Below are positions 1 to 64,000 of a DNA stretch of 64,000 bases, piece after piece. Each line of letters begins with the position of its first letter. The first letter of the stretch is position 1. Where the stretch lies: positions 62,001 through 126,000 of IMG/VR virus record IMGVR_UViG_3300032046_000001, one strand, 5' to 3'. The notes below the pieces were generated by a model. The model saw only the letters and a program-made list of their open reading frames with translations, was not told where the DNA came from and did not search any database. A program made the translations under genes and the position numbers.

Positions 1-131
1 ATCAAACAAAATTACAAGGAATGTTGAATAGGGCTAAAACTATAGCGGCCAAACAAGGCAAAGAAAATGATTTACCAACAGTAGTTGGGATAATTCAACA
101 ATTCTTTAAAGAAGAAGAACTGGATTATTAG
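1..131 (+). CDS. 3' end of a hypothetical protein (partial)
   Basis: Open frame from nt 3 (QTKLQGMLNRAK...EEELDY) to TAG at 129-131, followed by a terminator. Confidence 0.6.
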   Translation, partial: QTKLQGMLNRAKTIAAKQGKENDLPTVVGIIQQFFKEEELDY

Positions 132-138
132 AATGTTG

Positions 139-171
139 AGGGAACTTGTTAAAACGAGTTCCCTATTTTTT
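139..171 (+). terminator. Rho-independent terminator
   Basis: AGGGAACTTG-ttaaaa-CGAGTTCCCT stem followed by a T-run. Confidence 0.75.
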
Positions 172-193
172 ATGAAAAAGAGAAGGATGTATA

Positions 194-1438
194 ATGAATA
201 ATAATGGATTGAATATGACTGGAATACAACCACCAACAAAACTTGAAATGAGCGAATTTGGAATTTCACAAAACAATGTGAGTATTGTTGAGACAGTGGA
301 AGAAATAAAGAAGAACCCGCCTAATATCGTTGTAGCAGAATGTATGAACGACGTTGCCTTTATTCAAAATCGCTATAAATTACAGAAGATGTATAAAAAA
401 ATACAATATTGTATGAGTCTTGGTGTATATACTCAATTACGATTTGATACTAAAAGAAATATGAAGATTCTACGACCCGGAAAATATAAATTTAAAAATA
501 TTTATAAACCATATAATGGACAAAATTTAAATAATAAAAAATTGTTAATTTGGAGGACAGGTGGAATCGGTGATCTTTTATTTATAAATCCAATTATACG
601 ATATATAAAAGAAATATATCCAACATGTAAGATTTCATTAGCATGTGGACCTCAATATCAACCGATGGTTGAGACATTTGAAGGCATTGATAATTTGTAT
701 GATTTACCGTTCAACGCCTCAATTCTTTTTGATAATAATTATCATGCCATATTTGAAGGTGTTATTGAACGGACAAAAGAGGCTGAAAAAACCAACGCTT
801 ATGTTTTATTTGCCAAGTCTCTTGGATTGAATATTCCAGTTGAAAAACTGGTTCCTCATCAGAAACCTAAAGAAGATAAAGTTGAGGAATGTAAGAAGAT
901 TTTAGACACTTGGAAAATATCAGATAAACCATTTATATTATTACAACCAAGAGCTAGTTCGCCAATCAGAACACCAAGAACTGATTTTTGGAAACAGATA
1001 ATTAATAAATTAATCAGTCTTGATTATAATGTTATTTTGACCGATTCACCACATCAGAAAGAAAAATTAGATAACTTTATAGCAGAACTTGAAAATAAAA
1101 ACAGAGTTTTTAATTTTTGTGGACATTCAAAATCACTTGATTATACAATTGCATTAGCATCACTTGCTAATCTTATAGTAGCGACCGATTCAGCTCTAAT
1201 TCATATTGGAGCTTCATTGGGTAAGAAAGTTTTTGGAGTGTATGGTCCATTTCCTGGTGATATTCGAATGGCAACATATCCTAATTCTCGATGGGTAGAA
1301 CCACACAATTATAAATGCTGTCCTTGTTTTCGCCACGGCCACCTGAGTTGTGAGTACTCACGAAATTCATATCCTACTTGTTATGACCAAATCGACATGA
1401 ATGAGTGTTATGAAAAAATAGAAGAATTGTTAAGTTAA
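194..1438 (+). CDS. GT9-family glycosyltransferase (ADP-heptose:LPS heptosyltransferase-like)
   Basis: RTGGIGDLL N-terminal motif; ATDSALIHIGASLG and VYGP motifs; C-terminal CxPC. Confidence 0.85.
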   Translation: MNNNGLNMTGIQPPTKLEMSEFGISQNNVSIVETVEEIKKNPPNIVVAECMNDVAFIQNRYKLQKMYKKIQYCMSLGVYTQLRFDTKRNMKILRPGKYKFKNIYKPYNGQNLNNKKLLIWRTGGIGDLLFINPIIRYIKEIYPTCKISLACGPQYQPMVETFEGIDNLYDLPFNASILFDNNYHAIFEGVIERTKEAEKTNAYVLFAKSLGLNIPVEKLVPHQKPKEDKVEECKKILDTWKISDKPFILLQPRASSPIRTPRTDFWKQIINKLISLDYNVILTDSPHQKEKLDNFIAELENKNRVFNFCGHSKSLDYTIALASLANLIVATDSALIHIGASLGKKVFGVYGPFPGDIRMATYPNSRWVEPHNYKCCPCFRHGHLSCEYSRNSYPTCYDQIDMNECYEKIEELLS

Positions 1439-1448
1439 GGAATTATGA

Positions 1449-2282
1449 ATGATTAAAATATTTATTTCAGTTCGTAATCGTTTAGAAATAACAAAAAAAT
1501 GTATAGAAGCTCTTGAACGTCACTCAGTGATACCTCATGATATTTATATTTATGATAATTCTACAAATTATCGTTTACGTGAACATTGGGAGTATTTTTA
1601 TAATTTATACAAGAATGGATTGATTGTTCAGTGTATTTTTAACACAGATATATCGACATTTAATGCTTTTTCAAAAGCTGTTTCTTGTAATCAGTTTGGT
1701 CAAACTCACATGTTAGATCCAAAATGGAATCAGTGTGATTTTCTAACTATACTGGATAATGATATAATCGTTATGCCTGGATGGGATGAAATTATTAAAA
1801 AAACTTGGAAAGAAGTTAGAAATGATAATAATTTAAAAAATAAAATAAAAATTATTGGTCAAAGTCCTGGAGGAATTAAAGGATCTAAATTTGATAAAAA
1901 AATTGCTGGATATGATATTAGAATCGGAAAATATGGAGGTAGTGGATTTTGGACCGTACAATCAGATTTTTTTAAAACAATTGGCTTTCTTGATTTGACT
2001 AAACTGGTTGGTCATAATAAAAGACACGATTCTCAATATTGGGAATTATTAGAAAAAATTAATAAGGGTGAACCTTATATACTTGGTATTGATAAAAAAC
2101 TCTGTATTCATTGTGGAAAAATATCAGGTTCTATTTGTAATACTCTTACAAGAAATAAATTAAATAAAAACAAACTTGATCTTGTCAAATTTGAAGATGC
2201 CGAGAAAAATATAGAATCAATGAATTTTAACGAATTTATGAAATTTATTGAAAATGATAAATCAATGATAAAGGACTGGTAA
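1449..2282 (+). CDS. GT2-like glycosyltransferase (GT-A fold)
   Basis: IFISVRNR, YDNST, and LDND (DxD) motifs. Confidence 0.75.
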   Translation: MIKIFISVRNRLEITKKCIEALERHSVIPHDIYIYDNSTNYRLREHWEYFYNLYKNGLIVQCIFNTDISTFNAFSKAVSCNQFGQTHMLDPKWNQCDFLTILDNDIIVMPGWDEIIKKTWKEVRNDNNLKNKIKIIGQSPGGIKGSKFDKKIAGYDIRIGKYGGSGFWTVQSDFFKTIGFLDLTKLVGHNKRHDSQYWELLEKINKGEPYILGIDKKLCIHCGKISGSICNTLTRNKLNKNKLDLVKFEDAEKNIESMNFNEFMKFIENDKSMIKDW

Positions 2283-2284
2283 TT

Positions 2285-2875
2285 ATGAAAATAGATGAAA
2301 ATACAAAAATTGAAACTTGGAGAATTATAGATGATTTTCCAGACTACCAAATTAGTAATTTTGGTAGAGTGAAATCACTAAAGTTTAGAAAAGAAAAAAT
2401 TAAAAAATTGTTGATAGATCACAAGGGATACTTATATACTAAGTTATGGACTAATGGTAAAAATAAAAATAAAAAAGTTCATATTCTAATTTATGAGTCT
2501 TTTAATAATTATAAATTAAAATCGAATGAGTGTATTCATCATATTGACTTTAATACAGAAAATAATAGTATTGATAATTTTAAATTAATGACATTATATG
2601 ACCATAAGTGTCTTCACCGTACTGGTATAAATAATCCAATTTTTGGAAAAAATCATACATATAAAGCTAAAATAAAAATGAGTCAAAATAGTAGAACTCA
2701 TAAATTAGAAGAATGGAAAGTTAAAGCGATACATCAAATTTCAAATTCTCCAATTATAAAACAATTAAAAATAACTCAAGAAGAAATTGGTAAAGTATTT
2801 GAAATTAATGAAAGAACTGTTTCTGCAATAAAAAATAAAAAAATTTGGAATCACGTTTTAGAGAATTTATCATGA
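2285..2875 (+). CDS. NUMOD4-HNH homing endonuclease with C-terminal HTH
   Basis: WRIIDDFPDYQISNFGRVKS (NUMOD4), IHHIDFNTENN (HNH), TQEEIGKVFEI (HTH). Confidence 0.85.
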   Translation: MKIDENTKIETWRIIDDFPDYQISNFGRVKSLKFRKEKIKKLLIDHKGYLYTKLWTNGKNKNKKVHILIYESFNNYKLKSNECIHHIDFNTENNSIDNFKLMTLYDHKCLHRTGINNPIFGKNHTYKAKIKMSQNSRTHKLEEWKVKAIHQISNSPIIKQLKITQEEIGKVFEINERTVSAIKNKKIWNHVLENLS

Positions 2876-3744
2876 AAGAACGAGCTATATTATTTGGACC
2901 ATTTATTGGTGAATTAGGTTGGGAAATACTTCGATTTTCACCACTGGTTCCATATCATAAAAAACATAACCCTGATGCTAAAATTGTTGTTTTGACAAGA
3001 CCTGATAGATTTGATCTTTATGGTGAATATGCTGATATTCTTGTTTCATTAAATATAGACGGAAAATATAAAGCCGATTGTTATAGAGCAATCGGTTTTC
3101 CTATGGAAGAATATAAACAACTTACAGACCGTTTGTATAATCAGTTCTCAAAAAAATTTAATATTATAACACATATATTTCCCAATATTTCTGGAAAAAA
3201 TTTCGCTAATAAAAATCAATATTCGCAAAAACAATTGAAATACAAGTGGAAACCAAGATTGGCTAATGGTGAAGCCATCAAAAATTATATATTAAATGAT
3301 AAACAATCAATAGTACTTGCTCCAAGATTTAGAGATGGTTTACGTCGTAATTGGCCACATTGGAAAGAATTATATGATCTAATCAGTAATCACGATATCT
3401 ATAAGAAGTATAACTTTATTATTTGTGGTAAACCACCAGATTACATTCCAGATGAAAAAAATAGATTTTATGATATAAATAAAATTAAATTAAATAGTGA
3501 AATATCAACAATAGGTCTTACAATCGAGGCAATCAAAAGATCAATATTGACTGTTGGTTCACAATCAGGCATTCCAAATTTATCAATGATGATGGGGATT
3601 CCTGTATTGGAATGGGGTCATCAACGTCATCTACACGAATCTACTTATAATGTTAAAAAAACAAAAATTTATTTTTTAGATGATATGAAATACAATTTAG
3701 ATCCAAAAATAATTTTCAGTAAAATGATAGAAATTTTAAAATAA
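2872..3744 (+). CDS. GT-B-fold glycosyltransferase (GT9-like)
   Basis: GPFIGELGW and VGSQSGIPNLSMMMGIP motifs; ATG at 2872 overlaps the upstream TGA; paralog of 13430. Confidence 0.6.
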   Translation: MKERAILFGPFIGELGWEILRFSPLVPYHKKHNPDAKIVVLTRPDRFDLYGEYADILVSLNIDGKYKADCYRAIGFPMEEYKQLTDRLYNQFSKKFNIITHIFPNISGKNFANKNQYSQKQLKYKWKPRLANGEAIKNYILNDKQSIVLAPRFRDGLRRNWPHWKELYDLISNHDIYKKYNFIICGKPPDYIPDEKNRFYDINKIKLNSEISTIGLTIEAIKRSILTVGSQSGIPNLSMMMGIPVLEWGHQRHLHESTYNVKKTKIYFLDDMKYNLDPKIIFSKMIEILK

Positions 3745-4583
3745 TGAATAATCATTACTATATTTATATCTATTTAGATCCTCGTAAATCTGGAAAATAT
3801 TGCTATAGTGATATTTGTTTTTTATTTGAACCTTTATATATTGGTAAAGGAAAAGATAAACGATATAAAAGACTTGATAATAGAAATAATTTATTTAAAA
3901 ATAAAATAAATAGAATTAAAAAATGTGGATATGAATTAATTGTTTTTAAATTACACGAAAATTTAAATGAAGAACAATCATTCGAATTAGAGAAAAAATT
4001 AATAAAAGAAATTGGTAGAATTGACTTAAACACTGGTTTACTCGTCAATATGACCGATGGTGGAGAAGGAAGTAGTGGATGTGTTATTTCAGAAGAAACA
4101 AAAAATAATATTAAAAAAAGAATGATTGGTAAAAACAATCCAATGTTTGGAAAATGTGTATACGGTATGTTGGGAAAAAAACATAAAGAGGAATCAAGGA
4201 GATTAATATCTGAAAAAGCAAGCGGTAGAAAATTATCAAGAGAAATTAAGAAAAAATTCTCTAATTCAAAAATTGGTAAGTTCAATCCAATGTACAAAAA
4301 TATTATTTATTTTGATATAAATACTAAATTACCAGTAAAACAGATTGGAGAAAAAAATCCATCATCAAAGTTATCTGAAAAAGATGTTATAAATATATGG
4401 TTTGATATTTTAAATAAAAAATTAACTCAAACTGAAATAGCTAAAAAATTTAATATTGAAAAAACAACAGTGTATAATATAAAAACTGGAAGAAAATGGA
4501 AACATATATACTATAATTTAAAAATAATATTTTTGAATAAATTAATATATATTTTAAAAATAAAACATAGGGAGAGACTTTAA
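3744..4583 (+). CDS. GIY-YIG-like homing endonuclease with NUMOD3 and HTH
   Basis: YIYIYLDPR...YIGKG..R, NMTDGGEG, NPMFGK, TQTEIAKKF. Confidence 0.8.
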   Translation: MNNHYYIYIYLDPRKSGKYCYSDICFLFEPLYIGKGKDKRYKRLDNRNNLFKNKINRIKKCGYELIVFKLHENLNEEQSFELEKKLIKEIGRIDLNTGLLVNMTDGGEGSSGCVISEETKNNIKKRMIGKNNPMFGKCVYGMLGKKHKEESRRLISEKASGRKLSREIKKKFSNSKIGKFNPMYKNIIYFDINTKLPVKQIGEKNPSSKLSEKDVINIWFDILNKKLTQTEIAKKFNIEKTTVYNIKTGRKWKHIYYNLKIIFLNKLIYILKIKHRERL

Positions 4584-4596
4584 AGTCTCTCCCTAT
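4567..4596. terminator. Bidirectional terminator (perfect 30-bp palindrome)
   Basis: ATAGGGAGAGACTTT/AAAGTCTCTCCCTAT between convergent genes. Confidence 0.75.
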
Positions 4597-4625
4597 TAGT
4601 CCATCAAGACTACAAATTTCAATAA

Positions 4626-5876
4626 TTAATTATCAAATTTCCATGAAGAATTTGCCAAAAGTTGTTCTTTTTCAGTTTTAACATACTCTAATGCAGCCTT
4701 ACGAGATTCATCAGATGTTAGACCAGAAAATATAACGGTACGGAATCGATACGATCGAGTATACGAACCCCACAACGGCCATAATTTTTCACCCAAAAGA
4801 GATGGTTTTGTGTCTGAAGATCTATTCTGAAGAATTGCTTGCTTCATACAAGGAATCTGAATTGTTCCTTCACTGGTTGTTGGAATGTGGAGAGAAAGTT
4901 CTGTTATCCACTTATCATGTTGATATAGAGTAGTCATGTGATATGTTCCAATTTGGATATTAGCCTGTGGGTTAACACCATGATAATACTTATTCATATC
5001 AGATCGATAGAGAATGAAATCAAATTGCTCCTTTATATGATTTTCATTATTGAATGTATCGATGATCACTTCAATACATTCTTTTTTTCTGTCTTCGATC
5101 CCCGGACGAGTTGGGGTTGTGAGTTGATGTTTTAAATATCTTTTATCATCAGTTGATAGATAAATTTCAATCACGCCTTCCCACTCAGTACCATTAAAAC
5201 AAGTAGTTGTTATAATACATCCTATATGGATATTACCAAGAATAATCGGTGTATGACACGTTGTCTTTGACATATAGGAATTAATTTCCCGACTGATATT
5301 GTTGACTAATTGAAGACATTCAGCCAACGCAGTTTCACGATTCTCTGACTTTGGAATCCATTTAAAGAAGGTTCTAGTAGGACTTGCTTCAGTGAATCGA
5401 AATCCCCACATATCAGAAAATTCTTCACCGAAAGTAATATTACTATCACTGAGTCCTCTAAGAAGAACGTCCGGTAAAACAAGATATAGTCTCAGGAAAT
5501 CTCTGGGTTGATTATAATCTTCCACAACAAAATACCAACCTTGGTATGATGCCATAGGAAGAGTTCCATGAACAAGAGGATTGCGATCTATAATGGCTTC
5601 TTGAACAGATGGAGGAGTTTGATTATCGGAGATTCTCCAAAGTCGGTCGATTGCCATAGGATCATATAAATTACCACCATCACACCTAAAAACTTTTTGT
5701 AGAATTCTTCCATCTTTTATATAAACAGCATCTATACCCATATTAAATTTGGTGGCATCAAAAGATATAAATTCACCAGAATAACATTGACCGTTGATAA
5801 GGGCAATAAATCTTTTTCCGAGAGGAAGTTCAACATTACGACAATCAAGATCGATTTCTTCAAATTTTGGAAACAT
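4626..5876 (-). CDS. Hypothetical protein
   Basis: Long ORF; SD AAAGGAG upstream of ATG at 5876. Confidence 0.7.
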   Translation of the reverse strand: MFPKFEEIDLDCRNVELPLGKRFIALINGQCYSGEFISFDATKFNMGIDAVYIKDGRILQKVFRCDGGNLYDPMAIDRLWRISDNQTPPSVQEAIIDRNPLVHGTLPMASYQGWYFVVEDYNQPRDFLRLYLVLPDVLLRGLSDSNITFGEEFSDMWGFRFTEASPTRTFFKWIPKSENRETALAECLQLVNNISREINSYMSKTTCHTPIILGNIHIGCIITTTCFNGTEWEGVIEIYLSTDDKRYLKHQLTTPTRPGIEDRKKECIEVIIDTFNNENHIKEQFDFILYRSDMNKYYHGVNPQANIQIGTYHMTTLYQHDKWITELSLHIPTTSEGTIQIPCMKQAILQNRSSDTKPSLLGEKLWPLWGSYTRSYRFRTVIFSGLTSDESRKAALEYVKTEKEQLLANSSWKFDN

Positions 5877-5895
5877 TGTTAGTTCTCCTTTCAAG

Positions 5896-6423
5896 TTAAA
5901 TTCGTTTAAATATTTCCCAGTTTTTCTTAAATTCTTCCTGAACCGATGGAATAATTATTGGAGGTAATTTACCTTCAAGTGACCTTCCATACAAAAGATC
6001 ATCTCTAATTTCAGTTGCTGATACCTTTGGTGTTGTCCCATCAAACCGATTCATAAGTTGTATTTTTCGACCAGATTTTATGAAGAACTCAACATCCTCT
6101 TCACACCCGCCAAAGAAAACGAGATCTCGATGTGGTGCAGTGGATGAATTACCAAATACTGTTAATAAAATATCATCAAGTGCCGATAACCAAAATTCAT
6201 CAGAATTATAATCAGGTATTCCAACAATTGGAAATGGTTCTGGATAAATCATTCTGATAAATTTTTTTCGTTGTTCGTATGAAAAAAAGTGTCTCATTGA
6301 CATTGAATTTGTTGATGAACCTATAACAACAAGACACTTCGCGCACATCTCAAACATCATATTGATGACGGTGGTGTGACCTCTATGTATTGGGTTAAAT
6401 CTACCAATGAAGACTCCTCGCAT
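5896..6423 (-). CDS. NMN adenylyltransferase / cytidylyltransferase-family protein (NadM-like)
   Basis: GRFNPIHRGH (HxGH) and VSATEIR motifs. Confidence 0.8.
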   Translation of the reverse strand: MRGVFIGRFNPIHRGHTTVINMMFEMCAKCLVVIGSSTNSMSMRHFFSYEQRKKFIRMIYPEPFPIVGIPDYNSDEFWLSALDDILLTVFGNSSTAPHRDLVFFGGCEEDVEFFIKSGRKIQLMNRFDGTTPKVSATEIRDDLLYGRSLEGKLPPIIIPSVQEEFKKNWEIFKRI

Positions 6424-6764
6424 GGTTTTTCCTCCTCGTCTTTATAAAATATTTTTTCTTCTTCACTAATTCGATTTAAAACATGATTTAAAGTTACATC
6501 CTGAAAATTATAATTGATGATTCTCTTCTTTTCGATACTGTTAGCACCGGATGTCAATGTTCCCCAATTATCATCCAACTCTGAACCGAAAAATTTACCA
6601 TTTCTTTTATAGTCCACTCTGAGTTCACCAACACGATTAACCGGGAGGAAAATGACCAAACTAATGCTATTAATATTTTCAGTTATCTCATATATTCCCC
6701 TTCCGCTAAAAAAAGTTTCTAATGGAAAACCCTTACCAGTTACAGTCATAATCATTCTTAACAT
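6357..6764 (-). CDS. Hypothetical protein
   Basis: ORF with SD AGGAG; first gene after the 14-nt motif. Confidence 0.55.
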   Translation of the reverse strand: MLRMIMTVTGKGFPLETFFSGRGIYEITENINSISLVIFLPVNRVGELRVDYKRNGKFFGSELDDNWGTLTSGANSIEKKRIINYNFQDVTLNHVLNRISEEEKIFYKDEEEKPCEESSLVDLTQYIEVTPPSSI

Positions 6765-6806
6765 GACATCACTCTCCTATTTAAAAAATAGATTATTAAT
6801 CTCATA

Positions 6807-6820
6807 TATTAATATATATA
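6807..6820 (-). promoter_or_regulatory. Putative promoter motif TATATATATTAATA (copy 1)
   Basis: Exact 14-mer found four times, always heading a minus-strand gene island. Confidence 0.6.
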
Positions 6821-6885
6821 GAAGATTGTTTATTTGTGGGAACAAATTTTAAATTATAATAACAAATAAATGAGGAAATAATTGA

Positions 6886-7395
6886 ATGAGTACTTCGAGT
6901 AGTAAATTAAGAGAGATGATCAATAATGCTGATCAACAAGCAGAGGATATTGATAACAGTGTTACTCAAATCGATACTCAACTCACTGAACTACAATCTC
7001 AACATGATGCAATACGTGAAGGACTATTGGATGTTATTACTGGTGATATGACCAGTTATTTAGAGATTACAAAGATAGTTGAAGTTGGTGGTGATTCTGT
7101 TATATATGAAACGGACTTCGGCCAATCAACAGTCGCAACATTTCATATACTTGATTCGACGGGCGTCCCCATATATTCGTATCAATCTGTAGGATGGGAT
7201 GATGACACTAGTATTCAAACATGGGTAATACAATTCGATTTCGGATGGAATTATATTCACCAACCAATCGGTATTGATGGGACGTTTGGTATTCAATCAA
7301 GAATTGATCAATTAGAAAATGCAAAAGGACTTCTAACAGCAAATAAAAACAAAATAGAAAATTCAAAAACAATATTTGAAGATTATGCTATTTAA
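6886..7395 (+). CDS. Hypothetical protein (acidic, coiled-coil ends; possibly virion)
   Basis: 169-aa ORF with SD GAGG. Confidence 0.6.
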   Translation: MSTSSSKLREMINNADQQAEDIDNSVTQIDTQLTELQSQHDAIREGLLDVITGDMTSYLEITKIVEVGGDSVIYETDFGQSTVATFHILDSTGVPIYSYQSVGWDDDTSIQTWVIQFDFGWNYIHQPIGIDGTFGIQSRIDQLENAKGLLTANKNKIENSKTIFEDYAI

Positions 7396-7406
7396 AAAAT
7401 TTTTAT

Positions 7407-7500
7407 AAGAGAGATAGAGATTGCAACTCGAAAAGAAGTAATCCGAAACTTCCTTCTCTCTTTAATATAATTCGGAAATAACAATCGGAGGTTATAAAAA
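7407..7500 (+). ncRNA. Structured leader RNA, copy 1 (three-way junction plus pseudoknot) upstream of an HNH gene
   Basis: P1 7407-14/7455-62, P2 7417-19/7427-29, P3 7435-39/7448-52; loop TCCGAA complementary to TTCGGA (7471) and to the SD region TCGGAG (7485). Confidence 0.75.
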
Positions 7501-8088
7501 ATGAAAATATTTGAAAATTTAGACTTACGAGATTTAGATAAAGAAGTTTGGAAAACTATAGAAGAATATCCAGATTATCAAATTAGTAACTTGGGTAGAG
7601 TTAAAAGTTTTAAAAATAATTGTGGTATAGATGTTAAAATATTAAAACAAATAAAAGATAAAAATGGATATCTAATTATTGATTTATATAAGAACGGAAA
7701 ATCAAAACTTAAAAAAGTTCATCGTCTTGTTTATGAAACTCATACAGGAAAATTAGAAGAAGATTATGATGCTCATCATGTAAATGAAGATAAAGAAAAT
7801 AATTTTGTTGGGAATTTAGAAACTAAAGAACATGGAAAACACTCAAAAGATCATCATAAAGATAAAATAATTTCAAAAGAAATAAGAATAAAAATGAGTA
7901 ATACAAGAAAGGAAAGATATAAAAAAGAAAATCATCCAAATTATAAAATAACAAATCAAAAAATTATTGATATCGTCGTTGATATAGAAAAAGGAGATTT
8001 AACACAAGTAGAAATAGCTAAAAAACATGGAGTTGGTCAAACAACAGTATCGTGTATAAAAACAGGAAAATTAAAATTTTATAATTAG
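7501..8088 (+). CDS. NUMOD4-HNH homing endonuclease
   Basis: WKTIEEYPDYQISNLGRVKS; VHRLV...AHHVNEDKENN; C-terminal HTH. Confidence 0.85.
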   Translation: MKIFENLDLRDLDKEVWKTIEEYPDYQISNLGRVKSFKNNCGIDVKILKQIKDKNGYLIIDLYKNGKSKLKKVHRLVYETHTGKLEEDYDAHHVNEDKENNFVGNLETKEHGKHSKDHHKDKIISKEIRIKMSNTRKERYKKENHPNYKITNQKIIDIVVDIEKGDLTQVEIAKKHGVGQTTVSCIKTGKLKFYN

Positions 8089-8097
8089 GAGAAAAAA

Positions 8098-8301
8098 ATG
8101 ATTGAGAATGCATGGTTAAAATTAGCAGAGTCAAGAATTGAATATTTAATTCGAAGATGTAAAGAAGAATCCGTCAAAGGAACTTTTGAAGGTTCTATAG
8201 ATCTTAACGAAGTTTCATATTTATTAAATGGAAGTAAAGTTGAAATTCAAAAACTTATGATAAAGAATCATCAACTAAAAGAAGAATTAGAAAAAAAATA
8301 A
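8098..8301 (+). CDS. Hypothetical protein
   Basis: SD AGGAG; 67 aa. Confidence 0.6.
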   Translation: MIENAWLKLAESRIEYLIRRCKEESVKGTFEGSIDLNEVSYLLNGSKVEIQKLMIKNHQLKEELEKK

Positions 8302-8308
8302 GACGATT

Positions 8309-8355
8309 CGAGCATGTTCAGATTTCCTCACTTAAGAAGAATCTGAACATGCTCG
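8309..8355. terminator. Bidirectional terminator
   Basis: 16-bp inverted repeat CGAGCATGTTCAGATT/AATCTGAACATGCTCG between convergent genes. Confidence 0.75.
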
Positions 8356-8361
8356 TTTCAG

Positions 8362-8856
8362 TCAATCAAACAACTGATTATATATTGAATCATATGGAGT
8401 GTGTTGAGGAAAACAATTTTTACCCCACACACCAGCACAGGCATCACCAAGTCCTGGTGAAGTTCTTGAAAGTTGAATAAGTTCGTCCAATGTATTTTTT
8501 ATCACTGGAAACTTTTCTGGTTGAAAGTGTTTATTACGGTATCCAATGATTAAAACTTGTTTGCCAATACCATCCAGATAATCACAAATACGATCGCTCC
8601 ATATATACTCAAAACTATTTGGATGGAGGTTAATTTGTAATCCATCACCAAACTTGAAAATAGATGCGATGTGTATCTCTGATTCTGGACAATATATAAA
8701 ATATCTTTGACGTGATTCATTGGATAAGAAAGTTTTTGGAGTGTATGGTCCATTCGTTGTGAGAATCATAATTCTTAATAATGAACCATAACCATATCGG
8801 CCTTGATGAATGTCGATAATTAATTTTCCATACAATCGTTCAAGAAATTTCGACAT
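8362..8856 (-). CDS. Hypothetical protein
   Basis: SD AGGAG; 164 aa. Confidence 0.65.
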   Translation of the reverse strand: MSKFLERLYGKLIIDIHQGRYGYGSLLRIMILTTNGPYTPKTFLSNESRQRYFIYCPESEIHIASIFKFGDGLQINLHPNSFEYIWSDRICDYLDGIGKQVLIIGYRNKHFQPEKFPVIKNTLDELIQLSRTSPGLGDACAGVWGKNCFPQHTPYDSIYNQLFD

Positions 8857-9036
8857 CGTAATCTCCTATTTATTACACAACATCTTTTGGAGCGTTTATG
8901 TGTTGTTTTGGACTTCCAAGGAGTGCCTCAATTATTAAAGTAGGTATACACGCGAATACCAAAAATAATACAAATATTATTACTAGTAAAGTTATCATTG
9001 TTTATCCCTTTCAATAAGGTCGAAATGACAGTATTG

Positions 9037-9252
9037 TCACATTTTCGAAAGTAAAGAATCAATACAAGTTGCAAATAACAAAACAAAAATATCTATCATT
9101 AAAATTATATCAACTACATTATTAAAAATGAATGATTTGTCATTGGGCTTAATGATTTTCATTTCGTACATTGCCGAGGTTCCAAGAATCATCATAGCAA
9201 ATATAATAATAATCATCACTGATACTATTTTTATAATCATCAAAATCATCAT
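9037..9252 (-). CDS. Small membrane protein (2 TM)
   Basis: Hydrophobic segments; SD GGAGG upstream of ATG at 9252. Confidence 0.55.
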   Translation of the reverse strand: MMILMIIKIVSVMIIIIFAMMILGTSAMYEMKIIKPNDKSFIFNNVVDIILMIDIFVLLFATCIDSLLSKM

Positions 9253-9279
9253 TTTTTTTTCCTCCAAGAAAGGTAACAT

Positions 9280-9582
9280 ATGCCACTTCCAGTTTGTAGA
9301 TTAAATGATATAGCTATAGGATCTTGTCCATGTCATTTAGGAATCCCAGTTGTTGTGACAATTATTATGGCATCACCAACATGCCTATCAAATGGTTTGG
9401 GCGTTGCTAAGATGAATGATATTGGAATGTCATCATGTGGTCATGTTGCAACCATAATGATGGGTAATCCAACAGTATTAACGAATGGTCTACCTACAGC
9501 CCGCGTAACCGATATGATGCTTGGTCCTGCCGGATGTCCAACGGCTACACTGGTAATCGGATCTCCCAATGTTATCGCTTAA
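9280..9582 (+). CDS. PAAR-repeat spike-tip protein (T4 gp5.4-like)
   Basis: Three repeats PVCRLND / GVAKMND / PTARVTD with Cys/His ligands and GSPNV. Confidence 0.85.
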   Translation: MPLPVCRLNDIAIGSCPCHLGIPVVVTIIMASPTCLSNGLGVAKMNDIGMSSCGHVATIMMGNPTVLTNGLPTARVTDMMLGPAGCPTATLVIGSPNVIA

Positions 9583-9957
9583 CAACCATTCACTAGCAAA
9601 ACATTCACCATTTAGTTCTTCAATAAGTTTGTTATCAACGAATATTTTTAAAGATGTTTTAAAATCAAATAAACCTTCAACTGAAATTCTAAACGGCGCA
9701 TCAACATTAGACTCGACTGTGTAGCTGTATTGAGTTTGATCAATAATACGAACAAAGTTTTTAATACCAGTATATCGTCCGATCCAATTAATGTTTGCCC
9801 ATTCAAATCGCCCACTCAATCCATCTTTTGAATATAATATATATTGGATTGTATGGGTTGGTTTTTTCACAGGTGGTTCATACAACACAGCGACAATAAT
9901 GAAAATAGCAGCACAGAAACCAGCAATAATGACAATAATTACTTCTTTGGCTGACAT
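9490..9957 (-). CDS. Membrane-anchored hypothetical protein
   Basis: N-terminal TM; 3' end overlaps the PAAR gene antisense. Confidence 0.55.
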   Translation of the reverse strand: MSAKEVIIVIIAGFCAAIFIIVAVLYEPPVKKPTHTIQYILYSKDGLSGRFEWANINWIGRYTGIKNFVRIIDQTQYSYTVESNVDAPFRISVEGLFDFKTSLKIFVDNKLIEELNGECFASEWLLSDNIGRSDYQCSRWTSGRTKHHIGYAGCR

Positions 9958-10322
9958 AGTTTTAACCTCATATAATTATAATAATCAATTGGTCCCATTA
10001 CAATACCAACAACTCCGCGATAACAAGGATACAGAAACATATAAATAACATTACAGTGAGGTGGAAGTTCATCAAGAGCATCACAGAAATATCTCGGAAC
10101 TCCATACAAAATACCAGGAATAACAGAAATAAACATGATGAAAACATCTCGAAGAAACCATTTGGTGAAATAATAGAATACTATAGATAAACCAATCACA
10201 GTACCAATTGCTATCGGTACTGATACTGAAATCGACAATATCGCCAAACCAAGGAAAATTAACGGAATACCAAGCATCATAAAGAATACAGTAGCGATTA
10301 TATCAGAAATTTTTATAAACAT
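9939..10322 (-). CDS. Membrane protein
   Basis: Several hydrophobic helices; SD AAGGA. Confidence 0.55.
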   Translation of the reverse strand: MFIKISDIIATVFFMMLGIPLIFLGLAILSISVSVPIAIGTVIGLSIVFYYFTKWFLRDVFIMFISVIPGILYGVPRYFCDALDELPPHCNVIYMFLYPCYRGVVGIVMGPIDYYNYMRLKLCQPKK

Positions 10323-10461
10323 GGCTTATCCTTTCATAAATATTTTTGAAAATTTTAATCATGAAATTTATAATCGTACAAATAATTCCAATTATTACAC
10401 CAACTACAGTAACAAGTAATATTGTAAATATAAATATTAACATTATAGTACCGATCATTTA

Positions 10462-10884
10462 CTATCTCCCGACTTTGAAGTTCTTTCTCAGATACTCCAA
10501 AGACTCTTGACGGTATTTATCATCAAGCGACTGAGTATGTCCAAGTGTCTTCTGGGTTGTTTCTCTTGCCCTCCTTTTACAATCATCTTTAAACTTTTGA
10601 ACAAACATTCCTGTCTTTGGATCAACTATACCAACCGCGATTAATCTTTCATGATTACGTTGCCGACCTATATCATAATACCATTGTGAGTTACACACAG
10701 GACACTTAAAGAAAGCCATAATTTGATCTTTTCCATATCCCCATTTTTGTATTCCCGTGACAACTACATGTCGATTGTTTTTCTTACAGTGCCTACACAC
10801 ACATGTTTCCTCATCACGTCTTGGATCAATTATAACACCCGTATCAAGATCGGTTAAATATCCATTTTTCATTACAGCGTTCAT
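10462..10884 (-). CDS. Zn-ribbon protein
   Basis: CRHC...CPVC; SD GGAGG before ATG at 10884. Confidence 0.6.
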   Translation of the reverse strand: MNAVMKNGYLTDLDTGVIIDPRRDEETCVCRHCKKNNRHVVVTGIQKWGYGKDQIMAFFKCPVCNSQWYYDIGRQRNHERLIAVGIVDPKTGMFVQKFKDDCKRRARETTQKTLGHTQSLDDKYRQESLEYLRKNFKVGR

Positions 10885-10888
10885 GATG

Positions 10889-11092
10889 TCACCCTCCAAA
10901 TAGATGTATACCATAATACACAATAAATACAGCAATACCGAAAAGAATGATATATTTACCAATAGTAAATATGCCATCAAGAATGATAAATCCACCACCA
11001 ACAAAAATGGACACTATTATTGATAATGTCCATGAAATCGCAAAGTAAAACTTCATGAATATGGTGAATCCACACAGAAGTATGAATAACAT
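10889..11092 (-). CDS. Small membrane protein
   Basis: Hydrophobic ORF with SD AAGGAG. Confidence 0.5.
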   Translation of the reverse strand: MLFILLCGFTIFMKFYFAISWTLSIIVSIFVGGGFIILDGIFTIGKYIILFGIAVFIVYYGIHLFGG

Positions 11093-11094
11093 GA

Positions 11095-11508
11095 TTATTC
11101 TCCTTCTTGTGGATAACGACCAAATCCAATTACTTGTGATGTTATAGTTGTGATACCAAGTTCTGGAATATCCTCATCAAAATAAATACATCCGTCATCT
11201 TCAGCCAATTCATTAAATTCATTAACCTTTTCGGTAATATAATTGGCCAAGCTAGATCCAGTAATAGGAAGTGGTGCATACACAGCATAAGCTATACGAA
11301 TCTCGATAATTAGAATTTCGAGTTGTTTTTGCTTCTCAATATCGGTTTTTATTTCCTCTCGAAGTTTCTGATCAACTATTTCTGACTGTAATTTAAATGC
11401 CATCTCCTGTTCAGGTTCTGCATACACCGAATATTGATTTGCGTCAGGAATTGCTACCGCACAAAGAATACTGAAAACAACAATGATAATATTTTCGATG
11501 ATATTCAT
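11095..11508 (-). CDS. Secreted or membrane-anchored hypothetical protein
   Basis: Signal-like N-terminus from ATG at 11508; SD AAGGA. Confidence 0.55.
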   Translation of the reverse strand: MNIIENIIIVVFSILCAVAIPDANQYSVYAEPEQEMAFKLQSEIVDQKLREEIKTDIEKQKQLEILIIEIRIAYAVYAPLPITGSSLANYITEKVNEFNELAEDDGCIYFDEDIPELGITTITSQVIGFGRYPQEGE

Positions 11509-11510
11509 GA

Positions 11511-11771
11511 TTATTTTCCTTTTTTGGGAGAAAGAGATTGAAGAGCTACAAGAAGAAGAAAAGGAAGACCCCATATACCTATCAATAATAAACAGAACAT
11601 TTTGAATTGAACAATATGTGGATAGTATTCAGCAATATCAGTCGTCACAAAATAGAACATCATCAATAAACAATACATAGAGACTGCAAAGGTAGCAACA
11701 AAAGCAATGAATTTATACAGAATCGTTAGATTTTTCATCATCGTCATTTTCCTTATTGTGATATAATACAT
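11511..11771 (-). CDS. Small membrane protein
   Basis: Two TM segments; exact start uncertain. Confidence 0.5.
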   Translation of the reverse strand: MYYITIRKMTMMKNLTILYKFIAFVATFAVSMYCLLMMFYFVTTDIAEYYPHIVQFKMFCLLLIGIWGLPFLLLVALQSLSPKKGK

Positions 11772-12024
11772 ACATGATAACTGCTAAAACAACAATAAAA
11801 CTACTAAGTTGACAAAGAACTGAAATAAATATCCAATTATCACAACTCTGATCGAGATCCTCAATTTGATTCATAGTCATTTCTGGTGATGTGTCGTAAC
11901 GATAATGACAGAAAATTTTACTTTCTCGATTACTAATTTTTATAACTGATACTGTGGTGATACCCGATAATAGAATAAATATTATACACACGATAATAAT
12001 ATTTTCTTTGATTTCATCGTTCAT
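11713..12024 (-). CDS. Small membrane protein (2 TM)
   Basis: SD AGGAG; two hydrophobic helices. Confidence 0.55.
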   Translation of the reverse strand: MNDEIKENIIIVCIIFILLSGITTVSVIKISNRESKIFCHYRYDTSPEMTMNQIEDLDQSCDNWIFISVLCQLSSFIVVLAVIMYVLYHNKENDDDEKSNDSV

Positions 12025-12036
12025 TTTTAATGACTC

Positions 12037-12219
12037 CTATATATGAATTTTTTCTGGTAGTATACGTCTCACTGGTTGTAATTCATTAAGAAGTTTCTGG
12101 AATTCAATGCGTTGAATAAGACGATCGGTTTTCCTGTCCATATGATTTTTGACAACCAAGAATAATATACATGAAATCAAAAGAATAATGATTATATTTT
12201 TTATCATAACAATCTCCAT
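12037..12219 (-). CDS. Small membrane-anchored protein
   Basis: N-terminal TM. Confidence 0.5.
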   Translation of the reverse strand: MEIVMIKNIIIILLISCILFLVVKNHMDRKTDRLIQRIEFQKLLNELQPVRRILPEKIHI

Positions 12220-12294
12220 AAAAACAAAATTTAAAATTATATTAAACGAGTGTTGAAAATAGAACTAAATTCTATCATCAACACTCGTTTAGTA

Positions 12295-12528
12295 TTATTG
12301 ATAAATACTATCCCAAAATCTGGTTTTGATATCATGAAGATCTTCCCTCAAATTCAGAATTATCTCTTCGCGTTTTTTGATCTCTTTTTCAAGAGTCTGA
12401 CAATACTCGCTATTGTAAATAAGATAATTAAAAAACTTCCTACATCGTTCCCAACAAAATCTAAATCCCCAAAGTGACATGATGATAAAAATTATTATAG
12501 CTCCTAAAGCTATCCAGATATTTTCCAT
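12295..12528 (-). CDS. Membrane-anchored coiled-coil protein
   Basis: SD AGGAG before ATG at 12528; N-terminal TM. Confidence 0.55.
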   Translation of the reverse strand: MENIWIALGAIIIFIIMSLWGFRFCWERCRKFFNYLIYNSEYCQTLEKEIKKREEIILNLREDLHDIKTRFWDSIYQ

Positions 12529-12586
12529 AATTTTATCTCCTGTGAATAGATAGAAATTAGACAAAGAAACCTATTTAAATATCATA

Positions 12587-12600
12587 TATTAATATATATA
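12587..12600 (-). promoter_or_regulatory. Putative promoter motif TATATATATTAATA (copy 2)
   Basis: Exact 14-mer heading the 8362-12528 minus-strand island. Confidence 0.6.
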
Positions 12601-12638
12601 ATTCGGAAACATTATAACCATTATTTGGGAACAAAATT

Positions 12639-12734
12639 AAGAGAGATAGAGACTTAAGCTCGAAAAGGATAACCAGTAATCCCTGCTCTCTATAATTTTA
12701 TTTACTGGTAAATTCAAAACTGGAGAATTTTAAA
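12639..12734 (+). ncRNA. Structured leader RNA, copy 2, upstream of a GIY-YIG-like gene
   Basis: Same core GAGAGATAGAG-N7-CTCGAAAAG; P3 GGAT/ATCC; loop ACCAGTA complementary to TACTGGT (12703) and ACTGGAG (12719). Confidence 0.75.
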
Positions 12735-13433
12735 ATGAATAGATATTATATTTATATTTATCTTGATCCAAGAAAACATGGAAAATATTGTTATAAAAAT
12801 ATGTGTTTTACTTTTGAACCTTTTTATGTTGGTAAAGGAAGTAATGGAAGATATAAAAATATTAGTAGAAGAAGTGATTATTTTATAAGAAAAATAAATA
12901 AAATTAAAAAATCTGGATTAGAACCAATTGTTATAAAATTATTTGAAAATTTATTTGAAAAACAATCATTAGATAAAGAAATTGAATTAATAGAAGAAAT
13001 TAGAAAAATAAATCCAGGATTTCTTGTTAATGAGACAGATGGTGGCGATGGTACAAGCGGATATATTCATACTGAAGAATCGAAAAATAAAATGAGTGAA
13101 AATCATAAGGGAAAAATAGTTTCTGAAGAAACAAGAAAGAAAATGAGTGAAAACAACAAAGGAGAAAATCATCCAAATTTTGGAAAACATCCATCAGAAG
13201 AAACAAGAAAGAAAATGAGCGAATCACAAAATGGTAAAAAACTTTCTGAAGAAACAAGGATGAAAATGAGTGAAAATCATTATAATAAAATACCGGATCA
13301 AAAAATTATCGATATTCAATCAGATATAGAAAAAGGAGATTTTACTCAAACTGAAATATCTAAAAAACATGGAGTTTGTAGAATGACGATTTGGAAAATA
13401 AAAACTGAAAAAATTATAGTGGTGAATAAATGA
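12735..13433 (+). CDS. GIY-YIG-like homing endonuclease with tandem NUMOD3 repeats and HTH
   Basis: YIYIYLDPRK, FYVGKG, NETDGGDG; four (S/T)EE(T/S)xxKMSE repeats. Confidence 0.8.
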   Translation: MNRYYIYIYLDPRKHGKYCYKNMCFTFEPFYVGKGSNGRYKNISRRSDYFIRKINKIKKSGLEPIVIKLFENLFEKQSLDKEIELIEEIRKINPGFLVNETDGGDGTSGYIHTEESKNKMSENHKGKIVSEETRKKMSENNKGENHPNFGKHPSEETRKKMSESQNGKKLSEETRMKMSENHYNKIPDQKIIDIQSDIEKGDFTQTEISKKHGVCRMTIWKIKTEKIIVVNK

Positions 13434-14272
13434 AGGAATTATTACTGGCAGGACCATTTATTGGATCATTAAAATACGAGTACTGTTATTTTGTGCCTTA
13501 TATACTTTTTTTGAAAAAAAATCGACCAGATTTAGAATTGGCGGTATTTACTCGTCCAGAAAGATTTGATCTTTATGGACAGTATGCCAACTATCTAGTA
13601 CCACTAAGATTAGAAAATGACATAGAAAAAGATCAAATTTTTTATAAAAGTAAAAATTTTGATAATATTGATTATGAATTACTAGTAAAAAAAATATATT
13701 ATATGTATTCCCAAAGATTTGATAAAATAGCTCATATTTATCCAAATATAAAAGATTTTTATTATCAAGTGAAGTGCCAGTTTCCAAGAAATAGAATGCT
13801 ATATGATTTTCAACCAAGAGAAGAAAATAGGTTAGAAATAAATAATTTATTAAAAAATAAATCTCCGATCCTAATAATCCTTTCTAAAAATAGTTCAGAA
13901 TTATTTTTTAAGTTAGATGAAGTAATCAAAAAAAATAATGAACTAAAAAATAATTATTTATTTATAACTGATAGTGATCAGACTGAAAATTTTTATAATA
14001 TAAATAATTTAAATATAATTCAAAATTCGACATCGATTGGATATATAACCGAAATAATAAAGAAATCACAATTGGTAGTTTCTAAAAAAAATGATATTAC
14101 AAATTTAGCAATCTTAATGGGAATTCCGACAGTTATAATCGGAAAAAAATCAAGAATTTTTAATCCGTCTAATACAGAAGTCACTTTTTGTAGTGAAGAT
14201 AATATTATAAATTTACTTTCAACAGAACTATCTTTAACAAAGAAGAGAAATAATAATTTTGATTGTATATAG
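13430..14272 (+). CDS. GT-B-like glycosyltransferase, paralog of 2872-3744
   Basis: Shared GPFIG, TRP(D/E)RFDLYG, S(T/S)IG and MGIP blocks. Confidence 0.55.
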   Translation: MKELLLAGPFIGSLKYEYCYFVPYILFLKKNRPDLELAVFTRPERFDLYGQYANYLVPLRLENDIEKDQIFYKSKNFDNIDYELLVKKIYYMYSQRFDKIAHIYPNIKDFYYQVKCQFPRNRMLYDFQPREENRLEINNLLKNKSPILIILSKNSSELFFKLDEVIKKNNELKNNYLFITDSDQTENFYNINNLNIIQNSTSIGYITEIIKKSQLVVSKKNDITNLAILMGIPTVIIGKKSRIFNPSNTEVTFCSEDNIINLLSTELSLTKKRNNNFDCI

Positions 14273-14280
14273 GTGAATAT

Positions 14281-15276
14281 ATGAAAATATTGTTTGATTT
14301 AAGAAATACTGGTTTAGGAAATGGTGGTGGATCAATGACATTGATCAAATCAGCAAATACATTATCTGACTTGGGATATCGTGTTATTATGATTGATTCT
14401 GGAAAAAATCAACACACATGGACTCAATTAAAAGTAGATCATAGAATTGTTAAAAATAAATGTGATATTCCAAATGCAGATATTATTATATCGACTGGAT
14501 TTAAATCAGTATTATCAACATTAGAATTATATGATAGATGTGGTAAAAAATTAATCTGGATGAGAGGTTGGGAATTATGGGTATTTAATGAAAATAAGAT
14601 TGTTGAATCAATAATAAAACAACCTATTACAAAAGTTGTAAATTCAATTGGACTCCAAAATAAATTAAAAGAATATGATGTTTACTCTCAGATCATTCAT
14701 CCTGGAAATGACTTGGATGACTTTACTGTGTTGAATATTAGAAGAAATGATAAAATTGTAATTGGTGGTTTATATCATGACAAACATCGAAAAACTAAAA
14801 GGGTAGATTTGATTCTTGAAACTTATAGAAAATTAAAAGAAAAATATAGTAATTTAGAATTATGGATGATGGGTAGTTGTAGTCCATCATTATATGATTC
14901 TAAATTAATTACACAGTATTTTAAACAACCAACGATTGAAGAAAAAAATGAATTTTATAATAATATTCATATTTGGTTGGCGACATCGGAACTAGAAGGT
15001 CTCCATATTCCTCCTCAAGAGTCTTTAATGACTGAATGTGTTGTTGTTGGCACAAAAGCACCACTATCTGGAACTCAAGATTATTTGATAAATAAAGAGA
15101 CTGGGATGGTTTCGGAAAATAATTTAAAAGATTTTATAAAATGTGTGGAAAAATTGATAACTGATAAAAAATTAAGAGAAACTTTAGGAAAAGCTGGTAG
15201 AGAAAAGATTATTTCGTTGGGAGATAGAAAACAAAATATGAAAAAATTTATCGAATTAATGGAAAAACTGAAATGA
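14281..15276 (+). CDS. GT4-family glycosyltransferase
   Basis: GGGS N-terminal loop; SELEGLHIPPQE (Ex7E) motif. Confidence 0.8.
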   Translation: MKILFDLRNTGLGNGGGSMTLIKSANTLSDLGYRVIMIDSGKNQHTWTQLKVDHRIVKNKCDIPNADIIISTGFKSVLSTLELYDRCGKKLIWMRGWELWVFNENKIVESIIKQPITKVVNSIGLQNKLKEYDVYSQIIHPGNDLDDFTVLNIRRNDKIVIGGLYHDKHRKTKRVDLILETYRKLKEKYSNLELWMMGSCSPSLYDSKLITQYFKQPTIEEKNEFYNNIHIWLATSELEGLHIPPQESLMTECVVVGTKAPLSGTQDYLINKETGMVSENNLKDFIKCVEKLITDKKLRETLGKAGREKIISLGDRKQNMKKFIELMEKLK

Positions 15277-16106
15277 ATTCTGACAAAATAAGAATACATA
15301 CTGTTAAAGAAATTCTAACCGAACTTAAAGACTGTATTGATCATAAAAAACCATTCAGTCTTATACGTTTTGGAGATGGTGGAATTAAAGTTTTAGAATC
15401 AATACTTTATAATAATAACAAAGCAAGATTTTTAGAAATATTAGAAAAAGAAGGTATTCCATATAATAAAGTTTATCCAATTTTTTATTTATGGGGAAAA
15501 TTTGCCAGCGAAGCTAACTTTATAGACTCACCAGAAATATATTTTACTGACAAGTTTTGGTCTAGATTCACAGAACAAAAAAGAAATAGAGTTTTACCAG
15601 TTATTAAAAATTGGAGAAAAATTTATTATAATGCCGAATTTAATAATGAAAGATATTGTAATCCAGAAGTAAATTTTCTCATGTTGATACAACGCCAAGA
15701 CTGTCCAAATTTAATAAACATTATTAAAAATAAAAAAATACGATCAATAACAGATCATAAAGAAGTAAATAATTATTTATCACAAGTTTGTAATTCGAGT
15801 ATTCTTGAAATATCAGGATGGTATCAAAATCAATTTATTAACAATTATAGAAATATCACAAAAGAAATTAAAAAAGATGCTAAAAAGTATGATTTATGGT
15901 TAGTTGGTGCTGGCGAATTAGGTAGAGTTTATACAGGTTTAATAAAAAAACATGGTGGACGAGCAATAGATATTGGATCGGTATTTGATACTTGGATTAC
16001 TAATAAAATTCCAGTACGTTTACAAGGATATATTTCAAGATTGTCACCAACAAGTTTAAAATTTCAATTTACGAATATAAGTAAACAATATGTGAAATAT
16101 ATATGA
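15273..16106 (+). CDS. GT-D-fold (DUF1792-like) glycosyltransferase
   Basis: FSLIRFGDG and AIDIGS motifs. Confidence 0.65.
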   Translation: MNSDKIRIHTVKEILTELKDCIDHKKPFSLIRFGDGGIKVLESILYNNNKARFLEILEKEGIPYNKVYPIFYLWGKFASEANFIDSPEIYFTDKFWSRFTEQKRNRVLPVIKNWRKIYYNAEFNNERYCNPEVNFLMLIQRQDCPNLINIIKNKKIRSITDHKEVNNYLSQVCNSSILEISGWYQNQFINNYRNITKEIKKDAKKYDLWLVGAGELGRVYTGLIKKHGGRAIDIGSVFDTWITNKIPVRLQGYISRLSPTSLKFQFTNISKQYVKYI

Positions 16107-16112
16107 AAGGAG

Positions 16113-16811
16113 ATGAGCATGAATAATGAATTAATCGATATAACCACGACGGCAACTCTACGACCTAAAATATTAGATTATACACTAAATTCATTTTGTA
16201 AAAATATGTTGATTGATAGAGACAGATATCGTTTAATTATTAATATAGATCCTATTGGTGATAAAGTACTTCCAAAAGAAGTTTTAAAAGTTGCTAAAAA
16301 ATATTTTGATAATATATTATATAATTATGCTGATACTCCAGGATTTGCAAAAGCTGTTATTTGGTGTTGGTCACAAGTTCAAGCTGATTATGTCGTACAT
16401 CTTGAAGATGATTGGGAACTACTAATACCAATTAATATAGACAACATGATATCTATATTAGATAGTTATCCAACTATGGCTAGTTTAAGACTCAATAAAT
16501 TTAAAACCAGAAAAAATAAATGTAGTATTAAACGTGGATATTATCCGTTTCCACAATTATCGTTGAATCCAACATTATTTAGTGGAAAATTTATTAAAGG
16601 CGTATTTCCACTGATGAGAACTTCTAGTAATCCAGAAAAACAACTAAGACCAGTTGACAATAGTGAACTGAGTATATATCTCAGAAAGTGGAACCATGCT
16701 ATTTACACTAAAAGTTCTCATGGAAAAATAATAAAAGATATCGGAAGGATATGGATGAATAGTACACCATTTAAAAAGAAAACTGGATTTTTAAATTGGG
16801 AGAAAAAATAA
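16113..16811 (+). CDS. GT2-like glycosyltransferase
   Basis: INIDP, HLEDDW and SLNP; paralog of 30568. Confidence 0.7.
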   Translation: MSMNNELIDITTTATLRPKILDYTLNSFCKNMLIDRDRYRLIINIDPIGDKVLPKEVLKVAKKYFDNILYNYADTPGFAKAVIWCWSQVQADYVVHLEDDWELLIPINIDNMISILDSYPTMASLRLNKFKTRKNKCSIKRGYYPFPQLSLNPTLFSGKFIKGVFPLMRTSSNPEKQLRPVDNSELSIYLRKWNHAIYTKSSHGKIIKDIGRIWMNSTPFKKKTGFLNWEKK

Positions 16812-17735
16812 TTGAAAATATTATTACTCAGTAGAAATCAATTATATAAAAGAAATTGGGGAAGAGAACTATTTAAACGAGATGTGTCTAAATATCATGA
16901 TGTCAGATATTATGGAAGATCTTATCCAAATTCTCCATCTAAAAATATACAACAAATTTTAAATGAAGTTTCAAAACCAGATATTATTTTTACGCATGTA
17001 ATGTTTTATGCATCTTATTTTAATGGATATGAATCAACAAATATTCCTAAAGTTCATTTGGAAGTAGACTATGTCTTACCAAAAGATACGTATCCAGGAA
17101 CCATCTATGCCCAAAATCCATTTTATAAAAAAAGTAAATATAATTTAATATTTGGCGTCACAAAAAGAATGGTTATGGATATGAAAAATCAAAATATCGC
17201 ACCAAAAATTTTTTGGTTGCCATTTTCAGTTTCTACCGATAAATACAAAAATTTAAATTTAGAAAAAACAATTGATGTTATGTCTGTTTTTTTAGTAAAA
17301 GATTATCTATATCCAAACAGAAGATATTTACAAGAAGTAGTTCATTCACTAAAAAATAATTTAAAAATAAATGTTTTTACAAATTATGTTGTTCATGAAG
17401 AATATATTAAAAAAATAAATCAGTCAAAAATATTTATAACAAGTAATAACCTTTATAATTCATTAAATATGAAATATACAGAAGTACTAGCGTGTGGAAC
17501 ATTATTATTCGCAAATGAACCAGAAGACTTAACAGATATTAAACTTAAAGATGGAGAACATTTAATTATTTATAAAAATTGGAAAGATTTGAAATCTAAG
17601 GTTCGATATTATTTATCTCATGATAAAGAACGTGAAGAAATCGCGCAAAATGGAATGAATTTTGTGAGAGAACATCATAGTAATGAAATCAGAATAAAAG
17701 AAATGACAGAAATAATTCAAAAAGAGGTTTTATGA
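16812..17735 (+). CDS. CgeB-like GT-B glycosyltransferase (Glyco_trans_1_2)
   Basis: KYTEVLACG...DGEH...YYLSHDKEREEIAQNG; TTG start. Confidence 0.75.
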   Translation: MKILLLSRNQLYKRNWGRELFKRDVSKYHDVRYYGRSYPNSPSKNIQQILNEVSKPDIIFTHVMFYASYFNGYESTNIPKVHLEVDYVLPKDTYPGTIYAQNPFYKKSKYNLIFGVTKRMVMDMKNQNIAPKIFWLPFSVSTDKYKNLNLEKTIDVMSVFLVKDYLYPNRRYLQEVVHSLKNNLKINVFTNYVVHEEYIKKINQSKIFITSNNLYNSLNMKYTEVLACGTLLFANEPEDLTDIKLKDGEHLIIYKNWKDLKSKVRYYLSHDKEREEIAQNGMNFVREHHSNEIRIKEMTEIIQKEVL

Positions 17736-18328
17736 AAATATATGAAAATTTAGATATCAATGATTTAGAAAATGAGATTTGGAAGACTATAGATGGTTAT
17801 CCAGATTATTCGGTAAGTAATCTTGGTAGAGTTAAATCATTAAAATTTGGAAAAGAAAAAATACTAAAACAAATTAAAGATGGTGAATATTTTATAATTA
17901 ATTTATCAGTTAAAAATAAGAAATATAAAAGAACAATTCATCGTTTAGTTTTTGAAACTTTTAATGATTATAAATTAGAATCATATGAATGTGTACATCA
18001 CAAAAATGAAAGTAAGAAAAATAATTATTATAAAAATTTAGAAAAAATGACAATAAAAAATCATAATTCAATTAATAATCTAGGAAAAGTAGCATCGATA
18101 GAAACAAAAATTAAAATGAGTAAAAATCAACCTGTTAAAAAAGGAGAAAAAAATTCAAACCATAAATTAAAAAATGGAGAAGTTTGGTTAATTAAAAAAA
18201 TATTAAATTCGGATTATTATAAATCTGGAAAAATAAATCAAACTTTTATTGGAAAGATGTTTAAAGTTAATAGACAAACAATTTCAGATATAAAGTGTGG
18301 AAAAACTTGGTCTCATATAAAAATATAA
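17732..18328 (+). CDS. NUMOD4-HNH homing endonuclease
   Basis: NUMOD4, CVHHKN and HTH; sits between two paralogous GT genes. Confidence 0.85.
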   Translation: MKIYENLDINDLENEIWKTIDGYPDYSVSNLGRVKSLKFGKEKILKQIKDGEYFIINLSVKNKKYKRTIHRLVFETFNDYKLESYECVHHKNESKKNNYYKNLEKMTIKNHNSINNLGKVASIETKIKMSKNQPVKKGEKNSNHKLKNGEVWLIKKILNSDYYKSGKINQTFIGKMFKVNRQTISDIKCGKTWSHIKI

Positions 18329-18337
18329 AGGAAAAAC

Positions 18338-19261
18338 ATGCGAATACTTTTACTAAGTCCAAATCAAATTTCTCGATATAACAGAACGCACCAGATTTTT
18401 CGCAATGAGATTGGAAGACAAAATCAAGTAACATATTACGGTTCAGGATATCCAAATTATATTCCTAATAAACCAATTCCTCAAGTTGTTAAAGAACTTG
18501 GTGACTTTGATATCATTATGACTTACGGATTACGGTATACTGAACCCTTTATTGGAATTGGAGAAATAAAAGTACCTCGCGTCCACATTGCTGTAGACTA
18601 TTTCCCAGTAGGTGGTGGTAGTGGAACATATGAAAGAAATCACAGATTATTCAGAAGAGACAAATATAATTTATACTTCGGAGTTGTTGGAGATATCGTA
18701 AAAAATTTAGTAAAAAATGGAGTATGTAAAAAAGCATTCTTATTACCATTTTCAATAGATACAAATATTTATAATAATTTAAATTTGAAAAAAGATATAG
18801 ATGTATTTGCTGTATTTAGTACAGGAAATAATATATATCCAAATAGAGAAAGAATTCAAAGGTTTATAAAATCAATGAACGGAGTTTCAACTTTTACTAA
18901 AAAAGTAGTTCATAGAAGATATATAAATATGATAAATAGATCTAAACTTTGTATAACTAGTAATAATAAATTTAGATCATTGAGTATAAAATATTATGAA
19001 ATTATGGCGTGTGGAAGTTTATTATTAGCTGACGAACCGGAAGATTTGAATACATTGGGATTTGTTAATGGGGAACACTTGATATTATATACAAATAATT
19101 TAAAAGATCTAAAAAATAAAATTAAATATTGTTTATCTCATGATAAAGAACGAGAAGAAATAGCAAATAATGGAATGAAATTTATCAGAGAAAAACACAG
19201 CAATGAAATACGAGTAAAACAAATGACAGAAATCATACGAGAAGAATTAGGTATAAAATAA
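18338..19261 (+). CDS. CgeB-like GT-B glycosyltransferase, paralog of 16812
   Basis: KYYEIMACG, LSHDKEREEIA, HSNEIR. Confidence 0.75.
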   Translation: MRILLLSPNQISRYNRTHQIFRNEIGRQNQVTYYGSGYPNYIPNKPIPQVVKELGDFDIIMTYGLRYTEPFIGIGEIKVPRVHIAVDYFPVGGGSGTYERNHRLFRRDKYNLYFGVVGDIVKNLVKNGVCKKAFLLPFSIDTNIYNNLNLKKDIDVFAVFSTGNNIYPNRERIQRFIKSMNGVSTFTKKVVHRRYINMINRSKLCITSNNKFRSLSIKYYEIMACGSLLLADEPEDLNTLGFVNGEHLILYTNNLKDLKNKIKYCLSHDKEREEIANNGMKFIREKHSNEIRVKQMTEIIREELGIK

Positions 19262-19262
19262 A

Positions 19263-20012
19263 ATGAAAATAAGACAATGCTGGATATCTCCAAACGTAAT
19301 ATCTTTTAAAAATAGATGGTTTTCATTATTTAATTTCGTTGAGTATACCAACCCTAATGAACCAGTAGTATTTTTTTATAATAAATTTAAAGACTTAAAT
19401 ATAATTTTAAATCATAAAACTAAATGTGTAGTTGTTATAACATCATCACATACTGTTAGACTAGAAGAAGCAGCCAAATTATTAAATAAAGAAAATATTA
19501 AAATATTAGCAACAGCAAAAATTTCAGAATTTTTAACTAATATTGGAGTAGTTCATACTTGGCCAAAAAACGGAATATTCGTTGAAAAAGTTGAACCAGT
19601 AAAATTAGGAAATATGATTTATACTTATATTCCAAAACAAATGGATTCTTATGGTTGGAGTACAATAAAAAAAATAAAAACTAAATATAAAATATTAATT
19701 GGTGATGGAAAGATTCCTATGAATAAATGGTATGATGGAAAATGTGAAAATTATTATAATAAAGTTTTTGTAGGGATGAATTTGTCTGATTATTCAGGAG
19801 GACAAACTTCAATAGTAGATTTGGGTTTAAGAGGTATTCCATGTATTACAAATGTGATTAAAATGCCACACACAATTTCATGGAAAACAATTCAAGACAT
19901 AGAACAAACTATTGAAAGTGAATCAAAAAATATAGGAAAAATAAATTATGAACTTTCTAAAGAAGTATATGAATCAATGGATTTTGAGCAAAAGTGGTTG
20001 GAGATCGATTAA
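19263..20012 (+). CDS. Hypothetical protein, possibly GT-B-like
   Basis: GGQTSIVDLGLRGIP resembles a GT-B C-terminal motif; cluster context. Confidence 0.45.
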   Translation: MKIRQCWISPNVISFKNRWFSLFNFVEYTNPNEPVVFFYNKFKDLNIILNHKTKCVVVITSSHTVRLEEAAKLLNKENIKILATAKISEFLTNIGVVHTWPKNGIFVEKVEPVKLGNMIYTYIPKQMDSYGWSTIKKIKTKYKILIGDGKIPMNKWYDGKCENYYNKVFVGMNLSDYSGGQTSIVDLGLRGIPCITNVIKMPHTISWKTIQDIEQTIESESKNIGKINYELSKEVYESMDFEQKWLEID

Positions 20013-20626
20013 TGAAAAAAATTCCTTTTAGAAGAAAAGTTATAATTGAAATTATTAATTATTTTAAATTTAATTCATATTTAGAAATTGGTTTAAGAAA
20101 TGGAGATAGCGTATTTAATCATGTTCCTTGTAAAATAAAATATTCAGTTGATATTAATCCAGACTCAAAACCATCGTATTGTGGAACAAGTGATTCATTT
20201 TTTTCACAATCTAAAATAACCGATATAAAATGGGATTGTATTTTCATTGACGGATGGCACGTAATAGATTTTGTATATAGAGATCTAATTAATTCTGTCA
20301 GACACTTAACAGAAAACGGAGTTATATTTTTACATGATATATTACCAACAAAATATGAATACACGTTAGAAAGTGGTGATATCAACTGTCAAACAGCATG
20401 GAAAATTATTCCTTATATATTAAAACATCATCCAGAATTAAGAGTATGTTCTATAGCCGATGGAAATGCTGGTATTGGTGTTGTTGTAAAAGGAAATAGA
20501 ATTAAAACATTAGATGTAAATTTTAATCAATTCTATGATTATAATTTGATGGACAAAAATAGAAAATTATCTCAAAACGTTATAGATTACAATGATTTAA
20601 TAGGATGGATAAACAATGGGAATTAA
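20012..20626 (+). CDS. Class I SAM methyltransferase (Methyltransf_24-like)
   Basis: YLEIG, IFIDGWH, GVIFLHD. Confidence 0.8.
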   Translation: MKKIPFRRKVIIEIINYFKFNSYLEIGLRNGDSVFNHVPCKIKYSVDINPDSKPSYCGTSDSFFSQSKITDIKWDCIFIDGWHVIDFVYRDLINSVRHLTENGVIFLHDILPTKYEYTLESGDINCQTAWKIIPYILKHHPELRVCSIADGNAGIGVVVKGNRIKTLDVNFNQFYDYNLMDKNRKLSQNVIDYNDLIGWINNGN

Positions 20627-21227
20627 CAATGATTTTTTAAAATATGAAGAAGACAATCTAAATTTATTGAATATTGACTATGATGGTCTTAATTGGTGCG
20701 AACTTGGAGATCAAGATTATAACGGAGAACCAGCAAAAAAGATGTATGAATTAAAAGGAGTAAATCACACATCTATAGATATAAGTGGTAATGGTGAATC
20801 AATAGCCATAGACTTAGATTTACCAGTTCCTAATAATTTAAAAAATAAATTTGATGTTGTCACTAATTATGGAACAAGTGAACATGTTAATAATCAATAT
20901 GAACTTTTTAAAAATATTCATATAATGTGTAAACGAAATGGAATAATAATTCATGGTGTTCCTTTAATTGGAAATTGGCCAAAACATTGTAGATACTATT
21001 ATTCAAAATTATTTTTTGAAGAATTATCAAAATTGTGTGATTATAAAATTTCTGATTTGATAATTTTGAATTCTGGTTTGTATGGATATCCAAGAAATTT
21101 AGTAGCATGTGTTCTAATTAAAAAGACAGGAAAATTTTTTATAAGTAAAGATAAATTTGATAATATAAATGATTTAATAGATTCTAAAAATATGACTAAG
21201 ACTGGTAATTATACAAAGAAGAATTAA
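20616..21227 (+). CDS. SAM methyltransferase-like protein
   Basis: CELG, IDLD, FDVVTNYGTSEHV. Confidence 0.7.
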   Translation: MGINNDFLKYEEDNLNLLNIDYDGLNWCELGDQDYNGEPAKKMYELKGVNHTSIDISGNGESIAIDLDLPVPNNLKNKFDVVTNYGTSEHVNNQYELFKNIHIMCKRNGIIIHGVPLIGNWPKHCRYYYSKLFFEELSKLCDYKISDLIILNSGLYGYPRNLVACVLIKKTGKFFISKDKFDNINDLIDSKNMTKTGNYTKKN

Positions 21228-21229
21228 TA

Positions 21230-22003
21230 ATGAAAAATTATATAAAAGATTTTTGGGATAACAATGCTGAAAAATTTAAATGTGATAGTAAAGTATCATG
21301 GGGAGATAATTTTTTATTAAATCTTGAATATGATATTATTTCTAAATATTTAAAAGATGATATGAAAATTTTAGATGTTGGTTGTGCAAATGGTTTTGCA
21401 ACTATAAAACATGCACAAGATAATAAAAATTCTGATTTTATTGGAATTGATTTTTCTACAAATATGATTCATTACGCCGATATTAATAAACTTAATATCG
21501 GCGTAAACAATATAGAATTCAAAGTTGGTGATATTACAGATATACAATATGAAGATAATAGTTTTGATGTTGTATATACAACAAGGGTTCTTATTAACCT
21601 TCCAACGTGGGAAGAACAGATGAAAGGACTATCAGAGTGTCTTAGAGTTGTTAAAAAAAATAAAGGACTATTGGTCATATTAGAGGGGTTTTATGAACCA
21701 TTTATTAAATTGAATTCTCTAAGACAAGTAGTCGGATTACCAGCATTGGAAGAACATGATTTTAATAGATATATAAAAAAATATAAACTTGAAAAATTTA
21801 TCAATAATCGCAATTATAAATTTGAAAATATAGATTTTTCATCTGTATACTATATTGGTAGTAGATTCTTGAGAGAGTTAATAACAGATTATAATTCTTT
21901 TAATGGTTTCACAAATCCTATTTTAGAAGATTTTTATAATTTAGAATTAAAATATTCTGGCGGTGGATTTGGAATACAACAGGCATATATTATTAAGGGA
22001 TAG
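21230..22003 (+). CDS. Class I SAM methyltransferase
   Basis: ILDVGCANG, GIDFS, FDVV. Confidence 0.85.
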   Translation: MKNYIKDFWDNNAEKFKCDSKVSWGDNFLLNLEYDIISKYLKDDMKILDVGCANGFATIKHAQDNKNSDFIGIDFSTNMIHYADINKLNIGVNNIEFKVGDITDIQYEDNSFDVVYTTRVLINLPTWEEQMKGLSECLRVVKKNKGLLVILEGFYEPFIKLNSLRQVVGLPALEEHDFNRYIKKYKLEKFINNRNYKFENIDFSSVYYIGSRFLRELITDYNSFNGFTNPILEDFYNLELKYSGGGFGIQQAYIIKG

Positions 22004-22006
22004 AGG

Positions 22007-23083
22007 ATGATAGAAAAAATTAAAAATGAAGGTAGAAAATTTTATAATAAATTAACAGGAAAAGAATCTTTTATTATAGATAATCTTATTGAAGATAAGA
22101 TAACTATAAACAAAAATTTTATTTCAACATTCAAGAATGAAAATACAACAGCATTTGAAGAGATTTTACCAATTCCACCATCAAAAATATATGATTTTAA
22201 AAGACTAAAGGAATCATTTAAACCAAGGGATAATTCTAAAAAATTAAATTTTGAAGAACTGATAAATTCTTTATATAATATTATTTATGAAAATTGGAAT
22301 ATAGAAAAAACAAATTTAATTTTTCATTCTTCTGGAACGGACACTAGATTGATATCTACTTTAATAAGAAAAGTTTATCTAGAAAAAGGAGGAAAAGTAA
22401 AATTTATTTGTTTAGCTCCAGAAATAAAATATTGTCCAGATATTTTTAAATATATTGGTTGGGATTTAGATGAAAATCAAATCATAAATTTTGATATTTT
22501 AACTGATAAAAATATTTTTAATTTTTATACTTTATGGAAATCTGTGAATGGTGTTTCCGGGTTTCCTTATAATTTTATTGATTACATTATAAAAAATTTT
22601 GTTGATGATATAAATAATACTACAATATGGGGTGGTGTATTTTTTAATGAAGCTTTTGAATGTAATGGAACAATTCAAGATTTTTTAACAAGGATGTATT
22701 ATCAAAGACATTTTACATATCTTTCATCGATTCAGAATAAACCTGAAATAATAATGCCAATATTTAATATTGATTCTTTAAAATTAATTTTTGAATCTAA
22801 ATTTTCTGACGATAATAGAATGAATTTATTAAAATTTATTGATCCTAATTTATGTAATATTCCAATAATTCCAATTACAGAATTACATTCGTATTATAAA
22901 ATACCAAAAAATTATTTTAATTCAATTATTAATGAGTTTAAAAAATCATTTTATTATAAAAATATCAGTAGTAATATAACTTTTGAATCAACTTTTAGAA
23001 AAAATGAAACTATGTGGACTAAAATAACACTAGCTTCATTTATAGAACATCTAATAGAAAAAAATACTTCTATAAATTATTAG
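22007..23083 (+). CDS. Asparagine-synthetase-like (PP-loop) protein, putative glycan amidation enzyme
   Basis: FHSSGTDTRLI resembles the SGGLDS PP-loop; cluster context. Confidence 0.45.
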   Translation: MIEKIKNEGRKFYNKLTGKESFIIDNLIEDKITINKNFISTFKNENTTAFEEILPIPPSKIYDFKRLKESFKPRDNSKKLNFEELINSLYNIIYENWNIEKTNLIFHSSGTDTRLISTLIRKVYLEKGGKVKFICLAPEIKYCPDIFKYIGWDLDENQIINFDILTDKNIFNFYTLWKSVNGVSGFPYNFIDYIIKNFVDDINNTTIWGGVFFNEAFECNGTIQDFLTRMYYQRHFTYLSSIQNKPEIIMPIFNIDSLKLIFESKFSDDNRMNLLKFIDPNLCNIPIIPITELHSYYKIPKNYFNSIINEFKKSFYYKNISSNITFESTFRKNETMWTKITLASFIEHLIEKNTSINY

Positions 23084-23092
23084 GAAAAATAT

Positions 23093-23701
23093 ATGAGACA
23101 CAACCCTTACAAAATTGTACAGATGTTTGAAGAAGAAATAGCCGAATACGCCGGAGCACCATATGCTGTATCACTAGATTCCTGTACTAATGCCATATTT
23201 TTATGTCTTAAATATTTAAATATAGCAGAAGGTATGAAAATTGAAATTCCAAAAAAAACATATCTCTCAGTTCCAATGTCGGTTATTCATGCAGGAGGTA
23301 TTCCACGTTTTATTGATGTAGAATGGTCTGGAATATATCAATTAAAACCACTTCCAGTATACGATTCAGCAAAAAGATTGACAAGTGATATGTATATCAA
23401 AGATAGTTATATGTGTTTATCATTCCATATTAAAAAATTATTGAGTATTGGAAAGGGAGGAATGATATTAACTGATAATAAAGATGCTGTGGATTGGTTT
23501 AAAAAGGCGAGATATGAAGGAAGAAGTGAAAAGTTTTATAAAGACGATGATATTAATATAATAGGTTGGAATATGTATATGACACCTCAACAAGCGGCGC
23601 ATGGTTTGGCATTAATGCAGAACTATCCGAAACATGTACCTGATATGGGAGAAGCTGGTGGTTATAAAGATTTAACTACAATGACAGTTTTTAAACAATA
23701 A
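23093..23701 (+). CDS. DegT/DnrJ/EryC1 sugar aminotransferase (short form)
   Basis: FEEEIAEY...SCTNAI; SFHIKK...GKGG PLP-lysine motif. Confidence 0.8.
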   Translation: MRHNPYKIVQMFEEEIAEYAGAPYAVSLDSCTNAIFLCLKYLNIAEGMKIEIPKKTYLSVPMSVIHAGGIPRFIDVEWSGIYQLKPLPVYDSAKRLTSDMYIKDSYMCLSFHIKKLLSIGKGGMILTDNKDAVDWFKKARYEGRSEKFYKDDDINIIGWNMYMTPQQAAHGLALMQNYPKHVPDMGEAGGYKDLTTMTVFKQ

Positions 23702-23713
23702 AGGTTTTCAAAT

Positions 23714-24358
23714 ATGAGTAAAAAAAATATTGAAGTTAAATTTTATATTCCAATTTCAGAAGGAAGATATTTTAATATAATATCAAACTTATCTAAAACA
23801 CTTTTAGGAAATGGAAATACTTCTGTAATTCAAGCAAGAACGGACAAACTAGTTTTTAAAGTAAAATATAATGAAAAATTATTTAGATTTGATTTTGGAC
23901 AAAAATATCTAGTTAATATTAATGAGCAAAAGATAGCATCAGAAACCATAAATATTCCTAAAATATTATTTGTTGATAATATTAAAAAATATAAAATAAG
24001 TGAATGGATTGATGGTGTTGATATTAATAAAGTATGGAATCTACCAGAAGTTTTTATTCAATCTGGAGAATTAATGGGAAAATTAAATTTAATTAAAAAT
24101 ACAAATTCTGGAATGTATTTATCTAACTGTGAATTTTCATCATCTAATGCTATTTGGAGTAATGATAAAAAAGTTTATTTAATTGACTTGGGAAAATTAC
24201 GTTGGAGTTCTTGTACTGATATAACTATCGTTCAAGTATTATTAAAAAGAATTAGAAATAAAGAAAAAATAGATCTGTTTTTAGAAGGATACTCAAAATT
24301 TAAATCGACAGAAAAAATTATAAAAATATGTAATCAAAAAAATTGGAGTTGGAAATAA
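23714..24358 (+). CDS. Kinase-like protein (APH / LPS-kinase fold)
   Basis: VFKV, ISEWIDG, N..VYLIDLG. Confidence 0.55.
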   Translation: MSKKNIEVKFYIPISEGRYFNIISNLSKTLLGNGNTSVIQARTDKLVFKVKYNEKLFRFDFGQKYLVNINEQKIASETINIPKILFVDNIKKYKISEWIDGVDINKVWNLPEVFIQSGELMGKLNLIKNTNSGMYLSNCEFSSSNAIWSNDKKVYLIDLGKLRWSSCTDITIVQVLLKRIRNKEKIDLFLEGYSKFKSTEKIIKICNQKNWSWK

Positions 24359-24383
24359 TATAGAATAGTTTTGGAGATATTAA

Positions 24384-25034
24384 ATGATAGATAAATCTAA
24401 AATAACGAAAACAATAAAACGTTTAGGTCCGTGGTATCAAAACGTAAATATATATGGTATTCAGACAGTTGGAAAAAAAGAACCTTATAGTAGTGTTGTT
24501 TCAGTACAAACTGTTTTCAATAATATTAAATCTTTTATTCCAACATCATTAAATGGATTAAGAGTTCTTGATCTTGGTTGTAATGCTGGTTTTCATTCTC
24601 TTAATATGGCATTATTAGGTGCAGAAGTTATTGGTATAGAATCTAATGAAACTTTTTATAATCAAGCTCTATTTTTAAAACAATATTATGATGAATTATA
24701 TAAACAAAATTTAAATGTGACTTATATCAAAAAAAATATATCTGATATTAATTTTAAAGAACTAGGTAAATTTGACTATGTACTAGCCTTAGCTATAATA
24801 TATCACATTGGTAAAACTCAATACGGTAAATGTACTGAGAAAGCTTTTGAAGAACAATTTCGTATATTAAAAATGATTGACTCGAATTATTTTATTGTTG
24901 GAACTAGAAATGCCTCTACAAATAACATCGATCATTATAATACAGTTTTTAACAAACTTAATTTTAGTTATATGAAAGTTATTAACGGTGGAAAAAGAAA
25001 TTGGATTTTATATGGAGGAAATAATATTAAATAA
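24384..25034 (+). CDS. SAM methyltransferase (CmoB/DUF1698-like)
   Basis: PWYQ, VLDLGCNAG, FDYVL..AIIYH. Confidence 0.75.
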   Translation: MIDKSKITKTIKRLGPWYQNVNIYGIQTVGKKEPYSSVVSVQTVFNNIKSFIPTSLNGLRVLDLGCNAGFHSLNMALLGAEVIGIESNETFYNQALFLKQYYDELYKQNLNVTYIKKNISDINFKELGKFDYVLALAIIYHIGKTQYGKCTEKAFEEQFRILKMIDSNYFIVGTRNASTNNIDHYNTVFNKLNFSYMKVINGGKRNWILYGGNNIK

Positions 25035-25059
25035 AAGAAAAACTTTATACTTTAATAGT

Positions 25060-25392
25060 TTATCTTCCAACCCCCCTTCCCCTTAAGAAACCCCATCCCC
25101 TCTTCTATTATAATTTTTAATTACTTTGATTATAATAGATATTTGGGGATGGTATAATAACTGATTTTACTACTTTTCTTATTAATAATCTTTAATGCTC
25201 GTCTGAAGACTCGCTACAATATAATCTGGATATTGAGGGATTTTTCCACTGGCAATTCGACCAGCCAAAATACTCATATTATATAAAGGCACTTCGAATT
25301 GGCATTTAATGCGAATAAAGGTTAGATAGTTTTTATTAGGAAGATGAGGTCATAAACGTTCTCCACCGTTTCTAAAAACTATCTAATTTCTA
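25060..25392 (-). ncRNA. Candidate structured ncRNA (alternatively a replication origin)
   Basis: No ORF; inverted repeats 25322-35/25373-86, 25093-100/25145-52 and 25104-14/25129-39; pseudoknot 25253-60/25294-301; promoter-like motif directly upstream on the minus strand. Confidence 0.5.
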
Positions 25393-25394
25393 TT

Positions 25395-25426
25395 ATTATG
25401 TTATAGATAATAAATTTTTAATTTGA
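25395..25426 (-). promoter_or_regulatory. Bipartite promoter-like motif TCAAATT-N17-AACA
   Basis: Same boxes and spacing as the copies at 25507, 32267, 53084 and 58317. Confidence 0.55.
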
Positions 25427-25506
25427 TATCAAATTAGATTTTTAAATTATCTACTATTATTATGTTATTGTCACTTTTCAAATCATTTATAAAAATGAAT
25501 TTATAG

Positions 25507-25537
25507 TCAAATTCAAAATTATAATTATATAACATAT
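25507..25537 (+). promoter_or_regulatory. Bipartite promoter-like motif TCAAATT-N17-AACA
   Basis: Heads the + strand operon starting at 25559. Confidence 0.6.
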
Positions 25538-25558
25538 TTAAAAAGGAGATTAAATTGG

Positions 25559-26200
25559 ATGAAAATATTAACTATATGTCAAGGTGGTAATAGTCGAAGT
25601 GTGGGAATGGCGTTTCTTCTTAAATATAAATATAATATAGACGCGATTGCTTGTAGTTGGGAAAAGAATAGCTCTGAAACTTTGAAGATGTTATTTGAAT
25701 GGGCTGATAACATTCTCATTATGGAAAGTAATTTTGAAAAATATATTCCAAATGAGTATAAACATAAGATTAGAGTGACCGATGTTGGAGAAGATGTTTG
25801 GTTCTCTATTAGAAAAGACTTGGTTGATTTATGTGATCAATTATTAGAACCTTTTAAAATGGGGGTAAATATGATTAATGAGTCCGAATACAGAAATGAA
25901 ATAAAAAATATAGTATTTGAAATTAAAGAATCTCCTATTAATGGATTGGGAGTTTTTTCATTAAAAAATTTTAAAAAAGATGATTATATTTCTATACACG
26001 GAATTATGTTGGAAAATGATTTTGAAATCACCAAATTTGGTAGATATTTAAATCATTCATACACACCAAATGCTGTGACAAAAGTTAATCTTGGTGTTTA
26101 TAAAACCTATGCTATAAAACCAATTAAATCAGGAGATGAAATAACTCTTGATTATAGAAAAAGAAAAGAACTGGAGCAACCACAAAAAGGATGGAAATAA
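25559..26200 (+). CDS. LMW-PTP-like phosphatase fused to a SET-domain protein
   Basis: CQGGNSRS (Cx5RS); GLGVF, RYLNHS..PN and GDEITLDY SET motifs; internal SD plus ATG at 25871. Confidence 0.75.
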   Translation: MKILTICQGGNSRSVGMAFLLKYKYNIDAIACSWEKNSSETLKMLFEWADNILIMESNFEKYIPNEYKHKIRVTDVGEDVWFSIRKDLVDLCDQLLEPFKMGVNMINESEYRNEIKNIVFEIKESPINGLGVFSLKNFKKDDYISIHGIMLENDFEITKFGRYLNHSYTPNAVTKVNLGVYKTYAIKPIKSGDEITLDYRKRKELEQPQKGWK

Positions 26201-26203
26201 AAT

Positions 26204-26428
26204 ATGATTGGTGAATTGTTTAATAAATTATTTGGTAAAAATCAGATTGAAGAAGAGTTAAAAAAAGAAGCTGCCGCTGATAGAAAAACAATAGAAGGTG
26301 TTAAAAAAACAATCCATATTATAGAAGAATATAAAAAACTTGGTTTTGATATGTCTGGATGTTGGTATACATGTCCAGTAAAATTATATGATAAAGTAAT
26401 GGAGGAAATAAATAGTGAAACTGTTTGA
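26204..26428 (+). CDS. Hypothetical protein
   Basis: N-terminus resembles that of 26415 (ELKKEA). Confidence 0.55.
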   Translation: MIGELFNKLFGKNQIEEELKKEAAADRKTIEGVKKTIHIIEEYKKLGFDMSGCWYTCPVKLYDKVMEEINSETV

Positions 26429-26822
26429 TGATTTATGTGATATATTCACAAATAAGAAAAAAATAGACGAGTTAAAAAAAGAAGCTGAAGAAATTATCAA
26501 ATCAAAAAACGAGTTATTTCAACAAAGTTTTAAAGATGAATATATATCAATGGGAACTTGGAATACCTACTCACATCATGATTCTGATAAATTTAAAAAT
26601 AGAGTTGATGAGAGTGAAAATAATACGAATTTAGAGTGTAAAATGTTTGATGTAAAGGGTGATAAAATAAATACCCTGAAAGAATTATGTGGAATAGTCG
26701 AAGACACTATCGCTTATGCAATGAGTTCTGTTAGCCCTCAAATTAACGCGAATGTAGAAATTGCAAAAAGACAACACAAGATGTTGGCTTTAATAGAAAG
26801 TATAAAGGAACAATTAAAATGA
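26415..26822 (+). CDS. Hypothetical protein
   Basis: SD GGAGG; GTG start. Confidence 0.6.
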   Translation: MKLFDDLCDIFTNKKKIDELKKEAEEIIKSKNELFQQSFKDEYISMGTWNTYSHHDSDKFKNRVDESENNTNLECKMFDVKGDKINTLKELCGIVEDTIAYAMSSVSPQINANVEIAKRQHKMLALIESIKEQLK

Positions 26823-26991
26823 AAAAATTTGAATATATGACACATATAGTAATATGATGTTAAATTATAACTTAACTGAATTAGGTAGAGATGGATGGGA
26901 ATTAGTCAATACAATAGTACCAAAGAATGTAGACTTTACTGATTCGTGTAATCTTATTTATTTTATATTTAAACGAGAAATTGAGGGATAA
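26819..26991 (+). pseudogene. Frameshifted DUF4177-like gene
   Basis: MKKFEY in one frame, LTELGRDGWELV...FKRE in another. Confidence 0.55.
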
Positions 26992-26994
26992 ATA

Positions 26995-27192
26995 ATGGAA
27001 GAATTTAGTAATTCTGTGAAAGAAGTACTTCAATCTTGGAAAAATTTAATTGAGAAAACCAAAGTTGAAGATTATTTAAGAACACAGGGAATTGAACCGA
27101 TCACATTTATACAAATAGAATTATTAGACGGAGAAGAAGTAGATCCATCAAATATAAATATAACCATAAAGTATAATAATAATGACAAATGA
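26995..27192 (+). CDS. Hypothetical protein
   Basis: SD GAGGG. Confidence 0.55.
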   Translation: MEEFSNSVKEVLQSWKNLIEKTKVEDYLRTQGIEPITFIQIELLDGEEVDPSNINITIKYNNNDK

Positions 27193-27310
27193 AATAACAC
27201 CTGCTCCAAAAAATATTAAAAAGTCAACTTCACTACCACCTCCACCTCCACCTAAAAAGAGAGATTTAAATATAAATATAAATGTGAGGGTTTATGAAAA
27301 AAGAATCTAA
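27182..27310 (+). CDS. Proline-rich microprotein (42 aa)
   Basis: MTNEITPAPKNIKKSTSLPPPPPPKKRDLNININVRVYEKRI; absent from the ORF track. Confidence 0.55.
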   Translation: MTNEITPAPKNIKKSTSLPPPPPPKKRDLNININVRVYEKRI

Positions 27311-27413
27311 TCCATTACCACCAAAGAATGTAAAGAAACCAACACCACCTCCAGCACCACCAGTGAAAAAGAATCCTGGTATAAATATAAAGATAACATC
27401 GAGTATAAAATGA
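27294..27413 (+). CDS. Proline-rich microprotein (39 aa), paralog of 27182
   Basis: MKKESNPLPPKNVKKPTPPPAPPVKKNPGINIKITSSIK; SD GAGGG; ATGA overlap with the next gene. Confidence 0.6.
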   Translation: MKKESNPLPPKNVKKPTPPPAPPVKKNPGINIKITSSIK

Positions 27414-27613
27414 AAACCGATAAAGTTATTAGAGTTGAATTAGAGGGCAATGATCTTAAAACTTTTGAAGATGTTTACACTATTGTACATAATTATTTTT
27501 CTAGTTGGACGTCAACCAATACAACACCAGAAAAATTAATTGAACAAAATAGAATCAAAAATAATGAAATTAAAATACTATCTTTATTAAGTGATATCAA
27601 GAGGATGATATAA
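27410..27613 (+). CDS. Hypothetical protein
   Basis: Translationally coupled ORF. Confidence 0.55.
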   Translation: MKTDKVIRVELEGNDLKTFEDVYTIVHNYFSSWTSTNTTPEKLIEQNRIKNNEIKILSLLSDIKRMI

Positions 27614-27822
27614 TGAAAACTGAAACAGTGATCGGATTTAAAAATGACGAAGTAAGAACTTTAAATAAAGTGTGTGATTTTGTAACAGAATCTTTAGGAA
27701 GATGTTTTTGTACTGGTTCTAGTAGTATGGACAAAGATCCAGTTCTTTCACTAGATAAAGAATCTGTAGATGAATTATACAAGTTTGTACAAGCTCTAAA
27801 GAAAGAAGTAAATAAAGAATGA
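27613..27822 (+). CDS. Hypothetical protein
   Basis: SD GAGG; similar to the N-terminus of 27819. Confidence 0.55.
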   Translation: MKTETVIGFKNDEVRTLNKVCDFVTESLGRCFCTGSSSMDKDPVLSLDKESVDELYKFVQALKKEVNKE

Positions 27823-28223
27823 GTACTACATTAAAATTATCAAATAAAGAAATTATAGATTTAAATTTGATGTGTAAAATGATGTCATTTACAATAGGAA
27901 GTTGTTACTCAACATCGAATAACTGTGTGCCATCTCTTTATACATCATTTAATTCAAATGATATAAATAATATAAAAGATTTTAATAATAAATTAATGAA
28001 TAAAATAATAGAAGAAGAATCTGATAATTTAGAAGTTCCAAAAATAGAAAAAACTTTTATAGAAGAATTAAGATATTTGATCAATCAATACAGTAAAGAA
28101 AACGGTTCAGATACTCCAGATTTTATATTATCTGAATATTTAAATGAATGTCTTGAATTATTCAATAAAATAATAAATAAAAGAGAAGATTGGTATGGAC
28201 AGAAATTAAATGAAAATTTATGA
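27819..28223 (+). CDS. Hypothetical protein
   Basis: C-terminal SKENGSDTPDFIL-type phage ORFan domain. Confidence 0.6.
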   Translation: MSTTLKLSNKEIIDLNLMCKMMSFTIGSCYSTSNNCVPSLYTSFNSNDINNIKDFNNKLMNKIIEEESDNLEVPKIEKTFIEELRYLINQYSKENGSDTPDFILSEYLNECLELFNKIINKREDWYGQKLNENL

Positions 28224-28839
28224 AAATTTAGATATTAATGATTTAGATGGAGAAGTTTGGAAAACAATAGAAGGATATCCTGATTACCAAGTTAGTAATC
28301 TTGGTAGAGTTAAAAGAATTATTGTAGATAGATGGAATCATAAATTAAAAATATTAAAACAAAATAAAAATAATAATAAATATTTTAAAGTTAGTTTATC
28401 TAAAAATGGAATATCAAAAACTAAATTGGTTCATCGTCTTGTTTTTGAAACCTTTAAAGAAAGATTAAAAGATGGGCATGATGCTCATCACATAAATGAA
28501 GATAAAGAATATAATTTTATTAATAATTTAGAATCTAAACCACACGGAAAACATATAGAAGACCATAGAAAAGGAAAGAAACTTTCAGAAGAAACTAAAA
28601 ATAGAATTAGTGAAAGTAGTGAAGGAAAAATATTATCTGAAGAAACAAAAAAGAAAATGAGTGAAAGTAAAAAAGGAGAAAATCATCCAAATTTTAAAAT
28701 AACAAATCCAAAAATCATTGGTATTCAAATAGATATAGAAAATAGAAATTTGACACAAAAAGAAATTGGTAGAAAAAACAGAATTTCCCAGTCAATGATA
28801 TCTAAAATAAAAACAGGAAAAATTAGGTATCATATATGA
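28210..28839 (+). CDS. NUMOD4-HNH homing endonuclease with NUMOD3 and HTH
   Basis: NUMOD4, AHHINEDKEYN, SEETKKKMSE. Confidence 0.85.
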   Translation: MKIYENLDINDLDGEVWKTIEGYPDYQVSNLGRVKRIIVDRWNHKLKILKQNKNNNKYFKVSLSKNGISKTKLVHRLVFETFKERLKDGHDAHHINEDKEYNFINNLESKPHGKHIEDHRKGKKLSEETKNRISESSEGKILSEETKKKMSESKKGENHPNFKITNPKIIGIQIDIENRNLTQKEIGRKNRISQSMISKIKTGKIRYHI

Positions 28840-29933
28840 AGATTGCAACAGTAATTGGAAATCGTCCACAAATAATAAAAACTTGTTTATTTTCAAATAA
28901 AGTAAGACAATTAGGAATTAAAGAAATATTGATAAATACAAATCAGCACTATGATTTTAATTTATCAGATATATTTTTCAAAGAATTAAATGTGCCACTT
29001 CCCGATTATAATTTAAATATTGGTGGTACTTCTCCATGTCAGCAAATAGGAAATGGAATAATTAAACTTGAAAAAATACTACTAAAAGAAATGCCAAGTA
29101 TACTAGTTGTATTTGGTGACACAAATTCTACATTAATCGGAGCATTAACAGCCAAAAAATTAAGTATTCCTATTGCACATATCGAGTCTGGTATGCGTTG
29201 CTTCGACAAAAATATGCCAGAAGAAACAAACAGAGTACTGACAGATCACATGTCTGATTACTTATTTTGTCCGTCTCAAGTTTCATATCAAAATTTGGCA
29301 AAAGAACATCTTATTAAACCAGATAAGACAATTATTTCTGGTGATGTTATGATCGATGTTCTCATAGAAGTTATGAAAAAGATTGATGAAGATGAAATAT
29401 TTAATAAAATTAAAAATAAATATAAAGTAGAAAAAGATAGTTATATTTTAACAACTGTTCATAGGGCAGAAAATACTGATAATATAGACAGACTAAAAAA
29501 TATAATTGAAGCTCTAATTGAAATATCAAATGATATTCCTGTTGTATTTCCAATTCACCCCAGAACAGAGAAAATTTTGAAGAATCTAAAATTAGATCTT
29601 CCTAAAAATTTAATTATTATTGATCCAGTTGGTTATAAAGACATGTTAATATTGGAGAAGAATTCCAAGTTAATTATTACAGACTCAGGCGGGATACAGA
29701 GGGAGGTGTATTTCTTTAGGAAGCCTAGTGTAATCACTAGAAATTCTACAGAGTGGGTAGAACTTATACTGTGTGGATATTCAAAATTAGTTGATACGAT
29801 TAACAAAAATGAAATTACAAGTTCTATTAAAGAATTATTAAATGATAATTATTTAAATAATAAAAATTGGGATGCTTTTTATGGAATAGGGAATAGTACA
29901 AATATTATAATAAAATATTTAATTGGAGATTAA
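28836..29933 (+). CDS. wecB: Non-hydrolysing UDP-GlcNAc 2-epimerase (WecB/WbpI family)
   Basis: GNRPQIIK, QHYD, GDTNST, HIESGMR, PEETNR, TDSGGIQRE. Confidence 0.9.
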   Translation: MKIATVIGNRPQIIKTCLFSNKVRQLGIKEILINTNQHYDFNLSDIFFKELNVPLPDYNLNIGGTSPCQQIGNGIIKLEKILLKEMPSILVVFGDTNSTLIGALTAKKLSIPIAHIESGMRCFDKNMPEETNRVLTDHMSDYLFCPSQVSYQNLAKEHLIKPDKTIISGDVMIDVLIEVMKKIDEDEIFNKIKNKYKVEKDSYILTTVHRAENTDNIDRLKNIIEALIEISNDIPVVFPIHPRTEKILKNLKLDLPKNLIIIDPVGYKDMLILEKNSKLIITDSGGIQREVYFFRKPSVITRNSTEWVELILCGYSKLVDTINKNEITSSIKELLNDNYLNNKNWDAFYGIGNSTNIIIKYLIGD

Positions 29934-30565
29934 TATTGTGGAAGTATATAAAAATTTAAATTTAAAAAATCTGGAAAATGAAATCTGGAAAGTTATAATA
30001 GACTTTCCAGATTATCAAGTTAGTAATTTAGGCAGAATTAAAAGTTTTAAACAAAATAAAATAAATGGAAAAATACGAAAACAAAAGAAAAATAAAGATG
30101 GATATTTAGAAATTGATTTATGTAAAAATGGAATATCAAAAACTAAATTAGTTCATCGTTTAGTTTATGAAAACTTCAAAGAAAAGTTAGAAGAAAAGTA
30201 TGATGCTCATCATATAAATGGGGATAGAGAATATAATTTTATTAATAATTTAGAACCTGTATTACACAGTGAACATTCAATTGGTAAAATAGTTTCAGAA
30301 GAAACCAAAAGAAAAATAAGTAAAAATCATGCTGATTTTAAAGGAAGATCTGGTATTAAAAGACCAGGAGAAGACAACCAAAATTCAAAGTTAAAAGATG
30401 GAGAAGTCTGGTTAATTAAAAAAATATTAAATTCGGATTATTATAAATCTGGAAAAATAACTCAGAAATTTATAGGAAATATGTTTGGTGTTGTTCAAAC
30501 TGTAATTTCAAAAATAAAACTTGGAAAATCATGGTCGCATATAAAATATTTAATCGGAGAATAAT
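29910..30565 (+). mobile_element. HNH cassette bounded by 25-bp direct repeats (23/25 identical)
   Basis: ATAAAATATTTAAT(T/C)GGAGA(T/A)TAAT at 29910-29934 and 30541-30565. Confidence 0.6.
29938..30564 (+). CDS. NUMOD4-HNH homing endonuclease
   Basis: NUMOD4, HNH and HTH; GTG at 29938 matches paralog starts and has SD GGAG. Confidence 0.8.
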   Translation: MEVYKNLNLKNLENEIWKVIIDFPDYQVSNLGRIKSFKQNKINGKIRKQKKNKDGYLEIDLCKNGISKTKLVHRLVYENFKEKLEEKYDAHHINGDREYNFINNLEPVLHSEHSIGKIVSEETKRKISKNHADFKGRSGIKRPGEDNQNSKLKDGEVWLIKKILNSDYYKSGKITQKFIGNMFGVVQTVISKIKLGKSWSHIKYLIGE

Positions 30566-30567
30566 GA

Positions 30568-31251
30568 ATGATTGACATTACCATGACATCTACAATTAGA
30601 CCTGAGATTTTAAAAAGAACATTAGAATCATTTTGTCAAAATATGTTCATTGATAAAAATAAATATCGTTTAATTATTAATATAGATCCAATTGGTGAAG
30701 ACATAAAACCAAAATTCATTTTAAAAACAGCACAAGAATATTTTGATAATATAGTTTATAGATATCCATCAGAACCAGGATTCACTAAAGCTATTATCTG
30801 GACATGGAGTCAAGTTAAATCTGATTATGTTTTTAATCTACAAGACGATTTTAAATTATTACGACCAATTAATATTGATTATATGATTGAAGTATTAGAA
30901 AATAATCCAAAATTGGCCAGTCTTCGTTTAAATAAGAATGAAACACCAATTAATAATGGAGATACTGAATTTACAATATGTCCGAGAATATCTCTAAATC
31001 CTATTTTATTCAAATATGAATTTATTAAAGGAGTAACTCCATTAATGACACCAGACGAAAACCCAGAGAAACAATTAAGACATTCTTTAAAAAGTGAAAG
31101 AGGAAGATTCATAAGAAAATGGGAACATGGAATTTATATAAAAGAATCAAGAGATCGAATTGTTGAAGATATTGGAAGAAAATGGATTAATAAAAGTATA
31201 TATCATAAAAAAATAGGATTTACAAAATGGGAAATAAAAGATGAAAACTAA
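30568..31251 (+). CDS. GT2-like glycosyltransferase, paralog of 16113
   Basis: IDIT, YRLIINIDPIG, NLQDDF, NPEKQLR. Confidence 0.7.
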   Translation: MIDITMTSTIRPEILKRTLESFCQNMFIDKNKYRLIINIDPIGEDIKPKFILKTAQEYFDNIVYRYPSEPGFTKAIIWTWSQVKSDYVFNLQDDFKLLRPINIDYMIEVLENNPKLASLRLNKNETPINNGDTEFTICPRISLNPILFKYEFIKGVTPLMTPDENPEKQLRHSLKSERGRFIRKWEHGIYIKESRDRIVEDIGRKWINKSIYHKKIGFTKWEIKDEN

Positions 31252-31654
31252 TGAACAAATAAATTTTTTAAATAATATAGTTGATAAATCATTTTCAGAA
31301 ATAACTGAGCGGTATTCTCCACTAATATTTACATCAGAAATTGATTGTTTATATTTTAAAAAAAATAGAGATTATATGATATGTAAAAAAAATGGTGATT
31401 TTATTATGTGGAATGATGACGCTGAACATGAGAAGATTTTAAATGAACATTCAGATTTAATAGAAAATAAAGATGAAAATATTAATCTAAAAGATGGTCA
31501 AAAATCAAAATGTTGTATAAATGGAAATAAATATATTACATATTTTAAATCATCCACTGGATGGTTAAAGAATGGATGGATGTTTGATATAAATGGATTA
31601 TGTGTTGATATCAACTACTGTCCCTTTTGCGGAAAAAAATTATATAACAAATAA
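31241..31654 (+). CDS. Hypothetical protein with C-terminal YCPFCG Zn-finger
   Basis: INYCPFCGKKL. Confidence 0.6.
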   Translation: MKTNEQINFLNNIVDKSFSEITERYSPLIFTSEIDCLYFKKNRDYMICKKNGDFIMWNDDAEHEKILNEHSDLIENKDENINLKDGQKSKCCINGNKYITYFKSSTGWLKNGWMFDINGLCVDINYCPFCGKKLYNK

Positions 31655-31662
31655 GGAGAAAA

Positions 31663-31956
31663 ATGTTTACAGAAGAAGAATCTGAAAGTGACTTGTATAA
31701 GTATAAGTATAAGCGCACAGAACCAGACAGTATTATAAAGTGGTATAAGAATAATATTTTAGTAGAGGTTCATCCAATTTCAACACTACAAAGCGATTTG
31801 GGACACAAAGCTCAAATTATTCATGATGGTGATAACTATGTCATTCTTCTAGAAGTAATAAATGAAAGCTACTATCTTGAATGTGCTGTTATTTTTCCAG
31901 ATGTATTTGATGTATTGATTATGTTACCAAATCCAAAAGAGGTTAGAATTGAATGA
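31663..31956 (+). CDS. Hypothetical protein, paralog of 31981
   Basis: Shared GHK.QI.H...Y.ILLE...IFP.VFD.L..LPNP. Confidence 0.65.
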   Translation: MFTEEESESDLYKYKYKRTEPDSIIKWYKNNILVEVHPISTLQSDLGHKAQIIHDGDNYVILLEVINESYYLECAVIFPDVFDVLIMLPNPKEVRIE

Positions 31957-31980
31957 TTACTCCACACCAATGGAGGAACT

Positions 31981-32238
31981 ATGTATAAAATAATTGAGAC
32001 AGACAAAGAAGCTAAATGGGGAAGTGGTCATCTTACTACAACTGTAGTTCCAGTAGCCACTATGGAAAATCAATATGGGCATAAAGTACAGATAGTCCAT
32101 CACGATAACGCATACTTGATTTTGTTAGAACAGAAAGATGGAACATATAAACATACAGCGTGGATATTCCCAGAAGTATTTGATATTTTAAAAACATTAC
32201 CTAACCCTTTAACACACAAGCCAGAGATGATGATTTAG
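31981..32238 (+). CDS. Hypothetical protein, paralog of 31663
   Basis: SD GGAGG; shared blocks as above. Confidence 0.65.
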   Translation: MYKIIETDKEAKWGSGHLTTTVVPVATMENQYGHKVQIVHHDNAYLILLEQKDGTYKHTAWIFPEVFDILKTLPNPLTHKPEMMI

Positions 32239-32252
32239 TCATCTCTGGTTTA
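32221..32252 (+). terminator. Rho-independent terminator
   Basis: CCAGAGATGA/TCATCTCTGG stem followed by TTT. Confidence 0.65.
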
Positions 32253-32266
32253 TTCTCATTTTAAGG

Positions 32267-32297
32267 TCAAATTAAAAATATTATGATATTAACATAT
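32267..32297 (+). promoter_or_regulatory. Bipartite promoter-like motif TCAAATT-N17-AACA
   Basis: Immediately after a terminator, heading the next operon. Confidence 0.6.
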
Positions 32298-32334
32298 AAA
32301 TGAATTTTTAAATTAAATTTTTTTGGAGGATATA

Positions 32335-32454
32335 ATGAAACCAGAAATATATGGAAAAGGTGAATGGGCAAGTATATCATACTGTCCACCAGTAACGACA
32401 ATTTATTTATTTAAAACAGAAGAAGCTAAAAAACTTGATCAGAGTGATAAATAG
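32335..32454 (+). CDS. 39-aa ORF, truncated paralog of 34268
   Basis: MKPEIYGKGEWASISYCPPVTTIYLFKT vs MKTQINGMGRWACIDACPSYTMIYLFNT; SD GGAGG. Confidence 0.5.
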   Translation: MKPEIYGKGEWASISYCPPVTTIYLFKTEEAKKLDQSDK

Positions 32455-32470
32455 GAGAAATAAAAGGTAA

Positions 32471-32881
32471 ATGAAAATATACACTCTATATAGTGGAGTT
32501 TGTGAAGACAGACGAGTTGTTGGATTATTTACTTCTATAAAAAAATTAAATGAATTTAAAAATAGATATCACTCTCAGGAAAGTTATGATGAAGATCCTG
32601 AAGTCTTTGAAGTTGATTATTTTCCTGATGTAACTGAAGACAAAAAAATATATTTTGTAAATAGAAAATTAATATTTTCTGAAGAAGAATATACAACTTT
32701 CACATCCGACATCGCAGAAATGGGAAATGTAAATAAGATGTTTGATGATGTTTTTGGAAATTATGTCACAACTTATGTATGGGCATCATCTGAAGGTGAA
32801 GCTATCAATATAGCTAAGAAGTTATTTGAAGAAGCGGATAAAAATAAGAAAAGAAAAAAGGAAACATCACTCTTTCTATAG
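32471..32881 (+). CDS. Hypothetical protein
   Basis: 136-aa ORF in operon. Confidence 0.6.
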   Translation: MKIYTLYSGVCEDRRVVGLFTSIKKLNEFKNRYHSQESYDEDPEVFEVDYFPDVTEDKKIYFVNRKLIFSEEEYTTFTSDIAEMGNVNKMFDDVFGNYVTTYVWASSEGEAINIAKKLFEEADKNKKRKKETSLFL

Positions 32882-32890
32882 GAGAAAATA

Positions 32891-33391
32891 ATGAATGAAT
32901 ATATGCCAATCATAAAGTTCTATATAATTGCCTATCCAATAGGAAGATGGAAGAACTATCAAGAATGTTATGACTATTATTATGATCAACATAGAAGATT
33001 CTACGAAGAACATAAAGAACTACTATCGGAGAATATAATTGAAATGAATGCTAAAAGAGATGCTGATAAAGAGTGGAATAATAATATAATCGGTGAAATA
33101 AAGATGGTTCAAATTGATATAACTCGTATCGATGATCATATTAAAGAAATAGAAAATATCCCTTATTTTTATAAATGGATCAATGCCTGGGAAATTCCAG
33201 TTAAAAAGAAGATTGAAGTTAAAAAAGAAGAAAAAGAAGAATATAACACAGATGATAAAGACAATGAATCTTTACATTCACATCACAGTAATCACTTACA
33301 CCCACATAGTTCTATGAATACAACCCACCTATTACAAACACAAACAATCTGTTCGTTAGCCACATCTATGTCGAGTTTATTTCATGGATGA
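32891..33391 (+). CDS. Hypothetical protein with His-rich C-terminus
   Basis: SD AGGAG; HSHHSNHLHPH. Confidence 0.6.
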   Translation: MNEYMPIIKFYIIAYPIGRWKNYQECYDYYYDQHRRFYEEHKELLSENIIEMNAKRDADKEWNNNIIGEIKMVQIDITRIDDHIKEIENIPYFYKWINAWEIPVKKKIEVKKEEKEEYNTDDKDNESLHSHHSNHLHPHSSMNTTHLLQTQTICSLATSMSSLFHG

Positions 33392-33409
33392 AATTTAAGG
33401 AGAATAATA

Positions 33410-33748
33410 ATGAGTAAATTTGAAGACGCAGAGTATGCATTAAATGGTGGACCATATCAGTCAGGAATGAAAAAAGAAAGATGTATTGAAATTAATCCAG
33501 TTGATTTTGTATATGGCATCAGTCAACGAATTCAAGAACAGAAACCAAAACCATCACACAAGTTTACTTTATCTAAAGGAACAGTAATCAAGGGAATTGA
33601 TTCTAATTATCCAGACATTGTTGTTTCGAATGATGTTGATATAGAATTCAATGTTAGTATTGAATTATATATGGATAATAGTAAAAATCATGTTGATTGT
33701 TATTTGATAGATAAATATATACCAGTTTATATGGATGGAGTATTTTAA
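33410..33748 (+). CDS. Hypothetical protein
   Basis: SD AAGGAG. Confidence 0.6.
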   Translation: MSKFEDAEYALNGGPYQSGMKKERCIEINPVDFVYGISQRIQEQKPKPSHKFTLSKGTVIKGIDSNYPDIVVSNDVDIEFNVSIELYMDNSKNHVDCYLIDKYIPVYMDGVF

Positions 33749-33906
33749 TGATTTCTAAATTAAATAAAACAGATTTTCCAAAAAAAGAATTTAATAATGG
33801 TAGATTAAATATTACTTTAGCTGATATGAGTAATGTTGAAGTTCTTATGAAAAAAATAAATGAGATGATTGAACAAATAAATATAAAGGAAGAAGAAAAT
33901 ATATGA
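33748..33906 (+). CDS. 52-aa hypothetical protein
   Basis: Coupled ORF; KINEM motif shared with 38016. Confidence 0.45.
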   Translation: MISKLNKTDFPKKEFNNGRLNITLADMSNVEVLMKKINEMIEQINIKEEENI

Positions 33907-34268
33907 AAATAAAAATTGATTTCGTGACAAATAGTAGTTCGGCGAGTTTTATTATATATTTTAATTATGATAATAAAAACTGGACATTTGATTTATTTAA
34001 AAGAGAATTTTTAGAATATATTCAAAAAGGTTATATTGGAGGAGAGTTCGGTGCTGGTAATCAATCTAATTATCCACCAGACAATATTGAATTATTATCT
34101 GATGGCAGAGTAAAAGTAGAATCATGGACATCTATGTATAATGGTTATGAAAATGTTCCGAAATATATTATAGATTTGGTTATTAGATCACATCAAACAA
34201 AAGATTCAAATGATGATGAACCATATTTTGGTATAAAAGATGTAGAATTTGAGGTTAAGTGTGATTAA
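33903..34268 (+). CDS. Hypothetical protein of the MKI..DFVTNSSS phage family
   Basis: MKIKIDFVTNSSSASFII N-terminus. Confidence 0.65.
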   Translation: MKIKIDFVTNSSSASFIIYFNYDNKNWTFDLFKREFLEYIQKGYIGGEFGAGNQSNYPPDNIELLSDGRVKVESWTSMYNGYENVPKYIIDLVIRSHQTKDSNDDEPYFGIKDVEFEVKCD

Positions 34269-34534
34269 TGAAAACACAAATTAATGGAATGGGAAGATGG
34301 GCATGTATTGATGCGTGTCCATCTTATACCATGATATATTTATTTAATACTAAAGATGAAGCCGAACATGTTATGAAAAGATGGAATCATAGAATGCCAT
34401 GTTATGAAGATAAATCATTTTGTTTATGGTGTTCACATCAGACAAAATTAAAAGAAATAGATTCCATTGATGATATCAAAGTCAATATCACCATTCCAAA
34501 TGATGGAATGAAACCTATAGTTGAAATATTATGA
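34268..34534 (+). CDS. Hypothetical Cys-rich protein
   Basis: Coupled ORF. Confidence 0.55.
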   Translation: MKTQINGMGRWACIDACPSYTMIYLFNTKDEAEHVMKRWNHRMPCYEDKSFCLWCSHQTKLKEIDSIDDIKVNITIPNDGMKPIVEIL

Positions 34535-34773
34535 ATGATAAAATACACCAAAGAAGATTGGTTCAGTATATAGCTGATATTATAGAAAAGAAAGATTTTG
34601 GTAATGATCTTGGAGAAGCTGAAATTAAGGTCATTAATATAATATCACAAATTTATGATAATGATGGTCTTGATTATATTCCAGATATTATAACCGATAC
34701 TGAATTTGAAACTTTTATATTGAAACGATTAGAAAAAGAAAATAAAATCTGTTGGATTAAGATGGGATATTAA
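34531..34773 (+). CDS. Hypothetical protein, paralog of 46869
   Basis: Shared RR...YI...I....F...L.EAE.K.IN.IS. Confidence 0.55.
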   Translation: MNDKIHQRRLVQYIADIIEKKDFGNDLGEAEIKVINIISQIYDNDGLDYIPDIITDTEFETFILKRLEKENKICWIKMGY

Positions 34774-34775
34774 AT

Positions 34776-35120
34776 ATGATTGATGCTGAATTTCTAAATG
34801 AAGCCAAAGAGAAATATTTAAATAATAAGACAATTAATCAAATTTTAGATAGAGCAATTGAATTATGGGGTGATAAATCTCAATCAATGATGTTGATTGA
34901 AGAGATGGCTGAATTAATAAAAGCTCTATGTAAAGCTCTTAATAGAAATAAAAAAGATATTGAGAATCTTCATGAAGAACTCGTTGATGTTGAGATTTGT
35001 TTATATCAAGCAAAAAGAATATTTAAATTAAGTGAAGAAAAACAGAATAAAATAATGATTGAAAAATTAAATAGATTAGAAAATAAGATCAAGAAATATG
35101 AAGAGGAAGAGTATATATGA
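34776..35120 (+). CDS. MazG-like nucleotide pyrophosphatase
   Basis: IEEMAEL...EELVDV. Confidence 0.7.
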   Translation: MIDAEFLNEAKEKYLNNKTINQILDRAIELWGDKSQSMMLIEEMAELIKALCKALNRNKKDIENLHEELVDVEICLYQAKRIFKLSEEKQNKIMIEKLNRLENKIKKYEEEEYI

Positions 35121-35440
35121 CAAACAAGAAAATTACAGAAGTGCTAAATAAGTATGAAGAATTTATAAATGATTATATGAAAACTCACATGCTGACAATT
35201 AAATTTAGTGAATCATGTAATCACATCTTGGAAATGATACCCAAAATGAGAATTTTTTTACAACAAAATAAACAAGAAAAAATTAACAGATGGTTAGGAT
35301 TCATTCAAGGTTTTATGTGGTCAAGTGGATTCTTCACAATCGATGAAATGAGAAGTCATAACAAAGAAGAAGAATTAGAACCAATCACTGTCAATGAAAA
35401 AACCTTATATGATACTGACATAAGGGATATTATATATTAA
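35117..35440 (+). CDS. Hypothetical protein
   Basis: RWLGFIQG motif typical of phage ORFans. Confidence 0.6.
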   Translation: MTNKKITEVLNKYEEFINDYMKTHMLTIKFSESCNHILEMIPKMRIFLQQNKQEKINRWLGFIQGFMWSSGFFTIDEMRSHNKEEELEPITVNEKTLYDTDIRDIIY

Positions 35441-35805
35441 TGAGTAAAATAAATAGAATAATTAAAGAACCACCAATTCCAGGATCATTTAAAAAAGAAG
35501 ATTATGAAAAGGCTGTGAAAGCAGCAATCGATTCAGAAAACTGGTACAGTGAAAATATAGAAGACCAATTAAAAGATATTATCAAATATTTAAGAAACAA
35601 TGGAGTTAATACTGAGTGTTCTTGTGGACACGAATTATATATTCAATGTCAATATATTCCAGAAGGTTGGATACAGATGGTTCATAATCTATTATATAAT
35701 TATTTATATAAACATGATAAAAAAATAAATTTTGAAATTCATGTTCATCATAAGGTTGATGATGGACATCCTTATAGTACAATGGAGATAAAATTAAATG
35801 AATGA
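35440..35805 (+). CDS. Hypothetical protein
   Basis: NGVNTECSCGH. Confidence 0.55.
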   Translation: MSKINRIIKEPPIPGSFKKEDYEKAVKAAIDSENWYSENIEDQLKDIIKYLRNNGVNTECSCGHELYIQCQYIPEGWIQMVHNLLYNYLYKHDKKINFEIHVHHKVDDGHPYSTMEIKLNE

Positions 35806-35924
35806 TTTTATTAAACAGAGGTTTAATCGTTGTATTTGGGCTGGAAAAATACTAAGAGAATACAGAAAAAAATTAATAGAGAATCGAGAAAGAAATTTAA
35901 AATTCATTAGGGAGATAAAACTAA

Positions 35925-36860
35925 ATGAATAGAGACTTTATAAGTACATTTGGAAAAGTATTTATGACATCTGGTGTAAAAGGCTTAGATGGTAGCGGAT
36001 ATTGGTACGACAAGTTCCTTAATTTTATACCAGGACACTCATCAGAAGGTGCAACTTTAATTTTAAAGACTGTAACTCTAAATAAACGCGATGGTAATAT
36101 TCCTCTTAATGATAAATTACAACCAATAAAATATTTCCCATCTTGTGTTAGATTATATCCATTTAGTGGTGCTATAATAAATTCAGTTGGCGTATCTAAT
36201 CCTGGTATAGAATCAATGTTGGTTAGTGGAATATGGCAGAAATTAGATCTACCAATATTAATATCAATCATTCCTGTTGAAAAAGACCGGAAAGCAAGAA
36301 TAGAGGAGATACAGAAAATAAAAAATATTATTTATAAATACAAATATTCATTTGATTGTCCACGAAAAGTTGGCATCCAGTTAAATGTTAGTTGTCCTAA
36401 TGTCAACATTTCTATTAATAATTATATTCAAGATCTTCTTTGTTATCTTGCAGTACTCAGTGAATTAAAAATGTCAATTGATGTTAAGATAAATGTTTTA
36501 GTACCACCAGAGAAATTAGAAAATTGTGCGTTTATGTGTGATATTATCACATGTTCTAATACAATTCCATATGGTTCATTTCCAGATAAGATCAATTGGA
36601 AGAAATACAGATTACCTGAATATCCCAATCAAGGTGGTTTATCCGGTAATCCTATTAAACCATTCGTACTTGATTGGATTAAGCGTTTTAAAGATTGTTA
36701 TCCAGATTATCCAATCAAGGGTTGTGGTGGAATAATGTCTAAAAATGATGTTGATTTATATAAAGAGGCTGGAGCATCAGCAATCGAGATTGGTTCAGTA
36801 AAAGCTCTCAGACCTTGGAGAGTAAAAAGTATTGTAGAAAGGGCAAATAAAATATTATGA
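35925..36860 (+). CDS. pyrD: Dihydroorotate dehydrogenase (divergent)
   Basis: KTVT, NSVGVSNPG, LNVSCPN, SNT, GGLSG, GCGGI. Confidence 0.85.
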   Translation: MNRDFISTFGKVFMTSGVKGLDGSGYWYDKFLNFIPGHSSEGATLILKTVTLNKRDGNIPLNDKLQPIKYFPSCVRLYPFSGAIINSVGVSNPGIESMLVSGIWQKLDLPILISIIPVEKDRKARIEEIQKIKNIIYKYKYSFDCPRKVGIQLNVSCPNVNISINNYIQDLLCYLAVLSELKMSIDVKINVLVPPEKLENCAFMCDIITCSNTIPYGSFPDKINWKKYRLPEYPNQGGLSGNPIKPFVLDWIKRFKDCYPDYPIKGCGGIMSKNDVDLYKEAGASAIEIGSVKALRPWRVKSIVERANKIL

Positions 36861-37236
36861 AAATAACTTTTGATGTCGAACCCAATAATGAGGAAAAATC
36901 GAAAAAAACAATTCAAGATTTAAAAGAACGATTTAAAAAAAGAAATATATTCAAAGAGTTAACTGAAGAGATTGAAAAAAATTTCAAATTTAAAGAAGAA
37001 TTAAATAATGAAATGAAAGGAAGTTTAAATGAATTGGAAATTAAAGGAGAATGTGAGATTGAATAAAGTTTGTTCTACTTGTATTCATGGATCTCATCTA
37101 ATGTCCAATGAATCTGTTGAACTATGTCTAAAAGATATGGACACTGATAATGATGATACAATGATGCCAGCACTATCTCCAAGAATTAAAACTTGTTTAA
37201 ATTATGAATCAGAAGAAAGTGATTAAAATTTAATTT

Positions 37237-37551
37237 ATGATCAAATTAAAAATTGAAGAATATAACAAATTAGTAGATTTGATTGCTGAACATTTATATG
37301 TTATATCTCAAACATTCATGTGTGGTATTGATTCTCGTGTCTCTAAAGAAGAAATATTAAATGCATTTAAAACCAAAGAATTTGAAAAAGAATGGAAAGA
37401 TATAAAACAAGAACTTGAAACAAATGAACTCTGGAAAGATGGAAAACACTTTGGAGACTGTACAGAATTTCCAAGTCCATGTCTGAGGTGTGAGTATGAA
37501 AGTTATATTGAAGAATCGAGGGAAAAATTAAAAAATATTGGTATTGTTTAA
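37237..37551 (+). CDS. Hypothetical protein
   Basis: HFGDC....PCLRC metal-binding motif. Confidence 0.55.
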   Translation: MIKLKIEEYNKLVDLIAEHLYVISQTFMCGIDSRVSKEEILNAFKTKEFEKEWKDIKQELETNELWKDGKHFGDCTEFPSPCLRCEYESYIEESREKLKNIGIV

Positions 37552-37576
37552 CTTAATAAATAACAGGAGATTCCCT

Positions 37577-38023
37577 ATGATTAAAGATGTTGATAAACCA
37601 TTAACACTTGGAGAAAAAATCTCAGATAAAATAGCTGAGTTTGGTGGTAGTTGGTATTTTATTATTTCTTTTTTTATTTTTTTGATGATATGGATCATTT
37701 TAAATTTGATTTTTTTTATACACCCATTTGATCCATTTCCATTCATTCTTCTTAATTTATGTCTATCTTGTTTAGCATCAGTTCAAGCTCCAATCATACT
37801 TATGACAGCAAATAGACAAGAATCCAGAGATCGAATCAGAGATGAAAAAGAATATATAATAAATCAGAAAGCTGAAATGGAAATAATGCAACTACACAGA
37901 AAGATAGACGATATTTATTTTAAAATAGATAGAGTAAATGAAAATTTAGGAAAAATGGAGAAGGAGATGTTTTCTTTATTGAAGGGGCAAATTGTAAAGG
38001 AGAGGAATAAAGTAAATGATTGA
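37577..38023 (+). CDS. DUF1003-family membrane protein
   Basis: FGGSW.FI, FDPFPFILLNL.LS.LA..QAPIILM..NRQ; SD AGGAG before ATG at 37577. Confidence 0.85.
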   Translation: MIKDVDKPLTLGEKISDKIAEFGGSWYFIISFFIFLMIWIILNLIFFIHPFDPFPFILLNLCLSCLASVQAPIILMTANRQESRDRIRDEKEYIINQKAEMEIMQLHRKIDDIYFKIDRVNENLGKMEKEMFSLLKGQIVKERNKVND

Positions 38024-38192
38024 TAAAATAAAAATGAATGAACTATCAATAGATTATTATTCAAATAGTCAACAAGTTGTAATTAATAAAATAAATGAGA
38101 TGGTTGAAGCTATGAATCAAATGAGAAATGATATAGACGAACTTATGTCAGTATGGAAAGTAACGAATGATGAATATTTTAGTAATTGGTAA
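38016..38192 (+). CDS. 58-aa hypothetical protein
   Basis: SD GGAGAGG; KINEM motif. Confidence 0.45.
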   Translation: MIDKIKMNELSIDYYSNSQQVVINKINEMVEAMNQMRNDIDELMSVWKVTNDEYFSNW

Positions 38193-39444
38193 TGCTGGTA
38201 GAGAACACGCCATTTGTAAAAAATTATATGATGATAAGAAAGTTTCTCAGATATATTGTATTCCAGGCAATGCTGGTATACGAGATATAGCCACATGTAT
38301 TGATATTGATATATTGGATTTTGATAGTTTAATCAAATTCGCAAAAGAACATACTATTGATTATACCATTGTAGGTCCAGAACTTCCGTTATCACTTGGT
38401 ATAGTCGATAAGTTTCAAGAAAATAATCTCAAAATATTCGGTCCTACCCAAAAAGCCTCTCAAATGGAATCCAGCAAAGTTTTTGCTAAAAATTTAATGA
38501 AAGAAAATAATATCCCAACGGCAGATTATAATGTCTTTGACAATCCTATGGATGCCAAAGAGTACATTATGAGGTCAGGAAAGCCACTTGTAATCAAAGC
38601 AGACGGCTTATCTTCAGGTAAGGGTGTGTTTGTATGTAATGATAAAATCGACGCTACAATGGCCATTCAGACGATTATGGAAGATAAGAAATTTGGAGAA
38701 TCTGGTAATAAGATTATCATAGAAGAAAAATTAGAAGGTTATGAATTATCTCTATTACTATTCGTTAATGGAATGTCTTTTGAATCAATGATTCTTGCTA
38801 AAGATCACAAACGAATATTTGATGGAGACAAAGGTGAAAATACTGGTGGAATGGGTTGTATAGCACCAATGAAAATTAGTTATACTTTAGAACAAAAGAT
38901 CTTGTATAAGATTATATATTCAACTCTTAATGGAATGTATAATGCAGGATTGAATTACTGTGGTGTTTTATTTATTGGTCTTATGATTGTAAGTTCAAAA
39001 GAAGGAACCAAGTCTTTTAATGATCCATTTGTTCTTGAATATAATGTTAGATTTGGTGATCCAGAGACACAAGTGATTCTTCCACTAATGAGAAATAATT
39101 TGATTGATATTATAAAAAATACTATTGATAATAAATTAGAAAGAAGTTGGTTAACTTGGTATAATAAATTCGCAACTTGTGTTATTTTGTCATCTGGTGG
39201 TTATCCTGATAAATATGAAGTTGGAAAAGAAATCACTGGTTTCGAGAATATTAAAGATTCTTATGTTTTTCATTCTGGTACAATATTAAAAGATGATAAA
39301 TATTATACCAATGGTGGAAGAGTATTGGGTATTACTTCTCTTGGAAAAGATAGAGAAGAGAGTATAAAGAATGTTTATAATGAAGTTAAAAAAATAAACT
39401 TTGAAGGAATGTATTATAGGAGAGATATAGGAAAATGTGTTTAG
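38167..39444 (+). CDS. purD: Phosphoribosylamine-glycine ligase
   Basis: GREHA, PGNAG, VGPE, KADGL..GKGV, NTGGMG, EYNVRFGDPE, YRRDIG. Confidence 0.95.
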   Translation: MMNILVIGNAGREHAICKKLYDDKKVSQIYCIPGNAGIRDIATCIDIDILDFDSLIKFAKEHTIDYTIVGPELPLSLGIVDKFQENNLKIFGPTQKASQMESSKVFAKNLMKENNIPTADYNVFDNPMDAKEYIMRSGKPLVIKADGLSSGKGVFVCNDKIDATMAIQTIMEDKKFGESGNKIIIEEKLEGYELSLLLFVNGMSFESMILAKDHKRIFDGDKGENTGGMGCIAPMKISYTLEQKILYKIIYSTLNGMYNAGLNYCGVLFIGLMIVSSKEGTKSFNDPFVLEYNVRFGDPETQVILPLMRNNLIDIIKNTIDNKLERSWLTWYNKFATCVILSSGGYPDKYEVGKEITGFENIKDSYVFHSGTILKDDKYYTNGGRVLGITSLGKDREESIKNVYNEVKKINFEGMYYRRDIGKCV

Positions 39445-39956
39445 AACAGGAATTTTTATTTAAAAAAGAAATAACTAACTATCAAAGTTTCATGGAAGTG
39501 ATGACATCATTTTATATGGCTGAATTACCATATGAATTCAGAATAAAAACCTATATAAATTATTTACTATTATTTTCACATAATATTGATATTGGTTATA
39601 TTGTTAGAGATTTAGATGAGGCAAAATATATTATAAATAAGTTATATGAACTTTTTGATAATTTACCAAAAATACTACGACCTCAATTTTATAAGAAAAA
39701 TGAATTTAGTTGTATCACAATGAATAGTAGAAATTCGTTTCAAATGATTTATAAAAAATCCGACATTCTTGGAAGACGTTATGATTATATAATTGTTGAT
39801 GATTATGAAACTTACAAATGTTTTGCTAATGAATTAGTTCCAAGTTTAGTACCAGATGGAAAAATTATCACAAGAATGAATTTTGATGATGTTATCAGCG
39901 ATAGAGAACCAATATGTAATAATAGTTGTGACTGTCCATATAAGAAGGTTTGGTGA
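39435..39956 (+). CDS. Hypothetical protein (Walker-B-like YIIVDD)
   Basis: GRRYDYIIVDD weakly recalls terminase ATPase fragments. Confidence 0.4.
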   Translation: MCLEQEFLFKKEITNYQSFMEVMTSFYMAELPYEFRIKTYINYLLLFSHNIDIGYIVRDLDEAKYIINKLYELFDNLPKILRPQFYKKNEFSCITMNSRNSFQMIYKKSDILGRRYDYIIVDDYETYKCFANELVPSLVPDGKIITRMNFDDVISDREPICNNSCDCPYKKVW

Positions 39957-39957
39957 A

Positions 39958-40413
39958 ATGATTAAACTAATTGAAGAAGAAGAAAAATTATTACCATGTA
40001 ATCCAATTATGGCTATTAAGTCAATTCGTGATAGAGCTGATTGTTCTTTAAGAGAAGCTAAAGAAGCAGTAGATTCACATCCAAAATATAAAACAAGAAT
40101 AGAACTCTATGATAGATTATGTCCAGTTTGTGAAGAACCAGTTTGTATTCAATGTAATGGTTGTCGATGTATATGTGGTAACTTAATTATTGAAGCTTAT
40201 CCGAAATCAGTTCAAGAAAAATTAGAACAACTCATAGCAGAAGTTGATGACACTTGTATTGATAATGAACGAATAGCAAGGAAAAGTAATATCAACGAAG
40301 TAGAAAAATATAAAGATTATCAATGGGATGGTTGTTGTGGATTTGTTGATGAAGAATTTACAGCACCAGAAGATGGTAAGATGTACTTAATCGGATTTAA
40401 TTATGGACATTGA
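39958..40413 (+). CDS. Ribosomal L7/L12 C-terminal-like domain plus Cys-rich region
   Basis: IMAIKSIR....[10 protein letters not shown] matches the bL12 CTD helix motif. Confidence 0.55.
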
Positions 40414-40618
40414 AAATAAAAAAGTGATATTTTATCATAAAAGACCTGATGGTTATAATGATGAAATGGATTTTTTTGAAAGTACTATAGCTGATCTTAT
40501 TGAAAGAGATTGGATATATAAAAAAGATGGTGCTTATTGGATGAGAACCACCCTTGTTGGTGATGATAAAGATCGTATTATTATAAGGTCGTATAAAGGA
40601 GATAAAAATGAAATATGA
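40403..40618 (+). CDS. Hypothetical protein
   Basis: Coupled ORF. Confidence 0.5.
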
Positions 40619-40913
40619 ATGTTCTGAATGTGGTTGGATAGGGACAGAAGAAAAAATGAAAATTGATTATTATAATGATAATAAAAATAATTGTAAAATT
40701 GTAATTTATAGATGTCCTAAATGTGATTGTTCATTACTTGAAGGTATACAAAAAATGAAATATAAATGTTCTGAATGTGGTTGGATTGGATATCGTGATG
40801 CTATGGATTGTGATGAGTGGTATAGTGATGATTATTCTGATTCTGATTATTGTCTGACAGAATGTCATAAATGGCAAGATTTAGAAGATTATGAAAAAGT
40901 AGAAAGGAACTAA
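40608..40913 (+). CDS. Tandem-duplicated Zn-finger protein
   Basis: MKY(E/K)CSECGWIG at 40608 and 40755. Confidence 0.6.
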
Positions 40914-40914
40914 A

Positions 40915-41232
40915 ATGAAAAATCCATTAACCAAAGAAGAACATGTCGAGTTATCAAAAAAATTATCAATCATTGCTCATAATTTAAATGAAATTACTCA
41001 AACATTGTATTCTCATTATAATACAACAAGTAAATTATATAAAACAATAAATAAATTAGATCCCAGAAATCCAAATGGATTATTTGGTGATTTGAGATGT
41101 TATCTGGATGATGAATGGTGTAAAATAATAAGTAATGGTGAAAATGATAAATATGGTTTTATTTATTATGCACTCGACAAAATATATGAGGAGTTAAATA
41201 AAGATGACACTACAAGAACGAATCAAGAATGA
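40915..41232 (+). CDS. Hypothetical protein
   Basis: SD AAGGA. Confidence 0.55.
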   Translation: MKNPLTKEEHVELSKKLSIIAHNLNEITQTLYSHYNTTSKLYKTINKLDPRNPNGLFGDLRCYLDDEWCKIISNGENDKYGFIYYALDKIYEELNKDDTTRTNQE

Positions 41233-41611
41233 TTTAAATGAATCTATTAAAGCGAGAAATAAAGAAAAAACAAATATTTTAAAAGTTATATATGGCGAAC
41301 TTCAAAGACATGAAAAAAATTTAAATGATGAACAAGTTGAGGATGTTTTAAGAAAACTTATAAACGATGAAAAAGAGAATGTTGAAAGATTGAAAAAATC
41401 TGATATATATCATCAATATTTTTCACCATATTTACTCATATTAGAAAACTATGTACCACAACAAATATCTGAAGATGAAGTACGAAAGTGGATAATCGAT
41501 AATATCGATTTTTCTCAATATAAAAATAAAAATGAATCAATTAAAGTTGTCAAAACTAAATTTAAAAATTATGATGGAAAGATAATCAAGAAGATTATAG
41601 AACAATTATGA
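41204..41611 (+). CDS. GatB/YqeY-domain protein
   Basis: L.ERI..DL..SIKAR...ILE.Y.PQQ.SE.EV. Confidence 0.75.
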   Translation: MTLQERIKNDLNESIKARNKEKTNILKVIYGELQRHEKNLNDEQVEDVLRKLINDEKENVERLKKSDIYHQYFSPYLLILENYVPQQISEDEVRKWIIDNIDFSQYKNKNESIKVVKTKFKNYDGKIIKKIIEQL

Positions 41612-42243
41612 TTGAACTATCTAGAGAAGAAATTCTTTCTAAATATGTAGATCATTATAACTTAACACTTGAAATGAGAGAAGATTCAGATAAAATATAT
41701 GAAAATATTATCGATTTTGAATATAAAGATGATTATAAGTGGTGGAAAAAAATTATATTTCCTCTTAATACGATAGAGGATTTAGAATTCTGGCAGTACT
41801 GTAATATATTTGGAAAACCAACTCAAAATAGATTAACATATCATCCACAAATGTTTAAAATCAACTTTATACCGAAATATGAATATTTTATTATACCAAA
41901 AGTAAGATTTTGTACTTGGCCAACAAGCGATACACCACATGATTGTATGCCTCTTTATGAAAAAATTAGATTGGAATCACTAACTGCTATATTTAGAGAA
42001 ACCAATAATATAACTTTTATGAGAATACAACCAAAAACAATTATAAAAAAAATTGGTAATGTTTCTATTAAAAGAACTGAGCATGAACATATTATAGATT
42101 GTAATAAATTATTTGAAATTATGAATTATGAATTTAGATTTTTTAAATTTGAATTAACTGTTGATGGATTTGAGAAATTATACTCAGATAAAAGAATTGA
42201 TTTATCAAATAAAGAGTATATAATCAGAATGGAGAATGTATGA
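41608..42243 (+). CDS. Hypothetical protein
   Basis: 211-aa coupled ORF. Confidence 0.6.
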   Translation: MIELSREEILSKYVDHYNLTLEMREDSDKIYENIIDFEYKDDYKWWKKIIFPLNTIEDLEFWQYCNIFGKPTQNRLTYHPQMFKINFIPKYEYFIIPKVRFCTWPTSDTPHDCMPLYEKIRLESLTAIFRETNNITFMRIQPKTIIKKIGNVSIKRTEHEHIIDCNKLFEIMNYEFRFFKFELTVDGFEKLYSDKRIDLSNKEYIIRMENV

Positions 42244-42728
42244 AACTCGTATTAAATGAATCTGATCAAGAATTGGCTAAGAAATTAGGTGAAGCTCGTA
42301 GATTAGAAAATAGAAAAAATGGAATTAAAGATCAAAAACGAACAACTAAATTAACATCAGAAGAAATAGATTTATATGGTATTGCCACTGAAATAGCTGT
42401 TGGTAGATACTTGGGATTACAACCCGATTTATCAATTCACTCAAGACATGGTGGACATGATTTAATTTCTGAGAATGGTGTTAAGATAGATGTTAAATAT
42501 ACATCAAGTCCAAAAGGTGATTTATTATTAATGCCAAGTAAGACACTGAAGGATGCTGATATTTATATTGTCTGTACTGGAAAGTTTCCAGTGTTTGAAG
42601 TTGCTGGATGGGCGAATGCAAAAGATGTAATTAAAAAAGAAAATATAACTGATCTTGGACATGGACCTGCCTATAAATATCCGAGATATAAACTATCTAA
42701 ATTGGAAACTTTAAGGAGTGAATTATAA
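42240..42728 (+). CDS. Putative PD-(D/E)XK nuclease
   Basis: E...GGHDL......IDVK. Confidence 0.5.
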   Translation: MKLVLNESDQELAKKLGEARRLENRKNGIKDQKRTTKLTSEEIDLYGIATEIAVGRYLGLQPDLSIHSRHGGHDLISENGVKIDVKYTSSPKGDLLLMPSKTLKDADIYIVCTGKFPVFEVAGWANAKDVIKKENITDLGHGPAYKYPRYKLSKLETLRSEL

Positions 42729-43024
42729 TGTTTGATTGGTTTAGAGAACGCAGAGAAAAAAACAATATTAAAACAAAATTCTTGAAAGAACATGATCTTC
42801 CAAAATACTCTCCTGAAAGTGGAATACCATTAAGATGGAATATTGAAGTTATTCAAAATGGTCCATATGACACAAAAACAGGAGAACCACTTGGAGATTT
42901 TGAAGTGATTGTTAATCAAGTTTCACCAAGATTTAGTGAAATAATTATAGATAGAAGAGTATATGTTTATAATATAAAATCAAAGAAATTAGAAGTTGAT
43001 GATTCATATATTTGGACAGTATAA
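42728..43024 (+). CDS. Hypothetical protein, paralog of 43024
   Basis: LP.YSP..GI.LRWNI...Q.GPYD..TG.P.G. Confidence 0.65.
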   Translation: MFDWFRERREKNNIKTKFLKEHDLPKYSPESGIPLRWNIEVIQNGPYDTKTGEPLGDFEVIVNQVSPRFSEIIIDRRVYVYNIKSKKLEVDDSYIWTV

Positions 43025-43413
43025 TGTTTAAAAAAATTTTAGATTTCTTCAGAGATAAAAGAGAAGAAGAAGACATAAAAAAGAATTTTTTAAAAAATAA
43101 AGATACTCGTTTACCAAGATACTCCCCAATAACTGGTATAGAACTTAGATGGAATATTATATCTGATCAAAAAGGTCCATATGATATATATACTGGTAGA
43201 CCTATTGGAGAAATTACAGTTTGGGTACTACAAGAACCTCCAACACATGGAGAATTATTAAGAGATAATAGACACTATAAATATTCAGTATTAACAGGCA
43301 ATCTAACAACTGATGAAATATTCGAATGGAAATTTATTTTGAATGAAACATGGGATGAACTATGTTCAGAAGAAGGAAAAATACAACTTAGATATAAAGA
43401 GGATAATAAATGA
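43024..43413 (+). CDS. Hypothetical protein, paralog of 42728
   Basis: Shared blocks as above. Confidence 0.65.
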   Translation: MFKKILDFFRDKREEEDIKKNFLKNKDTRLPRYSPITGIELRWNIISDQKGPYDIYTGRPIGEITVWVLQEPPTHGELLRDNRHYKYSVLTGNLTTDEIFEWKFILNETWDELCSEEGKIQLRYKEDNK

Positions 43414-44246
43414 ATACTGATCCATTAAATAAACGAATTATTTTAGCTCTTGATGTTAGTACCATTGATGAAGCTAAAAATATTGTAAATAAACTAAAAG
43501 ACAAAATTAAATTTTATAAAGTTGGACTTCAATTATTTTTAGTTGGTGGTACTGACTTTTTAAAGTGGTTAAAAGATAAAGATATAGATATTATGTTAGA
43601 TCTAAAATTCTTTGATATTCCCAGAACTATAGATTCTGCTATCAATCAAGTTCAAGAATACGCAAGATATTTAACTGTCCATTCTCAATGTAATATTTTA
43701 GACAAGATTGATGAAAAATACAGAAAGAAAATTTTAGGTGTTAGTGTATTAACATGTTTTAATGATATTGATATACAAGATGATTGTGGAATACACGACT
43801 ATCATTATAATATATCAGTAGATACGTTTGTTCGAAGAAGAGTTGTACAGGCATATAAAACAGGATGTGCAGGTGCTGTACTATCAGGATTGGAATTGGA
43901 AACTATCAGAGAGACATTGACATTTCAACGAAGAGTTTGGGACATACATAATCCTGATTTTGTTTTAATCACCCCAGGAATTCAATTAACCGAACAAAGA
44001 AATGATGATCAAAAAAGAGTTGTAACCATTGAAGAGGCTTTTAATAGTGGTGCTGATTATGTTGTTATTGGAAGACCGATATTAAAATCAGATGATATGA
44101 TTAAGACTATAGAATTGGCACAGGAACAAATATCAAAATGTGGTATTAAATTTGGTGTTGCTCAAGTTCCTGCTGTTGTTCATCATTTAGATGGAACAAT
44201 AATATTGGTTGATGATAACTATAATAAAGGTGAAAAAGTAAAATGA
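43410..44246 (+). CDS. pyrF: Orotidine-5'-phosphate decarboxylase
   Basis: LALD, KVG, DLKFFDIPRT, TPGI, DDQKRV, VIGRPI. Confidence 0.92.
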   Translation: MNTDPLNKRIILALDVSTIDEAKNIVNKLKDKIKFYKVGLQLFLVGGTDFLKWLKDKDIDIMLDLKFFDIPRTIDSAINQVQEYARYLTVHSQCNILDKIDEKYRKKILGVSVLTCFNDIDIQDDCGIHDYHYNISVDTFVRRRVVQAYKTGCAGAVLSGLELETIRETLTFQRRVWDIHNPDFVLITPGIQLTEQRNDDQKRVVTIEEAFNSGADYVVIGRPILKSDDMIKTIELAQEQISKCGIKFGVAQVPAVVHHLDGTIILVDDNYNKGEKVK

Positions 44247-44509
44247 CAGATGAATTAAAAGAGTGTTTTGAAAATATTAAAGAATTTTTAGCTGAACAAG
44301 TTGGTGAAGTTGTTGATGACAAAACTTTCAATCATATGAAAGAATCAATGAAAAATATATTAACAGAACATGGAAAGTTAAATGAGAGTGTTGTGAATAT
44401 TGACTTAGATTATGATACTAAAGATAGATCTTTAAAGATACATATTCAGATACCAGATTTTGAAGCAACATATACTCTTAGAAATTTCACATTAGAGGAT
44501 GAAAATTGA
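44243..44509 (+). CDS. Hypothetical protein
   Basis: Coupled ORF. Confidence 0.55.
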   Translation: MTDELKECFENIKEFLAEQVGEVVDDKTFNHMKESMKNILTEHGKLNESVVNIDLDYDTKDRSLKIHIQIPDFEATYTLRNFTLEDEN

Positions 44510-45492
44510 AAAATATAGCAGTATGTGGAGCGGGTTGGTGGGGAAAAAATCTAATTCGTAATTTTTATGAGTTGGGTTCTTTAGGTTTAATATGCGACTC
44601 AGATCCATTACGAAAAGAATATTATAAAAATTTATATCCAGATATTCCATTCACAAATGATTATAATTCAGTTCTAAATAATAAAAATATAAAAGCTGTT
44701 GTTATAGCAACTCCTGCTGAGACACATTATAATCTGGCAAAAGCAGCCCTAACAAATGATAAAGATGTTTTTGTAGAAAAACCTATATGTCTCGATACAA
44801 CAGAGGCTGAGAAATTAGTTGAACAAGCAGAGTGTATGAAGAAAATTTTAATGGTTGGACATGTACTTCAGTATCACCCTGCAATAACAAAATTAAAAGA
44901 GTTGATTGATACTAATTATTTAGGGAAAATAAATTATATTTATTCTAATAGATTGAATATTGGAAAAATAAGAACGAGTGAAAATGTGACACTATCATTT
45001 GCTCCTCATGATATATCGGTAATATTAATGTTATTAAATGATTATCCAATAAGTATTTATTCAACTGGCGGGACATATTTACAGAATAATATTGCTGATG
45101 TAACAATGACAACAATGAAATTTAGTTCAAATATTAATGCTCATATATTCGTTAGCTGGTTAAATCCGTTTAAAGAGCAAAAATTAGTTGTTATTGGTAG
45201 TGAAAGAATGATTGTATTTGATGACACAATAGAGAATAAATTAATTTCATACAATCACGAAATAAAATGGGAGAATCAAGTACCTATTATTAATAAAGCA
45301 AAAGGTGAAGTTATTGAAATTGAGAAATCAGAACCATTAAAGGAAGAGTGTAGACATTTTATAGAGTGTATTGAAAATAGACAACAACCTAAAACAAATA
45401 GTATGGAGGGATTACGTGTATTAAATATACTTCTATTATGTGATCACTCATTAAAAACTGGTTGTCAATTAAACGACTTAATGAAAATTTAA
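44506..45492 (+). CDS. Gfo/Idh/MocA oxidoreductase (WbpB/WlbA-like nucleotide-sugar dehydrogenase)
   Basis: GAGWWG, IATP..TH, VEKP, MVGH, APHD. Confidence 0.85.
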   Translation: MKNIAVCGAGWWGKNLIRNFYELGSLGLICDSDPLRKEYYKNLYPDIPFTNDYNSVLNNKNIKAVVIATPAETHYNLAKAALTNDKDVFVEKPICLDTTEAEKLVEQAECMKKILMVGHVLQYHPAITKLKELIDTNYLGKINYIYSNRLNIGKIRTSENVTLSFAPHDISVILMLLNDYPISIYSTGGTYLQNNIADVTMTTMKFSSNINAHIFVSWLNPFKEQKLVVIGSERMIVFDDTIENKLISYNHEIKWENQVPIINKAKGEVIEIEKSEPLKEECRHFIECIENRQQPKTNSMEGLRVLNILLLCDHSLKTGCQLNDLMKI

Positions 45493-45502
45493 GGAAAACT
45501 TT

Positions 45503-46810
45503 ATGCCAAATCCAAAAAAATATTATGTTCTAGACACTAATATTCTATTACAAGATCCAAATTCAATTTTTTCGTTTCAGGATAATTATATCATACTTCC
45601 ATTTGCGGTTATTGAAGAACTTGACCACATTAAAAAAGAACAAAGTGAAGTTGGTAGAAATGCTAGATGTGTCTCGAAGAAATTAGATGAGTTAAGAAAA
45701 ACAGGTAATTTAGCTGAAGGGGTTAAATTATCTACTGGTGGTATATTAAAGATTGAAACAAATAATACTTATATGCCTCCAATCGCAGTTCTTGATCCTG
45801 ATAAATTTGATAATAAAATATTAGCTGTCGCATATAATTTAAATAAAAATATTAAAAGTGTTGTTTTAGTCACTAATGATTTAAATTTAAGAATAAAAGC
45901 TGATACTCTGAAAGTAGAAGCTCAAGCATATGAAAAAGATGTTGTTGATCATACTCAGTTGTATGAAGAAAGTAGAACGCTACTTTTAGAGAGTTCCGAA
46001 ATCGATAAATTTTATAAGAATAAAAGATTGGAAACTTCAATTCAATCTTATCCAAATGAATTTTTTGTTTTGAAAAGTATTGATGAAACCAATCATTCTG
46101 GTTTAGCCAGATATATTAATGGAGCGTTGTATCCATTGAAATATGAAAATGAAAATGTATTTGATCTTAAAGCTAAAAATAAAGAGCAAAAATTTGCATT
46201 TGAATTACTATTAAATCCTGATATTAAAATAATCACATTAATTGGTTGTGCTGGAACAGGAAAAACGCTTGTTAGTCTTGCCACAGGACTTGAATTAGTT
46301 GTTAATCAAAATTTATATTCTAAATTATTGGTAACTAGACCCGTGGTTCCAATGGGCAACGATTTAGGATATCTCAAAGGAAGTAAAGAAGAGAAATTAA
46401 GACCTTGGATGCAACCTATTTATGATAATATGGAATTTTTATTTTCTAAAAATAATTCGAAAAAAAGAGCAAGTCAATTAGTAGATGAATTAATTGATTT
46501 TGGTCAGATAGAGTTAGAATGTCTAACTTATATACGAGGGCGTAGTATTCCACAACAATTTATAATTTGTGATGAAGCTCAAAATATTTCACTTCATATG
46601 ATTAAGACTCTTCTAACACGAATAGGAGAAGGAACCAAGATAGTTCTAACTGGTGATCCATCCCAGATTGATAATCCATATTTAGATTCTACAAATAATG
46701 GTTTATCTGTAGTTGTTAATAAACTTAGAAATGTAGATTTTGCTGGTCATGTAACACTGTTGAAATCTGAGAGAAGTAAAGTTGCTGAGATGTGTGCGAA
46801 GATGTTATAA
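45503..46810 (+). CDS. phoH: PIN-PhoH (PhoH2/YlaK-like) ATPase
   Basis: VLDTN PIN domain; GCAGTGKT; RGRS; DEAQN; GDPSQID. Confidence 0.92.
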   Translation: MPNPKKYYVLDTNILLQDPNSIFSFQDNYIILPFAVIEELDHIKKEQSEVGRNARCVSKKLDELRKTGNLAEGVKLSTGGILKIETNNTYMPPIAVLDPDKFDNKILAVAYNLNKNIKSVVLVTNDLNLRIKADTLKVEAQAYEKDVVDHTQLYEESRTLLLESSEIDKFYKNKRLETSIQSYPNEFFVLKSIDETNHSGLARYINGALYPLKYENENVFDLKAKNKEQKFAFELLLNPDIKIITLIGCAGTGKTLVSLATGLELVVNQNLYSKLLVTRPVVPMGNDLGYLKGSKEEKLRPWMQPIYDNMEFLFSKNNSKKRASQLVDELIDFGQIELECLTYIRGRSIPQQFIICDEAQNISLHMIKTLLTRIGEGTKIVLTGDPSQIDNPYLDSTNNGLSVVVNKLRNVDFAGHVTLLKSERSKVAEMCAKML

Positions 46811-46868
46811 TATTAGATGAAGAAGATATAAATAAGAAAGAAAAATATTAAAGGAGTATTATATATAT

Positions 46869-47150
46869 ATGACTATTGAATTTAAAGAAAATAAAAATAC
46901 ATTAAAACTCTTAAATGAGAGACGAATGATTGAGTATATTTCAACTGTTATATCTAATAATGTTTTTAACTGTACTTTACCAGAAGCTGAATTAAAAATT
47001 ATTAATTTTATTTCAAACGTAATGAATAGGATGTATAGAAATAAAAATTTAATACCACTGGTTGAAACAGAGATTGATTATAATAGTGGTAAAATTTCAA
47101 TATGTTTTGATTTCTCAGATTATACGATGAGTTTTGATAAATATATATGA
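46869..47150 (+). CDS. Hypothetical protein, paralog of 34531
   Basis: SD AAGGAG. Confidence 0.6.
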   Translation: MTIEFKENKNTLKLLNERRMIEYISTVISNNVFNCTLPEAELKIINFISNVMNRMYRNKNLIPLVETEIDYNSGKISICFDFSDYTMSFDKYI

Positions 47151-47797
47151 AAATATTTAAAAATTTAGACTTACAAGATTTAGATGGTGAGATCTGGAAA
47201 GTTATAAAAGACTTTCCAGACTATTCTGTGAGTAATTTAGGTAGAGTTAAAAGTTTTAAATATGATAAAATAAATGGAAAAATAAGAAAACAACAAAAAA
47301 GTGATAAACATTTATTTCTTAGATTATGTAAAAATGGAAAACAAAAAAATAAAAAAATTCATATTTTAGAATTTGAATTTTTTAATAATTATAAATTAAA
47401 AGAAGATGAATGTGTTCATCATATTGATTTTAATCCAGAAAATAATATTTTAAATAATTTAATAATAATGCCAAAATCAGAGCATATTAAATTACATATG
47501 ACTGGAAAAGTATTTTCGGAAAAACATAAAAATAAAATGAGTGAAAATCATATTGGAATGAAAGGAAAATATCATTCTAAAGAAACAAAAAAATTAATGA
47601 GTATTAGTAGAATAATTAGTGGAAAACAAAAAGGTGAAAATAATCCAAGTCACAAATTAACAGAAGAACAAGTAATTCAAATTAAATTATTATTAAAAGA
47701 AGGTATATTAACTCAACAAGAAATAGCTGATATATTTGGAGTTGACAGAAAAACTATTTCGAATATAAAAACTGGAAGAACTTGGTATTATATATGA
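47147..47797 (+). CDS. NUMOD4-HNH homing endonuclease
   Basis: NUMOD4, CVHHIDFNPENN, NUMOD3, HTH; 12-bp flanking direct repeat. Confidence 0.85.
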   Translation: MKIFKNLDLQDLDGEIWKVIKDFPDYSVSNLGRVKSFKYDKINGKIRKQQKSDKHLFLRLCKNGKQKNKKIHILEFEFFNNYKLKEDECVHHIDFNPENNILNNLIIMPKSEHIKLHMTGKVFSEKHKNKMSENHIGMKGKYHSKETKKLMSISRIISGKQKGENNPSHKLTEEQVIQIKLLLKEGILTQQEIADIFGVDRKTISNIKTGRTWYYI

Positions 47798-48807
47798 AAA
47801 CATTCTGGTTATTTAGAACAGACTTAAAAATATTAGAAGATTACCATCAATATAATAATTTAGAGGATTTTGAAAATCACTGTTGGGATTTTTATTTAAC
47901 ACAGTGTTTGTGGTTATTAAGAAATACAGAGATTGAAAAAGTTATTATTTGGAGATTAATAAAATATCAAAAAGATGATATAATATTTGAACTTCCAAAT
48001 AAAAAATTATTTATTCAAAAATTTGTTTCAAATTTTGATAAATGTTTTAAATACAAATCTCCAGTGATCTCTTTTTGGCGTGGTGGATTTCCAGAATATG
48101 ATAATACCATTCAAAAGAAACCAAATCATTTTGGAACTAAATTATATCTTGGAGCATCAAAACGAAAATATCCAAGTTCAAAAGGACTCTATAACAAAAT
48201 ATTAGTTGAAGCTGATGAAGATTTAAAAAAGAACTGTATTACATTTTATAAGATTGGACCGCCTAAAATATTTTTCCCAATAGAAAATTCAGAAAAAAAA
48301 CACGATATTTGTTGGCCTAATAACTTTACACAGTTAAAATTTAAAGGACAAGAATATTTTATTTCTCAGATATCAAAATCAAAGTTCTTGAAAACTCTAA
48401 AGATTGTTCATGTGGGTAATGAACAAGATGTTGGAAAAAGATTGTGTCGAAAATATAAAGTGGATAATATCGAATTTATCGGTAGAAAAAATAGACACGA
48501 ATTAAATGAATATTTAAATCATTCTAAATTCGGATTAGTTACATCTAACCTGAACGATGGCTGTCCAAGAATCAGCACTGAAATATTAGCGACTGGATGT
48601 CCGTTGTTAATAAGAGATAAGACCAGATTATTAAATTATTATAAATTAAAGAGTGTCCGAATTTTTGATGATAGTAATTTAGAAACAGTGTTTATGAAAT
48701 CATTTCAAAAGTATGATGATTTAAGACAAAAAAATTTAGAATATTTAAAAAATGAATTTAGTTTTGATGTGATCTGTCAAAAAAATTTAAATTTATGGTC
48801 AATATAA
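47794..48807 (+). CDS. GT4-like glycosyltransferase
   Basis: KGQ, S..DGCPRISTE.LATG.P. Confidence 0.7.
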   Translation: MKTFWLFRTDLKILEDYHQYNNLEDFENHCWDFYLTQCLWLLRNTEIEKVIIWRLIKYQKDDIIFELPNKKLFIQKFVSNFDKCFKYKSPVISFWRGGFPEYDNTIQKKPNHFGTKLYLGASKRKYPSSKGLYNKILVEADEDLKKNCITFYKIGPPKIFFPIENSEKKHDICWPNNFTQLKFKGQEYFISQISKSKFLKTLKIVHVGNEQDVGKRLCRKYKVDNIEFIGRKNRHELNEYLNHSKFGLVTSNLNDGCPRISTEILATGCPLLIRDKTRLLNYYKLKSVRIFDDSNLETVFMKSFQKYDDLRQKNLEYLKNEFSFDVICQKNLNLWSI

Positions 48808-48819
48808 AGAAAGGGTTTT

Positions 48820-48969
48820 ATGAAAAAAAATAAGAAAATTATCATCAAAAAAATTAATCAAATGGATTTGAGTGATATTGAAAAACGTCTTGGGAAGCTA
48901 TCAGGGAGTGAAGAATCACTATACTATCAACATCTTCAAGATAGAAAATTTGAATTAGAAAAAAGTTAA
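48820..48969 (+). CDS. 49-aa hypothetical protein
   Basis: SD AAGGG; ends before the terminator. Confidence 0.45.
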   Translation: MKKNKKIIIKKINQMDLSDIEKRLGKLSGSEESLYYQHLQDRKFELEKS

Positions 48970-49003
48970 AAAAATATAATAGCTGGATGTGGGACTACAA
49001 CAT

Positions 49004-49048
49004 ATTTCACAGGAACTGATAAATTTTAAATATCAGTTCCTGTGAAAT
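49004..49048. terminator. Bidirectional terminator
   Basis: 18-bp inverted repeat ATTTCACAGGAACTGATA/TATCAGTTCCTGTGAAAT. Confidence 0.75.
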
Positions 49049-49062
49049 CCCAGAAATTAATA

Positions 49063-49395
49063 TTATTCTGGGTCGTTATCGTTGATGGGTTTGAAAGTAA
49101 TATAATTATAAAGATCCAGACCTAATGGTATAATGATAATATCGTCACTATCACAGGTTCTTGTTTTTGATGGTACTGGAATGGATTCAAAAGATAGTGT
49201 TTGATGTTTCTTTAATATATCAAGTTCGTCTACTGTTAGAGCGGTCGTGTTCCACATCCACATGATATTATCACAATGGTTGGTAATACTAATATATTTA
49301 ATATAACCAACTTCGTGTTTTAGTACAACGTTTATCGCATGATCTTTTGGTGGGATAAAGGAACTATTTTGATTTAATATATAAATCATTTTCAA
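49063..49395 (-). CDS. Hypothetical protein
   Basis: SD AGGAG. Confidence 0.55.
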   Translation of the reverse strand: MKMIYILNQNSSFIPPKDHAINVVLKHEVGYIKYISITNHCDNIMWMWNTTALTVDELDILKKHQTLSFESIPVPSKTRTCDSDDIIIIPLGLDLYNYITFKPINDNDPE

Positions 49396-49973
49396 TCTCC
49401 TGTTAATTTAATATATGTAACAATCAAACCGACGAACCATATCAATAGTGCCAACATCTCAAAATATTTCAATGATTAATTACTCCTACTGTTTTTTTAT
49501 TGGACGAAATGTACAGTAACTAAGAATAAGAATCACAATTAACCAACCAATAATTCGTATCACACCTTATCCTTTCTGTGGATGAATAAACATGAAGATC
49601 ATACATCCTACCAAAATTATAAATACAATATATTTTAATATAGAGATGTTTATTTTACAATGAATATATTTCGAAGAGAGTGTGGATACTTATCTGCGGA
49701 ATCATCAATAAAGTAACTACCGATGTTGAAAATTAATATACAGACGAAAAATATGAATACTGGAGAGATCCCACCAGTAGTCATATATAGATATATTAAT
49801 AGTGTAACCATTCCATTCATGAGCATAATTTCAACAAATCCTTCACGAATGTCTGTATTCCAACCACTAAAATAATCATGACGAGTTGATACAAAAGAAC
49901 AGCAAAAGGTAGAAAGCCGAGAAGTATAGACATGATTATTCCTCCAAGTTGAAAGTTATATTAGAATATCTGA

Positions 49974-50264
49974 TTAATTATGAAACGTAAATGTGTTTCG
50001 ATTTCTCCAGATACTTAATAATGAATCAGGATGATTATCAAAAGCGACGGCTATTAACATTACAGTTGTATATACGGAAATAACAACACACAGCTCTTTC
50101 ATAGTTCCTAAAGCAAATATGGAGATTATCCATACAAGAGAAATATTAAAAAGTCTGATGGTCGTCCACGATTCCATGTTATCAATATTACTCGTAAAAG
50201 AATGAAGTAAGATAAGTTGCCACATAATAATTACTGAAATGTATCCAATTAATGATGCGTTCAT
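49974..50264 (-). CDS. Small membrane protein
   Basis: Three hydrophobic segments; SD GAGGAG. Confidence 0.55.
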   Translation of the reverse strand: MNASLIGYISVIIMWQLILLHSFTSNIDNMESWTTIRLFNISLVWIISIFALGTMKELCVVISVYTTVMLIAVAFDNHPDSLLSIWRNRNTFTFHN

Positions 50265-50350
50265 GATAATCTCCTCATATAGTTATAGTGATTTTGTGTT
50301 TTGATTTAGTTTCTTTTTCAGACTCTTCTATTTCATTTGTACTTCAACCA

Positions 50351-50629
50351 TTAATCGCTCTGTTTGTGTGATATATGACGTCTCCTTTTCTTTTCGACAG
50401 GACGGGGTTTCATAAAACTAAAAACATAACGAAACCATTGAATTGTAATAAATGGAATAGCGACAGGAGTGATGACCAGGATTAAGAGTTCGATCCAGAA
50501 TCCCCAATAAGTCCATTGGATGAATCTGACAGTAATTATTGCTGTCAGAACAAATGAGACTATAATGACAAAATGTTTCAAGGTGTCAGTGACTGGATAA
50601 TAGATTGAATTATAAATTTTTAAAAACAT
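50351..50629 (-). CDS. Small membrane protein
   Basis: Two TM segments and a basic tail. Confidence 0.55.
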   Translation of the reverse strand: MFLKIYNSIYYPVTDTLKHFVIIVSFVLTAIITVRFIQWTYWGFWIELLILVITPVAIPFITIQWFRYVFSFMKPRPVEKKRRRHISHKQSD

Positions 50630-50650
50630 TGATTTCCTTTTTGGGAGTAG

Positions 50651-50684
50651 GGAAGAGACAAATTTTAATTAATTTGTCTCTTCC
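50651..50684 (-). terminator. Hairpin / terminator inside the minus-strand island
   Basis: 14-bp inverted repeat GGAAGAGACAAATT/AATTTGTCTCTTCC. Confidence 0.6.
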
Positions 50685-50701
50685 TATAGTCCTGTTAGGG
50701 T

Positions 50702-51079
50702 TTACTGCAATCGAATTGCCTCTGGTGTATAAATCTTTAACCAAGATCTAACGACATGGTAGTGACTTGGACGGAACATCATCTCAGCGATTGTTAGTTC
50801 ACGAAGGATGTCCACTGATTGTCTACCAAGACCACTCATACCAAGTTCATGACAGAGAATCAGTAGGTCATCCCACTCCATTGCATTGATTCGATTGAAT
50901 ACCATTGATCGAACATGATCTTCAGCTCGTTTACGTTTTGTGTATGTAGCAACAATGATGTCGGTATTAGAAGTCCAACATCGCCGCCGTACAACATAAA
51001 CATATCGAGGCCATTCACACCATGCGAGAAGAACAAGCCAAAAGAGAAATATTACAGCACAAATTAAAGCTATTGTCAT
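50702..51079 (-). CDS. Membrane-anchored hypothetical protein
   Basis: SD AAGGAG; N-terminal TM. Confidence 0.6.
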   Translation of the reverse strand: MTIALICAVIFLFWLVLLAWCEWPRYVYVVRRRCWTSNTDIIVATYTKRKRAEDHVRSMVFNRINAMEWDDLLILCHELGMSGLGRQSVDILRELTIAEMMFRPSHYHVVRSWLKIYTPEAIRLQ

Positions 51080-51090
51080 GATCAGTCTCC

Positions 51091-52080
51091 TTATAGTTTC
51101 TCAGAAACGGTTATAAGTGAATTTTTAACATACTCACGAATAGTCTCGACCGTTTTCTTTTCATTGACGGCTATAAGTTTCGGTTCATTACTCGAACCAG
51201 GACAGACTAAGACTGTAAAATCAACTTCTCCGTTTGTGATCATTGCTTGAAAGTTATCTGCCTGAAATACTGTTCTGAACTTGTTGGTATTCCAAATATC
51301 ACATCCCCATACGCGATATTTGTATATCGGCATGGTTCTGGTTATGAACTGTCCTTGGATTGACTTGGTAACAGGTTCGGGAAGCACTCTGGTTTGATCA
51401 AGACCCATGATGAAAGCCAATGTGTTGTGGCAATCATGTTTCTTGACCATTTCCAACAAGTACTCAAGATCGGTATCATAGTCCCGATTGATGCCATCTG
51501 TCCATAAAGAGGCACCACCAGCGGTAACATATGATCTACCGAAAATAATCGAATCATATTTTTCTTTGATAGCCCAGTCCACAATCTTCGACATAACAAA
51601 CTCATTATAGTCAGCATCACCGCCGAAGCCTAACCGACTTGAATCCACCGGAGAAATAACTGTAAAGACTTTGTTTGATTCTTTGATAGGAACAGTCTTC
51701 ACAGCGATTCCTTCCAGTTTTGGATTTCTGACCCGATTCATCTGGGTAATGATGGTGTTGGCCACATTCTTTTCCATTTCCTGGAGTTGCCTACTTAGGT
51801 CGTTGAGTTGATTCTTCGGTGCAGCCATCCGTTCAATAATCGCATTGGCCATACTACGAAAAGTTGGCGTTGCGATAATAAACAGGCCAACAGTAAGAAG
51901 AAGAATCATTACAGAGCAACCAAAGGTCTTTGTCATGTACCGGATTGGATGATCCTGAATCTCAGAGGTTTTCTTTGATGCCCGATTCAAATACCAGACA
52001 GAGATCTTATTAACAACACCATTTACTTTTTCCATGATTCTGTCTTTGATACTTGTATTGGTAATAGGTGTATCGGCCAT
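51091..52080 (-). CDS. Membrane-anchored hypothetical protein (visibly more GC-rich)
   Basis: 329 aa; one TM plus coiled coil; SD GAGGAG. Confidence 0.7.
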   Translation of the reverse strand: MADTPITNTSIKDRIMEKVNGVVNKISVWYLNRASKKTSEIQDHPIRYMTKTFGCSVMILLLTVGLFIIATPTFRSMANAIIERMAAPKNQLNDLSRQLQEMEKNVANTIITQMNRVRNPKLEGIAVKTVPIKESNKVFTVISPVDSSRLGFGGDADYNEFVMSKIVDWAIKEKYDSIIFGRSYVTAGGASLWTDGINRDYDTDLEYLLEMVKKHDCHNTLAFIMGLDQTRVLPEPVTKSIQGQFITRTMPIYKYRVWGCDIWNTNKFRTVFQADNFQAMITNGEVDFTVLVCPGSSNEPKLIAVNEKKTVETIREYVKNSLITVSEKL

Positions 52081-52306
52081 GATAATACTCCTCTCTGAAA
52101 AGTTAAAAATTAAATTGAAAGTTAAAGGTTATCAAAGGTCTCTCCAGAACCATTATCATTACCGGATATGAACGGTGTGATTTTTTGTACCGCCCAATAT
52201 CCCATATATACTGATCCTCCTATGAATCCACCCACCGCCCCTAATATTATAGAGATGATGAGAACAATAACAAATAATATTATTTTCAATATGAGTGTTA
52301 CTACAT

Positions 52307-52681
52307 TTAGGATATACTACACCTCCTTTGTTGTAAATAAATTTCAATTAATTCAATATCAAACTTATCTTTTTTTCTATTTAATAATCTTTTGTACTCT
52401 ATCAGATTCTCTAATGTGATAAAGTTAATACCACCAGATACAATACCTTCTTTTGTCATATAATTAAATTCAGGTGGACCAATACAATCTAAAAATTCTA
52501 TACTCCAAGGATTAGGAAAAGCTCGACCAAGACGAACAGCTTTTCCATACAAGACATCAATCACTTTGTATGTTCTAGCGAACTCTTCCCATATCTTAGA
52601 TTTTAATAATACAATATCAACATCATCAATATCTCCAGTGAGTATGCCAAGTTCATACAGAACCGCACTCCCAATAACCAC
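52307..52681 (-). CDS. Nucleotidyltransferase-like protein
   Basis: IGS...DIDDVD motif; frame stays open upstream to about 52744 (possible non-ATG start). Confidence 0.55.
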   Translation of the reverse strand: MVIGSAVLYELGILTGDIDDVDIVLLKSKIWEEFARTYKVIDVLYGKAVRLGRAFPNPWSIEFLDCIGPPEFNYMTKEGIVSGGINFITLENLIEYKRLLNRKKDKFDIELIEIYLQQRRCSIS

Positions 52682-52765
52682 ACAATCAAATGGTCTAATA
52701 CCAAACGTTTTTAAAATTTTGCTGATTGTGTTAGATATTTTTATTTATATCACCCCCCCCTCAAA

Positions 52766-53056
52766 TTAAATATTTAAATACACAAAGCTATCACTTGTTT
52801 TGAGTATCAACAGATCACCATGTTTTAATTTCGGAAGACTTCCAGTTATTTCAACATCAACTACAGTTGTAAATACATCAGTATTGATTAATTCTTTAGA
52901 AACAGGTTGATCTTTTACTATAACTATTATTTCCTGTTCTTTCCTGGCCTGTACAAGAGGATTGATGTTATATGTACTCATACCACGTATATCTTTTATA
53001 TTTCCATGATTTATCATGTGATCATAAATCTCTCCATTATCTGTCAAATATATCAT
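52766..53056 (-). CDS. Hypothetical protein, weak paralog of 53117
   Basis: PKLKHGDLLIL vs PKFEKHDQIIIL. Confidence 0.55.
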   Translation of the reverse strand: MIYLTDNGEIYDHMINHGNIKDIRGMSTYNINPLVQARKEQEIIVIVKDQPVSKELINTDVFTTVVDVEITGSLPKLKHGDLLILKTSDSFVYLNI

Positions 53057-53083
53057 TATTGCACCTCTATTTTGAATTTGACA

Positions 53084-53115
53084 TCAAATTAAAATTTATT
53101 TATCTCTAACATAAT
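53084..53115 (+). promoter_or_regulatory. Bipartite promoter-like motif TCAAATT-N17-AACA within a minus-strand operon
   Basis: Nearly identical over 32 nt to the 25426 (-) copy; part of palindrome AATTTGACATCAAATT. Confidence 0.5.
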
Positions 53116-53116
53116 A

Positions 53117-53446
53117 TTAGAAATTTTCGATGAGTGTTATAAGTATGTGAGCAATGTTACCTAATATAATAATTTGATCATGCTTCTCAAATTTTGGAAA
53201 TCCCAATCTTCCAATATCACACACTTCGAATGTTGTTTGGTAATGCTCAACAGTATCGGTCTCGGTACACGCGTGTGATATGAATACAACGGGAAATTCA
53301 CCAGACTCAAGATTGACTGTTTTTAGTACTTCCTGAATTTCTTTTTCAGAGATTTCTTGAACATGGAAAATTTCAAAATGTGATAATATGGCGAATATAA
53401 TCGTTGTTACATCCCAACTCATTTGTGGTGGACAAAAATATACCAT
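53117..53446 (-). CDS. Hypothetical protein
   Basis: SD AAGGAG. Confidence 0.6.
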   Translation of the reverse strand: MVYFCPPQMSWDVTTIIFAILSHFEIFHVQEISEKEIQEVLKTVNLESGEFPVVFISHACTETDTVEHYQTTFEVCDIGRLGFPKFEKHDQIIILGNIAHILITLIENF

Positions 53447-53507
53447 GATTTATTCTCCTATATTATTTATCAAATTTTTAAACGAAAAACCTTTTCTAAA
53501 TATCACA

Positions 53508-53521
53508 TATTAATATATATA
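53508..53521 (-). promoter_or_regulatory. Putative promoter motif TATATATATTAATA (copy 3)
   Basis: Exact 14-mer; flanks similar to copy 2. Confidence 0.6.
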
Positions 53522-53558
53522 ATTCAATATACTGATACCACATAAAATAGGAGAAAAG

Positions 53559-54365
53559 ATGAAAGAAATCATCGATATAATTAATTGTCCATTTTGTAAA
53601 CAACAACAAGCTATACATCTTGATTTAGATCTTAAAGTTCAAAAAGTAATATGTGAAAATCCCGAATGTCAAAAAGAATTTAAAATACCCATAAAGTTTA
53701 AAAGAGTATACCTATCAAGAACTTTTGCTGTATCAGATTGTAAATATAAATTTCCATTATATGTGAGAAAAAATTTTGATGGTGTTATTGAAACAGTAGA
53801 CCCTTGGGAATTATATAAAGAATTTAGACCATCTGATGAAGATGTTCCTTTTATTAATAAACAGTGGTTAGACAGTTGTGATATTTATGTTGGTTATATT
53901 TATAATCCTTCATTTGGAACGTTAGGTGAATTAAATTATGCCATGTCTAAACCAGTACCAAGATATATTATTAATCCAAATCGTGTTTGGACAAATGATA
54001 TATGGTTAAAGTATCAGGCAACAAAAATATTCGAAGACACTGATGATTGTTTTCGATATATAATCAATGATATAATTCATGATTATAATATAATGATTCA
54101 AGGAGAAATGAAAATTGAAAACGATAGTCAATACAGGAAAGTACTGAAAAGATTAAGATCAATTACAGAATCTTTAAAATCAACAGAGTCTTATATATCG
54201 GACAAATTATATCCTCTTACTGGAAGTATTCAAGGAACAAATATTACTAGTGAAGTACCACAAGAAGTTTTTGTTCCATTGGTTAGTGAACTAAATGATA
54301 TATATAAAGACTTAGTAGATATAAACGATAATATTAATTTCATATTAAATCGTGTCGAATTATGA
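53559..54365 (+). CDS. Zn-ribbon plus nucleoside-deoxyribosyltransferase-like domain plus coiled coil
   Basis: CPFC..C...C; RVYLS...CD......PSFGTLGEL.YA; internal SD AGGAG plus ATG at 54108. Confidence 0.55.
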   Translation: MKEIIDIINCPFCKQQQAIHLDLDLKVQKVICENPECQKEFKIPIKFKRVYLSRTFAVSDCKYKFPLYVRKNFDGVIETVDPWELYKEFRPSDEDVPFINKQWLDSCDIYVGYIYNPSFGTLGELNYAMSKPVPRYIINPNRVWTNDIWLKYQATKIFEDTDDCFRYIINDIIHDYNIMIQGEMKIENDSQYRKVLKRLRSITESLKSTESYISDKLYPLTGSIQGTNITSEVPQEVFVPLVSELNDIYKDLVDINDNINFILNRVEL

Positions 54366-54862
54366 AAAAAATAAATACAAGAGAAGTGAACAAATTAGTA
54401 GATGATCTTTTATTATCAGCGAACATTGAAGGTATATTTAAAGAATGTATAATAAATGAAGAAGAGGAAGATGAAATGAAAAAGAACGAAACAAATACAA
54501 GATTATTAAATAAACACTTCAGTCCAGCGATTATTAGAAAATATAACACATTAGGATTCCCGTTGTATATTCATATTATCTGCGATCAAGACTTGAGTGA
54601 TTTAGATCAATTGGTAAATGAATTTATTGATCAGGTTAAGCTCGATGATAGTAATATACAAGATTTTAGAGATTTTGCTGGTTCGTTGTCACAGAGTATT
54701 ATTCAACATTATAATGAAAAGAAAGCTGGTTGTGTTGAATCTGTCGGTGTAATATTTTATGCCGATAAGATGATGGTTAGTTCTTTGTTTGGTGACGTAA
54801 TGAATCATGCTCAATGTCGAAGTGAATTATATCAATCTCTAATGATAATGACTCAAATTTAA
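54362..54862 (+). CDS. Hypothetical protein
   Basis: Coupled ORF. Confidence 0.6.
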   Translation: MKKINTREVNKLVDDLLLSANIEGIFKECIINEEEEDEMKKNETNTRLLNKHFSPAIIRKYNTLGFPLYIHIICDQDLSDLDQLVNEFIDQVKLDDSNIQDFRDFAGSLSQSIIQHYNEKKAGCVESVGVIFYADKMMVSSLFGDVMNHAQCRSELYQSLMIMTQI

Positions 54863-54872
54863 AGGTGAATAA

Positions 54873-55355
54873 ATGTCAGAAAATAAAGTTGTAATTTGTG
54901 TCTGTCATCCAGACGATGAAATAATCGGGTGTTACCATCATATAATAAATGAAGAAAATCCACCAATAATTTTATATATGGGAAATATATCGGAAGAAAG
55001 AAGACAAGACGCTCTGAAGTTAAAAGAGTTTACAAAAGTTTCAATGCAAATGTTTTGTAATTCAATTCCTCCAGTATTTCTTAATTTATCAACAAAATTT
55101 TATTTCCCTGATCCAATATATGAAATTCATCCAGATCATAGACGATTAGGAGCTGTGGGTGAGGCATATTTAAGAAATAAATTTGATGTGACTTTTTATT
55201 CAATAAACATGAATACCCCATATATATATGAAATAAAAAATTCACAAAAAAAAGAAGAACTTTTAAATAAAGTTTATTCATCACAGAAGTCTCTGTGGGA
55301 ATATGAAAAAAAATATATTCTTTTCGAAGGATACAATAAGTGGATAATAGAGTAA
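54873..55355 (+). CDS. PIG-L / LmbE-family deacetylase
   Basis: HPDDE and HPDH motifs. Confidence 0.8.
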   Translation: MSENKVVICVCHPDDEIIGCYHHIINEENPPIILYMGNISEERRQDALKLKEFTKVSMQMFCNSIPPVFLNLSTKFYFPDPIYEIHPDHRRLGAVGEAYLRNKFDVTFYSINMNTPYIYEIKNSQKKEELLNKVYSSQKSLWEYEKKYILFEGYNKWIIE

Positions 55356-55374
55356 TCTACTATCCACTTGAATA

Positions 55375-55638
55375 TTACATATCAATAATAACTTCTTTTT
55401 GGAGAACCAATTGGAACAATCCATCTTTATATAATTTATTCAAATGATCTCTTGATCTATCTGTTGTGGTATTACTACTAATTTCATTCATCATATTATG
55501 TAATTCGGTAATTTCTACAGATAAGTATACAAGTTGATCTAAAACAAAACAAATTTCCCAATTGTCAATAATATAATTTATTACTCTTTTTGCAAACTTT
55601 TTAGTGATTATGTTTTTGAGCACATTACTCCTCCACAC
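55375..55638 (-). CDS. Paralog-family ORFan
   Basis: KKFAKRVI...LYKDGL. Confidence 0.5.
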   Translation of the reverse strand: MWRSNVLKNIITKKFAKRVINYIIDNWEICFVLDQLVYLSVEITELHNMMNEISSNTTTDRSRDHLNKLYKDGLFQLVLQKEVIIDM

Positions 55639-55876
55639 TATCGATTACTAAACCACTCTTATATAAAATAATAATGAGTCGTCTAATTTGTTCTTGTTTA
55701 ATAATGAACAAAGATGAGTTTCGAAAATCGATAATAACCTCATCGGCTACATTATCATAATCATCTTCACTAAGTTCGAGATCAGATAACAAGTTCTCAA
55801 ATTCATCCCAATAATGTATTTCTTCCATTTCGAGAATTGATTCTAAGGTTCTTCTGGCATATTTTATGGTGTACAT
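55625..55876 (-). CDS. Paralog-family ORFan
   Basis: IKYARRTL...LYKSGL. Confidence 0.55.
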   Translation of the reverse strand: MYTIKYARRTLESILEMEEIHYWDEFENLLSDLELSEDDYDNVADEVIIDFRNSSLFIIKQEQIRRLIIILYKSGLVIDSVEE

Positions 55877-56136
55877 GTTTTTCCATCCATAATTTTTCCT
55901 CGTTTGTTAAGAGCTTGAATATATCTTTCTTCAAAACACTCCTCAAAAAGAAATATATTTATTTTGTTGTTTCGCATATATATACGAGTTTCACGTCTAA
56001 TATCATACCATTCACTTGATGATAAACCATTATCTATAATAAATTGTTCAAGTACTGCCAATGATCTTAGTTCATAATAATAATAATACTTTGCCTTATT
56101 AAGTATATACTTAATTTTTTTAATGGTGTATATCAT
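55864..56136 (-). CDS. Paralog-family ORFan
   Basis: MIYTIKKIK...LNKRGKI. Confidence 0.55.
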   Translation of the reverse strand: MIYTIKKIKYILNKAKYYYYYELRSLAVLEQFIIDNGLSSSEWYDIRRETRIYMRNNKINIFLFEECFEERYIQALNKRGKIMDGKTCTP

Positions 56137-56199
56137 TATTCACCCAATATAATTTTTAAGTTAATTATTTATAAACAATAATAAAGGAGAAATAGTGAA

Positions 56200-57135
56200 A
56201 TGAAAAGATTGATATTTGTACCTCAATTACCGATAAAATTACGTTATCAAAGTTGGTGGTATACAGATTTCAAAAAAGAATTCGAAAAATATTTTGAAGT
56301 TATTGTACTCGGAGAAAAATATATTAATTCATCTAATTTAATTTATAATTCGAAAAATTTCTCAATTTTTGATAAGGCAATTGAATTTGAACAATATCAA
56401 ATTAGTGAATTTTTGAATATGAAGATATACAATGATGATATTTTATTCTTAGCTGATTTAAGCTTTCCTGGATTTTTTACGAATGTTTTATATCACAAAC
56501 CCATAAAGAATTGTTATGTCTTTTGTCATGGTACTTCAAAAAATAATTATGACTATTTTCAGAAAAATCGACAATCAAAATGGTTAATTGAAAAAGGACA
56601 CTCTAAATTATTTAAAAAAGTATTTGTCGCAACTAATTATCACAAAAACAAATTAGGCTGGAATAACATTGATGTTATTGGTGTACCAAAACCAAGTTTT
56701 AAAATTCAAGTTGATTATAATAAAATAAATAATATTATTTCGGTATCAAGAGATGATATTCAAAAACGAAATAAAACGATCGAATATCAAATTAATAAAT
56801 TTGAAACTATTAAAAGATCTTCAGAATATGATAATTGGGGAGACTATTATCAGTTCATTGCCAATTCTAAAATTCTATTAATAACTTCAAAAGAAGACAC
56901 ATTTGGTTATTCAGTAATGGATGCGATTGAAAATAAATGTATTCCAATCGCACCCAACAAACTTTCTTTTCCTGAATTATTACCACAAAAATATTTATAT
57001 AATAACATTGATGAATTATCAAATATCATTCATAAATATTTAAATTTTAATATGAGTGATGTTCCGGTTCTTTTAAACCAGAACTTAATTTATAATTTCT
57101 ATGATAATCTAATCCATAGAATGATAAGTGGGTAA
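56200..57135 (+). CDS. GT-B glycosyltransferase, possibly DNA-modifying
   Basis: SKEDTFGYSVMDA; PNKLSFPELL; lies with replication genes, away from the glycan cluster. Confidence 0.7.
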   Translation: MKRLIFVPQLPIKLRYQSWWYTDFKKEFEKYFEVIVLGEKYINSSNLIYNSKNFSIFDKAIEFEQYQISEFLNMKIYNDDILFLADLSFPGFFTNVLYHKPIKNCYVFCHGTSKNNYDYFQKNRQSKWLIEKGHSKLFKKVFVATNYHKNKLGWNNIDVIGVPKPSFKIQVDYNKINNIISVSRDDIQKRNKTIEYQINKFETIKRSSEYDNWGDYYQFIANSKILLITSKEDTFGYSVMDAIENKCIPIAPNKLSFPELLPQKYLYNNIDELSNIIHKYLNFNMSDVPVLLNQNLIYNFYDNLIHRMISG

Positions 57136-57396
57136 TGATCCGGTTTTAAGAGAATTTTTAAGATATTTTAAAAGTACAGTATCTACTACATCACATAGTG
57201 GAGATGTGAGACGAACTCCTGTACGATCATATCGTTCTCTTTCGATTGTTGTAATGTTACGCCACAACATGTAAATTCCTGCCTCATCGATAAGTGTAAT
57301 CAGACTTGGATGTTCATCGCTACCAGACAACTCAATAATATTAATGAGTCTTTTAATAACTCTTGGTGTTATGAGAATATCATTATATTGTATCAT
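57109..57396 (-). CDS. Paralog-family ORFan
   Basis: IKRLI...LKNSLKTG. Confidence 0.55.
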   Translation of the reverse strand: MIQYNDILITPRVIKRLINIIELSGSDEHPSLITLIDEAGIYMLWRNITTIERERYDRTGVRLTSPLCDVVDTVLLKYLKNSLKTGSLPTYHSMD

Positions 57397-57683
57397 CTTT
57401 CATACCTTATCAGACTTGAATGTATTGAATTTTTGAGTAACTCAAATATAATTTTTTCGACGATGTTGTTTAACATATCGAATTGTCCAAAATTATACCA
57501 TTGGGGATAATCAATTTTGGCATTATTAATTAGTTGATTGAAAAGATTATTCAAACCCCACTCGTCAAATAAAACACGAATGTAATCATTAATACCATCT
57601 AATTCAATAGTTTGTATGACTCTCTGTATATTTTTTTTACTAACTATTGATAGTAATATTTGGTTTTCATATATTAGAATCAT
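57393..57683 (-). CDS. Paralog-family ORFan
   Basis: KKNIQRVI...LLKNSI. Confidence 0.55.
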   Translation of the reverse strand: MILIYENQILLSIVSKKNIQRVIQTIELDGINDYIRVLFDEWGLNNLFNQLINNAKIDYPQWYNFGQFDMLNNIVEKIIFELLKNSIHSSLIRYER

Positions 57684-57991
57684 ATAATTTCTACCCTATT
57701 ATTGATTGATGTGTATTTAATATCAACATCGGAATTAATAATACCAGTTATTAATGATCGTTTTAATATCTCAGTGAAAACTTTGACTGTTAAATTAGAA
57801 ACGATTATTGATTTTGCAGCAATCACATCAGATTGAGGAATATATACACTAAGTTTGGATTTTAAATAATTATAAATCACTGAAAATCCAAAATCTACAA
57901 AATCTTCATACAATGAACTTGATAAATTACCAGTAGTTTCAAATGAGTAAATAATTCTATTTATTACTTTTTTTACTGATAAGATATTCAT
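57680..57991 (-). CDS. Paralog-family ORFan
   Basis: KKVINRII...LKRSLITG. Confidence 0.55.
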   Translation of the reverse strand: MNILSVKKVINRIIYSFETTGNLSSSLYEDFVDFGFSVIYNYLKSKLSVYIPQSDVIAAKSIIVSNLTVKVFTEILKRSLITGIINSDVDIKYTSINNRVEII

Positions 57992-58000
57992 TATAATATA

Positions 58001-58309
58001 TCATTTTGGTTTTCCCCATATTAATTGACCAGTTCTTAAACTATCTTTAAGCAATTCAGTGACCATCGCATTAACAAATCGATCAAGTTTGTTACGTTCA
58101 GTAGCATCATGCTCACAATTAGGGAATAAATACATTTGACTTTCATAATAATAAATATAAAAATTATCAAGTCTAAGTCTACCGATGGCTTGATAAATAC
58201 TAATTTCCCCATCAAATAGAGGTCGTAACATCCTTGTCAAATATTTTTTTGAAAAATATTGAAATGTATATCCATCACATAAAAGAATCATAAATTTCTC
58301 CAAAATCAA
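58001..58309 (-). CDS. Paralog-family ORFan
   Basis: KKYLTRML...LKDSLRTG. Confidence 0.55.
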   Translation of the reverse strand: MILEKFMILLCDGYTFQYFSKKYLTRMLRPLFDGEISIYQAIGRLRLDNFYIYYYESQMYLFPNCEHDATERNKLDRFVNAMVTELLKDSLRTGQLIWGKPK

Positions 58310-58316
58310 TATTAAG

Positions 58317-58347
58317 TCAAATTAAAAATAGTCTCAAATCAACAAAT
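58317..58347 (+). promoter_or_regulatory. Bipartite promoter-like motif TCAAATT-N17-AACA
   Basis: Upstream of 58366; same spacing as the other copies. Confidence 0.6.
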
Positions 58348-58365
58348 TACAAAAAGGAGATATGT

Positions 58366-58872
58366 GTGCCATTTAAAACATTTTCTAATTGGTTATTTGA
58401 TAATAATATAAATTCACCAATACCAACAGAACCAGATATATTGAAATATGATTCACCAATCACGGCGACATATATGATTTCAATTTTCATGAAGTGTCCC
58501 AAGTTAAATTATCAGTTAAATACATATCTGAATAATATTAATTTGAGATATATAGATAAAAGAGAATTACTTCTCTTTATTAAAATGTGTGTTCAAAAGT
58601 ATGATATAAAGCGATATCAACTTTGTTATAGATCATTTTCAGACAGAAAAACAAAATTGTTTAATATTTTTCAAAATAAATTTCCAAACTTAAAAAAATA
58701 TGAAATTCAGTATTTGTGCGATAAGATTGATAATTCAAAAGAGAAAGATGATATATATCAGTCTCTTGGATTAGAAAAACCCAAAAGAACAAAAATTAAA
58801 ATGGTTAAAAATAAAATTTCGTTGAGTGATTTTTTAAATAACTTTACGATTGTGGAAGTGGAGAGATGTTAG
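58366..58872 (+). CDS. Hypothetical protein
   Basis: SD AAGGAG; GTG start. Confidence 0.6.
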   Translation: MPFKTFSNWLFDNNINSPIPTEPDILKYDSPITATYMISIFMKCPKLNYQLNTYLNNINLRYIDKRELLLFIKMCVQKYDIKRYQLCYRSFSDRKTKLFNIFQNKFPNLKKYEIQYLCDKIDNSKEKDDIYQSLGLEKPKRTKIKMVKNKISLSDFLNNFTIVEVERC

Positions 58873-58887
58873 TCTCTCCACTTCCAC
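58852..58887. terminator. Bidirectional terminator
   Basis: 15-bp inverted repeat GTGGAAGTGGAGAGA/TCTCTCCACTTCCAC. Confidence 0.75.
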
Positions 58888-58907
58888 TCGTACTAACCAA
58901 TCAAACC

Positions 58908-59591
58908 TTAAAGCTTGGCGGCTACTTCAGATGAAATAACAGGATTACTTAGAATCCGTCCATCGCCACGACAATCCGAACAAATGACATGTGTTTTGAT
59001 TTTCCCTGTGGGGGATAATCGTTTCTTCACACAAGTACATGGAACAGTTCGTTTTTCATTTTGATACGAGAACCGTCCTGTACCACCACATGCCTTACAT
59101 GGTTTTTTGGGAATATATGAATACTTCTTCCCGTCAACCTCATCAGCTTCGAGAAGTCGGAAAGTTTCATTGCCATGTTGGGCAATGAAAGCATCGGATG
59201 GAACTACTTCCAGTTTATCTCTGTTTTGCTCGATAACTTCTCTAAGTGTCAGTCCATGACATCGTTCACACACTTTTGTGAGAATGTGTGTACCATTGCA
59301 GGGTAAAATACCCTTTTCGGGATCTCCATGACATTTATCGAGGTAATATACTTCCTGAACAAGTTCAGGAATGATCTTAAAACCTCTACCAGCACACGAA
59401 GGACACCTATCCTGAACGAAGCCAACGTTCAAGATTCGTTGTGATTTAATCATGTCTTGTGCGATAACGGCTATAAGGACATCATTCTTCTCTTCAACCG
59501 TGATCGACTTATTGGCATACGCATTCAACACTTCTTTAACCAAAACCATATTTTGTTTTACACTTTCCGTAACTCTATCTACACGACTCAT
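58908..59591 (-). CDS. DnaJ-type zinc-finger (CxxCxGxG) protein without J domain
   Basis: CPSCAGRG, CERCHG, CKACGGTG, CSDCRGDG. Confidence 0.7.
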   Translation of the reverse strand: MSRVDRVTESVKQNMVLVKEVLNAYANKSITVEEKNDVLIAVIAQDMIKSQRILNVGFVQDRCPSCAGRGFKIIPELVQEVYYLDKCHGDPEKGILPCNGTHILTKVCERCHGLTLREVIEQNRDKLEVVPSDAFIAQHGNETFRLLEADEVDGKKYSYIPKKPCKACGGTGRFSYQNEKRTVPCTCVKKRLSPTGKIKTHVICSDCRGDGRILSNPVISSEVAAKL

Positions 59592-59742
59592 ACTTTTACT
59601 TTCCTCTTTTGTGTACTCTTTACTTTACTTTTGACAAATTCGTGGATTGAGAAATAAAAATTTTGTTTTTCCATTTTACATAAAATTCTCCTTTACGGAC
59701 TAAAGTTGATTGTTAATAAAAATTAAGATCTATCATCTCGAC

Positions 59743-59756
59743 TATTAATATATATA
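59743..59756 (-). promoter_or_regulatory. Putative promoter motif TATATATATTAATA (copy 4)
   Basis: Exact 14-mer upstream of 58908-59591. Confidence 0.6.
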
Positions 59757-59841
59757 GTCTTAATGGGGTTAAATTAAATTTGAATAAAATTATTTTTTTT
59801 GTCGAATTTAACAAATTATAAAAAGATATAAGGAGTCGATA

Positions 59842-62800
59842 TTGTTCAGTATTAAAAATTCAAAATTCAGTGATTGTTTTTCTTGTAAATTATTAGGTGC
59901 GCCTTCTTGTATTCTTGAGACGAACTGTAAAGATGATTTATCAAAAATTGACATAATCATAGTTGCTGAAAATCCAGGAAAAAATGAAGTTGAAGCTGGT
60001 ATACCATTAATTGGAAGATCTGGTAAAACTTTCAGAAAATATTTTGACAAGTATTTGAGAAATCTAAATTATTTAATTACGAATGTTGTGTTGTGTCAAA
60101 CTATTGATGCTGAAGGAAATACGAGTAATCCCGATGATGAGACAATTGAAAGATGTAAAAATAATCTTGTAGCACTAATAGATATCTGTAAACCTAAATT
60201 AATTTTTTGTATGGGGGCATCACCAGCAGCAGCATTCGATATTAAGAAAGTGAAAATGACTGATGTACGTGGTGAAATTATAAAATGGAATGGTTATGAT
60301 GTATTATTAACAATACATCCTTCATATGTGAATAGAAATAAAAAAACCAATCCAGAATTTGAAATGAATTTTGAAAGTGATTTTGTGAAAGCCGCGAATT
60401 TATTAGGTATTAGTGTCAAACAGAACAATGTTGAAGAAAGTTTTGTGTCAACATCAAAGGGCATACAATCATATATGATTCCTGAAAAATATTATACTGA
60501 TGAATACAGATTAATTGATATTCATTATTCATCTTTAAAAAATCAAGTGATTTATATTTTCAGAGATAAGAATGAAGTGAAATCATACTATATTGTTGAT
60601 GATCAATATTATTGTTATCAAACACCAACAAAAATTGATAATAGACCAGTTGTTGAATATGATAATTTAAATCGATTATCAATAAAATATGCCGACAGAA
60701 AAAGATTAGATTCTAAAATCACATATGAGGGTGATATTAAAATTTATGATAAACACATCATTGATTATTTTATTCACAATAAGGGTGAAGCGATTGACAC
60801 AAATTTAAATATTTACTATGTTGATATCGAAGTCGATCCTGGTGAATCAAAAGGTGTATCAAATGCCGATGAAGCTGAGTTTCCAATTAATTTAATTACT
60901 GTCAGATATAACGGACAAACTATAACGTATGTTTTGGATAATGGAACAAAAATTAACAAAATAAAAGATGTTGAACTTAAAATATTCAAAACTGAGAAAT
61001 CACTAATGATAACATTCTTGGATGATTTAGATAAATTCAATCCCGATATAATCACTGGATGGAATGTTATTAGTTTTGATATGTGTTATATTTTCAATAG
61101 ATTGCCAAAACTAAATATTAATAAAATGAGAATATCACCTTTCAAAGATGCGTATATCGATAAAGAAAGAGGATATGCGAATGTTCCTGGTTATGTTCTG
61201 ATAGATATGTGTTCATTGTACAAAGAGTTCCAATTGAAAGCCAGAGAAAATTATAAACTTGGTACAATCGCACAGGTCGAAGTTGGTGAAACAAAAATTC
61301 AACTCGAAGGTTCATTTTCAGATATGTATCGAAATAATATTAATAAATTTATCGAATATAATATTCGAGATACAATGCTCCTAGAGAAACTTGAAAATAA
61401 ATTAAAGTTCATTAAGTTATTGAATGAATTAAGAAGAATTTGTTCTGGATCTTTCAAAACATGTGAAAATACATCAGGACGTTTGGACTGTTTAGTAACA
61501 AGACATTTGAAATGTAAAAATTTCGCTTCCAGAAATTCACAAGGTCTTTCTAAAGAAAAATTTCCAGGAGCGTATGTCCAAGAACCAATGATGGGAATTC
61601 ATAATTATGTAGTTGATTTTGATTATAAATCTCTATATCCGAGTTTAGTATTGACCTACAATATTGGTATTAATACATTCTTGATGAAGTTTGAGAATTT
61701 AAGATTCGGTTATGACTTGGCGTATGACATTGATAATTTACCCGAAAAGTTCATTATTGTTAAAGATCCATTATTTAAGAATGAACGAATTGAATATACA
61801 AAAGAACAACTTTTAAATGAAATAAAAGATCAAAATCTTATTTGTACAATTAATGGTTGTTTTTATAAAAATCATAAGACCGAGCTATCATATTATAGTG
61901 AAATTCTTGAACATCTTCTGAGTTCACGAGATGTCTCCAAGAGAAAGATGTTAGAACTAAAAGAGGCGAAAGAATTTGATATGGTTGAGTTATATGATAT
62001 TCGACAGAAAACATATAAAGTTTTAGCCAATGCTCTTTATGGTATTTTAGGAACTAATATTTATAGATTCTTTAATCTTGATATGGCATCTTCGATTACA
62101 CTATCAGGACAAGAAGTTATTAAAAATTCAATTTTACATGTTGATAAGTATATGGATAATTTAAAGAGAGGAATTAAAGAAGATGTTGATATCACAATAT
62201 CAAAAGAAAATGTCTACACTGATTGGATGGATGTGAAATTGAAATATATCATTACAAGCGATACCGATTCGATATTAGCGACATTATCAAAATTTATAAA
62301 AAGTAAAGATTATGAAACATCAATTCAAGAAATGACAGATATCTGTTCGAGTATTCAAAATTTTATAAACAATCAAGTTGTTTCAAGAATAATAAATAGA
62401 CATAATGTTCCAATTGATAAAAATCGATTAAAAATTAAAAATGAATTGATGTGTTCGAGAGGTTTATTTGTTAGCAAGAAACACTACGCACTCTATGTAA
62501 TATTTCAAGAGAATAAACGTGTTGATGAAATGACAATTACTGGATTAGAAATAAAACGTCGTGATTTTTCATCATATACAAAAGATTGTATGAAAGAACT
62601 TCTTGATATTATTTTAAAATCTGAAAAAATATCATTTAATCAAATTATGTCATATGTCAAGGAGAAAGAATATGAATTCATTAAAAGAATTCGATGTGGT
62701 GATAAAACTGTTGCAAGACCAAGTGGTTGGAAGAAAAAATTAGATGAATATAAAGTTATTCCTCAAGGAATTTACGCAATGATGAACTGGAACGATTTAT

Positions 62801-63075
62801 TATATAATTCATTCGAATGTGGTGTTCGTGGATATTTATTTAAAATTAATGGCATAGATATTTCAAAGACACCAAAGAATGTTATTGAGAATTATAATAA
62901 AATATTTGTATCTGGTGGTAAAACTTTAGAAACCATATGTGTACCGGATGAAGAATCCAGACTTCCTGAATATTTTATCCCAGATATGAAAGAGATGTTA
63001 AAGTTTCACTGGATTGATCGTTACAGTCAGTTATTAGCACCAATTATTAAACCAGTTGAATTAGTAAAAATTTAA
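59842..63075 (+). CDS. Family-4 uracil-DNA glycosylase fused to a family-B DNA polymerase
   Basis: UDG4: CxxC, AENPG..E, G.SG, TNVVLC, HPS. PolB: DIE, GWN..FD, YNIRD, DYKSLYPS, K...NALYG, SDTDS, KKHY. Confidence 0.9.
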   Translation: MFSIKNSKFSDCFSCKLLGAPSCILETNCKDDLSKIDIIIVAENPGKNEVEAGIPLIGRSGKTFRKYFDKYLRNLNYLITNVVLCQTIDAEGNTSNPDDETIERCKNNLVALIDICKPKLIFCMGASPAAAFDIKKVKMTDVRGEIIKWNGYDVLLTIHPSYVNRNKKTNPEFEMNFESDFVKAANLLGISVKQNNVEESFVSTSKGIQSYMIPEKYYTDEYRLIDIHYSSLKNQVIYIFRDKNEVKSYYIVDDQYYCYQTPTKIDNRPVVEYDNLNRLSIKYADRKRLDSKITYEGDIKIYDKHIIDYFIHNKGEAIDTNLNIYYVDIEVDPGESKGVSNADEAEFPINLITVRYNGQTITYVLDNGTKINKIKDVELKIFKTEKSLMITFLDDLDKFNPDIITGWNVISFDMCYIFNRLPKLNINKMRISPFKDAYIDKERGYANVPGYVLIDMCSLYKEFQLKARENYKLGTIAQVEVGETKIQLEGSFSDMYRNNINKFIEYNIRDTMLLEKLENKLKFIKLLNELRRICSGSFKTCENTSGRLDCLVTRHLKCKNFASRNSQGLSKEKFPGAYVQEPMMGIHNYVVDFDYKSLYPSLVLTYNIGINTFLMKFENLRFGYDLAYDIDNLPEKFIIVKDPLFKNERIEYTKEQLLNEIKDQNLICTINGCFYKNHKTELSYYSEILEHLLSSRDVSKRKMLELKEAKEFDMVELYDIRQKTYKVLANALYGILGTNIYRFFNLDMASSITLSGQEVIKNSILHVDKYMDNLKRGIKEDVDITISKENVYTDWMDVKLKYIITSDTDSILATLSKFIKSKDYETSIQEMTDICSSIQNFINNQVVSRIINRHNVPIDKNRLKIKNELMCSRGLFVSKKHYALYVIFQENKRVDEMTITGLEIKRRDFSSYTKDCMKELLDIILKSEKISFNQIMSYVKEKEYEFIKRIRCGDKTVARPSGWKKKLDEYKVIPQGIYAMMNWNDLLYNSFECGVRGYLFKINGIDISKTPKNVIENYNKIFVSGGKTLETICVPDEESRLPEYFIPDMKEMLKFHWIDRYSQLLAPIIKPVELVKI

Positions 63076-63117
63076 TTTGATATGGAATTATTTTATCATG
63101 GATGATAACAAAATATA

Positions 63118-63210
63118 AAAGAGAGATAGAGACTTAAGCTCGAAAAGAAGTATTCCGAAACTTCCTTCTCTCTTTATTATTCATTCGGAATGATTATCGG
63201 AGATTATAAA
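63118..63210 (+). ncRNA. Structured leader RNA, copy 3, upstream of an HNH gene
   Basis: P1 63118-26/63167-75; loop ATTCCGAA complementary to TTCGGAAT (63184) and to TCGGAG (63197). Confidence 0.75.
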
Positions 63211-63816
63211 ATGAAAATTTATGAAAATTTAGATTTACAAGATTTAGATGTAGAAGTTTGGAGAACTATAAAAGAATACCCAGATTATTCTATTAGTAAT
63301 TTAGGAAGGGTTAAATCATTAAAATTTGGAAAAGAAAGAGTATTAAAACAAGGTAAAAATAGTAGAAAATATTTTTGTGTTGTTTTATCTAAAAATAAAA
63401 ATAAAAAAACAAAATTAGTTCATATACTTGTTTTTGAAATTTATAATAATTACAAATTAAAATCAAATGAGTGTATTCATCACAAAGATGGGAATAAAGA
63501 AAATAATTATTATAAAAATTTAGAAAGAATGACTAAATTAGATCACTTAAGTTTACACAACAAAGGAGAAAACAATCCTATGTTTGGAAAATATTTATCT
63601 ACAAAAACAAAAATGATGATAAGTAAAAATCATTTCGATAATAAAGGTGAAAATAATCCACATCATAAACTAACAGAAGAACAAGTTATCCAGATAAAAT
63701 TATTATTAAAAGAGGGAATATTAACTCAAGAAGAAATAGCTGATATATTTGGAGTTGGTAAAATGACAATTTCAAAAATAAAGAGAGGAAAATTATGGAA
63801 ACATGTGAAAATATGA
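63211..63816 (+). CDS. NUMOD4-HNH homing endonuclease
   Basis: MKIYENLDLQDL start as in paralogs; CIHHKDGNKENN; HTH. Confidence 0.85.
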   Translation: MKIYENLDLQDLDVEVWRTIKEYPDYSISNLGRVKSLKFGKERVLKQGKNSRKYFCVVLSKNKNKKTKLVHILVFEIYNNYKLKSNECIHHKDGNKENNYYKNLERMTKLDHLSLHNKGENNPMFGKYLSTKTKMMISKNHFDNKGENNPHHKLTEEQVIQIKLLLKEGILTQEEIADIFGVGKMTISKIKRGKLWKHVKI

Positions 63817-64000
63817 AAAGTGATATGTCAATAAAAGCAATTGAGTGTTTTTCAACCTATCAAGGAGAAGGGTTATTTTCAGGAAAAAGAGTTGTATTAA
63901 TAAGATTCAAAGAATGTAATCGTGATTGTTGGTATTGTGATACAAAAAATAAAATGAAATATTATGAGGAAGGTGAATATAAATTAGAAGATATTCAAAA
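63813..64000 (+). CDS. queE: QueE-like radical SAM enzyme (7-carboxy-7-deazaguanine synthase), 5' part
   Basis: E.F.TYQGEG...G...V.IRF..CNRDCWYCDT (CxxxCxxC). Confidence 0.8.
   Translation, partial: MKSDMSIKAIECFSTYQGEGLFSGKRVVLIRFKECNRDCWYCDTKNKMKYYEEGEYKLEDIQ

What the first reader, a model, noticed from the sequence alone, without database searches (positions are those of the whole stretch)
194..31251. Unusually large virus-encoded glycan assembly and decoration cluster
Seen: GT9, three GT2-like, GT4, two CgeB-like, a GT-D-like and two GT9-like paralogs, four methyltransferases, a DegT aminotransferase, a kinase, an Asn-synthetase-like protein and a UDP-GlcNAc 2-epimerase, with a WbpB-like dehydrogenase (44506) and another GT (47794) further on. 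No flippase, polymerase or ligase (Wzx/Wzy/WaaL) and no TM segments are evident. Established: dehydrogenase, aminotransferase and epimerase are steps of the Wbp/Wlb di-N-acetyl-mannuronate route. Inference: cytoplasmic synthesis of a complex methylated glycan on virion proteins rather than host O-antigen conversion.
Basis: partly seen in the sequence, partly recalled or inferred. Interest (0 to 1): 0.62.

Follow-up and report, generated by a model that had tools for sequence, protein, structure and literature searches.

The report
Jumbo phage glycan-building gene cluster
An uncultured 312-kb sediment phage carries about 18 soluble sugar-transferase genes plus sugar-tailoring enzymes but no membrane export machinery, so it most likely coats its own particle proteins with a complex sugar, as giant viruses do; nobody has tested this.

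Summary
The window is part of a complete 312,420-bp jumbo phage with two multisubunit RNA polymerases, capsid, portal and sheath genes.

Between 194 and 31251 I confirm:
- GT9, GT4, GT-D-like and two CgeB-like transferases
- four methyltransferases
- a WecB-type UDP-GlcNAc 2-epimerase, a small Bud32-like kinase and an Asn-synthase-like protein
- two Pfam-less paralogs that fold as GT9-like GT-B, and a third compact GT-B

Corrections:
- The three "GT2-like" genes score below Pfam's threshold.
- The "DegT" is a 202-aa short form, and the genome has no full-length DegT.
- Seven homing endonucleases and an unrelated 8-kb reverse-strand block interrupt the cluster. That block holds an NMN adenylyltransferase and small membrane proteins.

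The complete genome has no priming transferase, Wzx, Wzy/WaaL or any polytopic exporter. It also lacks the ThyA, TET and C5-methylase enzymes that create the attachment point for DNA glycosylation.

A six- to seven-transferase core is syntenic in at least six related phage contigs. The short DegT family sits next to the capsid gene in marine T4-like phages. A second transferase cluster adjoins collagen-like fibre genes.

Virion glycosylation is the best reading (about 0.5) and is unproven. I rate it a new variant of a known kind.

The parts
194..1438 (+). GT9 (heptosyltransferase-family) glycosyltransferase; first gene of the conserved core
   Evidence: Pfam PF01075 at 62.8 bits. 47-52% identical orthologs sit in the same position in L027, L035, L036, L037 and L038.
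1449..2282 (+). 277-aa core protein, possibly a GT-A/GT2-like transferase
   Evidence: Only a sub-threshold GT2 hit (E 0.022). 48-57% identical syntenic orthologs occur in all relatives.
2285..2875 (+). HNH-NUMOD4 homing endonuclease inserted in the core
   Evidence: Pfam NUMOD4 and HNH_3. Absent at this site in L027, L035, L037 and L038.
2845..3744 (+). Compact GT-B transferase, Pfam-less family 'A1', paralog a
   Evidence: 31% identical to 13430-14272. That paralog's model matches GT9 structures at Z 12.5-13.6.
3744..4583 (+). GIY-YIG-NUMOD3 homing endonuclease
   Evidence: Pfam NUMOD3 and LEM-3 GIY-YIG. One of 11 paralogs in the genome.
4626..12564 (-). Inserted block that is not glycan-related. 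It holds a 422-aa unknown, an NMN adenylyltransferase (5896-6423), eight small ORFs with TM-like segments (9037-12564) and a plus-strand HNH (7501-8088).
   Evidence: NCBIfam NMNAT hits and the hydropathy scan. The block is shared with the close relative L028 but absent from L027, L035, L037 and L038, where the core is uninterrupted.
12735..13433 (+). GIY-YIG-NUMOD3 homing endonuclease
   Evidence: Pfam. Relative L028 has an HNH gene at the same site.
13430..14272 (+). Compact GT-B transferase, family A1, paralog b
   Evidence: 52 homologs, none with a Pfam domain. AlphaFold pLDDT 89.9. Matches GT9 3tov at Z 13.6, WaaF at 12.8, WaaC at 12.6 and TibC at 10.6.
14263..15276 (+). GT4 glycosyltransferase (core)
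   Evidence: PF00534 at 48.7 bits. 45-82% identical syntenic orthologs.
15273..16106 (+). GT-D-fold-like glycosyltransferase (core)
   Evidence: PF22882 at 45.4 bits and NCBIfam GT-D_rel. Orthologs in L027 and L038.
16113..16811 (+). GT2-like protein (core); 55% identical paralog of 30568-31251
   Evidence: Paralogy from blastp. Sub-threshold GT2 hit. Orthologs in L037 and L038.
16812..17735 (+). CgeB-like glycosyltransferase
   Evidence: PF13524 at 74.3 bits.
17732..18328 (+). HNH-NUMOD4 homing endonuclease lying between the two CgeB-like paralogs
   Evidence: Pfam.
18338..19261 (+). CgeB-like glycosyltransferase; 47% identical paralog of 16812-17735
   Evidence: PF13524 at 69.5 bits and blastp.
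19263..20012 (+). Compact GT-B transferase of a Pfam-less family
   Evidence: pLDDT 93.9. Nearest solved structures are SenB, SdgB, Gtf3 and GtfC. Nearest viral folds are Tupanvirus, Catovirus and CroV multi-transferase proteins, TMq 0.72-0.87. Some homologs are fused to GT2/GT4 domains. 65% identical ortholog in L023.
19994..20626 (+). SAM methyltransferase (Methyltransf_24)
   Evidence: PF13578 at 30.7 bits. 67% identical ortholog in L023.
20616..21227 (+). SAM methyltransferase
   Evidence: PF08241 at 21.6 bits, marginally over cut-off. 62% identical ortholog in L023.
21230..22003 (+). SAM methyltransferase (Methyltransf_31/25/11)
   Evidence: 82.8 bits.
22007..23083 (+). Asn-synthase-domain-like ATP-dependent amidoligase with no glutaminase domain
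   Evidence: Atlas feature score 0.96 and structure TM 0.77 to Asn_synthase clusters. Degenerate PP-loop HSSGTDTR. 52% identical ortholog beside the short DegT in L023.
23093..23701 (+). Short DegT: a 202-aa DegT/DnrJ/EryC1-like PLP protein
   Evidence: PF01041 at 86.8 bits. It aligns to perosamine synthetase residues 40-107 and 181-256 only. It keeps Asp91 and Lys115. The family has 4421 proteins of about 200 aa, and the best 120 are 68-94% identical.
23714..24358 (+). Small Bud32/RIO-like kinase
   Evidence: NCBIfam NF011460, E 1e-8, below cut-off.
24384..25034 (+). SAM methyltransferase
   Evidence: PF08003, PF08241 and PF13649.
25559..26200 (+). SET-domain protein (lysine methyltransferase family); its link to the glycan genes is unknown
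   Evidence: PF00856 at 39.3 bits.
28210..28839 (+). HNH-NUMOD4 homing endonuclease upstream of the epimerase
   Evidence: Pfam.
28836..29933 (+). Non-hydrolysing UDP-GlcNAc 2-epimerase (WecB type)
   Evidence: PF02350, E 3e-94. TIGR00236 at 297.7 bits, over the 210 cut-off.
29923..30564 (+). HNH-NUMOD4 homing endonuclease downstream of the epimerase
   Evidence: Pfam.
30568..31251 (+). GT2-like protein
   Evidence: PF00535, E 7.7e-4 at 19.9 bits, below cut-off. Paralog of 16113-16811.
44506..45492 (+). GFO/IDH/MocA oxidoreductase; best match is UDP-GlcNAc 3-dehydrogenase
   Evidence: PF01408 at 82.1 bits. NF040723 at 175 bits, below the 450 cut-off.
47147..47797 (+). HNH-NUMOD4 homing endonuclease
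   Evidence: Pfam.
47782..48807 (+). GT4-like glycosyltransferase
   Evidence: PF00534 at 32.4 bits. 45% identical ortholog in L023.

Best explanation
This is a lipid-carrier-independent, fully cytoplasmic glycosylation system of a jumbo phage that decorates the phage's own structural proteins.

Shown:
- The genome encodes about 18 soluble transferase-like proteins. Twelve lie in the window and five or six beside the fibre genes.
- It also encodes nucleotide-sugar enzymes: a WecB-type 2-epimerase, a UDP-GlcNAc 3-dehydrogenase-like oxidoreductase, a hexapeptide N-acetyltransferase, an NDP-sugar 6-dehydrogenase, an SDR epimerase/dehydratase and a short DegT-like PLP protein.
- Tailoring enzymes are present: four SAM methyltransferases, an Asn-synthase-like amidoligase and a small kinase.
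- It has no initiating phosphoglycosyl transferase, flippase, polymerase, ligase or other polytopic exporter.

Inferred:
- Host UDP-GlcNAc is converted into ManNAc-type, 3-amino/acetamido and uronate/uronamide sugars.
- The conserved core (GT9, the 277-aa protein, two A1 GT-B proteins, GT4, GT-D, the 232-aa GT2-like protein) builds an inner oligosaccharide directly on Ser/Thr of virion proteins.
- The variable genes (CgeB-like pair, 249-aa GT-B, methyltransferases, amidoligase, short DegT, kinase) add lineage-specific outer decoration.
- Candidate acceptors are the collagen-like (Gly-Tyr-Ser)n fibres, the 2382-aa sheath paralog (26% Ser+Thr) and a Ser/Thr-rich stretch of the major head protein.
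For: 1. The genome is viral and complete.
2. None of the enzymes has a TM segment. No Bac_transf, WecA/MraY, Wzy_C/WaaL or Wzx family member was found. The only polytopic protein is a phosphate transporter.
3. The transferase core is syntenic at 40-57% identity in L027, L035, L036, L037 and L038, and at 63-98% in L028 and L034. The tailoring genes downstream differ, for example sulfotransferases in L027. This points to a conserved acceptor with a variable outer glycan.
4. Family A1 was found in only 4 of about 185,000 species genomes. At least two of those four contigs carry this phage's synteny.
5. The short DegT, a CgeB-like transferase and an A1-like protein lie directly after portal-protease-scaffold-Gp23 in a marine T4-like contig. 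Sixteen similar places were not shown.
6. The 249-aa GT-B's nearest viral folds are Mimiviridae multi-transferase proteins. Its nearest solved ones include SdgB, Gtf3 and GtfC, which are cytoplasmic O-glycosylases of serine-rich proteins. GT-D is the fold of the Fap1-pathway enzyme (my own knowledge).
7. A second cluster lies immediately after two collagen-like fibre genes: a GT2-GT2-methyltransferase fusion of 763 aa, a GT4, a GT2 and a GT9.
8. The cultured Flavobacterium phage immuto carries a 12-gene cluster with a short DegT. Its DNA shows only dA, dC, dT and fdPreQ1 by LC-MS, with no sugar-bearing nucleoside (PMC10516641).
Against: - There are no virion proteomics, glycan staining or expression data, and no RNA run holds the sequence.
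- Gene adjacency is only circumstantial.
- GT9 enzymes classically act on LPS core at the inner face of the membrane without TM segments. Soluble phage transferases could therefore extend host lipid-linked intermediates, with the host's own flippases exporting them.
- Large cyanophage clusters of similar make-up have been interpreted as host-surface remodelling (PMC7824862).
- Three 'GT2-like' assignments are sub-threshold.
- The activities of the short DegT and the kinase are unknown.
- The host is unknown.
Confidence: 0.5

Rival explanations
1. Host envelope remodelling. The soluble phage transferases and sugar enzymes extend or alter host LPS core, O-unit, capsule or teichoic-acid intermediates on the cytoplasmic face. 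The host's own flippases, polymerases and ligases export them. This would block superinfection or stop progeny sticking to debris.
For: - GT9 family members are classically LPS-core heptosyltransferases; the NCBIfam best hits are heptosyltransferase II/III.
- The WecB, 3-dehydrogenase, acetyltransferase and 6-dehydrogenase families are typical of O-antigen loci.
- This is the published interpretation for jumbo cyanophage clusters (PMC7824862).
- Lack of phage export genes does not exclude use of host ones.
Against: - The transferase core is vertically conserved across divergent relatives rather than sporadic.
- The key families are essentially phage-only or shared with Mimiviridae.
- The cassette is placed next to gp23 or fibre genes.
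- The genome has no priming enzyme of its own.
- I looked for no lysogeny genes, and a transient change in a cell about to lyse would give less benefit.
Confidence: 0.25
2. DNA hypermodification. The transferases attach mono- or oligosaccharides to modified bases of the phage DNA to evade restriction, as in T4, RB69 and the 5mYOX/ThyS-linked clusters.
For: - Phage transferases with partner epimerases are known to build di- and tri-saccharides on 5hmC or 5hoC (bioRxiv 10.1101/2023.12.21.572611; PMC13326640).
- The kinase, PLP protein and amidoligase are enzyme classes also used in thymidine hypermodification (my own knowledge).
Against: - The complete genome has no thymidylate-synthase homolog, no TET/JBP dioxygenase and no C5 cytosine methylase. 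The known hydroxyl attachment points therefore cannot be made.
- About 18 transferases far exceeds any known DNA pathway.
- Phage immuto, which carries a related cassette, shows no glycosylated nucleoside (PMC10516641).
Confidence: 0.07
3. Glycosylation of host proteins, or synthesis of a soluble glycoconjugate. The enzymes would modify host surface appendages (pilin, flagellin, adhesins) or make a secreted or intracellular glycoside that serves takeover or defence evasion.
For: - The GT-D, Gtf3/SdgB-like and GT9/TibC-like folds include enzymes that glycosylate bacterial adhesins in the cytoplasm.
- The neighbour of the short DegT in phage immuto is annotated 'pilin glycosylation protein', which is a hexapeptide transferase.
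Against: - Nothing specifically points to a host target.
- Core conservation across phages with presumably different hosts favours a phage-encoded acceptor.
- The placement beside capsid and fibre genes fits virion targets better.
Confidence: 0.1

Closest known systems
Autonomous virion glycosylation of giant viruses (chlorovirus PBCV-1 capsid glycans; Mimiviridae fibril glycans; PMC9614988, PMC7019647)
   Same: - Soluble virus-encoded transferases plus nucleotide-sugar enzymes and methyltransferases, with no use of a membrane export route.
- Multi-domain transferase-methyltransferase proteins: this genome has a GT2-GT2-MT fusion at genome 154781-157072. PBCV-1 A064R has a comparable layout (my own knowledge).
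- The 249-aa GT-B here has its nearest viral folds in Tupanvirus, Catovirus and CroV.
- CgeB-like domains are present in both.
   Different: - The host is prokaryotic and the virus is a tailed phage.
- The acceptor is unknown.
- The families GT9, A1, GT-D and short DegT are not those characterised in giant viruses.
- Nothing has been shown biochemically.
Mycobacteriophage virion glycosylation (Freeman et al. 2023, as cited in PMC12619734)
   Same: Phage-encoded transferases modify capsid and tail-tube subunits in the cytoplasm. The proposed role is a glycan shield.
   Different: Those phages carry one to a few transferases next to the structural genes. This phage has about 18 transferases plus sugar-nucleotide and tailoring enzymes, in a jumbo phage with its own RNA polymerases.
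LPS/capsule-type clusters of jumbo T4-like cyanophages (for example the P-SSM2 15-gene cluster; PMC7824862)
   Same: Large phage clusters of transferases, SDR epimerase/dehydratases, aminotransferases and methyltransferases. They also lack their own export genes.
   Different: - Those clusters are described as sporadic and polymorphic even between close relatives, and are interpreted as host-surface modification.
- This cluster has a lineage-conserved transferase core, a different phage group and different families.
Pseudomonas/Bordetella Wbp/Wlb pathway to UDP-ManNAc3NAcA
   Same: All five enzyme families have some representative in the genome: 6-dehydrogenase, 3-dehydrogenase, aminotransferase fold, hexapeptide acetyltransferase and 2-epimerase. 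An Asn-synthase-like protein recalls the amidotransferases of such loci (my own knowledge).
   Different: - The genes are scattered over 270 kb.
- The aminotransferase is a 202-aa short form.
- The 6-dehydrogenase is truncated and closest to UDP-glucose dehydrogenases.
- Apart from the epimerase's wecB model, which does not tell WbpI from WecB, no equivalog cut-off was reached.
Serine-rich-repeat adhesin glycosylation of Gram-positive bacteria (GtfA/B, Gtf3/GtfC, the GT-D enzyme dGT1, SdgA/B)
   Same: Stepwise cytoplasmic O-glycosylation of Ser-rich proteins by soluble GT-B and GT-D enzymes. The fold matches of 19263-20012 include SdgB, Gtf3 and GtfC, and 15273-16106 is GT-D-like.
   Different: The fold similarity is generic (TM 0.5-0.6). 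There is no SecA2/Y2 export partner, and the acceptors here would be phage proteins.

Membership tests
Virus (tailed jumbo phage) rather than cellular contig | Complete genome with phage hallmark genes | tested here: met
   - 312,420 bp, classed as having direct terminal repeats and 100% complete, with terminal overlap.
- Two sets of RNA polymerase beta/beta' subunits, sheath and baseplate.
- Portal, major head protein and DNA polymerase.
Wzx/Wzy- or ABC-dependent surface polysaccharide locus | Initiating phosphoglycosyl transferase (Bac_transf or WecA/MraY family) | tested here: not met
   No match in the complete genome at E<=0.1; the control genomes do match.
Wzx/Wzy- or ABC-dependent surface polysaccharide locus | Flippase, polymerase/ligase or another polytopic exporter | tested here: not met
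   No Polysacc_synt or Wzy_C match. The hydropathy census finds one protein with 6 TM-like segments, and it is an SLC34-type phosphate transporter fused to PhoU. ABC transporter families were not scanned separately.
Wbp/Wlb UDP-ManNAc3NAcA pathway | WbpE-type full-length PLP aminotransferase | tested here: not met
   The only DegT match in the genome is the 205-aa frame at genome 85108-85629. It lacks two internal segments and the whole C-terminal domain.
Wbp/Wlb UDP-ManNAc3NAcA pathway | WbpA (UDP-GlcNAc 6-dehydrogenase), WbpB (3-dehydrogenase), WbpD (acetyltransferase) and WbpI (2-epimerase) orthologs | tested here: inconclusive
   Family-level matches only.
- NDP-sugar dehydrogenase: 187.4 bits against a 189.8 cut-off, truncated, closest to TuaD/AglM.
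- 3-dehydrogenase: 175 bits against 450.
- NeuD/PglB-type acetyltransferase: 91.9 bits against 160.8.
- The epimerase passes the wecB model, which does not separate WbpI from WecB.
DNA sugar-hypermodification clusters | An enzyme that makes the hydroxyl attachment point (ThyA homolog, 5mYOX/TET, or C5-methylase plus oxygenase) | tested here: not met
   No PF00303, PF12851 or PF00145 match in the complete genome.
CAZy GT9 | Sequence membership (Pfam Glyco_transf_9) | tested here: met
   Met for 194-1438 (62.8 bits) and for genome 161511-162593 (41.6 bits). Not met by sequence for 2845-3744 and 13430-14272, which resemble GT9 only by fold (Z 12.5-13.6, 7-11% identity).
CAZy GT2 (for the three 'GT2-like' genes) | Pfam Glycos_transf_2 over cut-off (23.3 bits) | tested here: not met
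   Scores are 15.1, 12.7 and 19.9 bits. True GT2 domains over cut-off lie outside the window at genome 154919-156256 and 159872-160261.
Virus-encoded virion glycosylation system | Glycan demonstrated on virion proteins and dependent on viral transferases | not testable with these tools
   The phage is uncultured and there are no proteomic or RNA data. Only context supports this.

The most novel reading that the evidence does not exclude
A clade of jumbo phages with their own RNA polymerases builds a complex aminated, amidated, methylated and possibly phosphorylated oligosaccharide directly on head, sheath or fibre proteins. It would do so with about 18 soluble transferases and no lipid carrier. 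That would make it the bacterial-virus counterpart of giant-virus glycosylation, sharing some transferase families with Mimiviridae. Its most conserved component would be a previously undescribed 200-aa minimal PLP enzyme, the short DegT. This enzyme is 68-94% identical across thousands of aquatic phage contigs and sits in capsid-adjacent cassettes of marine T4-like phages.
Probability: 0.4. Interest if true: 0.78.

Novelty: new variant of a known kind. Interest (0 to 1): 0.62.

Why it matters
- **Scale.** If the glycan is on the virion, tailed phages would join giant viruses in making elaborate glycans with their own cytoplasmic machinery. The scale here (about 4% of genes) is far beyond the one to few transferases known from mycobacteriophages.
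- **Ecology.** Such a coat would affect adsorption, particle stability in sediment, recognition by grazers or immune systems, and host-range prediction.
- **New enzyme families.** The work defines three transferase families without a Pfam model. It also defines a very widespread, very conserved 200-aa DegT-like protein whose chemistry is unknown and easy to test.
- **A tractable model.** The cassette also occurs in a cultured phage (Flavobacterium phage immuto), so the question can be tested at the bench.

Tried and rejected
**Searches that found nothing**
- Megablast of 50000-64000 against GenBank phages: no match.
- PHROGs gave nothing for seven cluster unknowns.
- Scanning viral contigs with 22007-23083 found no relative.
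- A profile of family A1 against PDB sequences gave only chance-level hits.
- The atlas search for 4626-5894 gave no usable hit. It stays unknown and I do not count it as a glycan gene.
- tblastn of the conserved upstream 408-aa and 517-aa proteins against phages: no match.
- Literature searches for glycosylated collagen-like phage fibres and for the short DegT cassette found nothing relevant.

**Assignments I rejected**
- The cytidylyltransferase-like gene 5896-6423 could have been a sugar-nucleotide enzyme, but its NCBIfam hits are all to adenylyltransferases, the best being NMN adenylyltransferase.
- The 6-TM protein could have been a flippase, but it is a phosphate transporter.
- The 'moraphage' lineage (PMC12619734) is not this phage's lineage, because moraphages lack RNA polymerases.

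- The atlas fold library was unavailable.
- The promoter/terminator scan failed on a size slip and I did not repeat it.

Full report
**What the window is.** The window is bases 62001-126000 of a 312,420-bp virus record. The record is classed as complete with direct terminal repeats. Its first bases recur 253 bp from the end. GC content is 28.6%.

The genome encodes:
- two sets of split multisubunit RNA polymerase beta/beta' subunits, a baseplate wedge protein and two sheath paralogs of 652 and 2382 aa;
- a portal, a major head protein and a DNA polymerase, the last at window 59842-63075.

It is therefore a jumbo contractile-tailed phage of the group that carries its own RNA polymerases. It is only distantly related to any GenBank phage (22-33% identity on RNA polymerase). 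Near-identical DNA occurs in sediment metagenomes.

**Checking the inventory.** Pfam, NCBIfam and PHROGs scans confirm over cut-off:
- GT9 (194-1438), GT4 (14263-15276) and GT-D-like (15273-16106);
- two CgeB-like paralogs (16812-17735 and 18338-19261, 47% identical);
- four SAM methyltransferases (19994-20626, 20616-21227, 21230-22003, 24384-25034);
- a DegT match (23093-23701);
- a WecB-type UDP-GlcNAc 2-epimerase (28836-29933, over the equivalog cut-off);
- a GFO/IDH/MocA oxidoreductase whose best match is UDP-GlcNAc 3-dehydrogenase (44506-45492);
- a GT4-like protein (47782-48807).

Other items needed other evidence:
- The kinase is 23714-24358 (Bud32-like, sub-threshold).
- The 'Asn-synthetase-like' protein is 22007-23083. 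Sequence libraries miss it. The atlas places it with Asn_synthase clusters by features (0.96) and by structure (TM up to 0.77). It has no glutaminase domain and a degenerate PP-loop.
- The 'two GT9-like paralogs' are 2845-3744 and 13430-14272 (31% identical). Their family has 52 homologs with no Pfam domain. It folds confidently (pLDDT 90) as a compact GT-B. The best solved matches are GT9 enzymes: 3tov at Z 13.6 (rmsd 4.5 Å, 241 residues aligned), WaaF, WaaC and the protein heptosyltransferase TibC.
It resembles SenB, SdgB, Gtf3 and GtfC. Some of its homologs are fused to GT2 and GT4 domains.
- The three 'GT2-like' genes stay sub-threshold.

**What else lies in the interval.**
- Seven homing-endonuclease genes lie inside 194-31251. 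The genome has 35 in all: 24 HNH-NUMOD4 and 11 GIY-YIG.
- An 8-kb reverse-strand block (4626-12564) holds an NMN adenylyltransferase, an unknown 422-aa protein and eight small ORFs with TM-like segments.
- Relatives L027, L035, L037 and L038 have the transferase core uninterrupted. The close relative L028 shares the block. The endonucleases and the block are therefore insertions into an older cluster.

**Export machinery and DNA attachment points.**
- The complete genome has no Bac_transf, WecA/MraY-family, Wzy_C/WaaL or Wzx match, while the control genomes do match.
- The only protein with more than four TM-like segments is a Na/phosphate cotransporter-PhoU fusion.
- There is also no thymidylate-synthase homolog, TET/JBP dioxygenase or C5 cytosine methylase. 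These make the hydroxyl groups that all described DNA-sugar pathways use (bioRxiv 10.1101/2023.12.21.572611; PMC13326640).

**Sugar-nucleotide enzymes elsewhere in the genome.**
- a truncated NDP-sugar 6-dehydrogenase (genome 32309-33172)
- a NeuD/PglB-type hexapeptide acetyltransferase (genome 168687-169256)
- an SDR epimerase/dehydratase (genome 300186-301169)
- no full-length DegT anywhere

The Wbp/Wlb idea is thus consistent at family level. It fails at the aminotransferase step as classically defined.

**Comparative evidence.**
- The order GT9, 277-aa protein, A1a, (A1b), GT4, GT-D, 232-aa GT2-like protein recurs in at least six independent contigs at 40-57% identity. It is preceded by the same four upstream genes.
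- Two of these contigs are filed in MAGs labelled Hyphomicrobiales and Thermoplasmatales. They carry the phage synteny, so they look mis-binned.
- The tailoring region downstream differs. L027 has sulfotransferases and SDR enzymes. L023 has full-length DegT, GNAT and hexapeptide transferases, and shares with this phage the module of 249-aa GT-B, two methyltransferases, short DegT and Asn-synthase-like protein.

**The short DegT.**
- It is about 200 aa and keeps the PLP Asp and Lys.
- The family has 4421 members in the searched length range, and the best 120 are 68-94% identical.
- In a TARA T4-like contig it lies directly after portal, protease, scaffold and Gp23. Its neighbours there are a TOD1/MUCI70-like transferase, an A1-like protein, a CgeB-like transferase, a sulfotransferase and a GT8-like protein. 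Sixteen similar places were not shown.
- The cultured Flavobacterium phage immuto has a 12-gene version. Its DNA contains no glycosylated nucleoside (PMC10516641).

**Link to giant viruses.** The nearest viral folds of the 249-aa GT-B are Mimiviridae multi-transferase proteins, with TMq 0.72-0.87.

**Second cluster and candidate acceptors.** Outside the window, immediately after two collagen-like (Gly-Tyr-Ser)n fibre genes (genome 147942-151285), lie:
- a 552-aa protein with a weak GT2 hit;
- a GT2-GT2-methyltransferase fusion of 763 aa;
- a GT4, a GT2 and a second GT9.

The 2382-aa sheath paralog is 26% Ser+Thr against a proteome median of 10.6%. The major head protein has a Ser/Thr-rich stretch.

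**Interpretation.**
- The best-supported reading (about 0.5) is cytoplasmic, carrier-independent glycosylation of the phage's own structural proteins. A conserved inner core would carry lineage-specific outer decoration.
- The main rival (about 0.25) is remodelling of host lipid-linked glycans that the host exports itself. This has been proposed for cyanophage clusters (PMC7824862).
- DNA glycosylation (about 0.07) lacks its attachment-point enzymes.
- Modification of host proteins or synthesis of a soluble glycoconjugate remains possible (about 0.1).
- All functional statements beyond family or fold assignment are inference.

**Limits.**
Those letters were sent to no search afterwards.
The three GT2-like proteins and the 422-aa protein therefore remain unresolved.

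Noticed in passing
whole genome; in the window 2285-2875, 3744-4583, 7501-8088, 12735-13433, 17732-18328, 28210-28839, 29923-30564, 47147-47797 and 63190-63816: The genome has 35 free-standing homing-endonuclease genes: 24 HNH-NUMOD4 and 11 GIY-YIG-NUMOD3. They share C-terminal DNA-binding modules and make up about 7% of the genome. Two of them flank the epimerase gene. The site before 13430 holds a GIY-YIG gene here but an HNH gene in relative L028, which suggests turnover at an insertion hot spot.
   Followed up: partly
23093-23701, and loci L029, L032, L033: The 202-aa DegT-like protein belongs to a very large family that is 68-94% identical among its best hits. It is found in aquatic phage contigs and is often next to a CgeB-like transferase. 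In marine T4-like contigs it lies right after the major capsid gene. I found no description of it in the searched literature.
   Followed up: partly
outside the window: genome 147942-162593 (window-equivalent 85942-100593): Two collagen-like (Gly-Tyr-Ser)n fibre genes are followed by a second transferase cluster. It includes a 763-aa GT2-GT2-methyltransferase fusion, a GT4, a GT2 and a second GT9.
   Followed up: partly
9037-12564 (reverse strand): Eight small ORFs of 60-180 aa each have one or two TM-like segments. They are conserved at 51-73% identity in relative L028. Their function is unknown.
   Followed up: no
35925-36860, 38167-39444, 43410-44246, 45503-46810: A block of nucleotide-metabolism genes lies between the glycan genes: a dihydroorotate dehydrogenase-like gene, purD (GARS), pyrF (OMP decarboxylase) and a PIN-PhoH fusion.
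   Followed up: partly
5896-6423 (reverse strand) and genome 59832-60386: An NMN adenylyltransferase and a separate NUDIX protein suggest a phage NAD salvage module. The NUDIX gene always precedes the GT9 gene in relatives.
   Followed up: no
outside the window: genome 165934-167559 (reverse strand): A Na/phosphate cotransporter (SLC34-like) is fused to a PhoU domain. It is a phosphate-uptake auxiliary gene and the only polytopic membrane protein in the genome.
   Followed up: partly
outside the window: genome 192499-199647: A 2382-aa sheath paralog carries a canonical sheath domain at its C-terminus and nine repeats of an unknown PHROG family. It is 26% Ser+Thr. A normal-sized 652-aa sheath gene lies just upstream.
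   Followed up: no
loci L037 (CAYYIP010000005.1) and L038 (DAOVGR010000028.1): Contigs filed in a 'Hyphomicrobiales' MAG and a 'Thermoplasmatales archaeon' MAG carry this phage lineage's gene order and have low GC (23-28%). They are probably mis-binned phage contigs.
   Followed up: partly
outside the window: genome 32309-33172 (reverse strand): The NDP-sugar 6-dehydrogenase is only 287 aa and lacks the C-terminal UDP-binding domain. The 187-aa ORF downstream has no Pfam match. It could be a split, decayed or minimal form.
   Followed up: no
25559-26200: A SET-domain (lysine methyltransferase family) gene lies inside the glycan cluster. Its target is unknown.
   Followed up: no
I worked beside them and sent none of these letters to any search tool afterwards.
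   Followed up: no

What the first reader, a model, noticed from the sequence alone, without database searches (positions are those of the whole stretch)
2285..63816. Nine endonuclease genes with mix-and-match nuclease and DNA-binding modules
Seen: HNH subtype A (DAHH.N.D.E.NF: 7501, 28210, 29938), subtype B (NYKL/DYKL...EC.HH: 2285, 17732, 47147, 63211) and GIY-YIG-like (3744, 12735) assort independently of C-terminal HTH type. KII.I..DIE occurs in 7501, 28210 and the GIY-YIG 12735. GEVWLIKKILNSDYYKSGKI occurs in 17732 (B) and 29938 (A), nearly identical at DNA level. HKLTEEQVIQIKLLLKEGILTQ occurs in 47147 and 63211. NUMOD3 copy number also varies. Inference: recent intragenomic recombination among copies generates new specificities. 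About one endonuclease gene per 7 kb is a high load.
Basis: partly seen in the sequence, partly recalled or inferred. Interest (0 to 1): 0.6.

Follow-up and report, generated by a model that had tools for sequence, protein, structure and literature searches.

The report
Modular homing endonucleases with shared RNA leader
A 312-kb phage from sediment carries 36 selfish DNA-cutting genes assembled from interchangeable parts, which is a known kind of thing, but a third of them share a previously undescribed folded RNA leader that probably controls their translation.

Summary
All nine ORFs are homing-endonuclease genes (HEGs): seven I-HmuI-like NUMOD4-HNH and two GIY-YIG.

The window is part of a complete 312,420-bp phage genome with 36 such genes, one per 8.7 kb and 7.7% of the DNA.

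At least five C-terminal HTH types are spread almost at random over three nuclease classes. Nuclease and HTH trees are significantly incongruent in both directions. Chimeric genes switch parent in the NUMOD3 linker. Related phages have HEGs where this genome has none, and the reverse.

"Recent" and "intragenomic" are not shown. Silent sites in shared modules are only slightly more alike than codon bias predicts, and relatives carry the same module types. "New specificities" is untested. The strongly conserved HTH protein sequence argues for a small reused repertoire.

HEG domain shuffling is already described.

The new item is a roughly 95-nt leader before 12 HEGs of both nuclease classes, three of them in the window. 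It forms a three-way junction. One hairpin loop is complementary both to a nearby Shine-Dalgarno mimic and to the true Shine-Dalgarno, and all three covary. About 70 copies exist here and in metagenomes, nearly all before HEGs, and no Rfam family matches. It is probably a portable translational switch.

The parts
2285..2875 (+). Free-standing HEG: NUMOD4 + HNH (class B, EC.HH) + weak NUMOD3 + HTH type T3 (module at 2708-2764). Absent from relative L005.
   Evidence: Pfam; motifs. L005 has a 77-bp spacer at this site.
3744..4583 (+). Free-standing GIY-YIG HEG with NUMOD3 and a divergent T1-like HTH. Absent from relative L005.
   Evidence: Pfam; alignment A7; synteny.
7406..7500 (+). Leader RNA copy 1. 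Three-way junction core 7406-7463, SD mimic (site 1) 7471-7476, true SD 7485-7491, start codon 7501.
   Evidence: (77.7 bits).
7501..8088 (+). HEG: NUMOD4 + HNH (class A, DAHH) + HTH type T4 (7960-7989).
   Evidence: Pfam; trees.
12638..12734 (+). Leader RNA copy 2. Core 12638-12693, site 1 12703-12709, SD 12719-12725, start codon 12735.
   Evidence: (61.6 bits).
12735..13433 (+). GIY-YIG HEG with about four NUMOD3 repeats and HTH type T4 (13302-13331). Chimera of a g157076p-like nuclease and a 7501-like HTH.
   Evidence: Pfam; trio scan; AF2 and Foldseek.
17732..18328 (+). HEG: NUMOD4 + HNH class B + HTH type T2 (18176-18235). Sits between two paralogous glycosyltransferase genes.
   Evidence: Pfam.
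28210..28839 (+). HEG: NUMOD4 + HNH class A + two NUMOD3 + HTH type T4 (28711-28740).
   Evidence: Pfam.
29923..30564 (+). HEG (probable start GTG 29938): HNH class A + HTH type T2 (30400-30459). Chimera: residues 51-117 are nearest to 28210, residues 143-190 are nearest to 17732 (up to 97% nt).
47147..47797 (+). HEG: NUMOD4 + HNH class B + NUMOD3 + HTH type T1 (47654-47716). Modelled; the fold matches I-HmuI.
63118..63210 (+). Leader RNA copy 3. Core 63118-63175, site 1 63184-63191, SD 63197-63203, start codon 63211.
   Evidence: (75.7 bits).
63211..63816 (+). HEG directly after the UDG-PolB gene: HNH class B + NUMOD3 + HTH type T1 (63667-63729).
38024..38166 (.). Empty site. Relative L006 has a 203-aa NUMOD4-HNH HEG here, between the homologues of 37538-38023 and purD.
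41608..42243 (+). 211-aa ORF with no family match. It occupies the slot where L006 has a frameshifted HEG.

Best explanation
The nine genes belong to a family of 36 free-standing homing endonuclease genes in a complete 312-kb sediment phage that is distantly T4-like by its polymerase.

Each gene is built from exchangeable cassettes, in this order:
- An expression module: either a conserved structured leader RNA or translational coupling to the upstream gene.
- A nuclease: I-HmuI-like NUMOD4-HNH of class A or B, or GIY-YIG.
- A linker of 0-4 NUMOD3 helices and/or 1-3 CapR-like zinc-ribbon repeats.
- One of at least five C-terminal helix-turn-helix (HTH) types.

Cassettes have been swapped repeatedly by homologous recombination within the conserved linker (the NUMOD3 and GENNPN-type stretches). 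The swaps happened among copies in one genome and/or between co-infecting relatives, over a time long enough for silent sites to approach saturation. The HTH protein sequences stayed under strong purifying selection.

The genes behave as mobile or turnover elements. Their occupancy differs between related phages, and decayed fragments remain.

The leader most likely acts as a translational switch. The loop of hairpin P3 is an anti-Shine-Dalgarno sequence. It can pair either with an adjacent SD mimic (pseudoknot, ribosome site free) or with the true SD (ribosome site blocked).

Shown: gene identities, mosaicism, incongruent trees, occupancy polymorphism, and RNA covariation. Inferred: nuclease activity, homing, the recombination mechanism, and the switch.
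For: - Identity. Pfam. A profile of 30 HNH copies hits I-HmuI 1U3E at E = 2e-18. The AF2 model (pLDDT 80) has 1U3E as top Foldseek hit at E = 5.9e-6. The GIY model hits the GIY-YIG nucleases PD-T4-3 (prob 1.0) and UvrC.
- Family size. 24 NUMOD4 hits; 36 ORFs; fragments.
- Mosaicism. The module table. On the nuclease tree, HTH labels need 14 changes against 15.6 for shuffled labels, and the HNH-A clade (support 94/82) holds every HTH type. AU tests. Trio crossovers. PHI p < 0.001.
- Age..
- Mobility. L006 has three HEGs in 9.5 kb that is syntenic at 74-80% nt identity, where the window has none. L005 lacks two window HEGs.
- Leader. 14 copies in the genome. RNAalifold finds P1-P3 on its own. 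94.8% of cells are paired against 79.8% shuffled, 12 of 16 pairs are compensatory, and 0 of 500 shuffles reach this. The same holds on 46 independent metagenome copies. The loop is complementary to site 1 and to the SD in all 24 copies, and cognate beats non-cognate in 20,000 of 20,000 permutations for both pairings. Downstream ORFs are 29 HNH and 8 GIY-YIG (7 scored automatically plus L158 by eye). G.U cells outnumber A.C cells 12:4 and 18:4.
Against: - No cleavage, homing or expression data exist.
- The trees rest on short domains (114 and 56 columns), and many forks are unresolved.
- The relatives are short metagenome contigs, so gain cannot be told from loss.
- Single-sequence folding energies of the leader are unremarkable (z = -2.0, +0.6, -0.3).
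- The CM-made alignments lean towards the model.
- The pseudoknot and the SD pairing are inferred from complementarity only. Site 1 pairs at least as well as the SD, so it is unclear what would ever drive the off state.
Confidence: 0.85

Rival explanations
1. Ongoing, recent gene conversion among copies inside this one genome homogenises the HTH modules and creates new target specificities.
For: - The 12 T1 modules in this genome are 90-100% identical in protein, while the T1-like modules of relatives differ.
- A few long near-identical DNA tracts exist: 105 nt at 97%, 61 nt at 100%, and 70 nt at 97% between 17732 and 29923.
- One pair shares 28 of 29 codons (p = 7e-5 before correction).
- PHI is significant.
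Against: - Silent-site identity in T1 is 0.76 against 0.63 expected. The excess is similar to that of the nuclease domains.
- None of 274 pairs has a significantly younger C-terminus after correction.
- PHI within the T1-carrying HNH group gives p = 0.06.
- Identical HTH modules in twelve enzymes argue against new specificity arising from that module.
Confidence: 0.3
2. The genes are domesticated nucleases rather than mobile homing elements, for example for excluding competing phages or degrading host DNA. The shared HTH would reflect a common function.
For: - All 36 are co-oriented with their neighbours and many are translationally coupled.
- The HTH protein sequence is under strong purifying selection.
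- No shared flanking target motif was found.
Against: - Presence and absence differ between syntenic relatives.
- There are frameshifted and truncated copies and orphan fragments.
- The architecture is that of I-HmuI and of I-TevI/Seg-type homing enzymes.
- The two roles do not exclude each other. That T4 Seg and Mob enzymes also exclude rival phages is recalled from the literature, not checked here.
Confidence: 0.15
3. The leader is not an SD switch. It would instead be the binding site of a common trans-acting factor (a phage translational repressor, a small-molecule ligand, or an RNase), or it would act at the DNA level.
For: - Junction nucleotides (UAG, GA[A/U]AAG, CC) are nearly invariant while all the helices vary.
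- Leaders occur with every nuclease class and with four HTH types, so the HEG's own protein is an unlikely ligand.
Against: - The three-way covariation of loop, site 1 and SD is hard to explain without SD pairing.
- The excess of G.U over A.C cells favours RNA on the sense strand.
- There is no Rfam riboswitch or ribozyme match.
- A factor-binding role could coexist with the switch.
Confidence: 0.3

Closest known systems
I-HmuI (PDB 1U3E), the HNH homing endonuclease of Bacillus phage SPO1
   Same: Same order of parts: N-terminal beta-sheet domain (NUMOD4), HNH motif, helical linker (NUMOD3), C-terminal HTH. Profile match E = 2e-18 over residues 17-120. It is the top and only significant fold match over the whole length.
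   Different: I-HmuI is intron-encoded, whereas these genes stand free between genes. Identity is only about 21% in the fold alignment. The C-terminal HTH comes in at least five exchangeable types here.
GIY-YIG homing endonucleases of T4 (I-TevI and the Seg proteins)
   Same: N-terminal GIY-YIG domain joined by NUMOD3-type linkers to a C-terminal HTH. Free-standing position between conserved genes (PMC2988022).
   Different: Pfam scores lie around the cut-off, at 19.7-29.4 against 27, and there is no sequence match to a solved structure. Several copies carry CapR-like zinc-ribbon repeats instead of, or as well as, NUMOD3 and HTH.
HEG domain shuffling and CapR repeats in ICP1-like vibriophages (Barth et al. 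2023, PMC10448857); NUMOD modules shared between HEG families (Sitbon and Pietrokovski 2003, from memory)
   Same: DNA-binding modules are exchanged between different nuclease families. There are repeated CapR-type zinc fingers. HEGs sit at the boundaries of conserved gene blocks.
   Different: Different nuclease families (T5orf172 there). Here the exchange is documented statistically within one genome of 36 copies, and an RNA leader is a further module.
RBS-sequestering hairpins of T4 I-TevI, I-TevII, I-TevIII, segB and Aeh1 mobE (PMC2988022)
   Same: An RNA structure upstream of an HEG pairs with its Shine-Dalgarno sequence and is thought to limit translation.
   Different: Those are simple, gene-specific hairpins relieved by a late promoter inside the structure. 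Here one conserved three-way junction with a pseudoknot and an SD mimic is shared by many HEGs of two nuclease families and by several phages. No conserved promoter was found inside it.

Membership tests
I-HmuI-like NUMOD4-HNH homing endonucleases | N-terminal NUMOD4 domain followed by an HNH (beta-beta-alpha-metal) motif | tested here: met
   Pfam NUMOD4 E = 1e-10 to 1e-14 and HNH_3 in all seven. Invariant HH, N and H columns in 30 sequences.
I-HmuI-like NUMOD4-HNH homing endonucleases | Sequence and fold similarity to the solved I-HmuI structure | tested here: met
   hmmsearch against 1U3E gives E = 2e-18. Foldseek against 1U3E gives E = 5.9e-6, prob 1.0, 209 aligned columns.
I-HmuI-like NUMOD4-HNH homing endonucleases | Site-specific nicking or cleavage of an HEG-less allele, followed by homing | not testable with these tools
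   Needs protein and crosses. The only indirect evidence is that occupancy differs between syntenic relatives.
GIY-YIG homing endonucleases (I-TevI/Seg type) | GIY-YIG catalytic domain with conserved Tyr motifs, Arg, Glu and Asn | tested here: met
   Pfam LEM-3_GIY-YIG scores 19.7-29.4 bits against a cut-off of 27. Y5, Y7, Y9, Y31, G33, R39, E75 and N99 are invariant in 11 copies. The model matches the GIY-YIG nuclease PD-T4-3 (prob 1.0) and the UvrC GIY-YIG domain. No sequence hit in the PDB, so support is moderate.
GIY-YIG homing endonucleases (I-TevI/Seg type) | C-terminal modular DNA-binding region (NUMOD3 or zinc finger, plus HTH) | tested here: met
   NUMOD3 E = 1e-12 to 1e-21, HTH families and CapR repeats.
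Free-standing (intergenic) mobile HEG | Present or absent at the same intergenic site in otherwise syntenic relatives | tested here: met
   The 2285 and 3744 HEGs are absent from L005. Three HEGs in L006 lie where the window has none or has another ORF.
T4-type RBS-sequestering regulatory RNA of HEGs | An upstream RNA segment is complementary to the Shine-Dalgarno sequence | tested here: met
   The P3 loop is complementary to 4-6 nt overlapping the SD in 24 of 24 copies. Cognate exceeds non-cognate in all 20,000 permutations. The pairing itself is predicted, not probed.
T4-type RBS-sequestering regulatory RNA of HEGs | A late promoter inside the structure, so that late transcripts escape repression | tested here: inconclusive
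   No sigma-70-like site. A GGGAACAAAAT motif, promoter-like in its placement, lies just 5' of four leaders, not inside them.
Any curated RNA family (Rfam 15) | Covariance-model match at or near the gathering score | tested here: not met
   No match in the window at gathering thresholds. The best hit at E <= 10 on the leader is a chance-level miRNA model at 17.6 bits against 53.
Riboswitch | Conserved ligand pocket and a ligand-dependent conformational change | not testable with these tools
   Junction nucleotides are nearly invariant, but no ligand can be inferred.

The most novel reading that the evidence does not exclude
The leader is a new class of structured cis-regulatory RNA dedicated to homing endonuclease genes. 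It would be a portable three-way-junction and pseudoknot switch whose anti-SD loop toggles between an SD mimic and the true SD, possibly under control of a phage or host factor. It travels and recombines as a fourth module alongside the nuclease and DNA-binding cassettes. This would let a selfish nuclease gene bring its own dosage control into any intergenic site it invades.
Probability: 0.45. Interest if true: 0.75.

Novelty: new variant of a known kind. Interest (0 to 1): 0.6.

Why it matters
Mix-and-match HEGs are already known, so the gene family mainly adds an unusually large, statistically documented natural library. It has 36 copies, three nuclease classes and at least five HTH types. 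That makes it a good system for asking which module sets target choice, and for engineering chimeric nucleases.

The finding also corrects a tempting inference. In a 27% G+C genome, near-identical DNA in a conserved protein module does not show recent exchange.

The leader RNA is the part that could open something new. Regulation of selfish nucleases has so far been known only as ad hoc hairpins in T4-like phages. A conserved, mobile, covariation-supported switch with an SD mimic would be a defined and testable mechanism, and a new RNA family found in about 70 copies in sediment, soil and other metagenomes.

Tried and rejected
- Megablast of 16 kb against isolated phages found no match.
- A search for PolB relatives in IMG/VR found none. 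The nearest isolate polymerases are about 28% identical.
- Single-sequence searches of the PDB gave only weak HTH hits for both HEG classes. The GIY profile also found nothing.
- A search for a DNA motif shared by the flanks of HEGs with the same HTH type found none. The idea that T1 carriers target one common flank sequence therefore has no support.
- Silent-site tests for recent conversion were mostly negative.
- The promoter and terminator scan at the leader found nothing.
- Leader folding energies against shuffles were unremarkable.
- Rfam gave no family.
- A hammerhead or other small ribozyme was considered because of the three-way junction and the GAAA-like junction. It was rejected: the CUGAUGA core is absent and Rfam does not match.
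- Laying contigs of four sediment and soil runs on 58001-64000 did not resolve an HEG-less allele. It showed only paralogue cross-mapping, with summed depth 153 against 14 over the T1 module, and contig breaks inside the HEG.
- One viral-contig pattern hit (L079) and two weak CM hits (L098, L119) were treated as chance.

Full report
**1. What the window is**

The window has 25-33% G+C. It is bases 62001-126000 of a complete 312,420-bp virus record with direct terminal repeats. It comes from a sediment metagenome, and near-identical DNA occurs in other sediment and soil runs.

No isolated phage matches at the DNA level. The family-B polymerase, fused to a uracil-DNA glycosylase, is about 28% identical to those of marine T4-like phages.

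The first 31 kb of the window is a glycan-synthesis cluster: glycosyltransferases, methyltransferase-like genes and a UDP-GlcNAc 2-epimerase. The endonuclease genes sit between those genes.

**2.

All nine ORFs exist.
- Seven carry NUMOD4 + HNH_3, with 0-2 NUMOD3 motifs and a C-terminal helix-turn-helix (HTH).
- Two carry a GIY-YIG-like domain, NUMOD3 repeats and an HTH.

The paralogues match one another at E = 1e-26 to 1e-76, so this is homology, not chance.

A profile of 30 HNH copies matches I-HmuI (1U3E) at E = 2e-18. An AlphaFold model of 47147-47797 (pLDDT 80) has 1U3E as its only significant fold match, across the full length.

The GIY-YIG assignment is weaker but consistent:
- Pfam scores lie around the cut-off.
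- Tyr, Arg, Glu and Asn columns are invariant.
- The model matches the GIY-YIG nucleases PD-T4-3 and UvrC.

**3.

The genome has 24 NUMOD4 matches. By blastp it has 36 endonuclease ORFs: 25 HNH, including one divergent copy (PHROG 959), and 11 GIY-YIG.

That is one gene per 8.7 kb and 7.7% of the genome. For comparison, T4 has 15 HEGs making up 11% of its coding potential (PMC2988022).

All 36 are co-oriented with their neighbours, and many overlap the neighbouring stop or start codon.

There are also decayed pieces:
- a leader followed by 17 GIY-YIG codons;
- an orphan T1-type HTH;
- a 31-residue HNH N-terminus;
- one frameshifted copy.

**4. Modules and their assortment**

I distinguish nuclease classes HNH-A (D[AVI]HH), HNH-B (EC[IV]HH) and GIY-YIG. 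I distinguish HTH types T1-T5 by their recognition-helix regions.

| HTH type | Nuclease classes that carry it |
|---|---|
| T1 | HNH-B, HNH-A and GIY-YIG (12 copies) |
| T2 | HNH-B and HNH-A |
| T3 | HNH-B and HNH-A |
| T4 | HNH-A, HNH-B and GIY-YIG |
| T5 | HNH-A and HNH-B |

Some GIY-YIG genes carry 1-3 CapR-like zinc-ribbon repeats, with or without an HTH.

Tree evidence:
- On a maximum-likelihood tree of the nuclease domain, the HNH-A clade (support 94/82) contains every HTH type. HTH labels need 14 changes against 15.6 for shuffled labels, which is essentially random assortment.
- AU tests on the nuclease data reject monophyly of carriers of T1 (p = 0.0006), T2 (0.0014), T4 (0.010) and T5 (0.003). 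T3 is not rejected (0.14).
- On the HTH tree, the strongly supported T2, T3, T4 and T5 clades each mix nuclease classes.
- The HTH data reject 'GIY-YIG carriers are one clade' (p = 0.0025) and 'HNH-A carriers are one clade' (p = 6e-6).

Other recombination evidence:
- A PHI test that I implemented gives p < 0.001 for both the HNH and the GIY-YIG alignments.
- Sliding-window comparisons show clean parent switches in the linker. Gene 29923 follows 28210 through the HNH domain and 17732 through the HTH (up to 97% nt). Gene 12735 follows another GIY-YIG gene and then 7501.

It is not met, so the mosaic claim stands.

**5. How recent, and where?**

With 27% G+C, codon choice is so biased that two genes encoding the same residues are expected to share 62-73% of codons by chance.

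| Region | Codon identity at identical residues | Expected from codon usage |
|---|---|---|
| T1 HTH module | 0.76 | 0.63 |
| Nuclease domains | 0.80 | 0.73 |

Only a few pairs stand out: 28 of 29 codons for 47147 against a copy at genome position 181503, and 20 of 21 for another pair. None of 274 pairs has silent sites in the C-terminus significantly more alike than in its N-terminus after correction.

The DNA 'near-identity' is therefore mostly strong protein conservation plus codon bias. Most swaps are old.

The relatives' contigs carry T1-like, T2, T3 and T4-like modules on various nucleases. The repertoire is thus shared by the phage group, and exchange between co-infecting phages is as likely as intragenomic exchange.

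Twelve enzymes keep an almost identical T1 protein module while their silent sites drift. This points to a common constraint on that module, not to diversification of specificity through it. I found no motif shared by the flanks of T1 carriers.

**6. Mobility**

- Contig L006 is syntenic with window 35.8-45.4 kb at 74-80% nt identity. It has three HNH genes, one of them frameshifted, at three sites: where the window has a 143-bp spacer (38024-38166), where it has an unrelated 104-aa ORF, and where it has an unrelated 211-aa ORF.
- Contig L005 lacks the 2285 and 3744 genes. It has a different, leaderless HEG where the window has leader plus 7501.
- L009 is 95% identical to the window and keeps the 2285 gene.

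Occupancy is therefore polymorphic, as expected for free-standing homing endonuclease genes. The direction of change (gain or loss) cannot be told from fragments.

**7. The leader RNA**

Listing the DNA upstream of all 36 genes showed a conserved element of about 95 nt before 12 of them, covering HNH-A, HNH-B and GIY-YIG and HTH types T1, T3, T4 and T5. The other HEGs abut the upstream gene.

Structure. RNAalifold on a plain MAFFT alignment predicts a three-way junction:
- P1, a purine-rich strand paired with a pyrimidine-rich strand, 6-9 bp;
- P2, 3-4 bp;
- an invariant GA[A/U]AAG junction;
- P3, 4-5 bp.

Seven of the 14 predicted pairs are compensatory.

Copies. A covariance model finds 14 copies in the genome. 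Twelve precede intact HEGs, one precedes the GIY-YIG remnant, and one precedes a 50-aa C2H2-like ORF. It finds ten more in related viral contigs. A pattern scan of metagenome contigs followed by the model adds 46 distinct copies. Their downstream ORFs are 29 NUMOD4-HNH and 8 GIY-YIG (7 scored automatically plus L158 by eye). The rest are cut off by contig ends, remnants, or a few other ORFs.

Pair counts:

| Alignment | Cells paired | Shuffled | Compensatory pairs | Shuffles reaching this | Slid registers |
|---|---|---|---|---|---|
| 24 copies | 94.8% | 79.8% | 12 of 16 | 0 of 500 | 48-64% |
| 46 metagenome copies | 93.8% | 80.1% | 12 of 16 | 0 of 500 | 46-64% |

G.U cells outnumber A.C cells 12:4 and 18:4, which favours an RNA on the sense strand. 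No Rfam family matches, and I found no description in the papers searched.

The loop. In all 24 copies examined, the P3 loop is complementary to two places:
- site 1, 5-11 nt after P1, with 4-8 bp (5 or more in 23 of 24 copies);
- the bases overlapping the Shine-Dalgarno (SD) sequence, with 4-6 bp.

Site 1 reads like the SD without its last purines, for example loop UCCGA, site 1 UUCGGA and SD AUCGGAGG in the copy before 7501. There are 16 different loops. Cognate complementarity exceeds non-cognate in all 20,000 permutations, for both pairings. More matched triples appear in the metagenome copies.

Reading. The simplest reading is an anti-SD loop that can be parked on a decoy (ribosome site open) or can hold the real SD (site closed). 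What flips it is unknown. The nearly invariant junction bases could bind a factor. Single-sequence energies are unremarkable, so the case rests on covariation.

T4 HEGs are known to be limited by RBS-sequestering hairpins (PMC2988022). This would be a conserved and transferable version of that principle.

**8. Comparison with what is known**

Modular DNA-binding cassettes shared between HNH and GIY-YIG homing enzymes, repeated CapR fingers, and domain shuffling between HEGs have been described (PMC10448857; the NUMOD work is cited from memory).

The gene family is therefore a large new instance of a known kind. The leader is the element that departs from known systems.

**9. Verdict**

- Observation: confirmed.
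- Interpretation: partly supported.
- Interest: about 0.6, carried mainly by the leader RNA and by the size of the natural chimera library.

Noticed in passing
window 59842-63075 (+): A 1077-aa protein that fuses a uracil-DNA glycosylase domain (residues 36-175) to a family-B DNA polymerase with its exonuclease domain. An HEG with leader sits directly downstream.
   Followed up: partly
genome-wide; in the window at 6838 (48 nt before ORF 6886-7395) and 12627 (just 5' of the leader at 12638): The motif GGGAACAA(AAT) occurs 22 times against 3.7 expected. Most copies lie 28-108 nt upstream of gene starts on the same strand, and four lie directly 5' of leaders. It is probably a phage promoter element.
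   Followed up: partly
window 16812-17735 and 18338-19261; 16113-16811 and 30568-31251; 2845-3744 and 13430-14272: Three pairs of paralogous glycan-synthesis genes (31-55% identity), each with an HEG directly beside at least one member. HEG 17732 sits exactly between a tandem pair. This may reflect HEG-linked duplication or paralogous target sites.
   Followed up: no
window 41608-42243 (+) and 37237-37551 (+): Two ORFs (211 and 104 aa) with no Pfam or PHROG family. They occupy the exact intergenic slots where relative L006 carries HEGs, so they may be other kinds of insert.
   Followed up: partly
outside the window: genome 40120-40178 (-), 151328-151383 (+), 176955-177128 (+), 215674-215766 (-), 309554-309622 (-): HEG debris and odd leader contexts: a leader followed by only 17 GIY-YIG codons; a leader before a 50-aa C2H2-like zinc-finger ORF; an orphan T1-type HTH; a 31-residue HNH N-terminus; and the out-of-frame remainder of a frameshifted GIY-YIG gene.
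   Followed up: partly
outside the window: upstream of the HEG at genome 245914-246495 (-): The 130 nt before this HEG end in a sequence that looks like the T-arm and acceptor end of a tRNA gene. T4 segB also sits in a tRNA cluster. It was not checked with ARAGORN.
   Followed up: no
window 63601-63800: In the source run, summed contig depth over the T1 HTH module is 153 against a baseline of 14, and contigs break at 63700-63723. Repeated HEG modules evidently fragment metagenome assemblies of these phages.
   Followed up: no
window 4626-11574 and 49063-59591: Two blocks of minus-strand genes with higher G+C (0.31-0.33) and reversed GC skew interrupt the plus-strand, HEG-rich regions. They contain no HEGs. 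The only HEG between the first block's outer coordinates, at 7501, is on the plus strand.
   Followed up: no

Follow-up and report, generated by a model that had tools for sequence, protein, structure and literature searches.

Leader copies and nuclease genes in the window

The window, i.e. the whole stretch of 64,000 nucleotides that was analysed, carries three copies of a short leader, at 7407, 12639 and 63119, all on the + strand and each in front of a homing endonuclease gene (HEG). An earlier note, made from the letters of this DNA alone, had the first two positions right and placed the third at 63118. A core of 55 nt, in which three helices (P1, P2 and P3) meet, is followed by a tail of 40 nt, giving a leader of ~95 nt. 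The features referred to below are listed here, where "decoy" and "SD-proximal site" are the two downstream partners of the P3 loop and SD is the Shine-Dalgarno sequence.

7407..7503, + strand: leader copy 1, beginning with the 5' strand of P1 and ending in the ATG start codon of the HNH gene, read from the sequence (covariance model match 7407-7462, 74.7 bits)
7407..7414, + strand: copy 1 P1 5' strand AAGAGAGA, partner TCTCTCTT at 7455-7462
7417..7429, + strand: copy 1 P2 hairpin GAG-ATTGCAA-CTC, palindrome TTGCAA at 7421-7426
7435..7452, + strand: copy 1 P3 hairpin GAAGT/ACTTC, putative anti-SD loop AATCCGAA at 7440-7447
7471..7476, + strand: copy 1 decoy TTCGGA, 6 bp of complementarity with the P3 loop
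7485..7491, + strand: SD-proximal site of copy 1, TCGGA, complementary to the loop over 5 bp and sharing bases with the SD GGAGG (7487-7491)
7501..8088, + strand: NUMOD4 + HNH_3 homing endonuclease gene after copy 1
12639..12737, + strand: leader copy 2, beginning with P1 and ending in the ATG start codon of the GIY-YIG gene, read from the sequence (covariance model match 12639-12692, 71 bits)
12649..12661, + strand: copy 2 P2 hairpin GAG-ACTTAAG-CTC, palindrome CTTAAG at 12653-12658
12667..12682, + strand: copy 2 P3 hairpin GGAT/ATCC, loop AACCAGTA at 12671-12678
12703..12709, + strand: copy 2 decoy TACTGGT, 7 bp with the loop
12719..12725, + strand: SD-proximal site of copy 2, ACTGG, sharing bases with the SD GGAG (12722-12725)
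12735..13433, + strand: GIY-YIG/NUMOD3 homing endonuclease gene after copy 2, its stop overlapping the start of the next gene (13430)
63119..63213, + strand: leader copy 3, beginning with P1 and ending in the ATG start codon of the HNH gene, read from the sequence (covariance model match 63119-63174, 74 bits)
63129..63141, + strand: copy 3 P2 hairpin GAG-ACTTAAG-CTC, palindrome CTTAAG at 63133-63138
63147..63164, + strand: copy 3 P3 hairpin GAAGT/ACTTC, loop ATTCCGAA at 63152-63159
63184..63191, + strand: copy 3 decoy TTCGGAAT, 8 bp with the loop
63197..63202, + strand: SD-proximal site of copy 3, TCGGAG, which contains the SD GGAG (63199-63202)
63211..63816, + strand: NUMOD4 + HNH_3 + NUMOD3 + HTH homing endonuclease gene after copy 3

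The pattern AGAGAGATAGAG-N7-CTCGAAAAG matched the window exactly three times, with 0 matches expected from 100 dinucleotide-preserving shuffles. A covariance model run with its filters off likewise recovered only these three + strand copies, at 71-75 bits; their reverse strands scored at most 15 bits, ~60 bits lower. The P3 stems, the 8-nt loops, the decoys and the SD-proximal sites proved to be as first read in all three copies. Two details had to be corrected: the distance from the end of the three-way junction to the ATG is 36-42 nt and not 45-55 nt, and the N7 is no neutral spacer but the P2 loop, which bears a palindrome. In the three window copies no start codon of a leader peptide or upstream ORF lies between the decoy and the SD, and no site resembling an intrinsic terminator or attenuator was seen near the elements.

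Domain matches agree with the earlier claim that nucleases of unrelated types stand behind the leader, the genes at 7501 and 63211 being HNH and that at 12735 GIY-YIG-type, the latter by NUMOD3, a LEM-3-like GIY-YIG match of 25.1 bits (below the 27-bit cut-off) and the PHROG homing endonuclease family phrog_314. Six further HEG paralogues start at 2285, 3744, 17732, 28210, 29923 and 47147. As the earlier note had it, each of them abuts or overlaps an upstream ORF and has no leader in the covariance model scan of the window.

A leader family shared by unrelated nuclease genes

Beyond the window, the leader forms a family of at least about 41 distinct copies. Of these, 12 are carried by the 312-kb contig to which the window belongs, that of an uncultured, giant T4-like phage, and the others by ~15 metagenome contigs related to it. 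Every copy is in the sense orientation and precedes the start codon of an HEG by 30-50 nt. Several sit within operons just past an upstream stop codon, and several others lie directly downstream of a promoter-like box, from which it follows that the full leader is probably transcribed. The PolB of the host phage has at most 30% identity to T4-like polymerases, by which we regard the host as a distant T4-like phage; no close cultured relative emerged when 6.7 kb were compared by megablast with 50,697 phage records. When 185,579 species-representative genomes were scanned with the pattern, 84 matches were obtained, all rejected by the covariance model; the exact pattern used yielded neither a cellular nor a prophage copy. 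A looser pattern, AGAGAGATAG-N8-14-GAAAAG, gave mostly noise among the matches listed and exposed P2 variants with GAT/GTC. The known distribution is narrow, comprising a few related phages and a few metagenomes.

The proteins encoded behind the leader have 170-520 aa and belong to the NUMOD4-HNH_3, GIY-YIG and other HEGs, none with RuvC or IscB domains. At least four unrelated families are represented (NUMOD4-HNH_3, GIY-YIG, phrog_374 HNH and phrog_559/3339), which bears out the proposal that the leader moves with nuclease cassettes. The GIY-YIG copy at 12639 and an HNH copy elsewhere in the family (L013) have the leader in common, including the loop haplotype, up to the ATG, and nothing beyond it. 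Since such a self-contained, exchangeable module is common to at least four unrelated families, the leader would seem to be under selection together with the mobile cassette to which it belongs. The same findings make the nucleases themselves unlikely partners, and with them the "nuclease-bound RNA" that had been offered as one reading of the element, since the same leader, even with the same loop haplotype, precedes both HNH and GIY-YIG genes.

At a syntenic site in another phage an abutting HNH gene is found without a leader, and a decayed leader (L332:2482) stands before an intact HNH ORF. The decayed copy and the leaderless HEGs together imply that the leader is dispensable for expression.

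The three-way junction and its conservation

The core folds into a three-way junction of P1 (7-8 bp, a purine strand facing a pyrimidine strand), P2 (3 bp) and P3 (4-6 bp), with the junction strands UA, GAAAA and CU. These had been described as invariant, which is nearly but not strictly the case, given that GATAA and CAAAAA variants are present across the wider family. The helices are supported by covariation, where 94% of cells are paired, 10 of the 15 pairs are changed on both sides and none of 500 shuffles was as good; in slid registers pairing falls to 40-61%. The presence of G.U pairs within the helices and the ~60-bit asymmetry between strands indicate a structure at the RNA level on the sense strand, in agreement with the first reading. 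A DNA-level element such as an operator, a recombination site or an element end was thus rejected on the G.U pairs, the strand asymmetry of the model scores and the fixed spacing to SD and ATG; the suggestion of an "element end", made in the earlier note, is unlikely for features that are so RNA-like and strand-specific. The pyrimidine 3' strand of P1 was considered as the anti-SD as well, as it can pair with GGAG through wobbles, and was found unsupported: the P1 variants CTATCTC, TCCCTCT and TCTCACAA come with no matching SD change.

In P1, J1/2, the first two P2 pairs and J2/3, conservation extends to the bases themselves and not just to the pairing, whereas P3 and the loops drift freely. 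This distribution of conservation would suit an operator read by a trans-acting RNA-binding protein of phage or host, for example a RegA-like repressor or a ribosomal protein, that recognises the junction and P1 and stabilises one of the two loop pairings. Confinement to a narrow T4-like clade is what a clade-specific partner would produce, and T4 itself offers precedents of protein translational repressors and pseudoknot operators. Nonetheless, the palindromic P2 loop is left unexplained unless the protein binds an RNA dimer, and the nucleases are poor candidates for such a partner, as argued above. We hold a protein operator to be clearly unlikely.

The P3 loop, the decoy and the Shine-Dalgarno site

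The P3 loop always contains CC and is complementary to two sites lying at most 50 nt downstream of it, the decoy, 6-17 nt after P1, and a second site 13-19 nt further, overlapping the GG(A) of the SD. In fact, this distal loop is the only conserved complement of the SD region. Across ~17 loop haplotypes, each loop matches its own decoy and its own SD site, with a mean best pairing of 5.6 (decoy) and 5.0 (SD) against 3.4 and 3.8 in cross comparisons, and 0 of 10000 permutations reach the observed means. The coupled change of loop, decoy and SD site that had been noticed in three copies is thus genuine. It does not amount to a private loop for every copy, as several copies in one genome have loop haplotypes or palindromes in common, which rules out orthogonality.

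In 33 of 35 copies the pairing tract is flush with the 3' end of the loop and leaves 1-2 unpaired nucleotides on its 5' side, which is the geometry of an H-type pseudoknot. The two alternative duplexes are nearly isoenergetic (mean -7.1 kcal/mol for the decoy and -6.6 kcal/mol for the SD). Pairing with the SD is short, 4-6 bp and often GG(A) alone; the decoy is the nearer partner and forms the more stable duplex in 25 of the 36 copies. A state in which the SD is closed may for this reason be the minority state, and may be rarely populated unless the decoy is blocked.

A junction with near-invariant nucleotides, an H-type pseudoknot having the SD as alternative partner and two almost equal helices are all typical of translational riboswitches. 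Accordingly one could think of the junction and pseudoknot as an aptamer for a small molecule, e.g. a signal of the nucleotide pool or of the state of infection, which would lock the loop onto the decoy and free the SD. Yet the genes under control are selfish nucleases with no metabolic logic, the pattern used gave no copy of the element in the 185,579 genomes, a P2 of 3 bp would make for a very small aptamer core, and no known riboswitch family matched. We therefore regard a riboswitch as highly improbable.

The preference for the decoy could also mean that nothing switches, the leader being a static folding module that insulates the nuclease ribosome binding site from upstream sequence after homing, or protects the message from decay, and the SD site a back-up partner only. 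The cassette is found in many different contexts, and closure by P1 makes its fold independent of the surroundings; the stronger and nearer decoy pairing would leave the SD free, and the leader is dispensable where translational coupling exists. On the other hand, keeping complementarity to the SD over ~17 haplotypes would be costly and needless for an insulator, and the palindromic P2 loop would have no role. Such a module is, in our judgement, distinctly improbable.

A variable palindrome in the P2 loop

Self-complementarity is the only conserved property of the P2 loop. A palindrome of at least 4 nt is present in 26 of 29 distinct variants (9.6 expected) and a hairpin with a 6-nt palindrome in 17 of the 29 (1.7 expected), with 20 different palindromes of at least 4 nt in all. 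The three exceptions are GAT-CGACGG-ATC, GAG-TCGCA-CTC and GGG-TCATT-CCC. The palindrome has the same geometry, flush with the 3' side, as the P3 loop with its pseudoknot, and intermolecular self-pairing is implied by this likeness. Cofolding predicts an extended intermolecular P2 duplex, though the natural palindromes are only ~3 kcal/mol better than shuffled loops. Taken together, the palindrome suggests RNA-RNA self-association that could join two copies of the leader. Explaining it as a mere extension of the stem fails, since a single molecule could form the outermost pair only (leaving a 4-nt loop) and not the inner two, and a site for a single DNA-binding protein fits poorly with variable palindromes between constant flanks.

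One is reminded of a self-processing RNA by the compact junction, its near-invariant strands including GAAA, the tertiary pseudoknot and the palindromic stem. Such an RNA, be it a small self-cleaving ribozyme or a fold recognised by an RNase, would free the nuclease message from a polycistron or set its 5' end, maybe as a P2 dimer. The strands of the core follow one another as P1-J-P2-GAAA-P3-J-P1, as in a type I hammerhead, and the short palindromic stem resembles the double hammerheads of ASBVd and newt RNAs. The hatchet ribozyme has a palindrome-driven dimer interface (PMC7357161), and the GIR1 lariat-capping ribozyme stands directly before a homing-endonuclease ORF in twin-ribozyme introns (PMC2219692). 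The copies that follow an upstream stop codon within operons would be well placed for such a release. Nevertheless, no ribozyme family matched, even at E values up to 10, the hammerhead models included. Membership of the hammerhead class was rejected: P2 and P3 are indeed separated by a strand with GAAA, but J1/2 consists of UA alone, there is no equivalent of C3/G8, and the CUGAUGA core and the A15.1-U16.1/H17 features are absent. Self-processing would moreover leave the covariation of the SD-proximal site with the loop unexplained, and copies directly behind a promoter-like box need no release from an upstream message. A self-processing RNA thus appears decidedly improbable.

Proposed mechanism and significance

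The earlier observation is confirmed as real, and it is stronger than first stated; the interpretation built on it, as a whole, is partly supported. Reasoning from the sequence, we give about even chances to the leader being a portable cis-acting translational gate for free-standing HEGs that are not translationally coupled to an upstream gene. In such a gate the P3 loop would act as the anti-SD. A loop held in a pseudoknot with the decoy would leave the SD free and the nuclease translated, and a loop moved to the SD-proximal site would block initiation; this ON/OFF logic is one that we infer. As the two helices are nearly isoenergetic, a small input could flip the balance. Perhaps this input is a factor or ligand bound at the near-invariant junction, or perhaps two leaders associate through their palindromic P2 loops, a marginal 3-bp hairpin being converted into a 12-bp intermolecular helix so that folding would depend on the concentration of the transcript; both are speculative.

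A bolder version, which we think rather unlikely, holds that the leader must pair with a second copy of itself and senses transcript concentration, or else that the dimer is active as a new class of small self-cleaving ribozyme. The three-way junction would then fold only after the intermolecular P2 helix has formed, tipping the anti-SD loop between decoy and SD. A sensor of transcript concentration would in effect be a sensor of genome copy number or of infection time, and could time the translation of the nuclease.

Among the selfish genes of large phages, none are commoner than free-standing homing endonucleases. To our knowledge, it is largely obscure outside T4 how these genes regulate themselves once they have inserted into a foreign operon. 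The leader described here offers a compact natural case, in ~95 nt, of a putative three-partner switch with covariation behind every partner. Few functional RNA homodimers occur in nature (PMC7357161); if true, the use of one by a bacterial or phage mRNA leader would be a new regulatory principle. The leader could also serve to mark HEG cassettes when metagenomic phage genomes are annotated, and its small size opens it to direct structural study and to reporter assays in laboratory E. coli.

Comparison with known systems

With Rfam 15 the window gave 0 matches at gathering thresholds, riboswitches, ribozymes, leaders, HEARO, GIR1 and RAGATH motifs included. At E values up to 10, copy 1 gave only chance miRNA-type matches of at most 18 bits, and in eight further loci nothing fell on the elements. 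The expectation that the leader belongs to no Rfam family was thus upheld, and no description of it was found in the literature searched.

In T4-type HEGs, cis-acting RNA structures pair with the SD region and limit translation (PMC2988022). The leader is comparable to these hairpins (I-TevI, I-TevII, I-TevIII, segB and Aeh1 mobE) in being a cis RNA before a phage HEG that can pair with the SD region. The T4-type structure, however, is a simple local hairpin that holds the ribosome binding site and is relieved by a late promoter inside the hairpin giving a shorter transcript, whereas here the sequence complementary to the SD is a loop that belongs to a distal three-way junction, accompanied by a competing decoy and a palindromic loop. 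Minimum free energy folds of the full leaders show no conserved local SD stem: the SD is unpaired in copy 3 and lies in weak, non-homologous hairpins in copies 1 and 2 (ensemble frequency 0.11 and 0.007; z-scores -1.7 and +0.7, respectively). An internal late promoter of the T4 kind was rejected too, there being no consistent TATAAATA-type box between junction and SD; the linker from P1 to the decoy is AU-rich with no conserved box, and TATAAT occurs in some copies only. HEARO or the omega RNA of IscB, with ~200 nt or more, a guide segment and a RuvC-HNH neighbour, is no better fit for a 55 nt core that has neither RuvC/IscB beside it nor a HEARO match in Rfam. The earlier note was thus right to set the leader apart from both.

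GIR1, likewise an RNA with a junction and pseudoknots, directly precedes a homing-endonuclease ORF and has a part in forming the 5' end of its mRNA. It is eukaryotic, ~180-190 nt long, derived from a group I intron and embedded in an intron, unlike a leader of 55 nt core and 40 nt tail that precedes free-standing genes and has no match to the GIR1 family.

The translational riboswitches SAM-II and preQ1-II have an H-type pseudoknot architecture bearing on the SD. The leader resembles them in the H-type pairing of a loop with the 3' tail, with a 1-2 nt 5' linker and a tract flush with the 3' stem, and in the predicted effect on access to the SD. It differs in that the pseudoknot partner is duplicated as decoy and SD, in the selfish nucleases it precedes and in having no Rfam riboswitch match.

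With kissing-loop sites (HIV-1 DIS, the oskar 3'UTR and hatchet) the leader has in common a self-complementary tract of 4-6 nt in an apical loop, palindromic while its sequence varies, and a predicted conversion to an extended duplex. In the leader, by contrast, the site would lie in a phage mRNA leader, its 3-bp stem is an arm of a three-way junction, flanking unpaired nucleotides are on the 5' side only, and the dimer is a predicted one.

The closest system in logic is that of hok/Sok. Family-wide coupled covariation of all partners in hok was reportedly described by Gultyaev, Franch and Gerdes in 1997. In hok mRNA the anti-SD element (ucb) can sequester the SD or can itself be caught by tac, in which case the mRNA is translatable, and the product is harmful (PMC9841398). 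The leader, too, appears to have one anti-SD element with two alternative partners, the SD and a trap, with coupled covariation among them. We liken it to hok in logic alone and not as a sequence relative, for it has no small toxin ORF, no long-range 5'-3' tac/fbi pairing and no trigger by 3' processing. Instead, its putative anti-SD is a hairpin loop within a three-way junction, and both of its partners lie downstream, where they would form pseudoknots.

Leader copies and their genes in the window

The leader is a folded RNA of ~95 nt lying 5′ of homing-endonuclease genes (HEGs). On re-reading, the three copies reported in the earlier note have the sequences it described, at 7407, 12639 and, for copy 3, 63119 (previously 63118), and the core pattern, absent from 100 shuffles, matches exactly three times in the window. 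When the window was searched with filters off, a nine-copy covariance model matched only these three on the + strand (71–75 bits), their reverse strands scoring ≤15 bits. The distance from the junction to the ATG, formerly put at 45–55 nt, was measured as 36–42 nt. Nine HEG paralogues were identified by phmmer with all window ORFs, an unusually high load for 64 kb; as previously stated, each of the six without the element overlaps or abuts the preceding ORF.

Homing-endonuclease genes and neighboring features (L-numbers denote loci outside the window, on the same or related contigs)
7501: NUMOD4 + HNH_3 ORF, downstream of copy 1
12735: GIY-YIG-type endonuclease ORF, downstream of copy 2
63211: NUMOD4 + HNH_3 ORF, downstream of copy 3
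2285–2875, 3744–4583, 17732–18328, 28210–28839, 29923–30564, 47147–47797: leaderless HEG paralogues, HNH and GIY-YIG types
59842–63075: UDG-superfamily domain fused to family B DNA polymerase (exonuclease + polymerase), 1077 aa, single ORF
6795–6846, 12583–12635: promoter-like module; also upstream of L011:8171, L150:1565, L150:10420 and L153:670

ORF 12735 carries two NUMOD3 motifs and matches the PHROG “homing endonuclease” phrog_314; its LEM-3-like GIY-YIG match falls slightly below the Pfam cut-off, above which its relative L278 lies. The stop codon of this leader-controlled gene overlaps the start of the next (13430–13433), which is the first of a ~35-kb + strand gene run (13430 to ~48800), so that, by translational coupling, control of nuclease translation could extend to that gene as well. 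The product of the UDG-polymerase ORF is ≤30% identical to T4-like gp43 polymerases, and immediately 3′ of this ORF copy 3 and its HNH gene have been inserted.

Distribution of the family

Copies were collected first by scanning IMG/VR and the JGI metagenomes with patterns that demand exact conserved blocks, and then by model searches. At least ~41 distinct copies were obtained, 12 on the source viral contig IMGVR_UViG_3300032046_000001 (312,420 bp), of which the window covers positions 62001–126000, and the rest on ~15 other contigs from these collections. A tRNA gene (52.9 bits; L153:2500–2582, − strand) lies near another copy on the source contig. In IMG/VR, only the nearest relatives within the 80 closest NUMOD4-HNH loci have the element. 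A scan of 185,579 species-representative genomes yielded 84 pattern matches, every one rejected by the model, and no near relative of the source contig was present among 50,697 phage records. The family is real and, within reach of these searches, restricted to a narrow phage clade. The Rfam 15 search proposed earlier gave no match for eleven copies at gathering or permissive thresholds, and a description of such a leader was not found in the literature searched, which covers only some journals. The leader is well supported as a previously uncatalogued structured RNA family. A hammerhead was considered and rejected, its core being absent despite the similar topology and the presence of GAAA. 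Nor is the leader a HEARO/omega RNA, as the earlier note already said, since it is accompanied by no IscB gene.

Three-way junction

Across the 35 distinct sequences aligned to the model, standard pairs occupy 94% of cells and 10 of the 15 pairs change on both sides; the observed pairing values were reached by 0/500 shuffles, and pairing fell to 40–61% when the 3′ partners were slid by 1–3 columns. The variants of helix P1 include GAGATAG/CTATCTC, TTGAGAG/CTCTCAG, AGAGGGA/TCCCTCT and TTGTGAGA/TCTCACAA. At its third position P2 shows G-C, U-A, A-U, U.G and C-G pairs, with GGG/CCC as P2 in one lineage, and P3 has more than 12 different stems. The G.U pairs, together with the strand asymmetry of the model score, assign the fold to sense-strand RNA. 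Almost no variation is seen in the junction strands UA, GAAAA and CU, in the sequence of P1 or in the first two pairs of P2, a conservation that exceeds the needs of pairing.

Two partners for the P3 loop

The ~17 different P3-loop haplotypes include the tracts TCCGA, ACCAGTA, CCTTG, TCCTGA, TCCTA, TCCCTA, TCCCA, CCTCAA, CTCTTC, CTATT, CACTTTCA and CCTTCA, and every haplotype is matched by both its own decoy, the first complementary site 3′ of P1, and its own second site overlapping the Shine-Dalgarno (SD). Mean best pairing was 5.6 (decoy) and 5.0 (SD site) for own sites versus 3.4 and 3.8 for the tails of other haplotypes, and 0/10000 loop-tail permutations reached either observed mean. The two duplexes are nearly isoenergetic (on average −7.1 and −6.6 kcal/mol), and in 25 of 36 copies the decoy duplex is more stable than the SD duplex. 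In 33/35 copies the tract that pairs with the decoy runs up to the 3′ end of the loop and leaves 1–2 nt on its 5′ side, as in an H-type pseudoknot. SD pairing mostly leaves one extra 3′ loop nucleotide unpaired. Such a pattern is the signature of alternative, mutually exclusive pairings, both under selection.

One copy (L364:1137–1200) has an extra small hairpin (GAATGA...TCATTC) in its P1-decoy linker, which is thereby extended to ~31 nt, and retains an 8-bp loop-decoy match. In addition, ATTCGGAAA at 12601–12609, ~30 nt upstream of copy 2, repeats exactly the decoy that goes with the TCCGA haplotype (copy 1); the loop of copy 2 itself is of another haplotype, and the site may be left over from an earlier leader or be coincidental.

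A palindrome in the P2 loop

The P2 loop, formerly given as N7, opens with 1–2 nt, mostly A or U, and continues as a palindrome that had been overlooked. Twenty different palindromes of ≥4 nt were found, among them TTGCAA, CTTAAG, CGATCG, TCGCGA, TGATCA, TCTAGA, TCATGA, ATGCAT, CTATAG, TGTACA, CGTACG, TTCGAA, TGCGCA, GGCC and AGCT. Of the 29 distinct P2 hairpins, 17 have a 6-nt palindrome, where composition-preserving shuffles predict 1.7 (at most 9 in 5000), and 26 have one of ≥4 nt, where 9.6 are expected. Since a single hairpin can form only the outermost palindrome pair, the conserved inner pairs call for intermolecular pairing. In 18/24 distinct loops the palindrome directly adjoins the 3′ stem and has 1–2 nt on its 5′ side, the same placement as the P3 pseudoknot tract. 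Cofolding predicted a 12-bp P2 duplex with bulged A's linking two intact junctions, natural loops gaining ~3 kcal/mol over shuffled ones; we infer that the leader may dimerize via P2.

A module that moves between genes

The leader precedes NUMOD4-HNH_3, GIY-YIG, PF01844-type HNH with a treble-clef finger (L147), DUF7487/Mom-like (L146b, phrog_3339) and phrog_374 HNH (L273) nucleases. The 12639 copy, before a GIY-YIG gene, and the L013 copy, before an HNH gene, have even the loop haplotype in common and their similarity ends at the ATG, and P2 palindromes and P3 haplotypes are reassorted among copies. Some copies come after an upstream stop codon, and others stand 3–6 nt downstream of a conserved box, TGGGAACAAA(A/T). 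In the window this box, which resembles a phage promoter or start region, is also found before leaderless ORF 6886. A promoter-like module, TATTAATATATATA, a ~20–27 nt spacer and (T)GGGAACAAA(A/T), occupies two divergent intergenic regions of the window, directly 5′ of leaderless ORF 6886 and 3 nt before copy 2, the only two places with exact GGGAACAAA; it may be the phage's own promoter or transcription start.

The leader is exclusively associated with uncoupled HEG starts, accompanying stand-alone initiation. The syntenic site of another phage, between the ORF 6886 and ORF 8098 homologues, holds a leaderless HNH gene abutting the upstream gene. Leader and ORF decay independently of each other: at L332:2482 (2482–2537) the loop pairing, palindrome and junction have decayed before an intact HNH ORF, and at L358:3719 (region 3633–3775) an intact leader is followed by a GIY-YIG ORF truncated after 17 codons. 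Overall, the leader is dispensable for expression, and this, with stand-alone initiation, fits a conditional or negative control element.

Proposed mechanism and known systems

The fold, the two alternative loop pairings and the self-complementary P2 loop are established. Of the ON/OFF switch suggested in the earlier note, the alternative pairings stand, and the translational effect is inferred: the P3 loop would act as an anti-SD whose choice of decoy (SD free) or SD (initiation blocked) sets nuclease translation. As the decoy is transcribed first, nearer and in most copies a little stronger, nascent leaders would be expected in the ON state, and an input would be needed to reach OFF, or to stabilize ON against OFF. 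Perhaps intermolecular P2 pairing makes the fold concentration-dependent, or a factor or ligand acts at the invariant junction. Rival explanations to such an anti-SD switch are a riboswitch, a protein operator, a self-processing RNA and a static insulator.

In T4-type HEGs, control comes from a local hairpin at the RBS and a late promoter inside it (PMC2988022). The leader has neither, its SD lying outside any conserved local stem and its linker carrying no conserved promoter box, in agreement with the difference from T4 noted earlier. The closest precedent in logic for a loop with two partners is found in hok mRNA, whose anti-SD either pairs with the SD or is captured by tac (PMC9841398). Apical loops variable in sequence and always self-complementary are the hallmark of dimerization sites such as HIV-1 DIS and the oskar 3′UTR (PMC7357161), which the P2 loop resembles. 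In kind the leader would belong with known leaders that limit translation of selfish or toxic genes by sequestering their SD; its architecture of junction, duplicated pseudoknot partner and palindromic loop is new.
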